Notes under the pieces: generated by a model | Databases searched by the model: none | What the model was told of the DNA's origin: nothing | The model's input: the letters and a program-made list of their open reading frames with translations, nothing else | Position numbers and translations under genes: made by a program | Shown: positions 1 through 64,000 of the stretch, piece by piece | How positions within the stretch are numbered: position 1 is the first letter of the stretch | How the letters are laid out: every line of letters begins with the position of its first letter | Assembly (NCBI GenBank): GCA_905178155.1 | Contig: CAJINV010000013.1 | Coordinates: forward strand, 3,220,158 to 3,284,157 | Direction of reading: 5' to 3' | Length of the DNA stretch: 64,000 nt | Origin: Amoebophrya sp. A120 | Taxonomy: Eukaryota > Protista > Dinoflagellata

Positions 1-1417
1 GGAACTCCAGGAATTCAACAAAAAGCACAAGCACATGCAGTCCGGGGACTTGAACCAGGCAATAACGCAACTACCCGAGATGCAGGAAAGAAAACGATCG
101 TTAGAGATGCACACCAACATAGCGCACTCAATATTGAAGCAGATCCAGAAGCGGGCGTTGGACAGGTAGGGTGCTTAATGATGCTTAATGTGCAGCAGAC
201 GAAGAACTACATGTGCTTGTGCATGATGTGCATCTAGATCATTTACGTTGCGGTGGCCTAATCCCCAAGATTCAATATACCACTAGTGCTTCTACCATAT
301 GCCTCTTTGCACCCAACCCAAAACCAACCCACAGGTTCTACGTCGTCGAAGACCAATATGCGCAGCAATCCGTGCCCAACGCCTACTCCGCACTGGAGGA
401 GCTTCTCAAAGAGGTCCCGAACGCCACGCAGCAAGACAAAATGCGGGCGATACTGGTGCTGTTCTTGACAAAAAGCGCGGTGTATACCAGGAAGGCCGAA
501 GGAGGTCCGGACAACAACAAACTGTCCGATTTGCTTTTCCAACTGGACAAGATCGGCGCGTCAAGAGCACCGCTGGCGTACTTGGAGCACATCGTGAAAA
601 CAACCTGTCACAAGTATAGAGTAGGTCTTTTTGATTGTGGTGATGTTCCAGTATCAGTTTCCGTTGGTCATCGACATGATTGGCATTGTCCAGCGCCTAA
701 CTATTGTTTCTAAAATGCACTACCAGGCCCCAACTTTCCTCCGGCGCGAACGACCTTCAAAACACCATCGCGAACCACGGCCAAGCCGCCCTAGGCCAGG
801 TCATCGGTGGGCAGCACGCGCACGCGGTGGGGCGGATGTTCGGGGGGTTACTCAACCAGGCGGCGGAAGCCACGATGCGGAATCTGGAGAAAATCCTGCC
901 CACGAAACGGGAGTTGCTCACGACAAAGATCGTAAAGACGCTGATGGAGAACAGACCGGATTCGCAGGCGGACAGCTCAGCCGCAAAAGTGGATAACTAC
1001 GTGTACTTGGATCCGAAACTACCGCCGAGCACCAGGGTATTTTAGCTGATTGGAAACAAATGTGCTCACTCTATACCACGAGACGTGTTATTTTATGCTA
1101 GAAGACGCTTGCTGTTACTGTCGTATCTGTATATATTCCTATTCCTCTTTCTTTTGAGAATAAAACTAAAAGTGAGCACCTCGTCCCTACAGGCTGCCGC
1201 GGCTGGGATGAACGCCTCAAGATACCGTGCGAGCTTCAAGAGAAGCATTGTCTGCATGGTCGGCGGCGGGAACTTCGTCGAAGCGCAACAGATGCAGGAA
1301 GCGGCGAAAGAAGTAGGAAAGGAGTGCATTTACGTCGCAACCAATTTCGCATCGCCGGAGCAATTCCTGGAAGAGATAACGACGCTCGGCGCGCAGGGAG
1401 AAGGATGTAGTAGTTGA
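1..1417 (+). CDS. SLY1: Sec1/Munc18 family protein SLY1/SCFD1, 3' part (exons ~1-165, 335-613, 727-1036, 1193-1417)
   Basis: Spliced translation has LPEMQERKRSLEMHTNIA, YVYLDPK and C-terminal IVCMVGGGNFVE...IYVATNFASPEQFLEEITTLG, typical of Sly1. GT-AG introns keep the frame. Confidence 0.88.
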
Positions 1418-1949
1418 TGGGTGTCGACCTCTCTGCGATGAAAGATCAAGATGCTTTTAGTATCACCCCAGACTGGTGTACCCCACCGGATGAACGTGTA
1501 GTCCTCTTTTCTATCATGATTTCTTCGCAATCGCAGCTCGCTTTTCAAGATTATATATTCGCAGCTATTTACTTTGTTAAACTTCAAGCGACCGATTTAC
1601 TGACCGAGGTTGAAGTAATATCACCTGTCTTCGGTTTTGCCCGCTTCGCAGGGTGTCGCATTGATTTATTCGCACGGCGACCTTGGTGCGTTGCGCACGG
1701 GTAGCAGTGAAGATGTGGTGGAATATCAGTTGAGATCAACGCAACAACGAGATCTGCGGCTTCCATGAAGCGGAAGCAGGAACGAATCAAAGAAGACTCG
1801 GAAAATACTTCAGACGTGTCTGCTTCTGTTGCGCGCGTCTTTTTACTTATGTGGGTTTTTTTAGCAGTGTTCGTTTCTATATTGGATAGCGCAAGTCGTT
1901 CGTAGAAAAAGTGAGTACGCAGGTGACCTGGCTCATTGCCACTATTTCG

Positions 1950-3781
1950 CAGATTGCTGCCAGAAAGAAGCGGCCAGGAAGATGACGCGGCCCACAGAGA
2001 GCGAGCCCCCTGCCGTGCGTTCTGCGATAGCCTGCCGGGGAAGGGGATGCCGTGGCTCCTCCGTCGGGCTGGCGTGCCTGGGCAATTTCGTGGGCGCCCG
2101 TGTCGCAGGCCGCACTCGCGCTCCTCTTCTTTCTGCGCGCCGGCCGCCTGCCGGTGTTTGAAGCAAGAGGGTGCGCGCGGCCGCAGGAGCGGCGGTGAGT
2201 GTGGAGCAGGACGCCCGCCGGCCCGGAGCAGCAGCAGGGCCCGCAGGCGCGGCGCTTCGGCAGCTTTGTCGAAGGCCTCGAGGTCTTCCGGGTGCGCACG
2301 CGCGACGGGCTTCGGTATGGGCAATGTGGGCACGCAAAAGCCGTGAAGCAGCCCAGGGCAGGGAGGGCCGGCAGCTTTGCAACGTGGCCGAAGTTGTTCA
2401 CCAAGGACGAAGCGGAAGCCGCCGAAAAGAAGTGAAGGGGACCGACTTGGTCAAGGAGCTCCTTCCGGGTTCGTTTTTCGGGCCAGGGCCGTGGTAATAG
2501 CGCCGCCGGCCTTCGGGCGCTTGTGGGGGAACACGGCCGGCCGGCGCCATTTGGCGGCACTTCCGGGCGCTCGGGCCGCGCGGCCGCAGGCCCCCTCACC
2601 ACGCAGGGCGGCGAAGGTCCTGGGGGCGCCGGGGGCGTTCGTGGTTTCTTTGGCTGGGTGGGCCCATGTGCGAGCTTCGCTCCCTCGTGTGGAGCCGGGG
2701 CAGATCGGGCACGTCGGGCCGCTGCGCTGTCTGCGCCCGCTCTAGCGGGAGATGGCTTGGCCGCGCACGGTGGCGACCGCGCCTTGCCCCCCGCGAAATT
2801 CCCGGGCGGAGCGCCATGGCCTTCCATATTAAGTTTGTTAATAGGTAGCCTCGCCCCGTAGATGGCCCCTATGTCTTCTATTACGAGCGGCAGGCGGCGC
2901 AGATACCCAGCTGCGGGCGTGCGCCGGCCGCCCCCGTCGTGCGTCGTGGCAGTTCGTTGGCTGGCTAGAAAGGCCGGGGGGCGGCCCCTCCCTCGGAGGG
3001 AGGGGCCACCCCCCTTCCGGGGCCGGGCGCCTCGCCATCGGTCGTTGACTTGGCCGAGGCCGAGCGTTTCACTCGTCCGGGAGTATGCGCGCCGGGCCGC
3101 GGAGAATTTATGCTATCCGCGGAAGCATTCGCCAATGGCTGCGCTGCGGAAGCTCCCGGCCCCCCTATCTTACTTGCGGGGAGGGCCTCCCCGCCGGGGC
3201 GCGGCCTGCGCCCGTCTCGTGGTCCCCGCCGCGCAGCGGGCCGGGCCCGCCGCTTACTTTTGCGCGTCGGCCGCCGCCCGGGCATCGTCCGTGGCCCGCC
3301 TTTCGCGGCCGACGGAGTTCTCGGGATTGGTGTGCGAGGGCATCGCGTGGTGGCTTTGCATTTCCAGACGGCGCGCCCTGGCGCCCCGCTACGTGAAGGA
3401 GCATAATGGTGGGGCAGGGCGACGGGGCTTGTTGATGCGCGAGCACCCCACCCCCCGGCGGCCGGGTTTTTCTTTGCCCCGCCTGTGGCGCCCGCTCGCG
3501 CGTCTGCAACTGAAGTACTTGGCGCAGCCCGTGCCCGCCTCGGGCCCTGGGCAACAGCCAGGGTCCGCGTGGCGCCCCGTGTTGTTCTTTCCGTAGATGT
3601 TCACGCCATGGCGCGTCAGTGGGTCTTGCGCAATCAGTGGTCAGAGGCCCGCCAGGGGCGTGATGTTCTTGCAGCCCCCGCGGGGGCGTTCTTGCAATAT
3701 AGGCACGTGGCGTTGTGTTGGTTTTCCTTTTTGTGCTGGAGCGCTATATTCTATTTGCAACTTCTAGTTCTAGTTCTAACA
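1950..3781 (+). mobile_element. Degenerate Ty1/copia LTR retrotransposon relic (RT-RNase H, possible PPT and 3' LTR at 3661-3781), very GC-rich
   Basis: Copia-like motif remnants occur in the correct order across frames: LTTQG...SFAP (~2595-2685), SAMAFHIKF...DGPYVFYY (~2810-2885), SLTW...FTRPG (~3040-3085), ALRKL...YLRG, SSVA...TEF, RALAPRY. These are followed by purine-rich AGGGGCG|TG...TAACA. The 5' boundary is approximate. Confidence 0.7.
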
Positions 3782-4092
3782 TCGACAGTTTCAGGAGAGA
3801 GCTGCAGACCCCGCCCTCGGAGGTGGTCGGGAAAGTTGAAACTCGTTTTCGCTAACGCGAACGAAGGTTGAGGAGGCAGCGTAGGTCTTCCGCAGACGCG
3901 AGCGAAGGTTGTCGTGATGATCGAAAAAAACGATAAGAGAGAAGAGCAGAGGAAGTTGAGAGAGGCTTGCAACAGCTTGTATCCTGCACTTCTTTGTTGC
4001 TTCACCAAGGAAGCAGGATCAGGAAGCCGACAAGTGGCGAGGACTGAGATTACTACCAAAAGTTACACCGCAGTCAAACTTTTCGTCTAAAG

Positions 4093-4947
4093 ATGGCCGA
4101 AGCCGAGGTCGAAGAGGAACAGGGTCCAATCATCTACGGCCCGGACGAGTTCAGGTTAAAAAGCATCGGCGCAACCTACAAGGGTCAGTATCTGAAGAAT
4201 GAGGAAGGTACTTTCTGCATTTTTGGTGTAAGTACGAATTTCAAACATTAACATGTTAGTTGCGCTGCGACTGAGCTAGTATAGCATGTTCCGAGCCCGA
4301 AGTATGAACAACAACAAACTTTGCGGGTCTAATCAATAAAGCGAAATCGATTCCGCAGGTGAGCCCATCCTCCACGGCGAAGGCGAGTACAAAATCGGCC
4401 CAGAGCGATTTGCTGGCACTTTCGACAACGGTCTGTTCGTCTCCGGGGTGTACGAATCGCGAAACGGGCACAAGTACGAGGGTCCGTTTGTCGACAACAA
4501 ATTTCACGGCGTCGGGACGTATTCCTGGCCGGGCGGGAGAAAATTTCAGGGGGAATTTCGAGACGGAAAACTGTTCGACGGGGAGTTCCAGGGCTTTGTC
4601 ACGCTCGACGAACTCAGGAAGACACAGGTATTTTTGACGACTTTCACAATTTTGCCGGTTCTTGGCGGTTATCGCCCATGATCCTCGGCTGTTTCTTGAT
4701 ACTATTGCGCTTTGACAATGACAGAATCGAACATGAAGGTGAGTGGCCACTTCTTTCTCAAAAAAATATCAACTATCAGGCTGAGGCCGAGGTGAACAAG
4801 TCCGCGCAGAAGAGAATAGAATTCGGGCGCGATTGTTTCGCCGGACTAATCGTAGACCAGTGTTTTGATAGTAATCCAAAAAAGCAGCTGGAATGGAGAA
4901 AAGCAGCAGAGGCTGCAGCCGAAGGGGCGGAGGGGGCAGAGGCGTGA
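4093..4947 (+). CDS. MORN-repeat protein (exons 4093-4207, 4359-4627, 4780-4947)
   Basis: MORN motifs YKGQY...HGEGEY, YEGPFVDNKFHGVGTYSWPGGRKFQGEFRDG; in-frame GT-AG introns. Confidence 0.85.
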
Positions 4948-5523
4948 GGAGGAGGCTTTGCGAAAACGCACCTTGAGCAGAAGTTTAAACAAAGTTTCGA
5001 TGCCACCGAATTCAAAGAACTCGATCCGACACAACACGTTTCGACTTTTTACCACCGAAGATACGCGATGTTGTACTACTGTCTAGCGCGCACAAGGTTG
5101 ATGGGCAAGGGAGTCCATTTCTGATTTTGATCAATTTTGACGCAAAGCCTGTTCTTTGCGCAAACAACACTCCGGCTGCGTGCATCGACGCCATGCTGAT
5201 TACAAACATGATTTCTCCATCTCTGAGAGCGTCAAAGAAGACAAGATGGCACTGGGGACCAAGAGACGACTACAAGTGGTAGTAGGAGCGTGACCGTATA
5301 GCTTCTGTGTCTCGGTCAGTGCACCTGCACGTATTAAGTGCATCTTCAGCCTCACTCTCATTTCTGTCGTTCTCGTTGTCGTCATGCCAAAATGAGTCAA
5401 GTTCTACTTTGTGTTTTCGGTTGACGCCACCGACTCCATGTAAAACGAAGAGGCAGGCCTCCACATCACCAGAGGAGACCACTCTGAGGCTCAGCCTTTT
5501 GAAGCTGAAGGATCTTGTTGAAA

Positions 5524-7247
5524 ATGAAGTCTATGTTCAAGTATGGAGCAGAAGTGAATGACGCGGTCGATGACGATTTTTCTTCTTTGAAACAGAACCT
5601 TAACAGCATGATGGACCTTTCCAACTGGACGAAGTTTAAATCCAACAAGGGGAACGAGCACCCGGAACAGGACAACAACATTGGAGTTGGAAACCAGCCG
5701 GGCAGTGCCTTCCTCCACCAGCAGCCCATGGCCATGGCGGACGGTTCGGATTCAATTCCCGCCGCCATCCCCGCCCCGCAGGGGATCAGCTTTCCGCAGA
5801 CAACAGGCGGGCATTTTCACCCGGGCGGGATCGCGGCCGGGCAGCCCGGGTCGTTGCTCAGCGGCGCCGCGGCTCCCGGTGTCGTGAGTGGCGCCGGGCC
5901 GCTGACAAAGGGAGCGAATTTTACGGGCATCACGTACCAGGCGAATTTGCGCGAGTTTCAACCCAACCACCGACTCGATGACTTGGGCAGGAATGTGGTC
6001 GGGGCGGCGGGGGGAGGGGGTGCCCTACCCGGAGTGGGAACCGCGCCGCCAGCGACGTACAAAGGACCCATGGGACTGTCGATGCCGGTGCTGAAGCCAG
6101 TGCAGGGGTTGACGGGTAATGCTTGCCATGGGATGTTGACACAGCGAAATCAACATCAAGAGCACTTTCTGCCGTAGTTGCTGCAAATGCAAATGCGTAT
6201 GCATCTGGGTAACTCTACCGTGCATCTACATGCAAAAATGAAAATCAATACCAGGTCCTGCCGCTGCTCCCGGAGTCATTCTTCCGCAAACCGGCGCACT
6301 GGGAATGCCAGCAGTGTCCTCTGGGCAATTGCCACCAGAACCACCCCTCCCTACCGAAGAGGATACCGAGATGGCTCATTTGAAGGCGGTGAGAAGGAGA
6401 TGCGGACTGAATCTGGTACTTACACTTAGGATAAATAAATTCCATATCCAGATGTTTCGTTATACATATTATGGAAGACGACACGGAAATCGATGTCCAT
6501 CGCACTCTCTACCGCGACCTGCTGTGAGCATGAAAAATGGAAGCATTTTCGCGATACACGTTGACCCAGGTCCCCGCCGCGGTCGCTGTTCAGACCTTTC
6601 GACAAATGGCCCGGGAGAAGAGGTTAGACAACAACACCTTCCGCCAGGGGTATACTGAGGTCCTCGCAAAGTGCCGGATGGAGCCCCCGCCACCAAACAC
6701 AATGGACGAAGTTTTCAAGATCTTCGACAAAGACCACAATGGCGTTGTCGACCCACTTGAATTGTGCTGCGGTACTAGTGCTTAGCGAACGGGCTGGTTT
6801 TGATGCATCATCCGGTCTGTCATCTGTGACTGTGTATTCTGCCAGCGCATGACAAAAGCAAAACTCTGTTTAAATACGAAGTGTGGCTGTTGACATTACT
6901 TGACTCCAGGTATCGCTCTCTTCTGCCAGGGAACGGAGGAGGACAAAATCCATGCAATTTTCGACTGTTTCGATGACGAGGGCGTTTTGACCAACGACGA
7001 GCTCTGGACCGTTTTGACCGCAATTTACAAGGTGGTCCTGACGCCGAGCGTGTTACAGGCGATGAAAAACCTCGGATACGACATCGACGGCGCAGAAGAT
7101 TTGGCCAGCGTGACCACGCTGGAGTGCTTCAAACAGGCGGAGGTGAACGCGGAGGGGAAAATGAACGTGGAAGACTTCAAGGCGTGGTTTTACGCCCCGA
7201 AAAACGATCCGAACTTCATGTACGACGTGGGCAGGCTGTTGCAGTGA
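5524..7247 (+). CDS. EF-hand calcium-binding protein (NCS/calcineurin-B-like C-terminus, low-complexity N-terminus); exons 5524-6115, 6255-6415, 6570-6771, 6910-7247
   Basis: FKIFDKDHNGVVDPLEL, EEDKIHAIFDCFD, AEVNAEGKMNVEDF; three GT-AG introns in matching phases. Confidence 0.85.
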
Positions 7248-7719
7248 GCGACGTGGATGATTTTGTGGTGAAGCTTTGACTTCATCAGTACTGGTCGGAT
7301 GAAGTGACATGGATGATATTGCGATTCATCACAGACATGCGAACGTTTGTTTCGGAAAGATAGAGCAACACGAAGAAGACATGTAGATGCACAGATGAAC
7401 TCTTTTAGTTTTATCTTTCAAGTACTGCAATCTATGCTGACGCCCCTCTAGCTTGTCGTGAAGGAAAGCCTATAAGCTGGCGCACTGATTTTGAAAGCGT
7501 CGCGCGTCATTCATCTCCGCTAGGAACTAAAATCCAAGATACAGATGACAGCGAGCAGGTGCATGGACGCATCGCACGTTTTTGATTCTAGTACGAAAAG
7601 GAAGCGCCGGGTCGGAGCGCCATTCACTGGTCTCGATTGGTTGTAGTGTATTGCAGGTGTTCCCTTTTCTTTGTTTTGCATGCAAAATAAGACGATACGG
7701 CGAGCAGGGGATGACCTCA

Positions 7720-9420
7720 GCTCAGGGACCGGTTAGCACTCTTAACGGAGAGCGATGGTGGCGACCTCCAGCGCCAGCTATTGCGGTCACAGAAATTGCC
7801 CACGCACCTGAGAGAAGCAGTCTGCGCCGTGATGCTTTACGCAATCCACGGCAAGCCGCGCGCAGCCCGACTACCGCCGGGCGCTTTTATGACCCCGCTG
7901 GTGCTCTTCTGGCGCAGTCCCACTGTCGGGCATGCTTGCGCTCCCCGTGTGCCCCGCGGCTATGGGCTACAGGGCAGGCGTGTGACGTCCTGGGCATACA
8001 GCCCCCCGGACGCCGTAGGCTTCTCGAATGCCCGGAACCTGGCCCAGAACATTGGAGGATGGGCACGGGGGTCGCCAGCACGACGCCAGCGCGATCGCCA
8101 TGGTTGTCGGGGCAAGCTTCGAAGAGGCGGCGCCGCCCTAGCTGCGTAAGGCCGGGCCGTTTCGCTGTTTAGACGCCGGGGCCAGGCGCCCGGCGCTCTG
8201 CCTGGTCGGTCGCGTGCTAATAAATTTGGCCAGGCGGGGCCCTTCGCGCAGACACTTGGGGGCTGGGTGGCGTAAGGCGGAGGACACTGCGCGGGACCAA
8301 CGACACGCAGATGGCAGCCAAGCCGCGCCCGTTGTTGACGGCCGGGCGACGCGCAAGATGTGGGCCCTTCTTTGCTTTGGCGCGCCAGATTTCGCCGCGT
8401 CGGGGCCACAGGGACAGGCGCATGGATGGCGCTGCGCGGCATCAGCAAGGCGATTGCCCCTCGGAGCAAGAAGCGCGCAGCGCGAAACCCCTCCTCCGGC
8501 AGCGACAGCGCCGCGAGCGACAGATCTGGACTGGTCTGTTGTGCTAGTCATAGGCGGCGCGCTTCGCGGCTCCGGTTGAAAAGGTAGTCGGAGGCGCTTG
8601 CGTTGCAGAGGTATGCTGCCAATCGGGCACGCAAGCGGAAGCGGCCCGGCGCGGCCTGTGTTTCTTGGACGCACGGGCGGGGCGGCTCGTGCTTTTTCGA
8701 TGGGGCGGCCGGCCCGCGGCAAAGAAGCCGCGGAGCTCGCTGGCGCCCCGCCCCCTGTTCATTCATTGTCCGCGGCAAGGCGGTGGCGGGCCGCGCGAGA
8801 GAAGAGCCGGGAAAGAAAGCGCCCCGGCGCCGGATCGATGGAAGCGAAAATCAAAGAACTGCGAGGGGCATGCCCGGCCTACCCCACCTTCCCGGCCGGC
8901 CGGCGCGGGCGTCGCCGTCGGTAAGTCTTCGCCCGCCGCCCCGGCCCCCGTGTCTTTTCTTCGGCCCGGGCGGCCTTGCGCCATTTCACGCGGCAGCCGG
9001 CCCCCCGCGCTTGGCCGCCCTGTCGCCCCCTGCCTGCCCCCGCCGGCCGGCGTGGCGCGTTGGCAGGCTCCCTCGCAGCTGGCCCTCGCCGCCCGCAGGG
9101 TGGCCGGCCCTCCCTCTTCCTTGCGTCGTGTGTGACGCGCCTCAGCTGCTTGGCCGGCCGGGCGGGGGGCTAGGCCCGGGCGGCTGGCCTTTTAGGCCCT
9201 GTGGGAAGGATGGAAGGAGGTTGCGCCCGGTTGAGCCCGCCCCTCCTTTGTAGAGGGTGTGCAATATGGGCAGCGAGCGACGCAAGCTTGCGATGGGTCG
9301 CCTTTGGCGCCCCTGATAGAACGATAGGCAGAAGTGGACGGTCGCAGCGCCGTGTTTGTGGTGGATTTCAGCACTGTCCGTGCATGGCTTTCGCCTGAAG
9401 CCCGCCGGCCCCTTTGTGGA
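7720..9420 (+). mobile_element. Degenerate Ty1/copia relic (integrase to RT), very GC-rich
   Basis: Integrase-like NGERWWR and LPTHLREAV...YAIH..P...TPL.LFW (~7740-7915), RT-like AGRLVL (~8680), SDASL (~9275) and AVFVVDF (~9350, cf. YVDD). Boundaries approximate. Confidence 0.6.
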
Positions 9421-9947
9421 TGGCTCATCCTGCGACCGCCTCTAGCAGTATCTATTGGCTTTAACCCGTCGGGGCGGAGAAGAAGAAGTGTTCGTCTTTC
9501 GTCCTTCCAGTACGTAGGTAATATCATGATGTCACGACCGGGCCTCCCTTTTGGTCTTGCAGTGCTTCGCGTATCGTTTCTAAAGATAAACACAGCGATC
9601 GGCGTCGAGGGTGTGTTGTGGACCGAGCGGCACTTTTTTGCATTTGATTTATTCTGTTCCTTTTGTGGTTACTTGTTGTTTGCGCTGCTCATCGCAGGAG
9701 AGGCTTCTGATCTTCACCGTTGTTTTGTTACCAGCAGGTGGCGGGCGGACCTGCAGCTGAGTTACGATGAAAGGTATGTCGCATACAGTTCATCATGGGC
9801 ATAATCCGACCCACTGCCGGCACCACCTTACTCATGGTGTGCTATAGCTCTACTTCCTGGTAGAAACTGGAGCGGAGACTGGTTAGCGCGGCACCTACAA
9901 GATCTTCGGACCACGCGAGCTTCTCCTTCTGGAAGAATTGATTCGTC

Positions 9948-12900
9948 ATGCCGTTTAACAAGATCAAGTCCTTTTTGCGGTCTCTGACCGCCAACCGGGG
10001 CTCGGCGTCCGGCAAATTTTCCCAGTCCGGGAGCATCCAGAGCAATGACCAAACTGGCCAACAGAACGCGAAGGAGCACCAACTGCAGAGCAAAGATGAG
10101 GTCGATATTCGGGACGTGTACGACATCGGGCGGATTCTCGGCTCCGGAAGCTTCGGGCAGGTCCGGGAAGCCAGGTGTCGACAGGGCGGAGATGTCCGTG
10201 CGGTCAAGATTGTCGAGGCAGATGACACGGATGGGGAGTGGTACCTCAGTACTTGGGTGTAGAGGACGAGGACGTTTTTTTCTCATGCTCTGAGTCGTAA
10301 AAAACAAAAAGTAGCCACACCACTCTGCTCTCTCTTGCTCACTTGAACTATGTATGCAATCGCCAATGCAAATTGATGAAGGTCCCGTCAAGTCGTGTTT
10401 GTCCGGGAGGTGGGGCTTTTACAGCAGTTAGACCACGAGAACATCGTGAAGTTCTACGATTTTTTCGAGGACCCCGACTTTTACTACATTGTCATGGAGT
10501 TCTACACCGGCGGGGAACTGTTCCAGCGAATTTTGGAAGTCAAGCGCTTCAGTGAATGCGACGCTGCCTTTCTCGGGTTCCAAATGCTGCTGGCCCTGGA
10601 ATACATTCACAGCTTGAGGATCGTGCATCGGGACGTGAAGGTACTAGTCTTGTCGAAAGAGCGTGAAAACCGATGCAAAATATTTTTTCACTGTTGCCGT
10701 ACTTTGTGATGCAAACTGTCCCTCATGCTCGAAATACGATTCGAATCCTCATCCCAGCGGACTATTGAATAAACACCATCAGGCCGAAAACTTCCTGTTC
10801 ACATCTCCCGGCAGTATCTACAACACGCCGCTGAAGCTGATCGACTTCGGCATGGCCGTAAAACGGGATACAGAAGTCCTCCACGAGCTCTGCGGCTCAC
10901 CGCACTACCTCGCGCCAGAATTGATCGGACAGCAATACAACCATTTGGTGGACTTGTGGGCTCTCGGCGTGTTACTCTACCTCCTGCTCTACGGTCGGTA
11001 CCCGTATGACGCAAAGGACCCCCAGGAGCTGATGGTGAAGATTTTGACGGAGAAAGTTGAGTGGCGGCACCCCAGAGCGAAAATCGGGGATGCGGCGAAG
11101 CAATTCTTGAATTGCTTGCTCGATCGCGATGTTAGGACCAGGTAGCGTACTTGTTTAAGTACTTGTTCTTGTACTAAAAATAGACCTATGCCATGTGCAC
11201 TAGCTGCTGCTGCTCACGTCGTGAAGATTCTGTAGTCATGCAGAATGAATGTGAGTGCGGAACAAGAACAACGCTTGTCAAGCCATGCGAGCCAGCACGT
11301 CGAGGAGTCGAAATCTCACCCTGTAGGTACACGTCAGTGAAGGCGATGAAGCAGAACTGGATCGTGCAGAACATGCTGCGAGTCGAAACGCACATCAAGC
11401 CGGTGAACAAAACCAACATCCTTGCCTTGAAGTACATCCAAGACCTAATCCGCGATGGAAAACGGGTGATGCCACTCAGCAGACACGGAAGCAAGGAGCT
11501 CGCAGAGCCGCCGGATGGTACCTCCAAGTGGTGGCTCTCTTCTTCAACTCCCGCCTTGTGTCTTTAGTGAATTGTTGCACATTGATTCCGTTGATGTGTG
11601 TTACTCCCTTTGGAGGCAGCCAATCAGAAATTCGAATACCAGGCGCTCAGCAAGACAAATCCGGCGCCAAAGACAGCAAATCTGACAACAATCGGAACAA
11701 GGGTGACAAGAAGCTCAATGCGCCGCCGCCCAACGCGCAGAGCAGCAATCGGGGGGAAAGGGAGAAGCAGACTTCCGGATCGTCTTCCAAAGGGAAAGAT
11801 AAAGTAGAAACGAAAGAAACCACAGCAGTGCCTGCAAGTGGTGCCGGCGGTTCTACGTCATCCACCGCAAAGGCCAAAGACACGACGACTGCGGTCGAGG
11901 ACAAAGGAGCAACCGCAGCAGCAGGACCAACGACCGCAACAGCAGCGGCGTCGCAGCTCGCGGCGCTTTCCTCCCCCCAGGAATCCAACGCCAGTCGCGT
12001 CACGGGCCCCTCTGTTCCTGCTATGTCGGAGGCGTCTGCGTCGACCAAGTGCCTGTACCCGATGCGAGATGACAGCTCCGCCAGGGAAACGCAGGAACAG
12101 CCGCCATCCAGTGTACCGAGCAAAGTGACGCAGGTGGAACCGGGCATAGCTGGTTGTGAGAACAAAGAGGAGGAAACGCGGACGTATGGGGACAAGGAGA
12201 AACAGTACCAAAAAGACGAAAAACAGGCCGCCGCGGACTACATGGCGGAATTGACCGCGAATGCGAAGCGAAAGTCCTTGGCATTGCTGGAGTTGAATAA
12301 GGCCCAGAAGGATTTGCAAAGTGGTGCAAATAAAGCAGGTGCAGAAAACTCCGCAATCGGTGGTTCTTTGCAATACAATGTCGACCCAAATCAGCTACTG
12401 ATCGGCGGAACAATGTCCTCCTCCTCCACTTCGCAGCAAACGCCCGCTTTGCCGGCGAACAAAGTAGTAGCTACAACAGCAGCACAAAAATCTGGTGCAG
12501 CTGCTGATGTCAATGCCACTTTGTTGAAAGACCACGAACCGGGCGCGAAGGCTGAAAAACTGAAAGATGGAGAGAAGTCTGCAAAGGAGCCACCAGATGA
12601 CACCACTAGCCAAATAGACAAACAGGGTCCCGCCCTCGTCCTCGAGGAGAAAGAGCAACAGCCCGAAGCAGAGCCAGAGGCGGCGTTGCACACTCAACAA
12701 CATGAGCATCCCGGGACCGCAACTCCCCCAGCAGCAGCCGCAGAAAGCCCGACCGGCACCGGGGTTTTGCAAATCGATCAGAAAAAGCTGGACGAGCAGA
12801 GCCCCTCGGTTTCGAAGAAATCTTCGGAAAAGTCGGAAGATTCCGACGAGGAGGAGTCTGACCGAGACCAGGTGCATTTTGACGAAACCTTCGACTACGA

Positions 12901-14317
12901 GCCCATCGCGATCCCCAAGGAAGTCCTCCACATGGCGCGGCGGTCCAGCATCGCGACGCGAAAACTCGTCGACACCAGCTTCGAAACCATGCGGAACCAA
13001 AAATTGGAGTTCATCCAAAACGAGTACAAGCGCGGTCTCCGGTACGGACACAGGATGGGCGGCGGGCTGACGCCGTCTCCCTCCGAAGCGGCATATTCCG
13101 GCAGTTTTATCGGCGGTGGAGTTGGAGTACAAAATAACGCGAGCTTTTACAACCAGCCGGTAGGGGACCATTCCGGGAGTAATGCGAGCGAGCTGAACAA
13201 AAGCACGACTTCGACCGCAACGGGATCTACAACGGGGCGAAGTAAGTCGACGCTGTTCAAGAACATAACGCGGCGGGTGTCCACTTTGTTCGGCATTGGC
13301 GAGGAGAACGTGCAAACGCTACGGGCCTCGCAGGAAGAAAAAGCGCAGAAAAGTCTCGAGCAGAAAGCAGCCAGTACTTTAGGATTTGATTTTTTTATCC
13401 GCTAGCGAGAAACAAACTGTGCCATCGCGTTTACCGATGCAGAACGAAATGAGTATACGCTATTGTGACTTCTACAATTTTATCATCCAAAAGAAATACT
13501 ACTCAGGGCATAGTCAGCAAGGTGCTGTGCCTGGAAAGCGCTCCTCTAAGGGTCCGGACGTCGCAACACGGATGTCACAATATAACAATGTGGGTTTGCC
13601 ACCGGCCTCTACAGGCACGCCAGAGTTGCAAAGAGAGGGAAGGTATGAAAATTGCCTGCTGGTGCGTTTTGCTTTTGCATCTGCCCTGCGATCAGCATCA
13701 GCGGTTCCTGTGCTGCAAGGATAAATGAAATGCACCGAAGTAAAAAAATGAAAATGGAAATCAGTATCTTCATGAAGCCGACCCCCGCCGGACCGAAGGG
13801 CTCGACCAGTTTTTTCATGCAGCAAAACAGCCTGTCCATGGTGATTCCGCAGCACCAACTGACGAACGAAGGGAACCTTGCCTCCAGCCCGTCCACGGTT
13901 CTGCCCAACGGCGCCACCGTCGGAGCCAGTTCTCTCGCTGCCAAACTTCTGGAAGCCCGAGGCCAGGGAATAGGCGGCGCAGCAGGTAGTGGTGGGTCCT
14001 TGGCCACTGTGGTGCCGGTGTCAAGTTGTAGTCCGGAGCTGGAGCACAATTTTCCTTCTGCAGCAACTACTGGTGGTGGTGATCAAGTTTCTGGGGGAAA
14101 TAAAAAGCCAGTTTTGAAACGCGGTGCCACAAGCGGAAATGTTCCGACCGCGAACACTCCGGCGAAGGCCGTTCCGAGGAGGTTGAGCTACATTGGAGCT
14201 TTGGCCCCGGGACAGGAGCAGTCCCTAGCGAGCATGTTCGCGAAGCAGCACGTCCCGGAGACGATTCCCGAGGCGCTGCGGGAGTCAACGCAAAGTACGA
14301 AACTCACAGGGCATTGA
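9948..14317 (+). CDS. CAMK/CDPK-group Ser/Thr kinase with long low-complexity C-terminus (exons 9948-10240, 10382-10640, 10783-11141, 11327-11517, 11643-13373, 13507-13642, 13765-14317)
   Basis: GSGSFGQV, AVK, HRDVKAEN, DFG, CGSPHYLAPE, DLWALGV; all six introns GT-AG and phase-compatible. Confidence 0.9.
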
Positions 14318-15793
14318 AGGCGGTTGGGGGTACTCTTGTCCACAGGGTATAATTTGGGAGAATGTTTATTAATACTTCTAGCGTGCTTGTATGTTGTGCT
14401 TGTTTATGTTTCCACAACTAGAGGTAGAGCCGCTCGCACAGGAATAAGCTTCGTCGTCTAAGTCTGAGTTGAATATACCATATTTATAGCTCTAGAAGCT
14501 GAAAGTCACTTGTGAATTTGATCTGCTGTGTCGCAAAAAAAGTTTGTCTCGAGGAAATGCGAAACACCTAATACCTCTGCAAAAGATAAGTACTTCTTCA
14601 GAGAAATAGTCTTTCAATCTTTCTCTCAGGTGCTAGTAACTGCAAAAGTTGCTTCGAAAGTCGTTTCGAATTTCAAAACATTTACTACAGTAAAGCTTCC
14701 CGCTTCCAGTAGACTGATATTGAGATCTGAGTAACTATCAAAGACTGTTTCATGTACGCACCTACACTAAGCACGAAGAAATTGAAGTTCGTTTCTGTGA
14801 AACAATTGTAGTAGGTTGAAACTCTAACGATGATTGAGTGAATTTTGGTTTTCAAGCCTTCCCGCCTGTACGATAGATAGTGGTAGTTCACACCAGTATC
14901 CTACCAAGGACATCATGGAATTAAAGTAGTAGAAAAAATTTAAAGACTATCCTGCTTACAGTACAGAGACCTTGACTCGTTCCGCATGATCTGAGTAGCC
15001 GTGCTAGATAGATAATGTTGTATGCAGTTTTCCTAGCGGAGCGGGATTCAGTTGCTGGTGCAGCTGCGTTCTCTTCACAAGAGCTCGGTTCTCCTGATTG
15101 AGGGTAGAGCAACGGTTGACAAATCGGAAAAGGGGACGATCAGGATAGGAAAGAAATATGTCATTTCCTCTGGAGCTTCGGCATATGAAATAACAACGTG
15201 GCACTGGTACGACGTGACAAAGAGGTCTTCGGCCATCAAGCTCTGCTTCGAAAGGGTCTTCGCCTCCGTGGATTTTGTGTTTGGGTAAGCACCCTTTCGT
15301 CTTCGTAGTAATTTATTTCGATCAGATCTTGTCAAAGAAAATAGCTCATGAACAAGGTGTCAGTAGAAAAAAGCGATCATTTTTGCGTCAGCGGCAACAG
15401 AATCGTTCTCGTACCATTATCGTGGGCGAAAAGTAGAAACGACAAGGAAAACAAAAAGTCTCAATCGACTTCGGTCCCGGTTAAAGGTCAGGTTCGGTAG
15501 TCGTCGTTCTATACTACGCATATTAACAGACATCATCTTCGTGGTGGGCAACTGCCTTCGCTCCTGTCCCTGTGTCACCAAATAGTAAGCCATTCTTTTT
15601 TTTCACTCCTATTGAGGAGGATTTGATACCTCTTTCTGGGTCTGGTCAAGGACGACAAAATGTTTAAGATCTTGTAATAATGACTTATCCGCTATAACTG
15701 CTTTTAAAGACCGGCTGGCTGCAGAACAAAAAACTGTTTGTGTTTGTCTTGCATGATACTAGTTTCTACGACTCAGCCCGGATATTAAGTAAA

Positions 15794-18700
15794 ATGTTGG
15801 AACAGCTCCACTTGAAAACGGCCAAGATGGAAAAGAAAAACCAGGATTACTTGAACTATGACCCCGTCACCGGGGAGAATTTCCACTACGACCGCACCGG
15901 GATAAAACACCGCTACGTCATGACCGAGCCCTTGCCGAAGTCCGTTCACCGCGGAGTCACACTTTTCCACGCGAAGGCAATTTGTACTTCTTCTCATGCC
16001 GAAGAACAAGCCGGAGGAACAACTTCTTGTTCTACTTACAACAGGACGGCCACGTCGACCAGGACTACAACCACTTGCACTTCTTCTGAAGACCCGCTCG
16101 TCCTCGTCCCTGATCAAGAGGTAACCGTGAAAGTTCGAGCGAAAAAATCGTTCGCGACGAAAGATACGCACGACAGCTGGGTGGTGAATATGAACGCGTT
16201 TTTGTCGAAGCAGTACTACAGTCCCTACATTGCGCAAATCATCGAGATCATCTACGACGACGAAAATTACTACATGATCATGGAAAGAGTCAAAGGTGTC
16301 GACATGTGGACGTACCTGAACGGTATTTTGACCAACGCCGTTGCTGCACAGAACACGACGAGTAACATGAATCCAGATAAAAATCCAAATATCAACATAA
16401 CTACTGGTGCAGCAACAATCACGGGCGGCTGCACCAACAGCACTACAACTTCCTCCAATCAACATCTCCACATCCGGACCAGCTACTTGGAAGAGATCAA
16501 ATACTATTTGCTCCAAGCGTCGCTCGCGTTGCGGGATTTGTACGAGCAGGGATTTTACCACAAGGATGTGAAGATGGAAAACATGGTGATTGCGAATTTC
16601 GAGATGACAACAGTGGATCTTCTGCAGCAGAATGTTAATATCATGCAGAATTCGACGTCCATTATTAACTCGAAACCCCGCCTGAAGCTGATCGACTTTG
16701 ACACGTGCGAATGCGTCGAGAACTGTTTCGAACCCTACTGGGTTCTCGGAACCGACCACTACATCGCGCCGGAGGTGTATGGAAGTGCCAGAATCGAAAT
16801 CGACAAAATCGAAAAATTTGCGATGCACAAAATCGATGTCAGTTGGAGCCTCAGTTTCCAAGTGGCGCATGACAAATTTCGGGGGAACCCACATCCAGTC
16901 CTCTGTCATGCTGTTTGGGCAAAGAAGACTGCTCCTCCTGTCATGCTACTCTGGCAGCACATTGCATACCCCTAAACAGGCTTGCAATCGGCCTCATTTG
17001 CCTGCTCCCCAATACAGGCCTTCAGTGCCCTACATTTTATGCATCACAAATTTTTTGATTTTATCGATTTCGATCCTGACACACCCATAAGGTGTACCGT
17101 GGGTTCTACTCGAATGCTTCGGAAGTCTTGTCCATCGGCACGATATTGTACCGCTTGCTGCTGAACCAACTCCCCTTCCCAAGGTCGATTTACAGCGAGG
17201 AGAAGCCGGGGGACAATTTTGTCAACTCGGACAAAGGGAAGAGGATCAGCGCGAAAATGAGGAAGTTTTTACTGTACGACGAGTTTCTCGGGAACGGGGA
17301 GACGAAAATTTCGCAGAAGTACGGAGGAATTTGTCTCAAGTTCCTCCGAAAGTGTCTCGCGGTGGAGAAATTTGTGAACGCGACGGAGCAGAGACAGGCG
17401 CGGAACAAGTGGACGCGGTTGAGCATTTTGCAACTTCCGGAAGAGTATCAAATGTAAAAATGTCTGGGTCTGGAAGAATGCATGTTTGTCATGCTTGTCT
17501 GGCATGACTCTTAAATCTGTCATGCACGTTGCCCAAGAGCTCCATTTTTCTGTGATGCAAGAACGCAGTTTGTCATGCAGAATAGGCAACACCTAGAAGC
17601 TCAGAATCTTGTCATGCTGAGCCAGCATTTGTGGCCTCATCATGAGACGCCACCCAGCATCACAAGTTTCCAGACCCAGACACTTTTACATTTGATAAAG
17701 AGGAGTTTTTCGATTCCGTGCGAAATAGCGTCGTCGCGGACTACTTGCGGGATTGGAAGGGGGATTTTGAAAAGGCAGCGTTCCAGAAGCGGTTTACGTA
17801 TCATTTCGACAAGACCGACGTGTGTGCGAGGGGGAAACTGACGGTGCGGGTCGGGGAGGGTGTGTACCCGGCGTGTATAAACGCGGACAAGGGGAGTGTA
17901 CTTATCTATTGATAATGGCTTTGTGTGTTTGAGATATGCTAGTAACACCAGGTTCTGATCATGATGAAGATAACACTTTAACACAATCGACGCATGACGA
18001 AAGCCAATAAAAAAACGAAATCTTCAATCCATTGCAGGACCTGAAACCCGTGGTGCTAAAATCGATTCTGCAGCAAGAAGCACCGGGTAGCTCTTGGATG
18101 CCAGGTGGTGGAGGCCTGCATCAAGACAGAGGACGAGATCATGATAAAAGAGAAAGCAGTCGCTGGAACAGCGCGAACAATGAGTACTTTACCAAATCCG
18201 GTGTGCCCCTTCTACACGGGTACGAAGACATTCATGATGTTCCAGCCCACCACGACGACCGCGGTGACCGCAGAAGTAGTTCTTTCCACAACAGGAGGAT
18301 TTCATCTTCTGACGCGTCGTCTGGTTGCTACAAGGAGCAGCTGCTACTGCATTTCCCACCACGCGTGAGCGGGGCCGGGACCACAAATGATAAGCACAGG
18401 AGGTCGAAACAAGAAATAGACAACCGCGCGAACACTAAAGCTACAATAGAAACAGATTTGACGATGACCACAAATGACGGTGGAAGGCCATCGTTTGACG
18501 ATTTCGATTTCGACCACAGTAGGAGTCGGATCTCGACGAAGACAAGGACGACGAAAGTAGCGGGCTTTGACGAGGATGATCGCGACGTGGTTTTTGCGCG
18601 AAATTACAACGAACATCTTCACGTAGACCAAGTAAAATACCAATCCTCCCCGTGCTCCACGTCGCAACAAGACGAAATTACTTTTGACGAAGACGAATTT

Positions 18701-19540
18701 TTCTACGCCAATAACATCAACGCATGGAATAATCAGCAGGAGGATCGGCATCGTTCTTTCAACAGCAACAACGTGCCCTGCTTTCCCCCACCACCTGCTC
18801 CGATGCAACCACAGCACGGCGGAGCTCCTTCTTGGAACAACGCCGCGGCGGTTTTACCCCCTACGTTCCAAGAACTGGGGGCACAACTTCACCAAACTCC
18901 CGGAGCAAGAAGGGAAAATGCGGCGGCAGAACAACTCGATAACATTTTTGACTCCGCCATGCAGAGTCTGAGTTGCAGACAAGAACACAATAATCATGAT
19001 GCAGAACGGCAACACCAGCAAGAACAGTCGCAGTTCTACTACGATCAGGTTCTGACCTGCAATGTGAATGGGCCACCAGTTAGCGAGCTGACCGCGGGTT
19101 TGGTGTTTTCCCATAAGAAAAGCGGGAAGAACAAAGACAACTCTACCTGTGGCACCACGACGAGCAAGGGGTTTTATACGATGAACCTCCCCCACAGCTA
19201 CACAGCGAACAGCATTTCGACGCCGAACAAGGGGAAGTACAGTGCAAAGAAGGGCGGAAAGAATAAAGGAAAGGGGAAGGGAGGAAAACCTCACTGGAAA
19301 AAGAAACAGTACTATCATCAGAACAACAGTTTTCATCACAATTTTTACCAGGGCAGCGGACAAAACAACAGCTACAGTCACAAGAAAGGAGCATCAGCGG
19401 ATTATTTCTTCGGTTCGAAGGCCGCGGGTAATATCGAAGGAAAGATCTTACGCGGCGAGGAACAAACCTTCAAATCGAGTCCTTGCCCGAGGATCTTCGG
19501 GACAAATGATGATGACTACAAATGCGTGGCGGCTGCGTGA
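15794..19540 (+). CDS. Divergent CAMK-like kinase with DFD motif (exons ~15794-16774, 17092-17444, 17702-17897, 18038-19540), interrupted by two introners
   Basis: HKDVKMEN, LKLIDFD, GTDHYIAPEVY|RGFYSNASEVLSIGTILY after element removal. Confidence 0.8.
16778..17089. mobile_element. TIR introner (TATGG...CCATA), 312 bp, TSD AGGTG
   Basis: ~55-bp imperfect inverted repeats (gaatcgaaatcgacaaaatcgaaaaatttg / caaattttttgattttatcgatttcgatc). AGGTG at 16773-16777 and 17090-17094. Removal restores APEVYRG. Confidence 0.92.
17446..17697. mobile_element. TIR introner family A (TATCAAATGTAAAAATGTCTGGGTCTGGAA), 252 bp, TSD AAGAG
   Basis: 30-bp TIR with 1 mismatch. AAGAG at 17441-17445 and 17698-17702. 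Removal restores LPEEEFFDSV; no local in-frame GT-AG pair found. Confidence 0.93.
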
Positions 19541-20627
19541 GGGGGTAGGAGTTCTTTCGAACTTCGCGAAAAACTAGAATGGTATCTACTTGAATCCTTT
19601 TCTAATGCAAGACTTTTTGGAAAATTGATTGTCTTTATCCTTGACGCCGTTACGTAAACAGATTTTCTTTCTTGCAAAGCTAAATCTGTATTGTCATGAT
19701 AGATTGTATACAATTCAGTAACTTTTTTTTACGACGCGCGTAAATGTCCTGACGCGCGTCCATCTATATCCGTCAAAACTGTAAAAATTAAGCTAGCCTG
19801 ATCGTGTCTCGTTTCAGCAATCGAAGAAAATTGAATTAGTAAGTTGTTATACACGACATTGCTCTTGTATCTAGATCTTTTGTGTATAGTTTCCAAGAAG
19901 AAGATATTGAGAACATTTTTTCAGAGTCGGACAACCGACGTTTTCTACTGTACACATGTTTGTCATCAGCTTTATCCAGTGTGTCAGGAGCAGCACACCA
20001 TTGTAAAAATTTCACTACGTAATGGTAAAAATCGTTTTTTTGTACATCTTCTCTTGCAGGATTGAAGCTGTCTTTTGCTGTTTTTGTAAAAAGCAAGATC
20101 TTTCTTGTTGAACATAAAGAATTTAACTTTATTTGTACCTTCTTGGCGATTCTTGATACCATCATACATCTCCTACTCTCTTGTCTGTGAGTGTGACTCT
20201 CTCAACACCCAGCAGCTACTGTTCTGTTCTGCTTTTTTTCCTGCGTTTGTCGGCGTGTTTTTTTTTTTGCGGAGTCGGTGTTTTTTCTTGGGATTGGTTG
20301 CTGCTCGCTTTAGTTTTTCTACCTGGTGGGCTAGGGATAATCAACCAAAAGCGCCGCATGGTGCATGTTGACCAGAGTCTGCAAAAGGACAAAGCTGCGT
20401 CGAGCCCGAGTGAGGTCGCAAACAAGGCACTAGATGACGTCACGACTTGCACTTCTTCTCCGCTTGTTTACGCTCTTTTCACACAGCGCAGAATATTAAA
20501 GAAGCCCAAGTCTTGATTTTTGATTGTGACGCGTGATGAAGTTTTATTTACCTGTACGTGTACAGCCGCTTCCTCAGCGAACGAAATCACGGTAGCGTTA
20601 TTTGCTCGATTCGAACGGTTAGAAAAA

Positions 20628-22544
20628 ATGGTAATGGTTGGTTCCCGCAGCTTCTCACCACGACACACAGCTTGTGCGAGTCGAAGAGCAACGCCAGTTC
20701 TCCCCGCAGCTTTCATCCTCCTTCTCTACGCTCTCCCCCTGCAAGCCCAGTTCCAGCACCTCCCTGTCCCGGAAGAACTTGAAGAGCTCGCCCTAAATTC
20801 CACCGAAGCGGAGGAGGTTTTCGAGGGGAAGCGGAAATACCTGCCGAAGTCCTACTTTCCGTACGATTTGGAGCAGTACGCCAACGAGGCGATGCTGACC
20901 TGGGTCAACCAGTACAGGAACCGGTACAACGAAACCCGGTACATCGAGCAGGTGAACAATTACCTGGATTCGATTAGCGACAAAATGCTGTTCTTGACGA
21001 AGAAAGTGCAGGGAAAAAACTTCCCGGATCCAGCCTTCGACCGGTGCAGGATGCTGTTGCAATCGGATTTTTCTTCCAAATTCCCAAAGAGCTGGACGAG
21101 CACAACCACGACCACGGCGGTGGCACTACTTCATGTAGTAGCGACAACTTCGCACCAGCAGGAGCAACAGCAATTGGCCGAACAAGAGGAATATCAAGAT
21201 CCATTGCGAACCGAGATAACAAGCAGTGAAAACGCAACGGCAGCGATGAAGAATGGTGGACAGAATCAAGCACCTGGATCAACATCATTTTCATCTGCTT
21301 CGTCGAGGGTTTTCCACACCGCAGCTCTCGTTTTCAATTTGATCCGAGGTTTTCTCGGCGTTTTCATCTCGGTTTCGTCGACGTTAGTGTCCTTCTTGAC
21401 GTCATTTGTCCTGGAAGTAGAGTCCCCTTCAACTACGTCGACCCAAAACTCGACCACGACGAGGGGAAACAATCTCGACCTCCAAGGCCAAACCCCGGTG
21501 CTCGAAGCTGCGTCGCTCTCCGCGTTCCAAACGGAGCAGGACGAGATTGAGTGGTGTAGAAGATACGTCCGGGAAAAGAACAACCCGAAGTCGCCGAGAC
21601 CGCTGCAAACGCCAAATTTGCGGGGCAGTAAACGGACGATGCGACGGACGACGTTGAACGAAACCGTTTCGGTCTCGCTGTTTTTCCTGTGCGGGTTGTT
21701 GGTGTGGCTGTGGGTGTTTTGCTGCACGACATACTTTACCAAAGTGCCGGTGCACGCGCTGAAGAAAAAAGTGGGCGAGAAGAGCAGCAGTGGGATAACT
21801 ACATCATCATCGTCGAGCAGTAAAAACGGTGATCATCGAGACAGAGTAACAAGTAGAGGAGGCGCTGTGAAGATGAAAGCAGGGACAGGGTCCTCGTCGA
21901 AAAGTAGAGGCGGCGGGAACAATTCGTCTGGAATATTAAGCGGTCCTCCACCGGTACGACCCCGGATTCTCACGAACGCAGATCAACAGAGGACAGCCGC
22001 AGGAGCAGGGATTTCAACCACAACGTCTGCGGTAGTTCTGCCACCCCCACGACCCGCCGTAATAAATTCGTCAAGTAGCAGCAGCACCAGTGTCGTTATC
22101 TCGTTGCAAGAACAGGAAGATGATGAACACAACAGGCGGGTCGAGAACACAGACTCCTTGTTGGCAACTCCGAGCGCTGCATCTTCAAGACGAGCGATAA
22201 ACGAGGTTGTTTTGAGTACTTCTACCAACCTCGTCCACCCCGGGAGAACCGCGATCGCATCCTCTTTCTCCGCTTCTAACAACATGAGTAGAAATAGCAA
22301 TGAGAAAAAAACCAAGACTGCAAACTACACCACGACTGCACCTCTCTCTTCTACGACTTTTTCCGACAGCTTGTTTGAGGCGGTGGACGAGGATGACGAA
22401 TTCGAAGCTGACCAATTTGACGACGAGGACATGAGCGCGACGGCTTCGCTACTTCTACAGCAGGATATCCTGTCCGATGACGACGAGCTCGAGAGTCCGT
22501 CGGTCTACTCGCAGCGTCGGGGACGGGTGGTGATTGAAGACTAG
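20628..22544 (+). CDS. Hypothetical secreted/membrane protein with Ser-rich tail
   Basis: Single long ORF; signal-like PAAFILLLYALPLQAQ; TM-like VSLFFLCGLLVWLWVFCC. Confidence 0.65.
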   Translation: MVMVGSRSFSPRHTACASRRATPVLPAAFILLLYALPLQAQFQHLPVPEELEELALNSTEAEEVFEGKRKYLPKSYFPYDLEQYANEAMLTWVNQYRNRYNETRYIEQVNNYLDSISDKMLFLTKKVQGKNFPDPAFDRCRMLLQSDFSSKFPKSWTSTTTTTAVALLHVVATTSHQQEQQQLAEQEEYQDPLRTEITSSENATAAMKNGGQNQAPGSTSFSSASSRVFHTAALVFNLIRGFLGVFISVSSTLVSFLTSFVLEVESPSTTSTQNSTTTRGNNLDLQGQTPVLEAASLSAFQTEQDEIEWCRRYVREKNNPKSPRPLQTPNLRGSKRTMRRTTLNETVSVSLFFLCGLLVWLWVFCCTTYFTKVPVHALKKKVGEKSSSGITTSSSSSSKNGDHRDRVTSRGGAVKMKAGTGSSSKSRGGGNNSSGILSGPPPVRPRILTNADQQRTAAGAGISTTTSAVVLPPPRPAVINSSSSSSTSVVISLQEQEDDEHNRRVENTDSLLATPSAASSRRAINEVVLSTSTNLVHPGRTAIASSFSASNNMSRNSNEKKTKTANYTTTAPLSSTTFSDSLFEAVDEDDEFEADQFDDEDMSATASLLLQQDILSDDDELESPSVYSQRRGRVVIED

Positions 22545-23235
22545 ATATGGATCGAGATTAGGTACATGTTTAAAAAGAGCAGGTATGATCAGAAAATACG
22601 AATGTACAATGTATGTAGTCATTTGGAATCTCTAATGTTTGAATTGATGAAAGAGAAAGACAAAGACTGTAGTTGAGTCGTTGTTGACTTCAGCAAAACG
22701 ATTGGACGTGTAGAATAGGGAGGTACAATCGACTTGCTGAAGATTTGTTTCATCATCTTTTTCGCAGCTCACGACCGTTCCGAAAGTTCTTGAGCTGTGA
22801 GCTCTTGACTAAGTATGCGGACGAGCTTACTTTGTGTTTGTCTGTTCGCTCGTTCAGCAGATCAGTACAGCGTCCTCTTTTGCTGCTGGAGCGCAACATC
22901 CGAGGCCGGTGCAGATCTGTTTTGTTTGAGGAAGTGCCGATCTCTTTTGGTTTTGCTGTTCTCCTTTTTTGAATTTTCTTGAATTTCCAATCGCATAGAT
23001 ACAGTGCGATCTCGTCCAGTATGTGCACTTTCGCCGACGGGTTTTTTTTGCAGGTCATGTTGCTTCTGATCGAGAAATTTTTCCAGGCGAAGCTAACCCA
23101 GATGCCCGAGGTCGCGTCGATGAGAAAATTGCGCTCGAGTCCAAGATCGATCATCCAACTCCCCACTTGGGGAACAAAAATGCACGATCAAACATTCATG
23201 CATAAGTTATTGAAACGCCACGATAAAGCACCAAT

Positions 23236-24591
23236 ATGACGTCTTCTGCGCAGCAGCATGACCAACAGCACAACCACGATCCGCCCATCATTCACGGCCC
23301 CAACACGACCATGTCTCACCAAAACCAACACCAGCAGCACAACAACTACCAGAATCTCCGCGAGGTCGGCACCGACGCGCACTGGACGCTTTCCTCCGCA
23401 AAGCCAGGCAACGGGCTCCAGCAACTCCGCGACGACAAAGTCGACACGTTTTGGCAGTCCGACGGGTTTTTGCCCCATTTGATCGACTTGAAATTTTCGA
23501 AAAAGACCAAAATCTCCGAGATCTACTTCTACCTCTCATTCCGGGAAGATGAGAGCTACACACCCGCGAGTTTGTCGGTTCGGATCGGCAACAGCAGCGA
23601 AGATCTGGAAGAAGTGCAGGCCTTTGATTTGAAGGAGCCCGAGGGCTGGATACGGCTGCCGCTGGTGTGTAGGAGGGAGAGAAGTAGAAACATTGCTGGA
23701 TCTATTTCGGGGGTGACAGAAGCGAGGCTCGTTGCGGGTGGAGGTGGGGGCGCTGCTGCATCCGGTTCATCTTCTTCCGGTGGAGGGGAAGGAATTGCGG
23801 CAGCTAGTGGGCAGGCAGGTGGAGGAGCAAGTGGTTCGGGTGACATTGGAACAAGTGCTGGAGCATCAACGACAACTGGTCGTGGAGCAGCTGCTGGATC
23901 TTCATCTGGCGACGCGTCGGCAGGAGCTTCGAGCGCAAACCCAGCCGTCGAGGACCAGGCGAATGCAAGCAATCCTAATTATGCAGGAGGCGCTCCTCCC
24001 GCAGCTGCAGGCTCAGCAGCTCCGGCTGCAGCCCCCTCAGATGCGAATACTGACTACAATTTTCTGACTGGCGAAGACCCAGCACCTTCAAGTATCATGG
24101 ACCACCCGCAGCTCCAATCCGCTATGGTGCAACCACGCTATTTTTCCAGCCCCACCGGTGGAACGCGCATGGTGAACAGTGCGAATGATCTGCTACTACT
24201 GAACAGCATGGGAGGAGGACATGAAGGCGGATCTTTTGCGGGTGTTGACCTGGACGAGTTTGACGAATTTGATGACGACGAGGAGGACTTCGTGCGCGCG
24301 TTTCATTTGCAAATCGCGCTGCTCTCGAACCACCAGAATGGGCGGGATACGCACGTCAGGCAGATCAAGGTCTATGGACCACAGCAGTTGGCCTTGGGGA
24401 TGGAAAAAATGCCGCGCAGCGGGGGTGGTGGGCTTTCTTACGCAAATGGCGCAGCGCAGCAACATAGCGAAAATGCGGCAACTATAAATCCTTGCTTGAA
24501 GGGGAAGACCGCTGCGAGTTTGATTCATGGCAGCAACAGCTGGATAGCACCACACACGGTTGATATGCTACAGTATGCTACTATTCGGTAA
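23236..24591 (+). CDS. APC10: Anaphase-promoting complex subunit 10 (APC10/DOC1) with a large low-complexity insertion
   Basis: WTLSSAKPGNG...TFWQSDG.LPH...DESYTP...EPEGW and LQIA..SNHQNGRDTHVRQIKVYGP. Confidence 0.93.
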   Translation: MTSSAQQHDQQHNHDPPIIHGPNTTMSHQNQHQQHNNYQNLREVGTDAHWTLSSAKPGNGLQQLRDDKVDTFWQSDGFLPHLIDLKFSKKTKISEIYFYLSFREDESYTPASLSVRIGNSSEDLEEVQAFDLKEPEGWIRLPLVCRRERSRNIAGSISGVTEARLVAGGGGGAAASGSSSSGGGEGIAAASGQAGGGASGSGDIGTSAGASTTTGRGAAAGSSSGDASAGASSANPAVEDQANASNPNYAGGAPPAAAGSAAPAAAPSDANTDYNFLTGEDPAPSSIMDHPQLQSAMVQPRYFSSPTGGTRMVNSANDLLLLNSMGGGHEGGSFAGVDLDEFDEFDDDEEDFVRAFHLQIALLSNHQNGRDTHVRQIKVYGPQQLALGMEKMPRSGGGGLSYANGAAQQHSENAATINPCLKGKTAASLIHGSNSWIAPHTVDMLQYATIR

Positions 24592-25841
24592 TCAAAGTGA
24601 AGATGGGATAGTTAGTAACGCGATAATCGAAAAAGAAAAACACTAAACCAATAGCAAAACTTTCCCGAGTTCGGCGGGCGGCTTCGATCTAGTACGTAAG
24701 CAGAAAAGATGAAGGAGCACATCCACTTTGATCCATTTTGACTAGAGAATGAGGATGTGGCTGGTATGCCGCAGTCGGTCAATGATCAAGTTCGGTTTCT
24801 TGAAGAGAAGCACGATCACAGAGTGTTTTTGAACTGAATTTGCAGCAGATGCAGATGGTTGAGTGAAGACAAGAAGCTGTGCATTGAAACGCCGGCCCGG
24901 TAACAACCGGAAGGCAAAAACAAGCATAAGCAAGGGTGAGCGATAGTTTGTTTGGAGCTGAGAGTTGGATTTCGGGAAGCGAGTAAGCACCAACAAGTAG
25001 AAGAAGGCTCTTCAGTTTGGAGAGAATATGAATATGCACCTACTGCTGCAGTACTAGCGAATAGTGAAAAGTAGGTCCTCTTTGAGAGGGTTGTTTCCCG
25101 TCACAACTTCCTCCAGTGCTCATAACTGACATGTGAGTTTCATCAAGTTTTTAGATATACCAAAAATCCCTTGAGTTGAGCGGCTCAGTTTTCTGTTGCG
25201 AGCAGTCTCGCAACAGAAACTTCGGAGTTTGCGTGATTGGCCTGCTTGTGGAAAACTCACAGCAGCTTTGCTGTGATTTCACATGCTACCAGCAACTCCA
25301 GCCGTGTGACCTGGTAGTGACAGCATGCACAACATTAAAGAGCATTCGATGCAAGATATTCTTTTAGTCTGTAAGCTAAAAAACAAATAATTTTGTGGGT
25401 AAGAATTAGCTGCTATAGTAGTGTAGCCTTCATACGGCTTCGCCTCGCGCCTCAGCAGAACTGAAGACTTATCTTCGGTATACATAACCAAAACGAAAAA
25501 CCCGTTTTGGGGCGTTTCGTAAGAAGAAATGCAACTTCCTTGATATCATGATGACTGTCTCAAAAATGCTACAACTGTGTGCAAGGAGGTGTCCGTGTCG
25601 GACTGCTGCTGGTCTTCATCTGGTGTCGGGCGAAGGGTTGCGAATGTGATGCCCCGCTTCTGCTGAAGTGGACGAGAATCGTTCGTATCGAAGCGTCAAA
25701 AAACTATTGTTGCGCAGACAACCACAGTTGCCGTACCTCGACGAAGATCAAGCTGAAAGTCGTCCTCTGCTGTACCACGACTCGAACTTCGACTTTTTCA
25801 CGCACTTCTAGTACTGCGCGACCTGGAGAAGAACCGCCAGT

Positions 25842-28817
25842 ATGGGTTCCTATCTCTCAAGCCCGGTGACGCACAAGGAGATGTGCGGGGGCGAATCGCG
25901 AGAAAACCCCTTCGTTATGCAGATGAGAAAGAATCACATAAGAGAGCAAATTAGTCTTCCTATTCCTTTGCTTGAAAGGGCCGTAGCTTTGTCGAAAGCC
26001 AAACAAAGAAGCGCGATGAATCAATTCTCGCTGTTGAGTCTCAATTACGCTAAAGCGAATCCCAATGCGTGCTGGGTGTGGCTGTGAAAAGGCTAATTCC
26101 GCTGTGTGTGATTTTTTCACTTCCATCAGAGTCGGGGAAGTGGCAGGGTGTATGATGCAAGGTTGGAGAAAAACGATGGAGGACGCCCACATCTTATGGC
26201 AAGAAAACATTAGTTTAGTCGGTGGCCGCGCATGCGTTGCAGAAGTTCATTGGATGCGGGTTTTTTTTCGCAATGATGTGACTTTCCTCAACTTTGATTG
26301 TGATTGAGATGTGAATTTCAAAATTTCTCCCAGGAGAACTACCAGGGGATAATATGTAGCGAAGCTGCACGTGCACGCCATGCATGGACAACCACCTCAT
26401 TTTGCCTTCCATACTTTTGCCTGCCGGACCTCACAGCCTTCTCCCATCCTGTTCTAGACGAGGTAGCGAACAGCTTCTAACTTTTCTTCTTTTTTCCCGT
26501 GGCTAGTGGCAGTGCTACGTACCGGTGTAGCGAAATTTTGCGCGCGAGGATGTTACGAAGTAGATTTTCGAAGACCAGCGATGAATTTCAATTTTTCATC
26601 CGAAAAACAGGTCGGCATCGGGGACGGCAAAGACGGCGCAGCCGGTGGAGCGAAAAAAGGCCTGGAGCACAGGATACAGGACCAGTGGAAGGGACACAGT
26701 CTCTTTGCCGTTTTCGACGGGCACGGCGGTGCGGATGTGGCGAAATTCTGCGCCAGCTGCGTCCCGATGATGCTGTTGCGAAAAGACATGGAGATGACCA
26801 CCTCGTCGTCCGGGGCCTCCAAGGGCGATTGTAGCGGTGCTAAGCTCGAATCCTTACTTGTGGATGTGCACCACAGATTAGACGACTTGCTCAGGGATGA
26901 CAAGTACGGTTCACGTTTTTTGCGAACACGACAAAATCATTGATTTGAGGTTGCGCACCGTGCTTTCTTTCATCGTGTAATTAGCATGCCGATGCGTTAT
27001 AAAAACTACGTGCATAAAGTAAGATAAAAAAAGCTTGTTCTCGTCCTATCAGGTACTGTCGCGCCCTCGTCCCCACCGCTTCCAATGGGAACGGGGCCGC
27101 CGGGAATGGCAGCGGGGACTCGCCCAATGGTAGAACGACGCCAGGAGGCGCCACAGGACCAAACGGGCCCGCGCTGTCCCTTCTCCAGCAATCCTTGCAG
27201 AAGGACCTGGCCGGGGCGAAAGCGAAAGGGTCGCTGTCGACCGGACAAGCGACGAATGTGATGGTCAAGATGATGCTGTTGCAGCAGATGACAGGCGGGG
27301 GGAAAGGCGGAGGGATGACAGGAGGTGGGCCGGGAAACAAGAGGAATTTGGAATTAGACGACGACATTTTTAGCACAGAGGACGACGACATGAACAGTGG
27401 GTCATCATCCAGCAGTTCCTCAGGGCTGAAACCCGCAGAGCTTTTGCAGGATTTGTGGGAGAGTAAAAGCAACTCGAGCACGGCAACGAGCTCCACCTCG
27501 GCCTCTTCTAGTTCCTCCAAAACGACAGACAAGGACAAAATTACCGGAAAAATCACGGACGGAACAGCAGCCGATCCAGATCGCGCCTGCACCTCCCGGT
27601 CGCAATCGCACCCGACAGCCGGGCTGGGTGGCGTGATGAGTGGCGGGCTTTTAGCAGGCCACGACCGATTCGGTGGCGGGCCCCCGCCAGCAGCGTGTAT
27701 AGCGAGGCTGATGGGCTGCACCGCGGTGCAGGCACTGGTGACTCCGGAGGGAAAGGTACTTGATTGATAGTAAAAAAGTGCAGATAAAACATGATCATGC
27801 CACTTTTGTACATGCAGTTTTGCATAGATACGCGGCAAATTGACTTCTTTCATTCTCTTTGTAAGCCACCTAAAAATTAAACGTTCTATACAGGTCATTG
27901 TCGCAAACGCCGGTGACAGTCGGTGCGTAGTTTGCCAGCGAGACGGTCACGCGCACGCCCTTTCCCACGACCACAAACCGGACCAACAGCGCGAACAGAA
28001 CCGCATTCACGCCGCCGGCGGGCGGGTCGAGGTCTGCAAGCCGTTAGCGGCGGGCGGAAGGACCCACCATCGCGTGAATGGAAACCTCAACCTGTCCCGA
28101 GCGATAGGCGATCTGGAGTACAAACAAAGACAGGACTTGCCCCCAGATCAACAGGTATACATAGCTGCTAGAGAACTTTATTTTGATAATGCTGACAGAA
28201 GATTGATCAGAATCAGATTCAAATGTGAACAACAACAATTTTCAAGTCCGCTAAGTGTAAGTAATTTTCTCGTTGATTCCCCCTTACAACATCAGATAAT
28301 CTGCTCCACACCGGACATCATCACCTATGACATTGCACCGGGCGACGACTTTCTGATTCTCGCCTGCGACGGCGTGTGGGACATGATGACCAACCAGGAG
28401 GCCTGCGACTTCGTCCGCACGAGGTTAAAAAAGGGCTCCGCGCTGAAACAGATCTGCGCGGACCTGCTGGACGCCTGCCTAGCCGACGACCCGCGGAAAC
28501 AAGGCGGTTTGGGCGGGGACAACACCACGGTGCTGCTGGTCAAGCTGAAGTACAGCTTCGAGGCCCGGAACAACAAGGGCGTGAAGAAAAACGCGGGGAA
28601 CTACGGGCTGAGTGACGAAGAAAACATGACAGCAAATAGTACAGGCATTTTTACCATGGCGGTCGACGAGGGCGGGAATGATTTGAAGTCCCTCGCGGAG
28701 TTGAGGAATCCCAGCTCGCAGTCGACCAACAGCAACACGCAGGACAGCACAAACTCCGCCGCGTCCTTATCCTCGAGCAGTAGTGGCAGAGACCTGGTGC
28801 AGATTGCGTTTTCGTAG
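25842..28817 (+). CDS. PP2C/PPM phosphatase (PPM1G-like, N-myristoylation MG); exons ~25842-25913, 26134-26217, 26611-26903, 27053-27755, 27894-28154, 28296-28817
   Basis: MGSYLSSP, MQGWRKTMEDAH, VFDGHGG, GCTA, VANAGDSR, DHKP, RVNGNLNLSRAIGD, LACDGVWD, GGDNTT. Confidence 0.92.
25915..26129. mobile_element. Degenerate introner forming PP2C intron 1 (predicted GT...TC, 25914-26133)
   Basis: Eroded inverted repeat (tatgcagatgagaaagaatcaca vs tgtgattttttcacttccatca), partial TSD CTTCG/AGTCG. Removal gives ENPF|GEVAGCMMQGWR. Confidence 0.5.
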
Positions 28818-29859
28818 ACGTAGGTGTTGGATGATGAGCAGTACTCAGTGTACGGATACCGTGCACAGCGGAAAAAACAGAGAGATACGAGCAATAGACG
28901 TAGAACAAGTTGCACCCCTCAAAAGGAATACAACAACGAACGAATTTCTAGGAGCCCTAGAAGAAGCTATGCTAGTCCTACGTATGAACAATTAGAGCTA
29001 CCCCGGTAATGATTTCATCTTCATAGTTTCATCCCGACTTCGTTGCGCTCGCGCATTGATTATCGAATAATAAAACATAAGTACTCACAACGAGAGACGA
29101 ACCGTTTCAGAGAGTTGTAGGACCTAGATGGAAGTTTCTTGTTATCAACAAAAAGAGAGAGTTCGTACCAGACGACAAAGAACTCAGCATTTTTTCAAGA
29201 ACGAATTAGTGGCGCTTGTCGGCACAAAAGGGGACGGAATGCAGCGAAGGTGACGAAGATATTTGACTGCACCAGCATCATGGACCACTTAAATGAAAAC
29301 CTAATGAACTCGTGCAAGTACAATGAGTAGTCCCCCCGTGCTCTTACCGATACCGTGTCGACTATTACACAAAACAAGTGACCGCCCATTGATCTCAACG
29401 GATGGACGTTTTGCTTTCGAATGCGCACAGTTTCGTAGTTGCGAAATCAGAATCACAACCAGACTTAATAATTTTGGTGACTTGATACGACAAGGTCACC
29501 GGTCAGGCTTTTGTGCCTATTGGGCTCGGGTTCTTGTTGAAGGTCAGCGTCGGAGAGAGAAGGAAAGAGAAAAAGAGATTTTTGCATGAACGCGCATTAA
29601 CATTATGGCTGGTCGATCTGAGCGTGAACAGCGGCACTTCTCGGGACGATATCGAGAATCGAGTGAAGAGGTTGATTTGGTTTGAGGGGCAGCGGCAAGG
29701 AGGAGCAGTGCCATCGAGAACGACTCGAAAAGACATTATCGAGTAAATTAAAGATTCAGAAGGCCAGAAAAAAATATATCGGTTTCATCTTTTGGAGGAC
29801 CAATACAGCAGTACTAGTAGACTACTAGTGGCTTTGTTCTTCATTGCCCACTCACAACA

Positions 29860-31320
29860 ATGTCGGGCGCAGAGACCACTAGCGGCAACTCTTTATGTCT
29901 CTCCCTACTGCAGCTTTGCCAAGGCGGTGGCAGTAGCAGCAGCCGAAGTTCATCAAGAAGTTGTGATGAAAATATTAAAACACGTCAACTCTCGAACTCG
30001 ACCTCTTTGTTACAATCGGAAATCGACGCCGTTCGGAGTGAAAATAACGCCATCGACGTGAGCAGCCTCTACCACGTGGCCGGACCAAGAAGTGATCTTT
30101 CCCGGATAACGACCACAGCCTGCGCCACGTCTCCGTCTAGAGCAACTGTTTCACACAGTGCGGCAATCCCGCTGATGCAGAAAAATCGCCCCGCGGCCAA
30201 AACTTCTACCATTCCGCACCTAAAAAGGAAGTGTTCACGTCGATCGGCTTGCTGCACTTTCACCACATTGAGTAGAAGTGCAGCGCCACGACTAGTCTAC
30301 CTAACATTTTGCAGAGCTGATATTGACCGCTTCAGTCCCGACGCGCAGCATGAGGCCGTCGTTGCGGACGGCGCGAGGCCAAGAAAAATGATGAAAAAGC
30401 AGCACACTGTACTGATCGATCACGACGGGCCGGGCGAGATGGAGGATCAAGCGAGAAAGGCCACTACGGAACCAGCGGTAGCTGAGGATGACCGAGAAGA
30501 TGGAAAAGATGATGATAATGACATGTCGGACAAACATGCAGCAGACTTGGCACGACAACCAGAACCACAATCATCGTCCTCCTTCGCGGAACAAGCAGAA
30601 CCAGCAGTCGAAACAAAGATGAATTATCCTGATTCAAGTGTTTCACCAAACAACACGACCATGCTATTGACCCCGTACGAATCCCACCTCTTCGCCGAGA
30701 GCTACCGGCTGACGGGGAATGCTACCGTGGCGACCTTCCTCGACAAGTGCGGGTTGTTCGAGGTTTTCGAAACCCTGGACGACAACCGCGACGGCGTGTT
30801 GCAGTGTGACGAGTGCGCTTGCGAGGCGATGGACAGGAATGCGGATAATACGACGGACATCGGGGAATTTTACCACTTTTGTGTGCAGGAAGAGGAGATT
30901 TCGAACATGAGAAGCTGCGACGACGATGATGACGTCGAGGAGCTCGGGCTCCTCCTGGACAATCAAGCTACTAACCACATCGGGACCCGGGAGCAACAAG
31001 ACGCGGGAGAAACCGTTTCCGCGTTTCTGGAACCTCCGCAATATCGAGACGACGATTCCTTTTATACCGCAGCAAGCGACGAGAGCGATGTCAGTTTCAA
31101 CGACAACTACGCCGAAGATGTGCCAATGCTTGATCATCTTCACGGGGATCGATCCGCGCCGACATTCGGAGGGCACGAACAGGGTCGTGTAAATTCCAAA
31201 ACAAGGGCAAAGAGGGGTCCAGGGAGACGAGAAGGAGTGGAGCCGGGCGGAGCCTGTTCAGACGATGCTTCTCCTCCTGTTGGTCGCCCCGCAGCAGGGA
31301 AGCGAAAGGGAAATGGGTAA
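29860..31320 (+). CDS. Hypothetical EF-hand protein (start and exon structure uncertain)
   Basis: FETLDDNRDGVLQCDE and MDRNADNTTDIGEF EF-hand loops within a 486-aa ORF. Confidence 0.55.
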   Translation: MSGAETTSGNSLCLSLLQLCQGGGSSSSRSSSRSCDENIKTRQLSNSTSLLQSEIDAVRSENNAIDVSSLYHVAGPRSDLSRITTTACATSPSRATVSHSAAIPLMQKNRPAAKTSTIPHLKRKCSRRSACCTFTTLSRSAAPRLVYLTFCRADIDRFSPDAQHEAVVADGARPRKMMKKQHTVLIDHDGPGEMEDQARKATTEPAVAEDDREDGKDDDNDMSDKHAADLARQPEPQSSSSFAEQAEPAVETKMNYPDSSVSPNNTTMLLTPYESHLFAESYRLTGNATVATFLDKCGLFEVFETLDDNRDGVLQCDECACEAMDRNADNTTDIGEFYHFCVQEEEISNMRSCDDDDDVEELGLLLDNQATNHIGTREQQDAGETVSAFLEPPQYRDDDSFYTAASDESDVSFNDNYAEDVPMLDHLHGDRSAPTFGGHEQGRVNSKTRAKRGPGRREGVEPGGACSDDASPPVGRPAAGKRKGNG

Positions 31321-32592
31321 AGACGGTATTCCGGACTTTGTTGTCGTACGATTGCCAAGAAAATTTGTATAAAATGAAAAAAGCTTCTGGATGGTGTTCG
31401 TCTCACTTCATCAAAAAGCTCCGCATTCATTTTAGCTGAGCCGCTGCTCTTCACTTCCTCTTGCTGCTTGTACTTTCTCGTTCGCACGTTAGATCTTTCA
31501 CTACTTACTTCAGTTGATGACGAACTTGACCTCGCAAACCCGGAGGAGCCAAGGTCAGGGACGCCAAGGTCACGGTCGCGAGAGCAAACGATGCCCCCTT
31601 ATAGCGGAAGAAGTTGGGATCACGCGTTTCCGGGCGTTGGCCGGGGTGCGAGAGGGGTGAGACCTATCTCAACAAAGCACTGTCAGACTATGACTAGCTT
31701 CATGCTTCATGTTCGCACAGAAAATATATCCTTTCCCAGTACGGCTACGGGTGCGAGGGCGGCTGCGAACATCAGGAGTATTGTAAGCATATTGCATGGC
31801 ATTCCTGTTGGAGGGAAGCGGACTAGCTGCCTTTGATGCGTATCATCACGATGAAGCATGAGCTCGGCAGGATTCCGCAATGCTTGCGAAGCGTTTTTAG
31901 CATACTTTTCTCTTCGGATAATGCAATGCTGCAAAAGATCAAATATTATACGTGTTTTGCTTGTAGATTTGCACGTACAGCAGTCACTCGCACGCCTAAA
32001 GAAGCGAGCACGCATATTGGTTTTAGGTTTGGCCCTAAGATAGGAAGACAGTGGTTTGATCATCGATACAGTGCGAGGGGAGCAGACCACGGCGACGAGG
32101 AGACAGTCGCTTTGTTTCTGCCATGCAGCCACAACAAGTCATAGACCCGGCCGATGTACACCTGTCGATGGATGGATTTCCAGCGCCGTAGTTGCGTCAT
32201 GATGACACAAATCAAAAGCAAAACAAAGAACACAACGAACCCGAGCTGCATCTCCGTATGTGGGCTTGACTTTCAAGAACAAGATCTTCCGCTGCGTGAG
32301 CTTGTTCACAAGCGTACAGAATTCACATCAGCAGTGGCAGCATGTGATTTTGATCGAATTGAGACTCAGGTCAGCATAACTTCTTCCGATGAGAGAGAGG
32401 ATGCCTTGCAACACGTGATTCCGTATTAGTGTGTCAGGGTGAGTAGTGCTTCGTTCTACCTGCCTCACGTTGATGGGCAGTGTTGTGTTTGTTCAGTGGA
32501 AAACAGTGACTTACATTTCGTCTGTAGTGCGCTCCTAGAAGTTCAATTGGGTTCAAGCCCAAGGATAAGGATTACTTTTACCCAGCGGCTGC

Positions 32593-34758
32593 TTGTTCAT
32601 CCATCTTCGGTCAATAGCCCCTTCTGTTTTCCGACCCGAATCCCCTCCCAGTTTCACGCGGTCGCAATATAAAGAGCCAACAAAATACCTTTCCACCTCG
32701 TCCACCATGATCGAAATCAACGGTTCCTCGAAGAGCGTGATGGAGAACCTGGTCCGCAGCCAGGCCCAGAACACGCTCCTGCTTCAGAAAAAATCCGCCT
32801 ACTCGGTGCGGATCTCGAGGTTTGCGGTCATTCTCGGCGAAGTCGTCCGGTGCTTTATCCGTCGGAAATACTGGAAATTGCTCTTCGACCACCTGTCTTC
32901 CTCCTCGTTGAGAAGAACCGCCGCGGCGGAAAGACAAAGCAGAGAGGAGGAACAGCGAATAGTGGAACGAGGAGGGGGTGCGGGAGCGGGCGGAGTAGAT
33001 CTAGAGGGAGGTCGTCGTGGCTTTCCTGCCAGAGGCGCCGCACCGCCGGGGCAAACACTGCGAAATGGTGATTTTTATTTCCCCGAGCGCCGCACTGAAG
33101 TAGATGTAGATCTAGATGAAGAGCAACATTTTCATCGAAGCAACCACCCAGCACAGGTTCTCTCGTCTTCTGTGTCACCGGACGATGTGGACCGACGGCA
33201 TCAACATCCTGCGAGCGCGAGCAAAGAAAGCTGGGACTTTCGCACTCAACTAGGACATTACAATCACCGAGAGAGCAGCGCAGCTTTCGCAACGTCAGCT
33301 ACCAGGAGTGGGCACCAATATCCATATCCGCAGGGAATCGAAGTTCGTGGGCCTGCCCCACAAGTAGAGGTGCCCTCTGCAAGCTCGTCGTCAAATAGAC
33401 CAAATCAACCATTCTCAGCCACCATAGCAGGACCTAGTTTCACCTCAAGTTCGCACACCCAAGACCCACTTCGTGTGGCTGCAGAGCGCGAGGACCACCT
33501 GAGCAGTAGGCTTCATCACCGGGGCCACAATAACGGCTTGTATGGTCCAGGTCCGGGTTCTCTACCGAACCATGACAACCAGCAACACGGTGCGAGTTTT
33601 TCTACCAGACCCGCTGTTGGACCACCCTCGCGTGTTCTCAGCGTCCACCACTCCGCCCCTGCTGTGCACGAACTCTCAGACACCTTTTCTCGACCGAAGA
33701 TCGTCTCGCAGTTGCGGTCGCACGTGTCCATGAGTGAAGCAATGCCTACTTCCGCCTCTGCTTCCTTGAAGCTTTCTGCTGGCGTCGACCAATCTAATCA
33801 CCCGCTCTGCTTGTCGTCAAAGTCGACCGCACTTGGGAGCATCAGTGCAGCAGGGTCAGGAACGGGAAAATCCGCGCATAAGTGGGATGTCAGCGAGAAG
33901 CCCCACCTACCTTCAAGTACAACGTACGGGCAAAATGTGGACGGAGAAGAAAATACGGGCCGAACTTTTATGGCAGCAATAAGTTCTTTCTCTTCTTCTA
34001 ATATGGCTGCAGGGGGGTCTGGATTTGGGAGAAGTACCAACGGCCGGTCGCACATGCTGTCGAAGCCAACTGGTGTCTCGGCCTCCGCCTCGAAGGAATA
34101 TTTGCAGGTATATTTGAATGAGGATTATTATTTCTAAGTATTTGATATATGTCTATAATCGATTTGGACTTGATTCAAAAGTATAGAATCGTGATTGTCC
34201 ATCTAGTTCTAGATCTGGCGAGAAACTTACACTAGAGAAGATGATATGACAAAGGACTGCTCATTACAGCCTTCAAACCATGTTCACCGCTCCGCCCTGC
34301 GCCGCATCCAGTCCGAGTTAGTGGAATCCACTGCAACTGCGAGTAAGTCATCTACTACCTTCACGTCGAGTAAAAAATACGCTGGCAGTGCCTTCATGAC
34401 ACCTGCGCCCACTGTACCCTCCACTGCAAACAATCGTCGCCCAGGGGCATTTTCGTCAGATGCCATTTATGGAGGACAGAAAAACTTCACTGCGTCTATC
34501 TTCTCTACCCCTTCTGCAGGAGCTGCTAGTACAGGCGGCACTGGAAGTTGCAGTAGCGCTTCTGCCTCGGCAAGTGGAAACAAGTTGAAGCCGCACCGTA
34601 CTAAGTCGGACTTCTACTCATGTACCACAGCGCGGACAAATCGCGATGTTGCGCCGGGAGGTAAGAATAGTAGCACAACGATGTCCGCCTTTCGGGGGAC
34701 GAGTAGCGGACACACATCAACGAGGACCCAGCAGTTTTCCCGCCTCGGACCTTGGTAG
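32593..34758 (+). CDS. Hypothetical Ser-rich low-complexity protein (probably 2 or more exons)
   Basis: 514-aa ORF followed by a 170-aa ORF of similar composition; CAG|GTATAT donor near 34108. No recognisable domain. Confidence 0.45.
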
Positions 34759-36696
34759 CGGTAAATTCGCGCATACGAGGTTTTCTTTTCATACTAACTG
34801 CTCACCCACCACTTCTTTTCTAAAAAGCCATCTATACCAACAAGATCGTCTTGTCACCGCCAGAAGTAGAAGGCCTGCTACTGGCACGTATGAAATGCAA
34901 CGACCTGCCGTCCAACGTACAACTAAATTTACTGCACCACATACCAATACCAAATGAAACGCTTCTCACGACTTGCCACCACGCTTCTTCTACCAAAAAT
35001 GAAAATTACCATCCGTTTTGCAGAAGACACGCCACGAACCGACCGTGCATTACATACAGTTTTGCGTTTCCGCGATAGTAGCAGAGTTGTCTTCCCACAC
35101 ATCAGCTACTGCTGCGTCAGTTGTCTTGCTTTATCCCGCACCTGGATATCGGAGTACTTGACAAACTGCAACAGCATTTTCGCAAAATTTTGAAAAGGTG
35201 TAGACTGCAAACGCACCAGCAGACACGTCTGCATGATTTTGACGAACATCTCAACATCCTCATGTGACCACGACGACTCTCTCCGCAATCTTTCTCTCTG
35301 TGACTAAAAGAATACTTGTACTTCTTTCACCCTTAGCCTACACTTGATCGATATACATTTAATTGCCCTCGAGATTACAGCATCGCTGCTATCTCATGGA
35401 CATGGCGCGACGAGGGTATCGATGCAAGTGCCATATTGTAGTGGTCGCTCATCATGCTCCATCTAGATTAAAGGGCGAATAGCAATGGAGCTGCAGAACA
35501 GTCGCAGCATCACAAGTGAAGCGCATCCTTGTGGTTTGCTATCATTAGGCGTGAAAGATTTTTTCAAAACTGGTTTGTGTACCCTCAGCCCCAGCACGCC
35601 ACATCGGCGTCGTCGGCAGCACGACTTAATTCTGGTCAACACTAGAATCGAGCAATGCAACGCAGCACGACTTTCCTCCTCGCTGCAGTCTGTGCTTTCA
35701 ACAGCTGTTCATGTGGACGCCTTTGACCAAAGAACGAGCTCTACTTGGAAGCTCGTTCCACAATTACACGACTAGAAAATCTGGATCAGGATGAAAATCT
35801 AAACAGCCCGTCGATCAGATTGTGCATCATCACGCCTTCCTCTAAGCTCGTTTCCCGTGCTATAATTTCACCTGGGACCACGAGGGAGATCGCATAAAAT
35901 TCTGGTGAGCTTCTAGTAGCAGTGACAGGAAAAACACGACGACCCTGACCCTCGGATCTTCATTGTTTTCATCTGCTCGATGATTATTGTGGATCCAAAA
36001 ATGAAAATCGAAATTCGCAAGCACAAAATTCAAGGATCAGCGAAGGAATGTAGTGATGAAAGAAAGACAGAGCTGCTGAGGTATAAAAAATGGATCTGAA
36101 AGATGAAGCAACAATTTGAGTTCGATAGCCTGCAGCTTTGAACTTCTTTGAAGGAACTTTTGTGAGGACAAAACTTCTTTTGATCATCTTCTCTGCAACA
36201 AAAACCCTTCAGGCCTGTCCGAGGTGGTTTTTTAGACGGCTAGCAACGCAACAAGGGTCTACAACAAAGTTTTAGTTTTTTTAATGTAGAGCATCAACCA
36301 CAACAATTTGCATCAAGTGAAATTTAGATAAACGAGACCCGCTACAACTATCGATCGTTTTTGTTCATGAACTTTGAGGCCATTGTCTAGATTTTTGTGA
36401 TGAAAAGCGTACGGGTTTAAGTTTGACGAACGTTTTAGATCCAGTGTTGCCGAAATTCTAAAGTTCGTTGAAACTTCTTCTAGCAACGACCCGCAAATAA
36501 AGCAAGTACAGCTGCCAACCCGCACGCAAAATGTCCTTTATTTCATCAACAAACATCATTATATCGGCCACATCAATTTGTCCTTGAGTCTGACCCTGTT
36601 ACTTACGCGACCTCGAAGACTTGTGCTGCAGTGTCCTGTCTTGTTTGCTAGAAAAACATACCATATCAAAAGGACAAGACGGCGACCAGCAGCATC

Positions 36697-39600
36697 ATGA
36701 GTGCGCGATCGAAGAGTTGCATGTCGGGCCCGAGTGTGGCCATTTTGGTCGCTACGTCCGTCTTGGTGGGATTGGCGGCAATCTTCTTCACCGTGCCAAG
36801 GGCCGAACATCATCCAGGTATACAACAAATTGTAAAAGGTCGCTGCTTGCCGCGTAATTCCGATGAGTTATAAAATTTATGACTTTCTTCTTCTTGTGCG
36901 TTATTTCATCCGTTTTTCTTTTTCCTCATGCGCTTGTTGAGCAAGCGCGTGTCTTTCTAATTTCGAGCAAAAACAAGAAATTCAAATTCGATTTATCTCC
37001 AAAAGTAAATCACCAAAACAGTGTACCAGCACGGCCCGGACCCGGAGGAGGAGCAAGATGCCTTCAACCAGATCCGAGATCCGACCGGCGAGGTAATTTC
37101 CTTGAAGAACCTCGCGGCTCCGGTGGACGAGGACGAGGTGTCTCGATTGACACTCGTATTAAATCCCAAATACGTCTCTACGCTGCCAAATCTGCGGGGC
37201 GTCGCCGCGCGGATATTACTCACCTTTTTGCACTGCGAGGCAGATGGTGCTGACAATGATGGTCAAGAGCAGCAGTGCAATAATATGCAGTCGCCCGTCG
37301 ATGGGGTCGTGCAGCAAAATGCGGCGGCCGCAAGTCCTACTTCCGGTCATCAACACCCACATGGGTCTTCGCATCACCACCCGACCTCGGCGGTCGTATT
37401 AGCACCAGCAGGAGGACAGGGACACCAGCACAACCATCACCACGGACCTGGTGCACCAGCCCCACCTCGTAACCACGGGCACAATCATCAAACGGCCGGG
37501 GGTGCCCCACCTGCGGCAAATACTACATGTTGCCACGGCCACACTACTGGTCCGCCGAAATTTTCCCCGGAGTCGCAGACGCAGGCGTTCCAGCAAAATT
37601 TACTATGGGCGCTGCGGGACAGCATTTACTCCACGCGGATCACCACCCTCACGTGGGATGTGATGGTAACCTTTTACACGGAAACGCTCGAAGACATGAC
37701 GAAAACCACGACGACCACCGACTCGGACGGTGTCGAAATCTCGGATATCGAGTTGACCGAAGAGGCGAAGAACACGTGGCTCAGCGAGGAGGAGGTGCAC
37801 AGCAAGTCCGTCGAGGCCTGCAAGCTGCTGATCGCGCGCCGCAAGTCGTGGGTGGTGTTTTTCGTGTACGACTTGTACCTGATGGGCGTCAGTCTGAAGA
37901 CGCCGAGCAAGAAGGAAACTGTGCGGAACCCGGAAACCGGCGTGGACGAAGAGGTGGAAGTGGAAATTTCCCTGAATGAGTACAAGAAATTGAAGGAAAG
38001 CGAGTGGAAAACGTGGAACACCGAAAAGCCGTGGAGAAGTGCGCCTGCCGGCGCGGCCATGGTGTTGAACCAGGCGATGGCAGCTCCTGCAGAAGATGAC
38101 GATTCTCTTGCTCCTGTCGCAGCCGCGACAGCCACTGCAGTGCAACCAGCCACCTTTGGCGCCGAGGGATCTGATCCCTCTGCCGGAAGCAGTGCCAGTA
38201 GACCTGCTGGCGCGACTGGTAGCAGCGGACCAGCTTCTGCGGACCCTGTGCTCGGCGGAGGAGCAGCGGGAGGTGCAATAGGTGCACCTGCTGCACCGCC
38301 AGTTCCGACGCCTGGAGCAGGAGGAGATGATTTATCTGCAGCAGCTGTTCCGCCTCCGCCGCCACCTCCAGCCGGGACATCTACTCCGCGTTCTCGCACG
38401 TCCCGTGGTGGTCGTTCCCGCGCGTCCTCTCCGTCTCGCGGTAGTCCATCAGGCGACAGCCCAAGCAACGATGGTTCCGACGGCGAGCGTGCGGGAGCAG
38501 CACCAGGAGCAAGTGGCTCGGGGTCTCCGCGTCTTGCCCCTTTTGCAAACGACGCGGGGCAGCTGCGGCAGCGGAGGCCAACACCAACACAAACAGGTGG
38601 TAGCAATTTCGCGCCGCCCGGCCCCGGTACAACAGGTGGGTGGCAAACGACCTGCTGCGGTGGATCTTGCGGACCGTCTGCTTGCCGGGTGATTGCAGGG
38701 ACGCAAGATCCTCTACCTCGTCAACAGACGTGTACATTTATTAGTCGGAGTTATAATTGGGGCAACGCATCCGTACCAGTAAACTACACGGCACCGCATC
38801 CCGAAGGCGTTTGCAGGGCTGGGTGCCCGCACAATCATGGCTCCCCTAGAGGACAAGCAGGAGGACTTGAGGAGGTCTGTCAACCCGCGCGGGCTGCAGC
38901 AAGTTTTTTGGCTTCTGGCACTGGCAGCAGCGCGGCTGGCCAACAACATCAAGCATCGCAGTTACCATTGCTGAATGCGGGGACAAACAATGGGCAGCAG
39001 CAAGTAGTACAGGGTGCCGAACCAGAAGGAGAACCGGCGCCGCAACAAGGACCAGCACAGATAAACGTGACCGCATCTCCCGGGGCGGCGTCGTCCTGCG
39101 GTGGTTGTCCCAGTTGCGCAAACAGCACTTTCCCGCTGACGCCAAGCACCACCGCTGCAGGTGGATCTCTTTCAGCAAACTCCACTCCAAGCTCCCCGGG
39201 GAGCGCTGTGGGACCGATTCCCGCCAGCATCGTTGCAGGGGGCGGTGGCTGCGGTAGTGGGACATGCGGGCACAATCACGGCGTTGTACCTCCCGCCCAA
39301 CACCAGCAGCAAGCACCCGCCTCATCTTCAGGCGCGGCATCACCACCACCGCCAGCCGCATCTCCCGCAGCTGCACCTTCTTCAGGCGGTAGTTGCCCGC
39401 ACCATCACGGCGGGGGTTGCTGCCCAGGGTATGGGCATCCGACCCCGGCGGCCGGATCTACAGCTTCAGGTCCTGTTGCTTCATCTCCGGTTGTAACTAC
39501 TCCAGCCGCATCTCCCGCAGCTGCACCTTCTTCAGGCGGTAGTTGCCCGCACCATCACGGCGGGGGTTGCTGCCCAGGGTATGGGCATCCGACCCCGGCG

Positions 39601-42302
39601 GCCGGATCTACAGCTTCAGGTCCTGTTGCTTCATCTCCGGTTGTAACTACTCCAGCCGCATCTCCCGCAGCTGCACCTTCTTCAGGCGGTAGTTGCCCGC
39701 ACCATCACGGCGGGGGTTGCTGCCCAGGGTATGGGCATCCGACCCCGGCGGCCGGATCTACAGCTTCAGGTCCTGTTGCTTCATCTCCGGTTGTAACTAC
39801 TCCAGCCGCATCTACCGCAGCTGCACCTTCTGGCGGTTGCCCGCACCAGCATTCCGGGGGTTGCTGCCCGGGGCATCCGCATCAGACACCGGCAGCAGCA
39901 GCCACACCTGCCGCAGGAACAACGACGCCAGTTACTGCATCTCCTGCTGCACCATCTTCGGGTGGTTGTCCGCATGGCGGCTCCTGTTGCCATCATTCGC
40001 ATTCCCCCGCCGCCGCACCGGCGGCCGCGCCAGCAGCGGGGACAGGCGGCGCGTGCCCGCACGGCGGAGCGTGTGGTGGCCACCATCACGGGCCAGCAAC
40101 TACCCCCGCCGCAGGAGCAGGCGGTGCGTGCCCGCACGGCGGAGCGTGTGGCGGCCATACTCCCGCCACGGGAGCAGGCGGTGCGTGCCCGCACGGCGGA
40201 GCGTGTGGCGGCCACCATCACCACCCGCACACCGGAATGAACAACGCGCCACTTCAAATCGCTCCCCCAAAGGCCTTTGCCAGAGGATCAATCGGCGGCC
40301 CGAGAGCTGGACTCGTCAGAAATAATGGCCCACAACTGGTGCCTGCGCTGCAGAACATCATGAACTCAATTCAGCCCCAGCAGCCCCAGAATATTAACCG
40401 CCATGGTCCTCAACATCATGCGCACAATCACGGCAACCACAATCCACCACAACTACCAGCAGGCCTCTCCTGGAACGCCGAGCCGGAACCGCACAACACC
40501 TTGAGTTTTGTGGACACGCGGATTCCCGTGACGATTCTGACCGGGCCCTTGGGCGCGGGCAAGACCACCATTCTGAAGAACACGATCTTGAAGGGCGGCA
40601 TGGGCCCGATCTTCGTTTTGGAAAACGACGTGGGTGCGGGGAACATCGACGCGGATCTCCTCGGACAGAACGCCGGGTGGCAGGTGAAGGGCGTCGCCGG
40701 CGGGTGTGCGTGCTGCACCAAGTCGGGCGATTTGAAGCAGGCTTTGCACAGTTTGCTGGAGTCGGAAAACCAGAACTTCGTCGCCGTCGTCATCGAATTG
40801 AGCGGCGTCGCGGACCCGAAACCGATCATGGACTTGTTCGAGGAAGACTCCTTGCTCAGTTTAAGGTACTGTAGTATGGATTTAGCCGAAAATTTAGAGT
40901 CACATCCATCTTTACTCTAGAGGCACGGTCTATGTAGATGAAGTCTTGCGCTTTGCACATGCACCAACAAATTTGCAGAAAAAACTTTGCACTCCTACAG
41001 GAATTTTGATAAACATTGGAGTAGATTCGGTTCTTGAAGCTCCGATCTGAATAAAGATAAACTTAAGAAGGGCAACTCATGTACTTACTTTCTCAGGTTG
41101 AAGTTGGACGCGGTGCTTTGTGTCGCGGACTCCCGCGTGCTTCTCGAGCAGATTAAGGGCAAAAAGACGGTTAGAAAGAACGAGCTGTCCGTTGTCGCGC
41201 AAAGCCTTCTCAACGACGAGGCGCCGGAATTGTGGGAGGACGGACTCGACGCCACGGGCGAGAACCAGATCAAGCACGCCAACCGGTTGTTTTTGAACAA
41301 ATTGGGGGAATACGCGGGGGTGGGGAAGATGGAAGAGGAGGACTTGAAGACGCTGAGAAAACACTTGCAAGACACGCTGAAAAAACCCGCGGAAAGTCTC
41401 ATGGAAATCCACAACAGCAAGGCGCTCGTGCCGCTGAATCAGGTATTATACATAGTTAGAGGATAGCACTCAACCAAATTTGTCTTTTTTGCAGCATTTC
41501 AAAAAGGAAAAATCATAGTTTGAATCTACGTGGAGGAGAATCTTCAAAGTAGAGAATCGGAACTTCCACTTTCAAATTTTCAACACAGATCCTCGACACC
41601 GACCTGTACGGGATTGAAAAGTGGCAGAAAGCTCTCCAGGCGTCCATCGCGCGCCCGCCCTGCGGCAACGGCAATTGCCCGCACAGTAATATCAACGCGA
41701 ACAACGGAGCGGCAGCAGGAGGTGGTGGTGGGTGCTGCGGAAACCACAACCACGGACACCACCACCACTCCCACGGAGGTGGTGGAGGTGGCGGTGGCTG
41801 CTGTGGCGGTCACGATCATGATGATGATGATGATGATGATCACAGCCACACAACGCACGGGGGACATAACCACCACCACCACCATCACCACCACCCTGGT
41901 GGCCATCATCACCACCACCACGGTGACATGGCGCACAAGCACCCGGCCCTGACGGTCGTCCCAGTCACCATCCCGCTCGCCGACGCCGAGAATCAATTGC
42001 CCTTAGTGGAGAAATTCGAGAAATTAGAGCAGTTTATCCAAAACGAGAAGTCCGTGCTGAAAGAGCTCGGGCGCCACGGTTTGCTGCAGCGAATGAAGGG
42101 GTTTGTGCGCACAAGGGATAACAAACTGTATTTGATTCAGGGGCGACGGGAGAACTACGAAATCACCGAATACGACATGAAAAAGCTGCCAAAAAGGCAG
42201 GACGGCTCGGAGATTGACGCGGTGAAGTTGGTCTTTATCGGGAAATACCTGGACAAACAAAGAATCCAAGAATGGGTGGAGAGAGAATGGACGAAAATGT
42301 AG
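36697..42302 (+). CDS. COG0523/CobW (ZNG1-like) G3E GTPase metallochaperone with N-terminal signal anchor and >1100-aa His/Cys-rich extension (exons 36697-36817, 37022-40865, 41097-41442, 41589-42302)
   Basis: LTGPLGAGKTT, ENDVG, GGCACC, IELSGVADP, NKLG, poly-His/Asp linker, CobW_C-like RMKGFV...LVFIG; three phase-compatible GT-AG introns. Confidence 0.88.
39352..39830 (+). repeat. Coding tandem repeat, 150-bp unit x3 plus a partial copy (PAASPAAAPSSGGSCPHHHGGGCCPGYGHP...)
   Basis: Apparently identical units start at 39352, 39502, 39652 and (partial) 39802. Confidence 0.95.
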
Positions 42303-45300
42303 GAGTTCTCGCACATGGACAAATCTTGGGTCGAGGGGGAAGAAGAAATCCTTGCACATATTAAAGCAGTATTTTTTTAAGCGGCGATCGAAGCTAATTA
42401 CATCCGTAAACAAAATTAAAGGCGACCCTGATTGAGTATCTGAGATAAGCCTTTGCTTTTGGTTTCTCCTGTATAGTTCTATACAGGGGGCACCGAAGAC
42501 AACCAAATTAGCTTCGCCTCTCACCGAGCGACTGCTATACAAGAAAAGTGCAGCGACGAAAAATGTCCAAACAAGAACTGAACTGACGGAAGATTTTGGA
42601 AGCTTTTTTTTCGGCTCGAAAGGCATCCACCCATTTTTCGTCTCGAAACGAATAAGTACGAAACTGCCAGGACATTATAAACACGACGACGCCCAGCATT
42701 ATAGCGACCCACCTTTGTAGGTGAAATGGACCAATGAGTCACCTTTGCAAGCACTAGCTCTTGCTCTACAGCTTGCAATGCAGCTACATATCTACTTACT
42801 TTCTCTTTCTGAGACTACAGACAAAACCCATGAAAAATAGCTACTTCTCTGTCATGGTGTTTACATTCTGCTGCTTATTTTTTTTTCGATTATGCTACTT
42901 CTGATTTTGCTTGCTACTTTATTTTACTATCGAATATGCTACTGAAAATCAATGAAATACGTATGGAGACACGGAGCTCCTCATGCGAAAATGCGTTAGG
43001 TCGTGAATTCCGTATTCGACGACTTATCTGAAGATGAGGCAGGTTGAGACTTGAGAACGTTTTTGCACGCTATTCAACACCCCGCGGGGTCTGCGCTCTC
43101 AGTCTCTCAAATTATTTTTTTTCGAGTGGTAGTAACTGTGAGTGGTTCAGAAGTATTTGCTTCCGACTTACCTTCTGCTGTATTGATCTTTTCGTAAAAT
43201 TCATACTGGCAGGAGGTGATGTTGAAAGCATATACTTACAATGCGCTAGTATTATATTGGTGATGCTGATGACGTAGTTATTATTGACAAAACTAACGGT
43301 AACGTGGAGAGAAAGATAAAGAAGGAGTCGGCGATCCTTCTGTTCTGTCATTGAGTGGCCCATGCTGTCTGTATATTTACTACCCTTTTTCCTTGAAATA
43401 ACGCTACCAATGCCTCAGTTCTATGACATTTACCAACCGGTGTAAATGTTCTTTTTCTTGAAGAAGTCCTAGCCGCACACAGATGCGAAACGGAGCTTTT
43501 TGGACGATGTCCGCGCGATCCTGACAACATCGAGTTTAAAGGCTTGAGAAAAAAAGCCTGGTCGAGGCAGAAGTACTAGTAGGGAACTCTGGACAGGTCC
43601 GCCATTGCCTTGCACCAGTGCAAACTGCGCTCTATGAGACCACGACAGAATATGAACATTTTCAAGACTTGCCAGAGACAGCCGAGATGAGATAGAGATA
43701 ACATTGATGGAGAGAGAGAAGAACACATAGAGATTCCGGACGATACACTGCACATATTTGAGAAAAACCAGAATAATGGAGAGAGAAGAAATGAATACAG
43801 ACATATGCACCAAGATGCACGAAACTGGATGAGCGAGCCGAACCAAGATTAACGAAGCGCGACACAACTCAGCGGAGAGACACCAGACACGCAACCCAGA
43901 GACAGCACAACTGAGCAGGAGGAAGCTGTCAGCTTTTTCACGATGGTGAGGACCATGATGATCCTGCGTATGGGAAACTTCTTCCCTGATCGACGCGGGC
44001 CTTCCAATATCGTCCGAAAATTATAGGACTTGTGCTAAGAACGCAGTTACGAAATACAAGGTAACTATGCTGCTTTAGTGTACAAACACAATTTTTATGT
44101 AGGACAAGTATGTAGTTGGACGCACAACAACGCTGGTTTACCTGTTTTATCGCTCCTCTCAGTAGAGCGACGGAACGACCAAGGAGGAAGTAAAGTGTAA
44201 GATGCTTTCATATTCTTCGAATGAATTTTGAAGACATGTGGTGTTTCTGTTTTCCATACTTGAACTTGACGTCGACTTTTGACGACATTTCTATGCCGGA
44301 GTATGATTAGGTGCATGTGGATGTTGTGGGGGGTGCGCCTGGAGCTTTTGGCTTCAATCCACCAATCAGCACACTAGAAAATCTTAGCTGTCGAGCTTAG
44401 TCCCACCTGATATGCGTATGTAGTAAGCCGTACAGCATGTTTCCGCTTCCCTCCAAAGAAAACCGACGACTCTGAACTAATCGAACCCATTTATCATTAT
44501 CGCGGACGTCGAATCATGACCGACACTGCAACGATGACAAGCTTTTCTGCCAAAGTAACAATACGCTTACGCATATTACGCATTAGAAGATGCTGCTCCA
44601 AAGAAATGCACGACTAGCCACTTGCTTCTTTTGATCCTGTTGCCGTCTTCCTGTACTAGTTGTACTTCTGGTCTGCATGTAAACAATTTGTTAAATTATT
44701 TGTGATCTTACTTCTGATCATATTTACCCGCTAGCGAAAAGCAAAGGCACCGCACGCACAGCTGTTCGTCGAGAAACTAGTTCGACAGATCATTGTTCAT
44801 CTTTTCAGCCGCGCAACTATTACACATAGGACCACATCAAGGAAAGAGACAACGAACTGCATGGAGCCGGAAGCTAAAGTCGATTGTATGAAACGAAAAG
44901 GCCACACACCTGCTCCCACGAGAACTGCGGCGTCTCGCTTGATGACTGACTGCCCTCGCATAGCTCAGCAACGCTACCTGTGTCTTGTTCGCAGCGCTAC
45001 CGCTAGTACAAGTTCTCGGTCCATCTTTATCTCGTTCGAATCCAATGACTCGTTAACTGTCCTCGCACTAGCTCGGCTTCGAAAGGTTGTTCTTTACTTT
45101 GAATTTTTGAAGACTTTCGTTGTTACTTGTTAGCTGAGGTACGTATGGAATAAGGTGCATCTTCAACGAACGCTGTCTATCAGGGATGGTTCGGAAAAGA
45201 ATAGAAAAAGAGGGTCGCTCCTTCGTCTAAAAACTCGTAGACTAGTTGGATCGTTGCCCGATATTAGCATTCGAGAGAGAGACATTGACACCGGTTCGTC

Positions 45301-46369
45301 TGTACCTGCTGAGCAGAGCGAGGGAACTAGTTGCTTCAACGAGGATGAGAGGAAAGAGTCGAGAGTTAGGAAGCGACGAGTATGTCGATGCCAATATCGT
45401 TTACTTCCCGGGACTGCTACTGTTAGATTCCTGCTGAGCAACATCGCTCAGGATGTGCAAACTTTGGATCGTCATTTTCGTTCGCGATACAACGTTATCT
45501 ACCTTCGCAGGACTCCATTGCACTGAATGCATGCTATCTGTATGACGAGAATGAGCTATCATAACAAGCACCAGTTTCGCTTTCGGTGCCTAGTGTTGCT
45601 GTTGCACTTTCGAAATACCGCGATTTTCAGTTCCAGGACGACTCATATCTTCTCTGGCATTAGTCATCCTTAGTGTTGAGCTTTATTTATTCGGGCGCTG
45701 TTTTTTTCAAGAGACTAAAGATTAATTTTGATGTTACCGTTATTTTGGTCGTCGCGCAATTTGTTATTTCATTCCAGTTCTTCATCGGTCGTAGCGATAT
45801 TCACATTTGGAGAGCATCGATCGCTCGACGGTGCCTCGCCGCACATCGTTCTTATGTCCGGTGAAGGGTCGTGCACGGCTTCTCCCCGCGTGGATCTTCT
45901 TCAGTGAGACCTGCTCTTCGTACACTAAGTGTGAAATTACCGCCGGCCGCTTTCCAAGAGGGGCAGTTCCTGCCGAACAAGAAAAACGAAAACCTGGCAG
46001 AGAAGAGCTGGCTTTCGGATGCAGTGGAACATGCTAAGCATTGAGAAGTAGAGCAGCTTCCTGGCCGCGCCACGGACACAGCGTGGTTGTGCAAATTGAT
46101 CATGTCAACACGCTGCGGAAGAACGGTTTTTTTTGAAACCCAACTTCTCTGATGAGAGAGACGAAACCGAGGAACACGAACATGGACCCAACTTCTACCG
46201 TGCTTGACGATGCAAGGCTTCAACATCTTCCGCAAAGAAAGCTTGACAATATCGCTAAGTGGCGAGGACCAGTCCTGCGATACATCACCCGGTGAAAATA
46301 GAACACCCCGAAGAAATCAAGAAAGCTGGAACAACTACCACAGCATCTTCAGCAAGAAATATTAGCGCC

Positions 46370-49300
46370 ATGAAGGCCATCGAGCCTGATCCACCCGGCA
46401 GCATGCAGCTAGCCACACTACAACCAGGCTCGCAGCCTGGTGTAGTCCAGGGTGTGGTGGCCAAGCCGAAAAAATCCAAGCTCGCGACTTTGCAGAGCGC
46501 CACGTCGATCAAAGAGATAACCGACCTGATTATGGTACCGGAATGCGGACCGCAAGAGATAGCGCTGCTGAAGGTGGTGTGCTTCGGGCTGATACTGTAC
46601 CTCGCCTGTCTGATCCCGGTCATCATCATGTCCTGCGTGACCACGAAGACCTGCGACGTGGGGGACGTGCTGGGCCCGACGGATTACTGCAAAGAGTATG
46701 GGCCGGGGGAGAACCCCATACTCACCGGCGGGGACATCTGCACCGTTGTTTGCGGTAAAATAAGTAGGAAACTTTGATGAAGATAGAGATACTGATAGGT
46801 TGAGCAGTGATCTACTTAAACTTCAATTTTGATTTTACATTGCAATATTATGCAGTCGATGTTTATTGTTATTGAGACGTTCTGTTTTTTTTCACTCAGA
46901 TAAAAAACGAAAACCCAACAAAAGAAATAGAATCTTGTAATTGTTCCAACGCACCATGACTACAGGCGGCAAGGAGGCAAATCGGCGGTACTACGAGCCG
47001 GTGCTCGAGTGCAGCGACGGCAACCTGGAGGACGCCGACACGGGCACGGCGGTGGCTTCCGTGTGTGCGATGCTGCCGCTTTCGCTGACGGAACTGTCGG
47101 AGGACGAGGCGATGGCAGCGTTTGCGGAGGCAAACAAGCCGGGGAACGTGCTTTTGACCGGGAAGTGCGTGGGCGCCACCGAACGGGAGATCCCCAACAT
47201 TAACGCCGTATGGGATTCTCAAACGTTACATTCTCAACTGTTACATGATTTGTCATGCAAAACTACCATCGTAATCCATTAACGCTGGACCGCACGGCCC
47301 AGAAATGATTTCAAAACAATTTCAAACTACTTTCAAACTGTGGGGCTTTTCAAAAATCAAAGCTCCAATGGCGCGGCCTGCGTGCTAGAAGGCGCTGCGG
47401 TTTGGTCTTGATGTTTCGGCGCATTTGCTTCTTTTTCGCCCAGTTCAGACCGCTGCGGGCTGAATCCAGCGGAGGAGCTAGTGCGCCACTGTGTGCGTTG
47501 GGTCGCGCCGAAGTGCGTGGCAATATACTTGGGCCGAAATACGGCTCTCGTCGTTGGCCAACTCTACATTGCCCGCGGGTCGTAACTCCGATCCGAACGG
47601 CCACAGGATAGACTCGCAGCGTCCATGTGACGCTGGGTTTCTCGGCTTCGTTAGGTGGGCGCCTGCGAGCACCGCAGTCTGTTGCATGGGTTCCTCCCCT
47701 GCCCCTTTTTTCGTCGCAAGGCAAGCCAAAAAGCGCCCTGCGACCGTCAGAAGCAGACGTTGCGCCCGGAGGGCAGCATCGCCGAGGGAAGCAAGCGCGG
47801 CGGGCTTCGGGATGGGCTCTGAAGAACCAGCGCGCGGGCGACTTGCCGGGGAAAATTCCTCGTCTTGGTGTTGCAGTGGTCCGCGCGCCTGCTCGTAGGT
47901 CGCGAGGCTACCTGAGACGGACGGGAAGAGGACGCAGACGGGGCCGCGGCGGGGATAGTCTCCCTCGCGGCTCTGCGCTACGTAGTCAACGTCGCGCCGT
48001 GAAGGCGAAGGGCCGCCTGGAGCATGCGGCATCCTTCCTGCAGCGCGTGGCCGCTCTTCGGAGCAAATTTGCGACGCCCGACAGGACAAGGAGGAAAGCC
48101 GGAGGGGGTGGGCCCCTGGTTCAGTAAACTCCATCGGGCGGCGACACCCGCTGGGCAAAGAAAGAAAAATAGGGCTTGGGCACATTCCAAATAATATCAT
48201 CAAGGCATTTCAAAACGCCATCAGAATTCTGTCAGAATTCCGTTCCCCGATGGGTAGCTTGGTTCTGACGGAATTCTGACGGAATCTGACGGAATTCTGA
48301 CGGCATTTTGAATATCGTCTTGATGACGTTTTGAAATTGGCCAAAATGCTTGATGACGTTTTGAAATTGCGCAGGAGGCTTGATGGGATTTTGAAAGCGA
48401 GCGAGATGGCCGATGGCGTTTTGAAATCAGCGAAGGGCATTGATGGGCTTCGGAATTTCCGAAGGGCAGCCGTCGGCAATTCGGTGGGGCCTCGCGTACC
48501 GGTGTGCGAAGCGGTCCATCGGGCAGGGGCGTGCAGCTCTTCGCCCGTGTCGATGCCGATTGCCGCGAAGCCCCGCAGCCCACTGATTGCCAACGAGCCG
48601 CGCCGCCGGGCCCTTGGCGCAGGCACTACCTGCCGGCGCCGGTATTCTTGGGAGAGGTGCCGCGCCTGCCCGATTCGTATCGCCCGTGCCGATCGGGGGT
48701 GGGCGTGGGCGCCCCGTGTCTTGCTGCCCATGGCGCAGTGTCTATGCCTGTATGGGGTTGCCAAACCGGGGCGGCAGCCAGGCGCCCGGCGCCCATTATT
48801 TGATTGTGGCGCCCCTGCGTGCGGCAGGTTTGCTCCGCCAGTGTAAATCGCTCGGGCCCATCGCGTACTGTCACATGTTGCAAAGGCCGGCGCCGCTCCG
48901 GGTGTGGGGCTCCGTGTGGAAAGGCCACACCAGACGCGCGGGCCCCGACATTCATGGCCGCGGGCGGCCCGTCGTTAGGCCCGCCAGCTCTTTGGCGGGC
49001 TTTTGGCATTCCCGTTGCAGTCAAGTTTGTGGGGCTGTATGCAATGAAAAATCGCACACCGCGGAGGCCCGCGGGGTTGCCACAGCATGAAAATGCTGGA
49101 ATTTTGAAATTGCTTTGAAATTGGTTTGAATTAGAATTACAGCCCGCGCAGTCTAGAGTTAAAATCCACAAGATCAAGCTGCTTCGCATGACAAATTTGC
49201 GAAGGGCTAAAGAGCACCTAAATCTGCGCGGGATTTGTAATGCAATTTCTGCAATTTTCCCCCTTTCACTGTTGCGGTTCTTGCATTACAAATTCATGTA

Positions 49301-52300
49301 ACAATTGAGAATGTAACGTTTGAGAACGCCATACGCCGCCCAACCGTGTTTGGAGGGCAAGTTCATTTCCCCAGTATCAAATGTAAAAATGTCTGGGTCT
49401 GGAAGAATGCGAGATTTATCATGCACGTTTTGCATGAGCCATGATGTCTGTGATGCATACCCTAGCAATACAGATTTTTTGCAGGCTTCTTGATGCCTAT
49501 TCCGCATGACAAATGCCTTCTCAGCGTAGGAATGCAAAAATGTCTAGGTCTGGAAAGTTGTGATGCTGGGTGGCGTATCACGAAGAGGCCACAGGTGCTG
49601 GCTCAGCATGACAATTTTCTGAGCTTCTAGGTGTTGCCTATTCTGCATGACAAACTGCGTTTCTGCATCGCGCTGTGTTCAGATTAGCTTTTAGCTTGCT
49701 GCTTTAGATCACCTTCCGTTTTCTCTTTTTTCATCGACACAGATGCAGGTTGAAGATCGATTTGTATGACGGCAGGAGCTTCAAGTAGAAGATCACTAGG
49801 GTTTACTCATCGGGGAGATAACCTCGTACAAAATCGGCACCCTTTTTTTTACTTTCTTTTACCACTTTCCTAGCGCTATAAGCTCCTGCCGGGGTCTGGT
49901 CGAGAAGGCAGACCGAGATCAGCGGATCCGTTTCTTTTTGTTCCTCCAGTGTGGAGCGGCAGCACCATCGTGGTGCTTTTTTTCCCCGCGACGCGATCGC
50001 TGGATCCTAGTAGCGCTAGACCCCTTTTCGCAGGCGCTCCTAAAGTGAGCCTTTTGCCGGTGCTGGCGCACTAAAAAAGAACCTCGAGACGGGGAAAAGC
50101 AGAAGCACGAAAGAGAAGACGGAGGCGGGGCACAGAAGAAAAGGGGAGTGGGGCATTAGGGAAAAAGAAGAGAAAAAAAGACGAGCGGGGGGGAAGGACT
50201 AAAGAACAAAAAAAAGAGCTGCAACTGTCTGGGAGTTTGCATGTCGAAGTCGTTCGGACTAGGTTTATTACCAAAGTGGCGCCAGGGATGCTAATTTAAA
50301 GACTGCGCTAAGGCAGCGCCCCCCTTCCCCAAGGGGTCCCCCCGGGGCGGGCGCGGTGGCGGCTCTGCAAGCGCGGAGCTCCGCGGGCCGATTCTCTGAA
50401 AACGCATACAAAAGGGTGCGGGAAGCAGATCGGTAAGAAGTGTTTGAAAGGGGCACGCCGTTGGGTCGTCCGCCATCGTGATAGGATCGCCGTGTCTGAT
50501 CATTGGACCCCCTGTATATTTTTTAGCGCGCAACCGGTCACAGAAGTAAGTCTTTGAGCAAGTTTGTAAGACTAACCCATCAAGGCAATACTGGAGCTCC
50601 ACCTTGCTCGCGGGCTTGGATGGTAAGGCAGGTCAGCCACACATAGCGCCCACTGGTTGTAGCCATGCGTAAGCAATCGATAGCGGTTTTGCAGGTGCAG
50701 CCGGGTGGTAGTTAGGAAGTGGGCCGCGTCTCCACCTAGGGGTATCGGCAGAGGCTAAATCTGTTCTAACGCCCAGGTATTGGCAGAGGCTAAATCTGTT
50801 CCAACGCCCACCCGCCAGGAGTTAAATGGTACTACTACTACTACTACCAGCGTAGCAAAAATTGCATTCCCTACTTTGGTACTCATGCAATACAGATTTT
50901 TTTGGAATCCAAATGCAGCATCACAAGTTCCATTCTTCCAGACCCAGACATTTTTACATTTGATACCCGGGGAAAAAGTGCAACGTGAACTGCAAGTCGG
51001 GGTACTTTCCCACCGTGGAATCGCAGGAGTGCCGCCGCCCGGAAATGCTGCTACAGCCGGTGCACACCACCATCCAGTGCCTCGTCCAGTCGGAGCTCAA
51101 CGCCTGGCGCGCGGAGATGCGCGCCCGCCCCTGCTTCCGCGACCAGCACTGCAACGGGAAGGGCGTGGCCATCCGGAACCAGGTGACTCTGGAGTGCAAC
51201 TGCGCCTGCGAGCCGCCCTTCGTGGGGCTGACCTGCGAACACGAGGTGCGGGAGTGCCTGCTGCCCGAGATCGAGAACGCGGGCAAGCCGCCCTGCCAGG
51301 AGGGCTGGACCACCTACGTCCGCGGGCCCACCTGCACCGTCGTGTGCGCGCAGGACTACTTTCCCGCCATCCCGGTGCTGCGGTGCACGGGGTCCAACCT
51401 GGTCCCGGCCACCGGCGAGTGCCGCGGGGGCCCCATGCCCCCGACGGTCTGCGTCGTGGCCACCTTGTCGCTCTCCGGCCTGTACGTGTTCTTCGTCGTG
51501 GTCGTGTACGGCCTGTACTTTTGGCGCAACTGGCGCGTGAAGCGGGACCTGACCAAGATTTACGCCGGCGACCCGAAGTGCACCATGGTCGCGGAGGAAA
51601 ACCACTTTTCCGGGGGGCAGACCAACGTGCTGAAGCCGTCGCAGACCGCGAAGCAGTACCAAAAGTCGAAGCGGGAACGGATGCCCATCCACCGGACCAA
51701 CGAGTTTGGGGAAGTGGAGGTGGGCGGCGCGGAGAAGCTGGACTACGGCTCCAAGTCGGAGGAGCAGACGCGGCGGGAACTGCACAAGTTGTCCGAGTTG
51801 GCGGACTTGTCCCGGCAGAACGCGCTGCAGAAGGACATTCCGTTGGTGGAATCCGCCTACATGTCGGCGTACGAGGGCTTTCTGGTGGAGGAGAACTACG
51901 AATCCGCAAGTAAGCTGGTGCGGGAGGGGTACCTTTTAGAAGCTATACATTGCAAAAATGTCCGTGTCTGGAAGGTTGCTCCTGAGGTTTGTGATGCTGT
52001 GTCTGCTTGACACGGAAGGTGTGCCATGCAAGGCCTAGCATCACAGGTTTTGAGACGGTTTCCCAATGCTAAATCCGCATGACAAAAACCTTCGTTCGGC
52101 GACAGGAAAAGGAGCGCCTTTTGCTGTCTAAGCATGACAGATTTTTGTGTGATCCAAGTATGCAGCACAAGTTCGCATCCTTCCAGACCCAGACATTTTT
52201 GCATTTGATAGAAGCAGAGTTAGACCAACTGGAAGAGGAGCGTCTCGTGGACGACGTCTTGCGGGAGAAAGAAAAACAAGCAGCGTTGGAGTTTGACGCG

Positions 52301-54337
52301 AGGAATCCGGTGTTCCAGGTGGAAGACCACGAAGACCCCGACACGCTGCTCCTCATGGCACCGACGGACCAAAGGTAAGCACGACTTTAAAACAAAGTCG
52401 CACTTCGTTCATCGACGTGTCGCGGGCTAGGAGTTGGTTAGACGTGAAAATGGCATGGCTGAATGAAAAAGCATTGCGTCGTGATAAGTAGATTGCCAAC
52501 CAGCATTCCTAAACAGTGAACACCATTCGCAAGTTTTCGCGAAAATAAAAAGGTGCAAAAATCAGCATACGCTGAATAAGGTAAGGACGAAAAAAAAAAA
52601 ACTGGCTGCTAAAATAATTTCAGGTACGCCGTCGACCATTCCGGGCTCCCGATTCGCGACCCACTGACTGGTGGCACCGATCTCCGATACCAGGCGCCGC
52701 TCGTGGAGAACGCCGAGGTCCCGTCGCTCGCGGAGCAGGCGGACTGGGTAAACGAGTTCAACAAGTGCGACAACGAGACGAAATCCACAAAGCTGCAGAA
52801 GGAGGCCGTGCTAGAAATATTAGAGCGCTACGAGAACGGGAAGTGCGACTTTCTATCGATCCCGCAATTGGAGGCCGCGAAGGACGTGTTGGAGCGGGCG
52901 AAAGCGATCGCCGACGCGGTGGACTGCTGGCCGCTGAACAAACGATGCCGAGGGATGATGAAACGCGTCGCGGAGCTGAAACAAGTGCAGCAGGAGCAGC
53001 TAGACGAGAAGGTCGACCTGTTGATGCGCTCCGTCGCGTCAAAGAACCCGGAACAAATCGAAGCAGCCATCGAGGAAACTATGTTTCTGAAGGAGCAGTA
53101 CCCAGTATCCGGGGTGAATTCTTGTTGCGAAGCCGAACTGGTCAAGTTGCCAAACTTGTCGCGCGGATGAGATTATAAATGCATCTGTTCCATGAAAACA
53201 TTTTTCTCATTGACAAGCACAATGAGAATGACCACAAGTTTGCAAGCTGCGCCGAGGCGGCCGGCACAAGTTTTCATTGCATATCCTGCGCTAATTGGAC
53301 GATGGCACATGGTCGCGCAAGAAGTGGTTACCGACGTGATAAGGGTACTGCAGTAGCTGTTTTCATATATGATTTCTGAGAAAATAAAGCACCCGTGATG
53401 CCATGCTAATGCATGGCGCAAAAATCGATATCGCTCATGATCGATCAGGTGAGTAGACGTAGAGACTACGTACTTCGACGTCCAAGGAAGCGGTAGTACC
53501 GTTGTACTAGAAGTTCCACAAAAATTCCACATGTCTTAAAACAACTTACTTCTGCAGAAAGCGGCAAAGAAGAAGTCCCAGGAAGAGAAAGAGGTGAAGA
53601 AGATGATGGGGCTCATTGCGGATTACGACATTGGTCCGAAGGAGATCGTCCAGGCCGTCAAAGAGAAAGACGTTCCCAAGCTTCGCGCCGGTTTGAACGT
53701 TATGCATATGGAAGAGTCTGTCACTTGTACTTATTGCCTCTTGAACTTTGACAACAAAGAAGTCAAGTGAGGATCCGCGCACCACAAGTTGAAAATATAA
53801 TGTCACCTACTTCATTTTTCACCATATTAGAATTTGCATTTTTATTCGTCTTCTTGTTCTTCATCTTCTTCTTCCACGCAAGAGGTACATACTAGTAGCA
53901 GACTTTTGCACATTTTCATACTGGCCTTCGTCTCGCCAAACACGCGGGATCCGGACACGGGGATGACATTGCTCCACCTAGCTGCGATTAACTTCGATCA
54001 GCAGGTTTTTCTCCTCTTAATCAAGAAGAAGGCGGACGTGAACCTGTTGACGTCCCCGGACTGCCACGACGTGTGGGACCTGGCCAGCAGCTACGTGCGC
54101 GGGTTCATGAAGCACAAACTGAAGCTGAAGGTGCCCACCGACCGGGTTTTCCTAGAGGACGACGAGGCCACGGTGAACTCCATGCTGATGTCTGCGGGGA
54201 GAAGTAGTGGCGGAGCAGCCGAGAGCAGCAGCAAGTCGCCGAGAAGGGGCGGTGGAGCATCCTCTTCATCTGCAGCAAAGTCTACCTCATCCCCCACAAA
54301 CGCAGGAGCCGGAAACAAGGGCAGCGCGGCAAAGTAG
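46370..54337 (+). CDS. Two-TM protein with Cys-rich sushi/CCP-like and EGF-like loop and C-terminal ankyrin repeat (exons ~46370-46754, 46966-47207, 49338-49373, 50970-51942, 52215-52374, 52624-53104, 53558-53690, ~53925-54337)
   Basis: TM VVCFGLILYLACLIPVIIM; repeats C..VC...Y.P..LEC..GNL; EGF CNGKG...CNCACEPPFVGLTCE; TM VATLSLSGLYVFFVVVVYGLYFW; ankyrin GMTLLHLAA...LLLIKKKADVN. Continuous frame only after introner removal. Confidence 0.78.
47283..49158. mobile_element. piggyBac-like non-autonomous or degenerate DNA transposon with TTAA TSD, GC-rich interior
   Basis: TTAA at 47279-47282 and 49159-49162; imperfect TIRs CGCTGGACCGCACGG / CTCTAGACTGCGCGG followed by repeated TTTCAAA motifs at both ends. 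Confidence 0.75.
48266..48460. repeat. Internal tandem repeats: ~11-bp TGACGGAATTC units, then ~30-bp TGATGACGTTTTGAAA units
   Basis: Directly visible periodicity; partial inverted copy at ~48205-48245. Confidence 0.8.
49375..50965. mobile_element. Family A introner with perfect 35-bp TIR, TSD CCCAG/CCCGG, expanded to 1591 bp by a nested insert
   Basis: TATCAAATGTAAAAATGTCTGGGTCTGGAAGAATG matches its reverse complement ending at 50965. Removal gives KFISP|GKKCNVNC. Confidence 0.92.
49530..50847 (+). mobile_element. Putative retroposed (non-LTR-type) insert with 8-bp TSD CAGCGTAG and (TAC)n tail
   Basis: CAGCGTAG at 49522-49529 and 50848-50855; (TAC)6 at 50830-50847; 35-bp tandem duplication at ~50741-50810. 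Removing it leaves a 265-bp host, the size of other family A copies. Confidence 0.65.
51944..52210. mobile_element. Family A introner, 267 bp, TSD GAAGC
   Basis: TATACATTGCAAAAATGTCCGTGTCTGGAAGG / CCTTCCAGACCCAGACATTTTTGCATTTGATA; GAAGC at 51939-51943 and 52211-52215. Removal gives GYLLEA|ELDQLEE. Confidence 0.92.
53692..53920. mobile_element. Possible highly degenerate introner before the ankyrin exon
   Basis: Eroded inverted repeat (tatgcatatggaagagtctg vs cagacttttgcacattttcata); TSD not recognisable. GT(53691)...53924 excision is in frame. Confidence 0.35.
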
Positions 54338-55403
54338 AAGTTGTACTAGAGATAAACGCCTCGTCGACCAGACTGACAGCACGACCACCTGCTCAATCTC
54401 CACTCCTGCAATGGCGGATATTAACCAGTTCTTGTGAGTAGACTGAGGGGGCGTGGTCGCAAGAACTGCGTCTTCATGCGAATGCGGCTGATCGTCCAGG
54501 GGCAGGGCCACCAGGGGACGACGGGAGCTGGAAATGTGTGGCTTTGTGGAGCAGGTCGTTGCGGAGAGTAGAAAAGGGCGCTTGGCGCGGTGGAAGACTT
54601 GGTGCGGATCAAGAACTTGTTTCCCGGCCCGCGGTCGTCTTGCACTAATCTATGCGATCCTCACAAACTGTAAGATGAACTTCCGCCCGTGCATCGGTCT
54701 GTGTGTTTGCGATCCACAAGATTCGCAGAAAATCTCGGCGCAAGCTGCAGTGCTACTTACTCTGCATGCTCTGCACTTCACGAATAAAAGAATACAGAGA
54801 TGAATGACATCAAAATAGCAAAACGTCGGAGGGACCACGAGTAAAAAGGTCGCGACGTGCCTCTCCGCAGCCTCTTGCTTTGTCTAGAGAGCTCGCGGCA
54901 GTCGCGATCTGCTCAGCAACATGAAACATTTTGTGAAACTTAGTGCACATATACTTCGGCATCGCTATCGGTTCTTCTTCTTTGGAAGAGTCAAGTCAGC
55001 GAAAAAGCGTCGGATTGGACCTTTGCGGCTCTTCTATGATCACGCGATCTTCGGTATTATATACGATGTCTACCTCCACGCTCGGTTTTTGGCAGATGAT
55101 GTTGATGTTCCTTGTTCGGTAAAATGGTTTCGGTGCTACCGTTATTTCTGTATATCTGTTTCTGTTGAGGATGAGGTAAGCACAATCATGTAGTCGCTGC
55201 TCCTCCCAGTACTTCTACTGTTATTTAAGTTTCACGACGATTTTTTTTGTCTGCCGTGCCGCGACATCAAATCGGACAGGACGCAAACAGAAAGAGAGGA
55301 CCTTCCTCGTCGATAAGAAACATATGCACAAAAGTTTTTTTTGACGGCCAAAGCATCAAACCCACATTAGTAAGCAGCGCCGTGTTAGCCGCAGCAGCGA
55401 TAA

Positions 55404-56973
55404 ATGCCGGGCCGCGCAGTATCCTCGACTCTGTTGCCGCCTCGGAAGCCGTTCCGCCTATGGACGTCGACCGGGGTAGTTGCTTTTTACGCACTCCTGA
55501 TCGCCAATAGTGCCGATGGTTTGAGCCGCTTACACCGGAGACCGAGCACTTCTAGTAAAAAAGAACAAGGGGACGACGCAGATGAAGCGGCTGGCACAAG
55601 AACTTCAACTGCAGTCGCCGGCGTAGTTGAAGGTAGCTGCGAGCCAAACAGCGCTGGGGATGCTGCACCTTTATCTGCAGATGATGACACTGGAGGAGAG
55701 CGCCATCAGGTGAGGCCCGCTACTTGTGATGGAGAAGTAAGATCGAAATATCGGCAAGTGGAAATTGGGCACCAACACCAGCAGTCAGATCAAGCAGGTG
55801 GTCCCAACCAACGTGAACGGGCGTTGCGACACTGCAAGAACCTCGGGTCAAACTTGGCGCAGATGCTTCAGAAGGAAATCAATCATCCGAGTTCTACTTG
55901 GCAGCAAGCGGCGCGAGGAAAGAGGAACAACGACGCGGTCACTGCTGCTGTATGGAACGGAAAACTGCTAGTCTGTGCGAGCAGAGGAACAAATTGTAGA
56001 CAGACAGGCACCACCGCTTGTCATGCATAAAGTATGCCGTGCCTCTAGTGCCTACGATTCATTATAGATGGCCTTGCACAGGGACCAACAGCAACACCAA
56101 GCTGCTCCTCAAGATTGCATGACAGGAACAATGAAGATGAACGAGAGCGACGCACATAGATCTTCATGATTTGTCCAACTAAAAAAAAAGCTACAACAAC
56201 TCGCTCGCAGCACAGATACCATTATTTCCACTTGATACAATCTAGTCTCCGCCGCGCAGTCCTTCATTCGAACTTGCGGACCAAACGCTGGCTCCACCAT
56301 CTCGGTCGTAATCCGCGATGTTCCTGTTAAACAAATGCCAGACCCCCGACATCCCCACAAGTTTTCCACGAAGCACCTCTACTCCTTCACTTTCACCGTC
56401 CTCGGCTACGCGGTATACCGGGAAAGCCGAGCGGTGGTGAGCACGCTGCTGAGCGCGGCGGGGAACTCCCGGCTGCCGATCGACCTGACGGGTGTGGTAG
56501 AAACACTTGACGTTCTTGATCGGAGCGCCACGGGGATTGGTGGCGGTGGAGATGATAACGATGGTCTATCATCTCCTGTGCCGTCGGCTTCCCCTACTTC
56601 CCTTCGAGGCAAAACGGTGGAAAGGATGAGGATTCGGAATTACTACGCACAGGTGGTGCTCTTCGTGTGGCACACGCTGCGGAAGGAAGTAAGCTACAAG
56701 ACTGCGCCGGTTACACCTACATCTTCCCGTTTGGGTGGAAAAGTACAAGAGAATCGAATCAACTTCGTCCAGCAAGTGGTGTATTTCGATGTTCAGACCT
56801 ACCACAATGGACGGTCCGTGCTTGTAAGCGGGACACAAGTCCACAAAGTCCCCCTTGACCTCCTGTATCAAAATCGTGGCGAGGACGAGGTGGCCGAGCC
56901 CTCAAGCAGAAAGACGAACACGATTGCCGGTCGTCGTGGTCCTGCTATAAGCGGGCGAGCGGCCGACTTGTGA
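55404..56973 (+). CDS. Hypothetical secreted protein (exons ~55404-55949, 56242-56973)
   Basis: Signal-like GVVAFYALLIANSADG; two ORFs joined in frame across a TIR element. Confidence 0.5.
55951..56237. mobile_element. Degenerate TIR introner (TATGG...TGATA)
   Basis: tatggaacggaaaactgctagtctgtgcgagc vs reverse complement of the right end tatcaagtggaaataatggtatctgtgctgcgagc; internal TGTCATGC/GCATGACA motifs; TSD diverged. Confidence 0.55.
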
Positions 56974-58111
56974 ACGAGGGGAGCTACGAAAAAGCATTAA
57001 TCATCGCATTGACTCCTTTTGAAGACGCAACTTCTGGAGCACCAATTATGACGACCATGCAGTGAATGAAATACTGATGAAGCCAAATGGGCTTATTTCC
57101 GCTTTTGCTTTCCACTTGCTGTTTGAGCAAAACTTACAGTGCATTCATCTCTTCTGTATCTGTTTTGATGTCCATGCATGCATGCACGTTCTTCGATCCT
57201 GTGATGGATCGTCATCGTTCGAGTTACGGCATTTCTATTTTTCCTTCATGCTACTCAAACACAAGTTTTATTTACATACAGTAGGAATCTCTCAATAATC
57301 AATGAGTTCGTGCATTGATTGCAATAATTGTATCTATTACCCACGTGTTTAATCGCCGTGGTAAAAAATGCATATGGTTATGCTTTGTCACATCACAACA
57401 TATTGAAGTTAGGTTTTAGTTGGGCGTGAAGTAGTCTGATCACACATTCATCGAATCAGACTCTGGGGTGCGAACTACACAGCGGCAAGAAAATGATATT
57501 CCGAGAAAAGCCAATATCTTTTCGACATGCTTTGTCTATCATAGATCAACGGATGTTGACAACGATGCAGTCGTGAAAAAGATGGAAGAGCCCTGATGCC
57601 GGATGCAGTGCGAAAGTACTGCTTCACGAAACCTATGATTTTCGGTTTCTCTCCGTTGTCGCCCATTTTTCCTTCGTCGACAAATGGAAATGAATACCTG
57701 TGTTTTAGTTTTTGTGAATTATGATCAGCAACTTTACGACGTTCTTAGTGCGACGAAAGCTGCTAGTCCGCAAGACGTGGCTTCTCCTACTTCAAATTTT
57801 TTGATTAAGTACTCCTTTTCATCGGTCAGTAACTTCTGGTATGCCTGCGGTCCCCGTCGGTTGTAGTGTAAGAGTGTGCTGCTCTAGGTTCTATTGTTGA
57901 TTCGTGTTTCCGTAGTTGAGTGTGAGAACTTGCAAACCAAGTTCTCTTTCGTGAAAGTCATTTGTTTCCTGTGGCGGACGACAGCACAAGGACATCAGGG
58001 ATCATAGGTACATACATACTGGGCCGCAAGTAACGTAAACGCTGTCTCCTGACCCTGAGAAAATAAATATCAATGACCCAACCGTAAACCGAACCAACGT
58101 AAGACTCAATT

Positions 58112-61100
58112 ATGGCCATCTGTGATGGCAGCGAGATCGCCTTGTCGGCCAATGCCCTCAGCCCTGCCGGAACCCGGTGGCGTCGTTTTTTTTCCGCGCT
58201 GCGGTTGTGGGCGTGGTACCCTCGACACGGCGAGCTGGAGCTGCGTAGGGAAGATTTAGTGCAGCCAGCGCTGGAGCATGTGGAGCATGCGAGCTCCTTT
58301 TCCAGTGCAACAGCCGTTGTGGATCATAAAAGACCTGCGAGGAATTCTGCAGAAGCAGGAGAACCTGAACCGCCCAACACGACCTCCTGCCCTCTGGGAA
58401 CCTTCGCGAGCCAGCTGTTTCTCGCTGCGGTCTCTAACGCGAACGATCCGAGTGTCACTGACTTTTTGACGGATCCAAACTCCTTCTTCCTGGCGTGGCA
58501 GGCAGTGGAAGCGCAGCAGCAGCATGGAGATCCGGGGCAGGCTACAAGTGCTGCACAAGTTCTTGTACTGGAAGGTGTCAAAGCTGCCGATAGCAGTAAG
58601 GAACGACCTGGGAGGCATGCTAAAAATGAAGGAGCTTCTACCACTTCAGAATCCCCACCTTCGTCCTCCTCCCCGTCATCTCTCGTCGACACCCTGCTGA
58701 CCCGATTTCCGGAAGACAAAAGCCTTATCCCGTGGGCGCCACTCTTCCGAGCGTTGGCAGCGCCGATAGTCGACATACTGGAGCTGCGCGATCATGACGC
58801 TGCTAGTAGTGCTCCTGATTCAGCATTTGATGAACAGCTACAGCAGACAACGCTCGCGACCGCGATTTTCTCCGGGTACCTGTGCCCAGAGGTAGAATAT
58901 ATACCCAACGATATACCCAAACCTGCGTATTTAGATTTGGTCGGTTTATTGAAAATTCCTCGATAAGTATTGAATCGTCACTCTTATCTATCCCACGAAA
59001 AAAGTGTATACAGTTACACACTTGTAGTGAATTTAGCAATGCAAATTTCTCTGCACGAGAGAGAAAACCTGCAATGCAGAAATCCTACAGGAAAATACAT
59101 ACGAAATTAGGCTCCTATGTATATCCGGCATGACAGAGCTTGTCTGTCTTGCTTGGCCTGCAACGCAATGTGTAATTGTGCAACTTTTTTTGTGCGATAT
59201 TATCCAACTCGTCGGCCCTGCTGGTAAAACGACTCAAAAACAGCAGAGCGGAGTGGTGGAATTTGCATGCTTCTTCGTCTTTGAAGGAGTTGATAAAGAC
59301 GAAAGCTTCCGCATTGAAGCGTCCCGAGGTCGCGCGCGCCTTTTCAGCTAGACGGCAACGACGGAGAACATGATGAAAACGCCGTGGCTGTTCCGAACAG
59401 CCACAGGCTTTTCGTCGCGAATGTTGTCCGTTTCTGGCAACGGCCGAACCTCCTCGGCCGCTGCCAGAAACGTGAAAAAGCGCGCTGAGAAAATTAAATT
59501 TAGCAGGTTGGGTGTTTTGACCCAACCTGCACAAACCTGCGGCGCAGGTTGGGTCAAAACACCCAACATCCTAAATTTAATTTTCTCGGCGCGCTTTTTC
59601 ACAAAATAAAATTTTCGCAACATGTTGTCCCTCAGCTGAAAATCGCAAAAAAAATCAGAATGCCCCCAAAACAAATTAACCTCCGCGCCGCGGTTCCGCC
59701 TTCGGGCCCCGCTTCTTCTTGGCCCGGGTGCCTTAGGGGTAGGCCCCCCACGTCATATTCCGACTGCCCGCGCGCTATGGTGTGTGTGTGGAGGCTGCTT
59801 GGGTTTTTCTGTGTTGTTTCACCAGGCCAGAGATGGCTACTTGATTTCATTTTTGGAACCCTTCCGGTGTTGATTGTTTTCATTTTTCGGATTAGAAATT
59901 GTCTTCCGACTTTGATTGAGACACGCAGGGAACTGATAGCTCAGCGAATGGTTGTGCCCTGGCGGTCGTGTCAGCGATGCGAGAAACTTCGTTGGCACTG
60001 AGGTGGGGAGGGGATTTGGAGGGTGTGGCGTATGTTCATATAGGTGGCGTTTCATATCAATATCTATTGAGGATTTTTCAATATTTCGAGCAAATGCAAA
60101 TACGCATGTTTGGCGAATAGTGGATCCATAGCTCGCTTCCGCAATCTTCTCCGGGTACCTGTGTCCAGAGGTAGAACTGGCAGCTCTAGGTGGTGAAATA
60201 AGCCAGCAGGAACGAGCTGAATTACAGAATTCGCATCACCATCACGTGCCAGCAAATAGAAGATACGGTGCCGGTGGCGCAGAGGAGTCGGAGTCCGTGA
60301 CTGAACTCTTCGGGAACGCTGACTACGCGTCACGCGGAGCGAAATTGTGTGCGAGAGCAAAGGCAATCGCAAATGATGTGCAGGACGATGAAATTGGTGA
60401 CGTCGGCCGCTCCAACGTAGTACCGGAACAAAAGACAGCGACTGACGCGAAAACGCAGCCTGTAGCTTCCCCATCAGTTGCCGCCCCGTCGGCGCAAACG
60501 CTTCTGCTCGACTGGATGGAACAGATCGGGGATGTTAGGAATCTTGTCTCGCGCTCTGCAGCCTTTTCAACAGGGAATGAAAGAAATGATGCAGCGCACG
60601 AAGAACAAAGGCACAGAACTCGACCAACAGGTGCAGGTCAACCTGTGCTCCCAGCTGCAAGTAGCTTGCAAAATACGCCGTATTGCTACGCAGCGTCGGA
60701 CTTTCTCGTCGATCACGAGAAGAAGTCATCTTTGTCCGGTTCTACACCAACTCGGGACCGGCACTCGGAAGCAGTAGAAGTTTCCGACAATGAATCACCT
60801 GACGAAGGCTCATTTGCGTTTGAATTTTCCGAGACAATGCGACAACGGTGGTCGGCAGGCGTGGCGACTCGACGAGAGGAACGGGACAAAGAAGCGGAAG
60901 GTGGTGGCAAAGCTACCACGACCCCGCTCATTCCGCAGGGCCCCGCGGTAGACAGCGGAGTGCTGCCCTGCGAGGCGCAATTTTTTCTGGAGAGTGTCCG
61001 GGACCAAAACTGCAACGTCATAGTCGAAACGGGCATTTTCCAGGGCAGCAGCACCGAGTACTGGTGTCAATATTTTGAAGGAGCAGGGGAAAATCCTCAA

Positions 61101-61727
61101 CGTGGCCGTGTCTTCGCTATCGATCGGGCGTTGCCGGCAGGTCGGACACCCGACAGTTACTGCACGAAAGTGGTGGAGGACGATGGAGCAAGAAGTGCAT
61201 CAAGTAGAGAAACTACGCAAACTGCTCATATTCACCAAATCCAATCCCAGCCCAACTTGCTGCGGATCTTTGAGGGTGACGCCTTCGATCTGGTTCCCAT
61301 GCTGCTCGCGCAACTGCAGCAACAGAACCGACAAGTTTTTGGAATGGACGAGGAAGTTGGAGATCATGGCGATCGACGTGAAAAATCTGTTCAAAATATA
61401 CAAGAGCATCCACTGCAGAACCGCGTCTGTCTCTTTCTCGACGGGCCCAAGGGCGCGGTGGCGGTGCGGTGGGCCGAGGAACTGTTTGTCAGGTTTGCGA
61501 ACCTGATAAAAATCATCGGCTTTCACGACATGCACGCCGAGGTGAAGACGGAGAACTACTTTGTGGAGGAAGCACGCATGAGAGAAATCCTGTCAGATGA
61601 TTCTCCTCCGCCAGCGAGGACTGGAACGAAAGACATAACCACTTCGGAGTCACCTTCACCTACTTCCACTTCTGCATCATCTCCGCCACAGCCGCACAAG
61701 AACCTAGCACGTCTCCGATTGCTATGA
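58112..61727 (+). CDS. Protein with C-terminal class I SAM-methyltransferase-like domain (Methyltransf_24/CmcI-like), split by a TIR element; 3' end uncertain
   Basis: IVETGIFQGSSTEYW, VFAIDR, IFEGDA, LFLDGPK, IIGFHD; frame continues across 58892-60131 or 58892-60170. Confidence 0.65.
58898..60130. mobile_element. 1233-bp TIR element (TATA...CCATA) flanked by a 46-bp direct repeat
   Basis: ~70-bp imperfect TIR (ccaaacctgcgtatttagatttggtcggtttattgaaaattcctc vs gaggatttttcaatatttcgagcaaatgcaaatacgcatgtttgg); direct repeat 58852-58897 / 60131-60176. Confidence 0.88.
59472..59602. repeat. Long palindrome: 59-bp arms (56/59 identical), 13-nt loop, each arm containing an inner hairpin
   Basis: gtgaaaaagcgcgctgagaaaattaaattt...acccaacctgc and its reverse complement at 59544-59602. 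Confidence 0.95.
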
Positions 61728-63271
61728 GGCAGAGAGCAACTCTTCTGAGGTACGTAGGTTTTTTTTTTCGGTTGATGCCATGCCTCGATTGGGAGCTGCT
61801 AGTATGTCAATGTCAATCCCCTGGGAAAAATCCTTCATGGCGTCGGCGGCACATGAAGAGTGTGTGATGGGTCGACCTCGACTTTTATTGCATGAGCAGA
61901 AAAAACAGCTCTTTCTTGTATACCGAGGGATCTTCGCGGAGCAGCTTCTTCCAAGTCAATATATTCTCAACGGTCGTGTACAACTAGGAATTCTAGTGCA
62001 AGAAAGTCAGTCACATTCTCACGTGTCACAAGAAAGGGTGTCTCTGCGTCTACTTCCATAGTCCGAGAAGAGTCGACATCCGACGAGATTTACAGAAGAC
62101 GGTCCTGGCAACCACGTTGTGGGTATTATGTACCCAGCGGAGAAGTAGTCGGATGAGCATGAAGCTGCAAGAACTACAAGACGAGAAGTTTTTTTATCAG
62201 CAGGAGATCACGACGTAGTGTATTTTAATATAGGTTCCTGTCATAGATTTCGCACAATTTCAACTTGTTGTACGAATCGCGGGATCTTTCTACGTTCGCA
62301 CGATGAACAAACATCAGAAACGCATAAACTGTTAGTTCTTGTTATCCAGCCGTCAAGAAGTATGCACTTCTCGCAGGTCTTGTTGTGATTCTTGACATGA
62401 TGATGACAAGATGAACTGGTGCTAGATCATCCGAAAACACACGAGTATGTTCTTTCGCGCGATACGAAACATCAAAGAGAAAGACTAACACACGGAAAAC
62501 GAAAAACGACACGAAACTATAACAGAGAGCAACAGGAGCCGCATTGCATTGACGTGCGTTTTTTTTTCCTTCATCTCAACAGCGACCTGAGGAGAGGAAA
62601 GAGAACAAGAGCAAGAGAGTAAGTAGACATAGTTTCAGTAGAATCGCCATTACATGAAAAGTGCTACTGTGCAGGGAGTTGCACAACGATAGCTGCCCGA
62701 CAGAGGGCATGACTGTCAGAGACCTTTAGGTGCTAGTGTGATCACATGTGATTGAAGTTTTGTTTTTCTGGTCCTGCCAAATAATTGGACGAGGCAGGGA
62801 CGGCGATATCGACGTGATTTAGCTTGACTTTATACAGTGCCACACACTGCATTCCTTTGAATGCTTTTATTCCAGATCCCTCAGAAAAATTTGCTTAAGC
62901 GCACCTATTGCGTCCGTTTATCAATTCAATTACTTACTCCCGCTATTTTTATTGTCGAAAAGGACAGCGAGTACTTCTTGCTATTTGTATTTGATGCAGC
63001 AGCCACTTTTATTTCAGTGTATGATATTAAAAAAGTTGAAAAGAAGTGAACACCGAGACGGCAATAAAGCTGAAAAGCGATCTTTACGGTGCCTTTTCCT
63101 ACGGGATGCACTAGTAGACCGTGCATCATCAGAGAAGCACGGGAAAGAAATTTCACTTTGATGTAGTTCCAATTTGTGTAGTTTGTTGCTTGAGGTAGTT
63201 GAGCTTGAAGCTTGTATCGGGGCTGCTTCAACATCTCCTTGTGAAGTTTAGTGCAGGACAAGGCTGCAAAA

Positions 63272-63919
63272 ATGGTTGGTTGTTGCGGGGCCACGTCGCC
63301 AAGCAAGCTGAGGATGGATGGGGAAGGCGAAGCGGCAAAGACCCCGACCACACCGGATGAGAAGAAGAAACAGGACGACGACAAAAAAGGCGTGACCTTC
63401 GACAAGGACGTAGTGTACCGGGACTCTGCCGCACCCCCACTGCAAGCCGGGATGTCCTCCCCAGATCGGGGAAGATACAGCCAGACACGGCCAAAAGCGA
63501 TACCTCAGTTCGAGACCGGGCCGGCACCAAGGCCAGCCGACGAAGTGCTGAACAACGACGAAACGGCCATCATAGTAGTGGACTTTCAGCACGATTTCAT
63601 GGGTATCCACATGGCAAAAGAGTCGCATGAAGATATTACGCACCACTGCGATAGCAGTACTGTGCTTGAAGTCGAGACGTTCTTCTTGCTTCTTTGTCGA
63701 CATTATAGACGCATCATTTAACGACACATGAAACAAAAATTTGTATTTTCAAGTTGTAGCTTTTAATTTCGCTTTATGCGGTTGCGGTGCGTCGATATTA
63801 TTCCCGATTCTTTTGCAGCGGATAAGTAAAGGGGGCAATCTAGCCGTCAGCGGCGCGGATTATGGAAAATACAAGGATGACGTCGTCGCCTTTGTTGAGA
63901 AATGCAGGGGGAAGGGAAG
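63272..63919 (+). CDS. Nicotinamidase/isochorismatase-family cysteine hydrolase, 5' part (continues past the window)
   Basis: AIIVVDFQHDFM|EGGNLAV resembles the PncA motif; a further GT donor follows at ~63920. Confidence 0.75.
63604..63824. mobile_element. Older TIR introner (TATCC...GGATA), 221 bp
   Basis: tatccacatggcaaaagagtcg...acgcacc vs reverse complement of the right end tatccgctgcaaaagaatcg...acgcacc. Confidence 0.8.
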
Positions 63920-64000
63920 GTAGATTTCTCTAGTATTAGCCGATTCGAGACTGCCTTCGATTCTACTTCTCTTGTTTACGTGTATTGAAACAAGTGTGTG

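What the first reader, a model, noticed from the sequence alone, without database searches (positions are those of the whole stretch)
16773..63831. TAT...ATA introners appear to be spliced in a fixed register set by the TIR stem (-1/+4), not by GT-AG
Seen: elements with different TIR sequences nearly all begin TAT and end ATA and sit inside exons. Cutting 1 nt before the left TIR and 4 nt after the right TIR restores the frame at 17445-17701 (GT..GA), 47208-49337 (GT..CC), 49374-50969 (GT..CG), 51943-52214 (CT..AG), 55950-56241 (GT..AT), 63603-63828 (GT..TA), and more weakly 25914-26133 (GT..TC) and 53691-53924 (GT..GG). Where the TSD is intact, any register within it gives the same product, so only the TSD-diverged copies (55951, 63604, 53692) are informative. 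The base before the left TIR is G in nearly all cases, giving a GT donor, while acceptors vary freely. Established: Amoebophrya-type genomes have many non-canonical IR/DR introners, and euglenids have structure-defined non-conventional introns. Inference: the 3' splice site is positioned by the geometry of the TIR hairpin, and left TSD copies are selected toward G.
Basis: partly seen in the sequence, partly recalled or inferred. Interest (0 to 1): 0.85.

Follow-up and report, generated by a model that had tools for sequence, protein, structure and literature searches.

The report
Transposon introns cut by fixed ruler
In a likely Amoebophrya-type marine parasite, nine small jumping elements inside genes are missing from transcript assemblies in a way that fits a single cut rule (one base before their TAT start, four bases after their ATA end) rather than the usual GT-AG rule, which would let them land almost anywhere in a gene without leaving a scar.

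Summary
The core observation holds. Transcript-like contigs join across 9 TAT...ATA elements in the window. Each skip is the element plus 5 nt, none can be read as GT-AG, and -1/+4 is the only register shared by all nine (unique at 63603-63828).

Two inferences fail or weaken. G before the left TIR is not required: 26194 has no GT option, and in 120 related copies G is at background (38/120 against 0.309). A rigid hairpin ruler is doubtful: the predicted inner helix shifts by -4 to +2 nt between elements while the cut follows the terminal triplets. Copies lie in both orientations within predicted genes (14:12), so the signal is likely in the symmetric ends.

These match published Amoebophrya A120 introners, whose borders were described as variable or unknown; I found no paper stating the fixed register. 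It works like euglenid nonconventional introns but is not one. The scan earlier noted single hairpin-bounded introns in other genomes, not this rule. The enzyme is unknown; a modified spliceosome is my best guess.

The parts
16777..17093 (+). Predicted introner intron in a protein-kinase gene; TIR 16778-17089, intact TSD AGGTG; a GT-AG reading at -3/+2 gives the same product, so uninformative
   Evidence: no RNA joint among rows shown
17445..17701 (+). Predicted introner intron (GT..GA) in the same kinase gene; TIR 17446-17697, intact TSD AAGAG; high-copy family
   Evidence: (very high DNA depth); no RNA joint among rows shown
25915..26131 (+). Introner intron in a PP2C gene (corrected from 25914-26133); TAT 25916, right end ATC 26125-26127; TSD TTCGT/AGAGT; -1/+4 reads TT..AG, -2/+3 and 0/+5 give the same mRNA
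26194..26417 (+).
47208..49337 (+). Long introner intron (2130 nt), TIR 47209-49333, intact TSD CGCCG; register ambiguous, no GT-AG reading; no Pfam match in its ORFs
49374..50969 (+). Long introner intron (1596 nt), TIR 49375-50965, TSD CCCAG/CCCGG; -1/+4 (GT..CG) or 0/+5
51943..52214 (+). Introner intron (272 nt), TIR 51944-52210, intact TSD GAAGC; CT..AG under -1/+4; no GT available
53105..53287 (+).
53700..53924 (+). Introner intron (corrected from 53691-53924); TIR 53701-53920, TSD AACGT/CTGGC; -1/+4 (TT..GG) or -2/+3 (GT..TG)
55950..56241 (+). Introner intron (292 nt); TIR 55951-56237, TSD TGCTG/CAATC; -1/+4 (GT..AT) or -2/+3 (TG..AA)
63603..63828 (+). Introner intron (226 nt) with a unique register; TIR 63604-63824, TSD ATGGG/AGTAA; GT..TA; AGs at +2 and +7 not used
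58989..59199 (.). TAT...ATA element with intact TSD TTATC nested inside the composite 58898-60130; not exonic, not counted
46755..46965 (+). Canonical GT-AG intron spliced in the same contig (control; likewise 52375-52623, 53345-53557, 26463-26610, 26904-27052, 27756-27893, 28155-28295; all begin GTA and end CAG)

Best explanation
These are non-autonomous TIR transposons with 5-bp target duplications whose removal from transcripts fits one register, 1 nt before the 5' UAU and 4 nt after the 3' AUA; the paired arms likely bring the ends together, and a splicing machine, likely a modified U2-type spliceosome, likely reads the terminal triplets as its ruler. Shown: the skip is element+5 in 9 of 9 joints, and -1/+4 is the only common register. 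Because 1+4 equals the TSD length, exactly one TSD copy is lost and the coding sequence is restored whatever the target sequence. Inferred: since both ends carry the same motif, either orientation works, so no internal branch point or pyrimidine tract in a set orientation is needed. Inferred: N-UAU resembles this genome's canonical GUA donors at +2/+3 with +1 relaxed, while the 3' site ignores AG and is counted from AUA. Not shown: which machine cuts, and whether the triplets are read as sequence or as a short protein-held helix.
For:: nine joints, intersection of allowed left offsets = {-1}; the chance of any common register under independent uniform registers is 0.0017. Canonical introns are spliced in the same contigs, and a DNA-like run keeps 25915 and 26194 unspliced. 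All nine elements carry stops in all three frames; the spliced genes read through (999 aa, 662 aa PP2C). Related loci: 230 of 317 elements have an exact 5-bp TSD. Of 120 oriented coding-site copies only 4 read GT-AG at -1/+4, and 6 of 98 in any register. Orientation relative to window family copies is 14:12 (7:5 in the 17446 family), and strand calls agree in 105 of 105 within-locus pairs. The inner helix is offset while the cut follows the triplets. All nine predominant A120 non-canonical classes in Table S4 of PMC7789003 have T as second base, as -1 before TAT predicts.
Against: Only one joint fixes the register alone; six allow two or three registers and two allow seven or eight. I placed the TIR ends of four elements after seeing the RNA (a DNA-only scan re-found 53701, but its coding model had seen that gene). 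RNA evidence is assembled contigs from two samples of one study, which drop minor isoforms; the raw-read runs did not cover the exons. No RNA covers the 120 related copies, so splicing in both orientations is inferred from open frames, and only 8 of 110 flanks had a Pfam match. No G-U over A-C excess supports selection on RNA pairing. One spliced element ends ATC, so the 3' triplet tolerates change. Mismatches between TSD copies fall toward the junction (10, 6, 4, 3, 1), which a strictly fixed cut does not predict.
Confidence: 0.6

Rival explanations
1. Pure hairpin geometry: the end of the TIR stem positions both cuts and the terminal sequence is only a transposon fingerprint.
For: All seven short validated elements are predicted to pair arm to arm (8.8-24.7 expected pairs against 0-2.3 in six of seven canonical introns, 8.0 in one). 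A 3-5 bp terminal helix can be drawn in most and could be protein-stabilised. In euglenids complementarity rather than sequence is kept (PMC4770533).
Against: Terminal pairs are predicted at p>=0.9 in 2 of 7, about 0.25 in one and <=0.07 in four; inner helix diagonals range from -4 to +2; stem positions 4, 5 and 7 are Watson-Crick in only 75, 68 and 52 of 110 copies; G-U 103 vs A-C 122.
Confidence: 0.2
2. GT-seeking donor with a fixed total: the machine uses a GT at -1 or -2 when there is one and always removes element+5, so the register slides by one base.
For: Seven of nine joints are compatible with a GT donor, two of them only at -2/+3 (25914, 53699). Bases next to the junction are more often identical in the two TSD copies (positions 1+2 vs 4+5: 16 vs 4, p=0.012).
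Against: 26194 and 51943 have no GT at all; only 45 of 98 intact copies offer a GT in any register; no G enrichment at any age class.
Confidence: 0.1
3. Same register, but cut and joined by a non-spliceosomal endonuclease/ligase pathway as proposed for euglenid nonconventional introns, releasing circles.
For: No AG, no +1 G and no oriented internal signal are needed; U1 snRNA was not found in A25 or A120 (PMC7789003); euglenid introns have a fixed paired triplet near the ends and leave as circles (PMC11282704, PMC4770533).
Against: UA at +2/+3 is shared with all seven canonical donors here; A120 keeps nearly all spliceosomal proteins and U2, U4, U5, U6; tunicate transposon-derived non-GT-AG introns are attributed to an altered spliceosome (bioRxiv 2025.08.15.670264). 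None of this tests the pathway.
Confidence: 0.3
4. The joints are reverse-transcriptase template switches across hairpins between direct repeats, or come from an isolate lacking the insertions.
For: Hairpin plus short direct repeat is the known setting for such artefacts (PMC8240250, search listing only). The RNA label of X1, X2 and X4 is a guess by the tool, and no DNA run was laid on 44101-64000.
Against: 63603 has no repeat at the joint; retention would put stops in every frame; the joints share contigs with canonical splices; the exons match the window apart from three places; decayed old elements are removed too.
Confidence: 0.03

Closest known systems
Introner elements (IEs) / non-canonical introns of Amoebophrya sp. 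A120 (Farhat et al. 2021, PMC7789003; read: abstract, passages, section 10, supplement text part 3 and legends S19-S25; figures not visible)
   Same: IR motif starting TAT, seven variable bases, then a run of A; 5-bp direct repeats at the borders; about 240 nt typical; repeated families; RNA-supported non-GT-AG ends such as GT-CG, CT-AG, TT-AG.
   Different: The paper's Fig. [quoted passage not shown] S23 places the IR 1-5 nt from the sites. Here TSD-diverged copies resolve this to one register, -1/+4, and copies lie in both orientations. The S19-S23 images could already show a mode at this offset; I could not see them.
Euglenid nonconventional introns (Milanowski et al. 2016, PMC4770533, passages; review PMC11282704, section 6)
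   Same: MITE-like origin, paired ends, TSD-like repeats, non-canonical junctions, and a conserved triplet pair at a fixed distance from both cuts.
   Different: Triplets are CAG/CTG at +4..+6/-8..-6 with a purine at +1; here TAT/ATA at +2..+4/-7..-5 with any base at +1. Unrelated lineage; circular products untested here.
TIR/TSD introners with canonical sites (Gozashti et al. 2022, PMC9860276, passages; Gozashti et al. 2025, PMC12130899, passages on A120)
   Same: DNA-transposon-derived introns that take splice positions from the TSD and leave the mRNA length unchanged.
   Different: Those carry or co-opt GY and AG dinucleotides; these need neither (4 of 120 read GT-AG).
Fritillaria borealis non-canonical introners (PMC11282704 section 6; bioRxiv 2025.08.15.670264 passages)
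   Same: TIR/TSD elements spliced at non-GT-AG ends in large numbers.
   Different: Their ends follow dominant dinucleotide classes (AG-AC, AG-AT) set by the TIR; here the first base and last four bases are whatever the target site supplied.

Membership tests
Amoebophrya A120-type introner element | Inverted repeats at both intron ends starting TAT, 7 variable nt, then >=3 A | tested here: met
   A at positions 11-14 in 102-117 of 120 ends; 156 of 163 elements found without requiring the triplet have TAT at both ends
Amoebophrya A120-type introner element | 3-5 nt direct repeat overlapping the exon/intron borders | tested here: met
   exact 5-bp TSD in 230 of 317, 4/5 in 42 more
Amoebophrya A120-type introner element | Repeated families, removed from RNA at non-canonical ends | tested here: met
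   9 joints; 150 loci with family copies
Amoebophrya A120-type introner element | No internal transposase gene | tested here: inconclusive
   no Pfam match in 21 ORFs of >=90 aa from the three long elements; remote homology not searched
Canonical U2-type GT-AG intron | GT (or GC) donor | tested here: not met
   26194 allows only TT or TA; no GT near 51943
Canonical U2-type GT-AG intron | AG acceptor | tested here: not met
   no GT..AG placement for any of 9 joints; nearby AGs skipped at 63603
Canonical U2-type GT-AG intron | Lariat with a branch adenosine, spliceosome dependence | not testable with these tools
   Needs lariat sequencing or inhibition
Euglenid nonconventional intron | Stable structure bringing the intron ends together | tested here: met
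   predicted arm-arm pairing in 7 of 7 short validated elements (prediction only)
Euglenid nonconventional intron | Paired CAG/CTG at +4..+6/-8..-6 and a purine at +1 | tested here: not met
   TAT/ATA at +2..+4/-7..-5; +1 is a pyrimidine in 4 of 9
Euglenid nonconventional intron | Excised as full-length circle | not testable with these tools
   Only contigs cover these genes
Non-autonomous TIR DNA transposon (MITE-like) | TIRs, constant-length TSD, dispersed copies in both orientations | tested here: met
Non-autonomous TIR DNA transposon (MITE-like) | Cognate autonomous transposase assigning a superfamily | not tested
   No whole genome is held for this window

The most novel reading that the evidence does not exclude
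A120-type Amoebophrya runs a second splicing code, N-UAU...AUA-NNNN, executed by its own machinery (a U1-free spliceosome variant or a non-spliceosomal ligase). It removes any TAT-ended transposon scar-free in either orientation at any target, so tens of thousands of 'patternless' introns would follow one rule, convergent with euglenids.
Probability: 0.35. Interest if true: 0.85.

Novelty: new variant of a known kind. Interest (0 to 1): 0.62.

Why it matters
The published A120 genome has 65% non-canonical introns reported with no clear splice signature and an unknown mechanism (PMC7789003). A single positional rule explains the spread of dinucleotide classes as target-site bases, would fix gene models for tens of thousands of introns, and names the bases to mutate and the products (lariat or circle) to look for. 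It also explains how a transposon can colonise exons, including RNA polymerase II's largest subunit, without needing host splice signals.

Tried and rejected
No whole genome is held, so the genome-wide tabulation was replaced by 150 related loci, which are biased to young families. No listed holder run is on record as RNA; raw-read runs X8 and X9 laid 126 and 4 reads, almost all on a TIR or an intron, so minor registers could not be counted. Joint rows dropped: 5 of 15 shown rows lying inside long elements with other letters between (paralogous copies), with 14 rows hidden, 9 of 15 rows involving the high-copy 16778/17446 families, with 31 rows hidden. Frame restoration alone was rejected as a test of register (two wrong coordinates passed it). 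Nearest GT-AG was rejected. G selection was tested by age class and rejected; the search for old copies found few (7 outside the window, with 3 and 7 hits in the +4 and +6 controls against 20 at +5). G-U asymmetry test negative. Pfam found no transposase in the long elements. Phase 0 is commonest under -1/+4 (58 of 120) but target preference could explain it, so it is not used. Literature searches found no paper stating the register; Roy et al. 2023 and Henriet et al. 2019 were seen only as cited in reviews. The scan's own notes had nothing on this genome or this rule.
Full report
1. What is in the sequence. The genes examined lie on the + strand. A scan for TAT...ATA pairs with at least 21 of 30 arm identity gives 8 pairs in the window and 0 in each of 5 shuffles. 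The young elements (16778, 17446, 47209, 51944, nested 58989) have exact 5-bp target-site duplications; 49375 has 4 of 5. Older ones have decayed arms and TSDs. The anatomy matches the published description of Amoebophrya sp. A120 introner elements: TAT, seven variable bases, a run of A, and 5-bp direct repeats (PMC7789003). The organism is inferred from this match only.

2. RNA test. Two stretches were laid (44101-64000; 9501-29400). Contigs of runs X1, X2 and X4 (two samples, one study; the RNA label is the tool's guess) splice seven canonical GT-AG introns, so they behave as cDNA. Run X5 behaves as DNA and runs unspliced through 17848-29400. The same contigs join across nine TAT-type elements. 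Every skip equals element+5. Allowed left offsets are: 25916 {-2,-1,0}; 26195 {-1,0}; 47209 and 51944 all (intact TSD); 49375 {-1,0}; 53106 {-1,0}; 53701 {-2,-1}; 55951 {-2,-1}; 63604 {-1}. The intersection is -1, that is -1/+4. Under independent uniform registers a common register arises with probability 0.0017. No joint can be placed as GT..AG. At 63603 an AG at +2 and an in-frame AG at +7 are passed over. All nine elements have stops in all frames, and the spliced genes read through, including a PP2C. Rows dropped and hidden are listed under Tried and rejected. Contigs show only the dominant form.

3. Corrections. With re-placed TIR ends they fit the rule, with T at +1. I placed those ends, and those of the two new introns 26194 and 53105, after seeing the joints; all four have TAT at the expected place and three have ATA (one ATC). 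17445 and 16777 have frame support only.

4. Related copies. A scan with the 17446-family TIR returned 150 loci of one public assembly holding the window's families at up to 96% identity. Of 317 paired elements, 230 have an exact 5-bp TSD and no other length stands out. A codon model oriented 120 of 284 candidates that lie in open frames on both sides. It called + for 11 of 11 window elements with their own gene left out (four by a thin margin), agreed in 105 of 105 within-locus pairs, and 8 of 110 flanks matched Pfam in the predicted frame. G at the -1 position is 38 of 120 against a flank frequency of 0.309, with no trend by TIR decay; the window's 7 of 11 is not general. GT-AG arises in 4 of 120 at -1/+4 and 6 of 98 in any register. 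Copies lie in both orientations: 14:12 against window representatives, and 23:17, 11:7, 4:7, 1:7 within clusters. None of these copies has RNA evidence.

5. Geometry or sequence. All seven short validated elements are predicted to pair arm to arm. But the terminal UAU:AUA pairs are predicted in two only, and the dominant helix is displaced by +2, -4, 0, +2, -2, 0, +2 nt, while the cut stays with the triplets. Positions 4, 5 and 7 of the stem are poorly paired, and G-U does not exceed A-C on the sense strand (103 vs 122). All seven canonical donors begin GTA, sharing +2/+3 with N-TAT, and all nine predominant A120 non-canonical classes have T second (Table S4). So I infer that the arms bring the ends together and the terminal triplets set the cuts. 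Folding of naked RNA cannot exclude a short protein-held terminal helix.

6. Mechanism and odds. Fixed -1/+4 register as the dominant rule: about 0.85. Triplet ruler with arm pairing as a bridge: 0.6, against pure geometry 0.2 and a GT-seeking slide of one base 0.1. Whether the cutter is a modified spliceosome or a euglenid-like pathway is a separate, untested question (about 0.7 to 0.3). An artefact is unlikely (0.03). Against a strictly fixed cut stands the fall of TSD mismatches toward the junction, which I cannot explain.

7. Comparison. The elements meet the tested defining features of A120-type introners. [quoted passage not shown] 3 legend) and place the IR 1-5 nt from the sites (Fig. 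S23 legend); the images were not visible to me and may bear on novelty. The system works like euglenid nonconventional introns, which keep a paired triplet at +4..+6/-8..-6 (PMC4770533), but fails their motif test. It differs from introners that carry or co-opt GY-AG (PMC9860276). Six searches found no statement of the register. Earlier notes of this scan describe single hairpin-bounded introns in other genomes (unchecked) and did not change my reading.

8. Verdict. A real feature: known elements with an apparently unreported positional splicing rule. New variant of a known kind; interest 0.62.

Noticed in passing
window 58852-60176: A 1233-bp TAT...ATA composite (58898-60130, inner TIR about 58917-60113, nested element 58989-59199) is flanked by a 46-bp direct repeat containing AGGT. 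A -1/+4 cut would frameshift; GT 58892 to AG 60131 is in frame with a 13-aa duplication, and removing one whole repeat copy is also in frame. Possibly a canonical intron born by duplication; no RNA joint shown.
   Followed up: partly
L066:3287-4258 and L066-L069: An RNA polymerase II largest-subunit gene (Pfam Rpb1 domains) carries many TAT...ATA elements, including a 972-bp one with intact TSD inside a conserved stretch (conservation recalled).
   Followed up: partly
related loci, 22 TSD-diverged copies: Mismatches between TSD copies fall from position 1 to 5 in sense orientation (10, 6, 4, 3, 1; weaker at a looser strand threshold: 13, 8, 7, 3, 5) and 15 of 24 are at third codon positions. 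Unexplained; may indicate one-base slippage or a role for junction-adjacent identity.
   Followed up: partly
window 50917-50965: Raw RNA run X8 does not cover the exons at 92% likeness but has about 117 reads on this TIR with two differences: the family seems shared with a more distant isolate.
   Followed up: no
window 54292-54315: Both transcript-like runs differ from the window by two substitutions and a 3-base gap: allele, assembly error or editing.
   Followed up: no
window about 1900-3700 and 7700-9450: GC-rich blocks (2-kb bins at 0.64-0.67) between AT-richer genes, without Pfam matches in the ORFs tested, similar in composition to the interior of the 2125-bp element.
   Followed up: no
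window 39352-39893: A 150-bp tandem repeat (3.7 copies) inside a 1303-codon open frame that ends in a CobW domain.
   Followed up: no
L002:1358-1507, L029:1378-1591, window 25916-26127: The outermost base is changed at the 3' end in three copies and at the 5' end in none of the clear cases, a weak hint that U at intron +2 matters more than the last A.
   Followed up: partly
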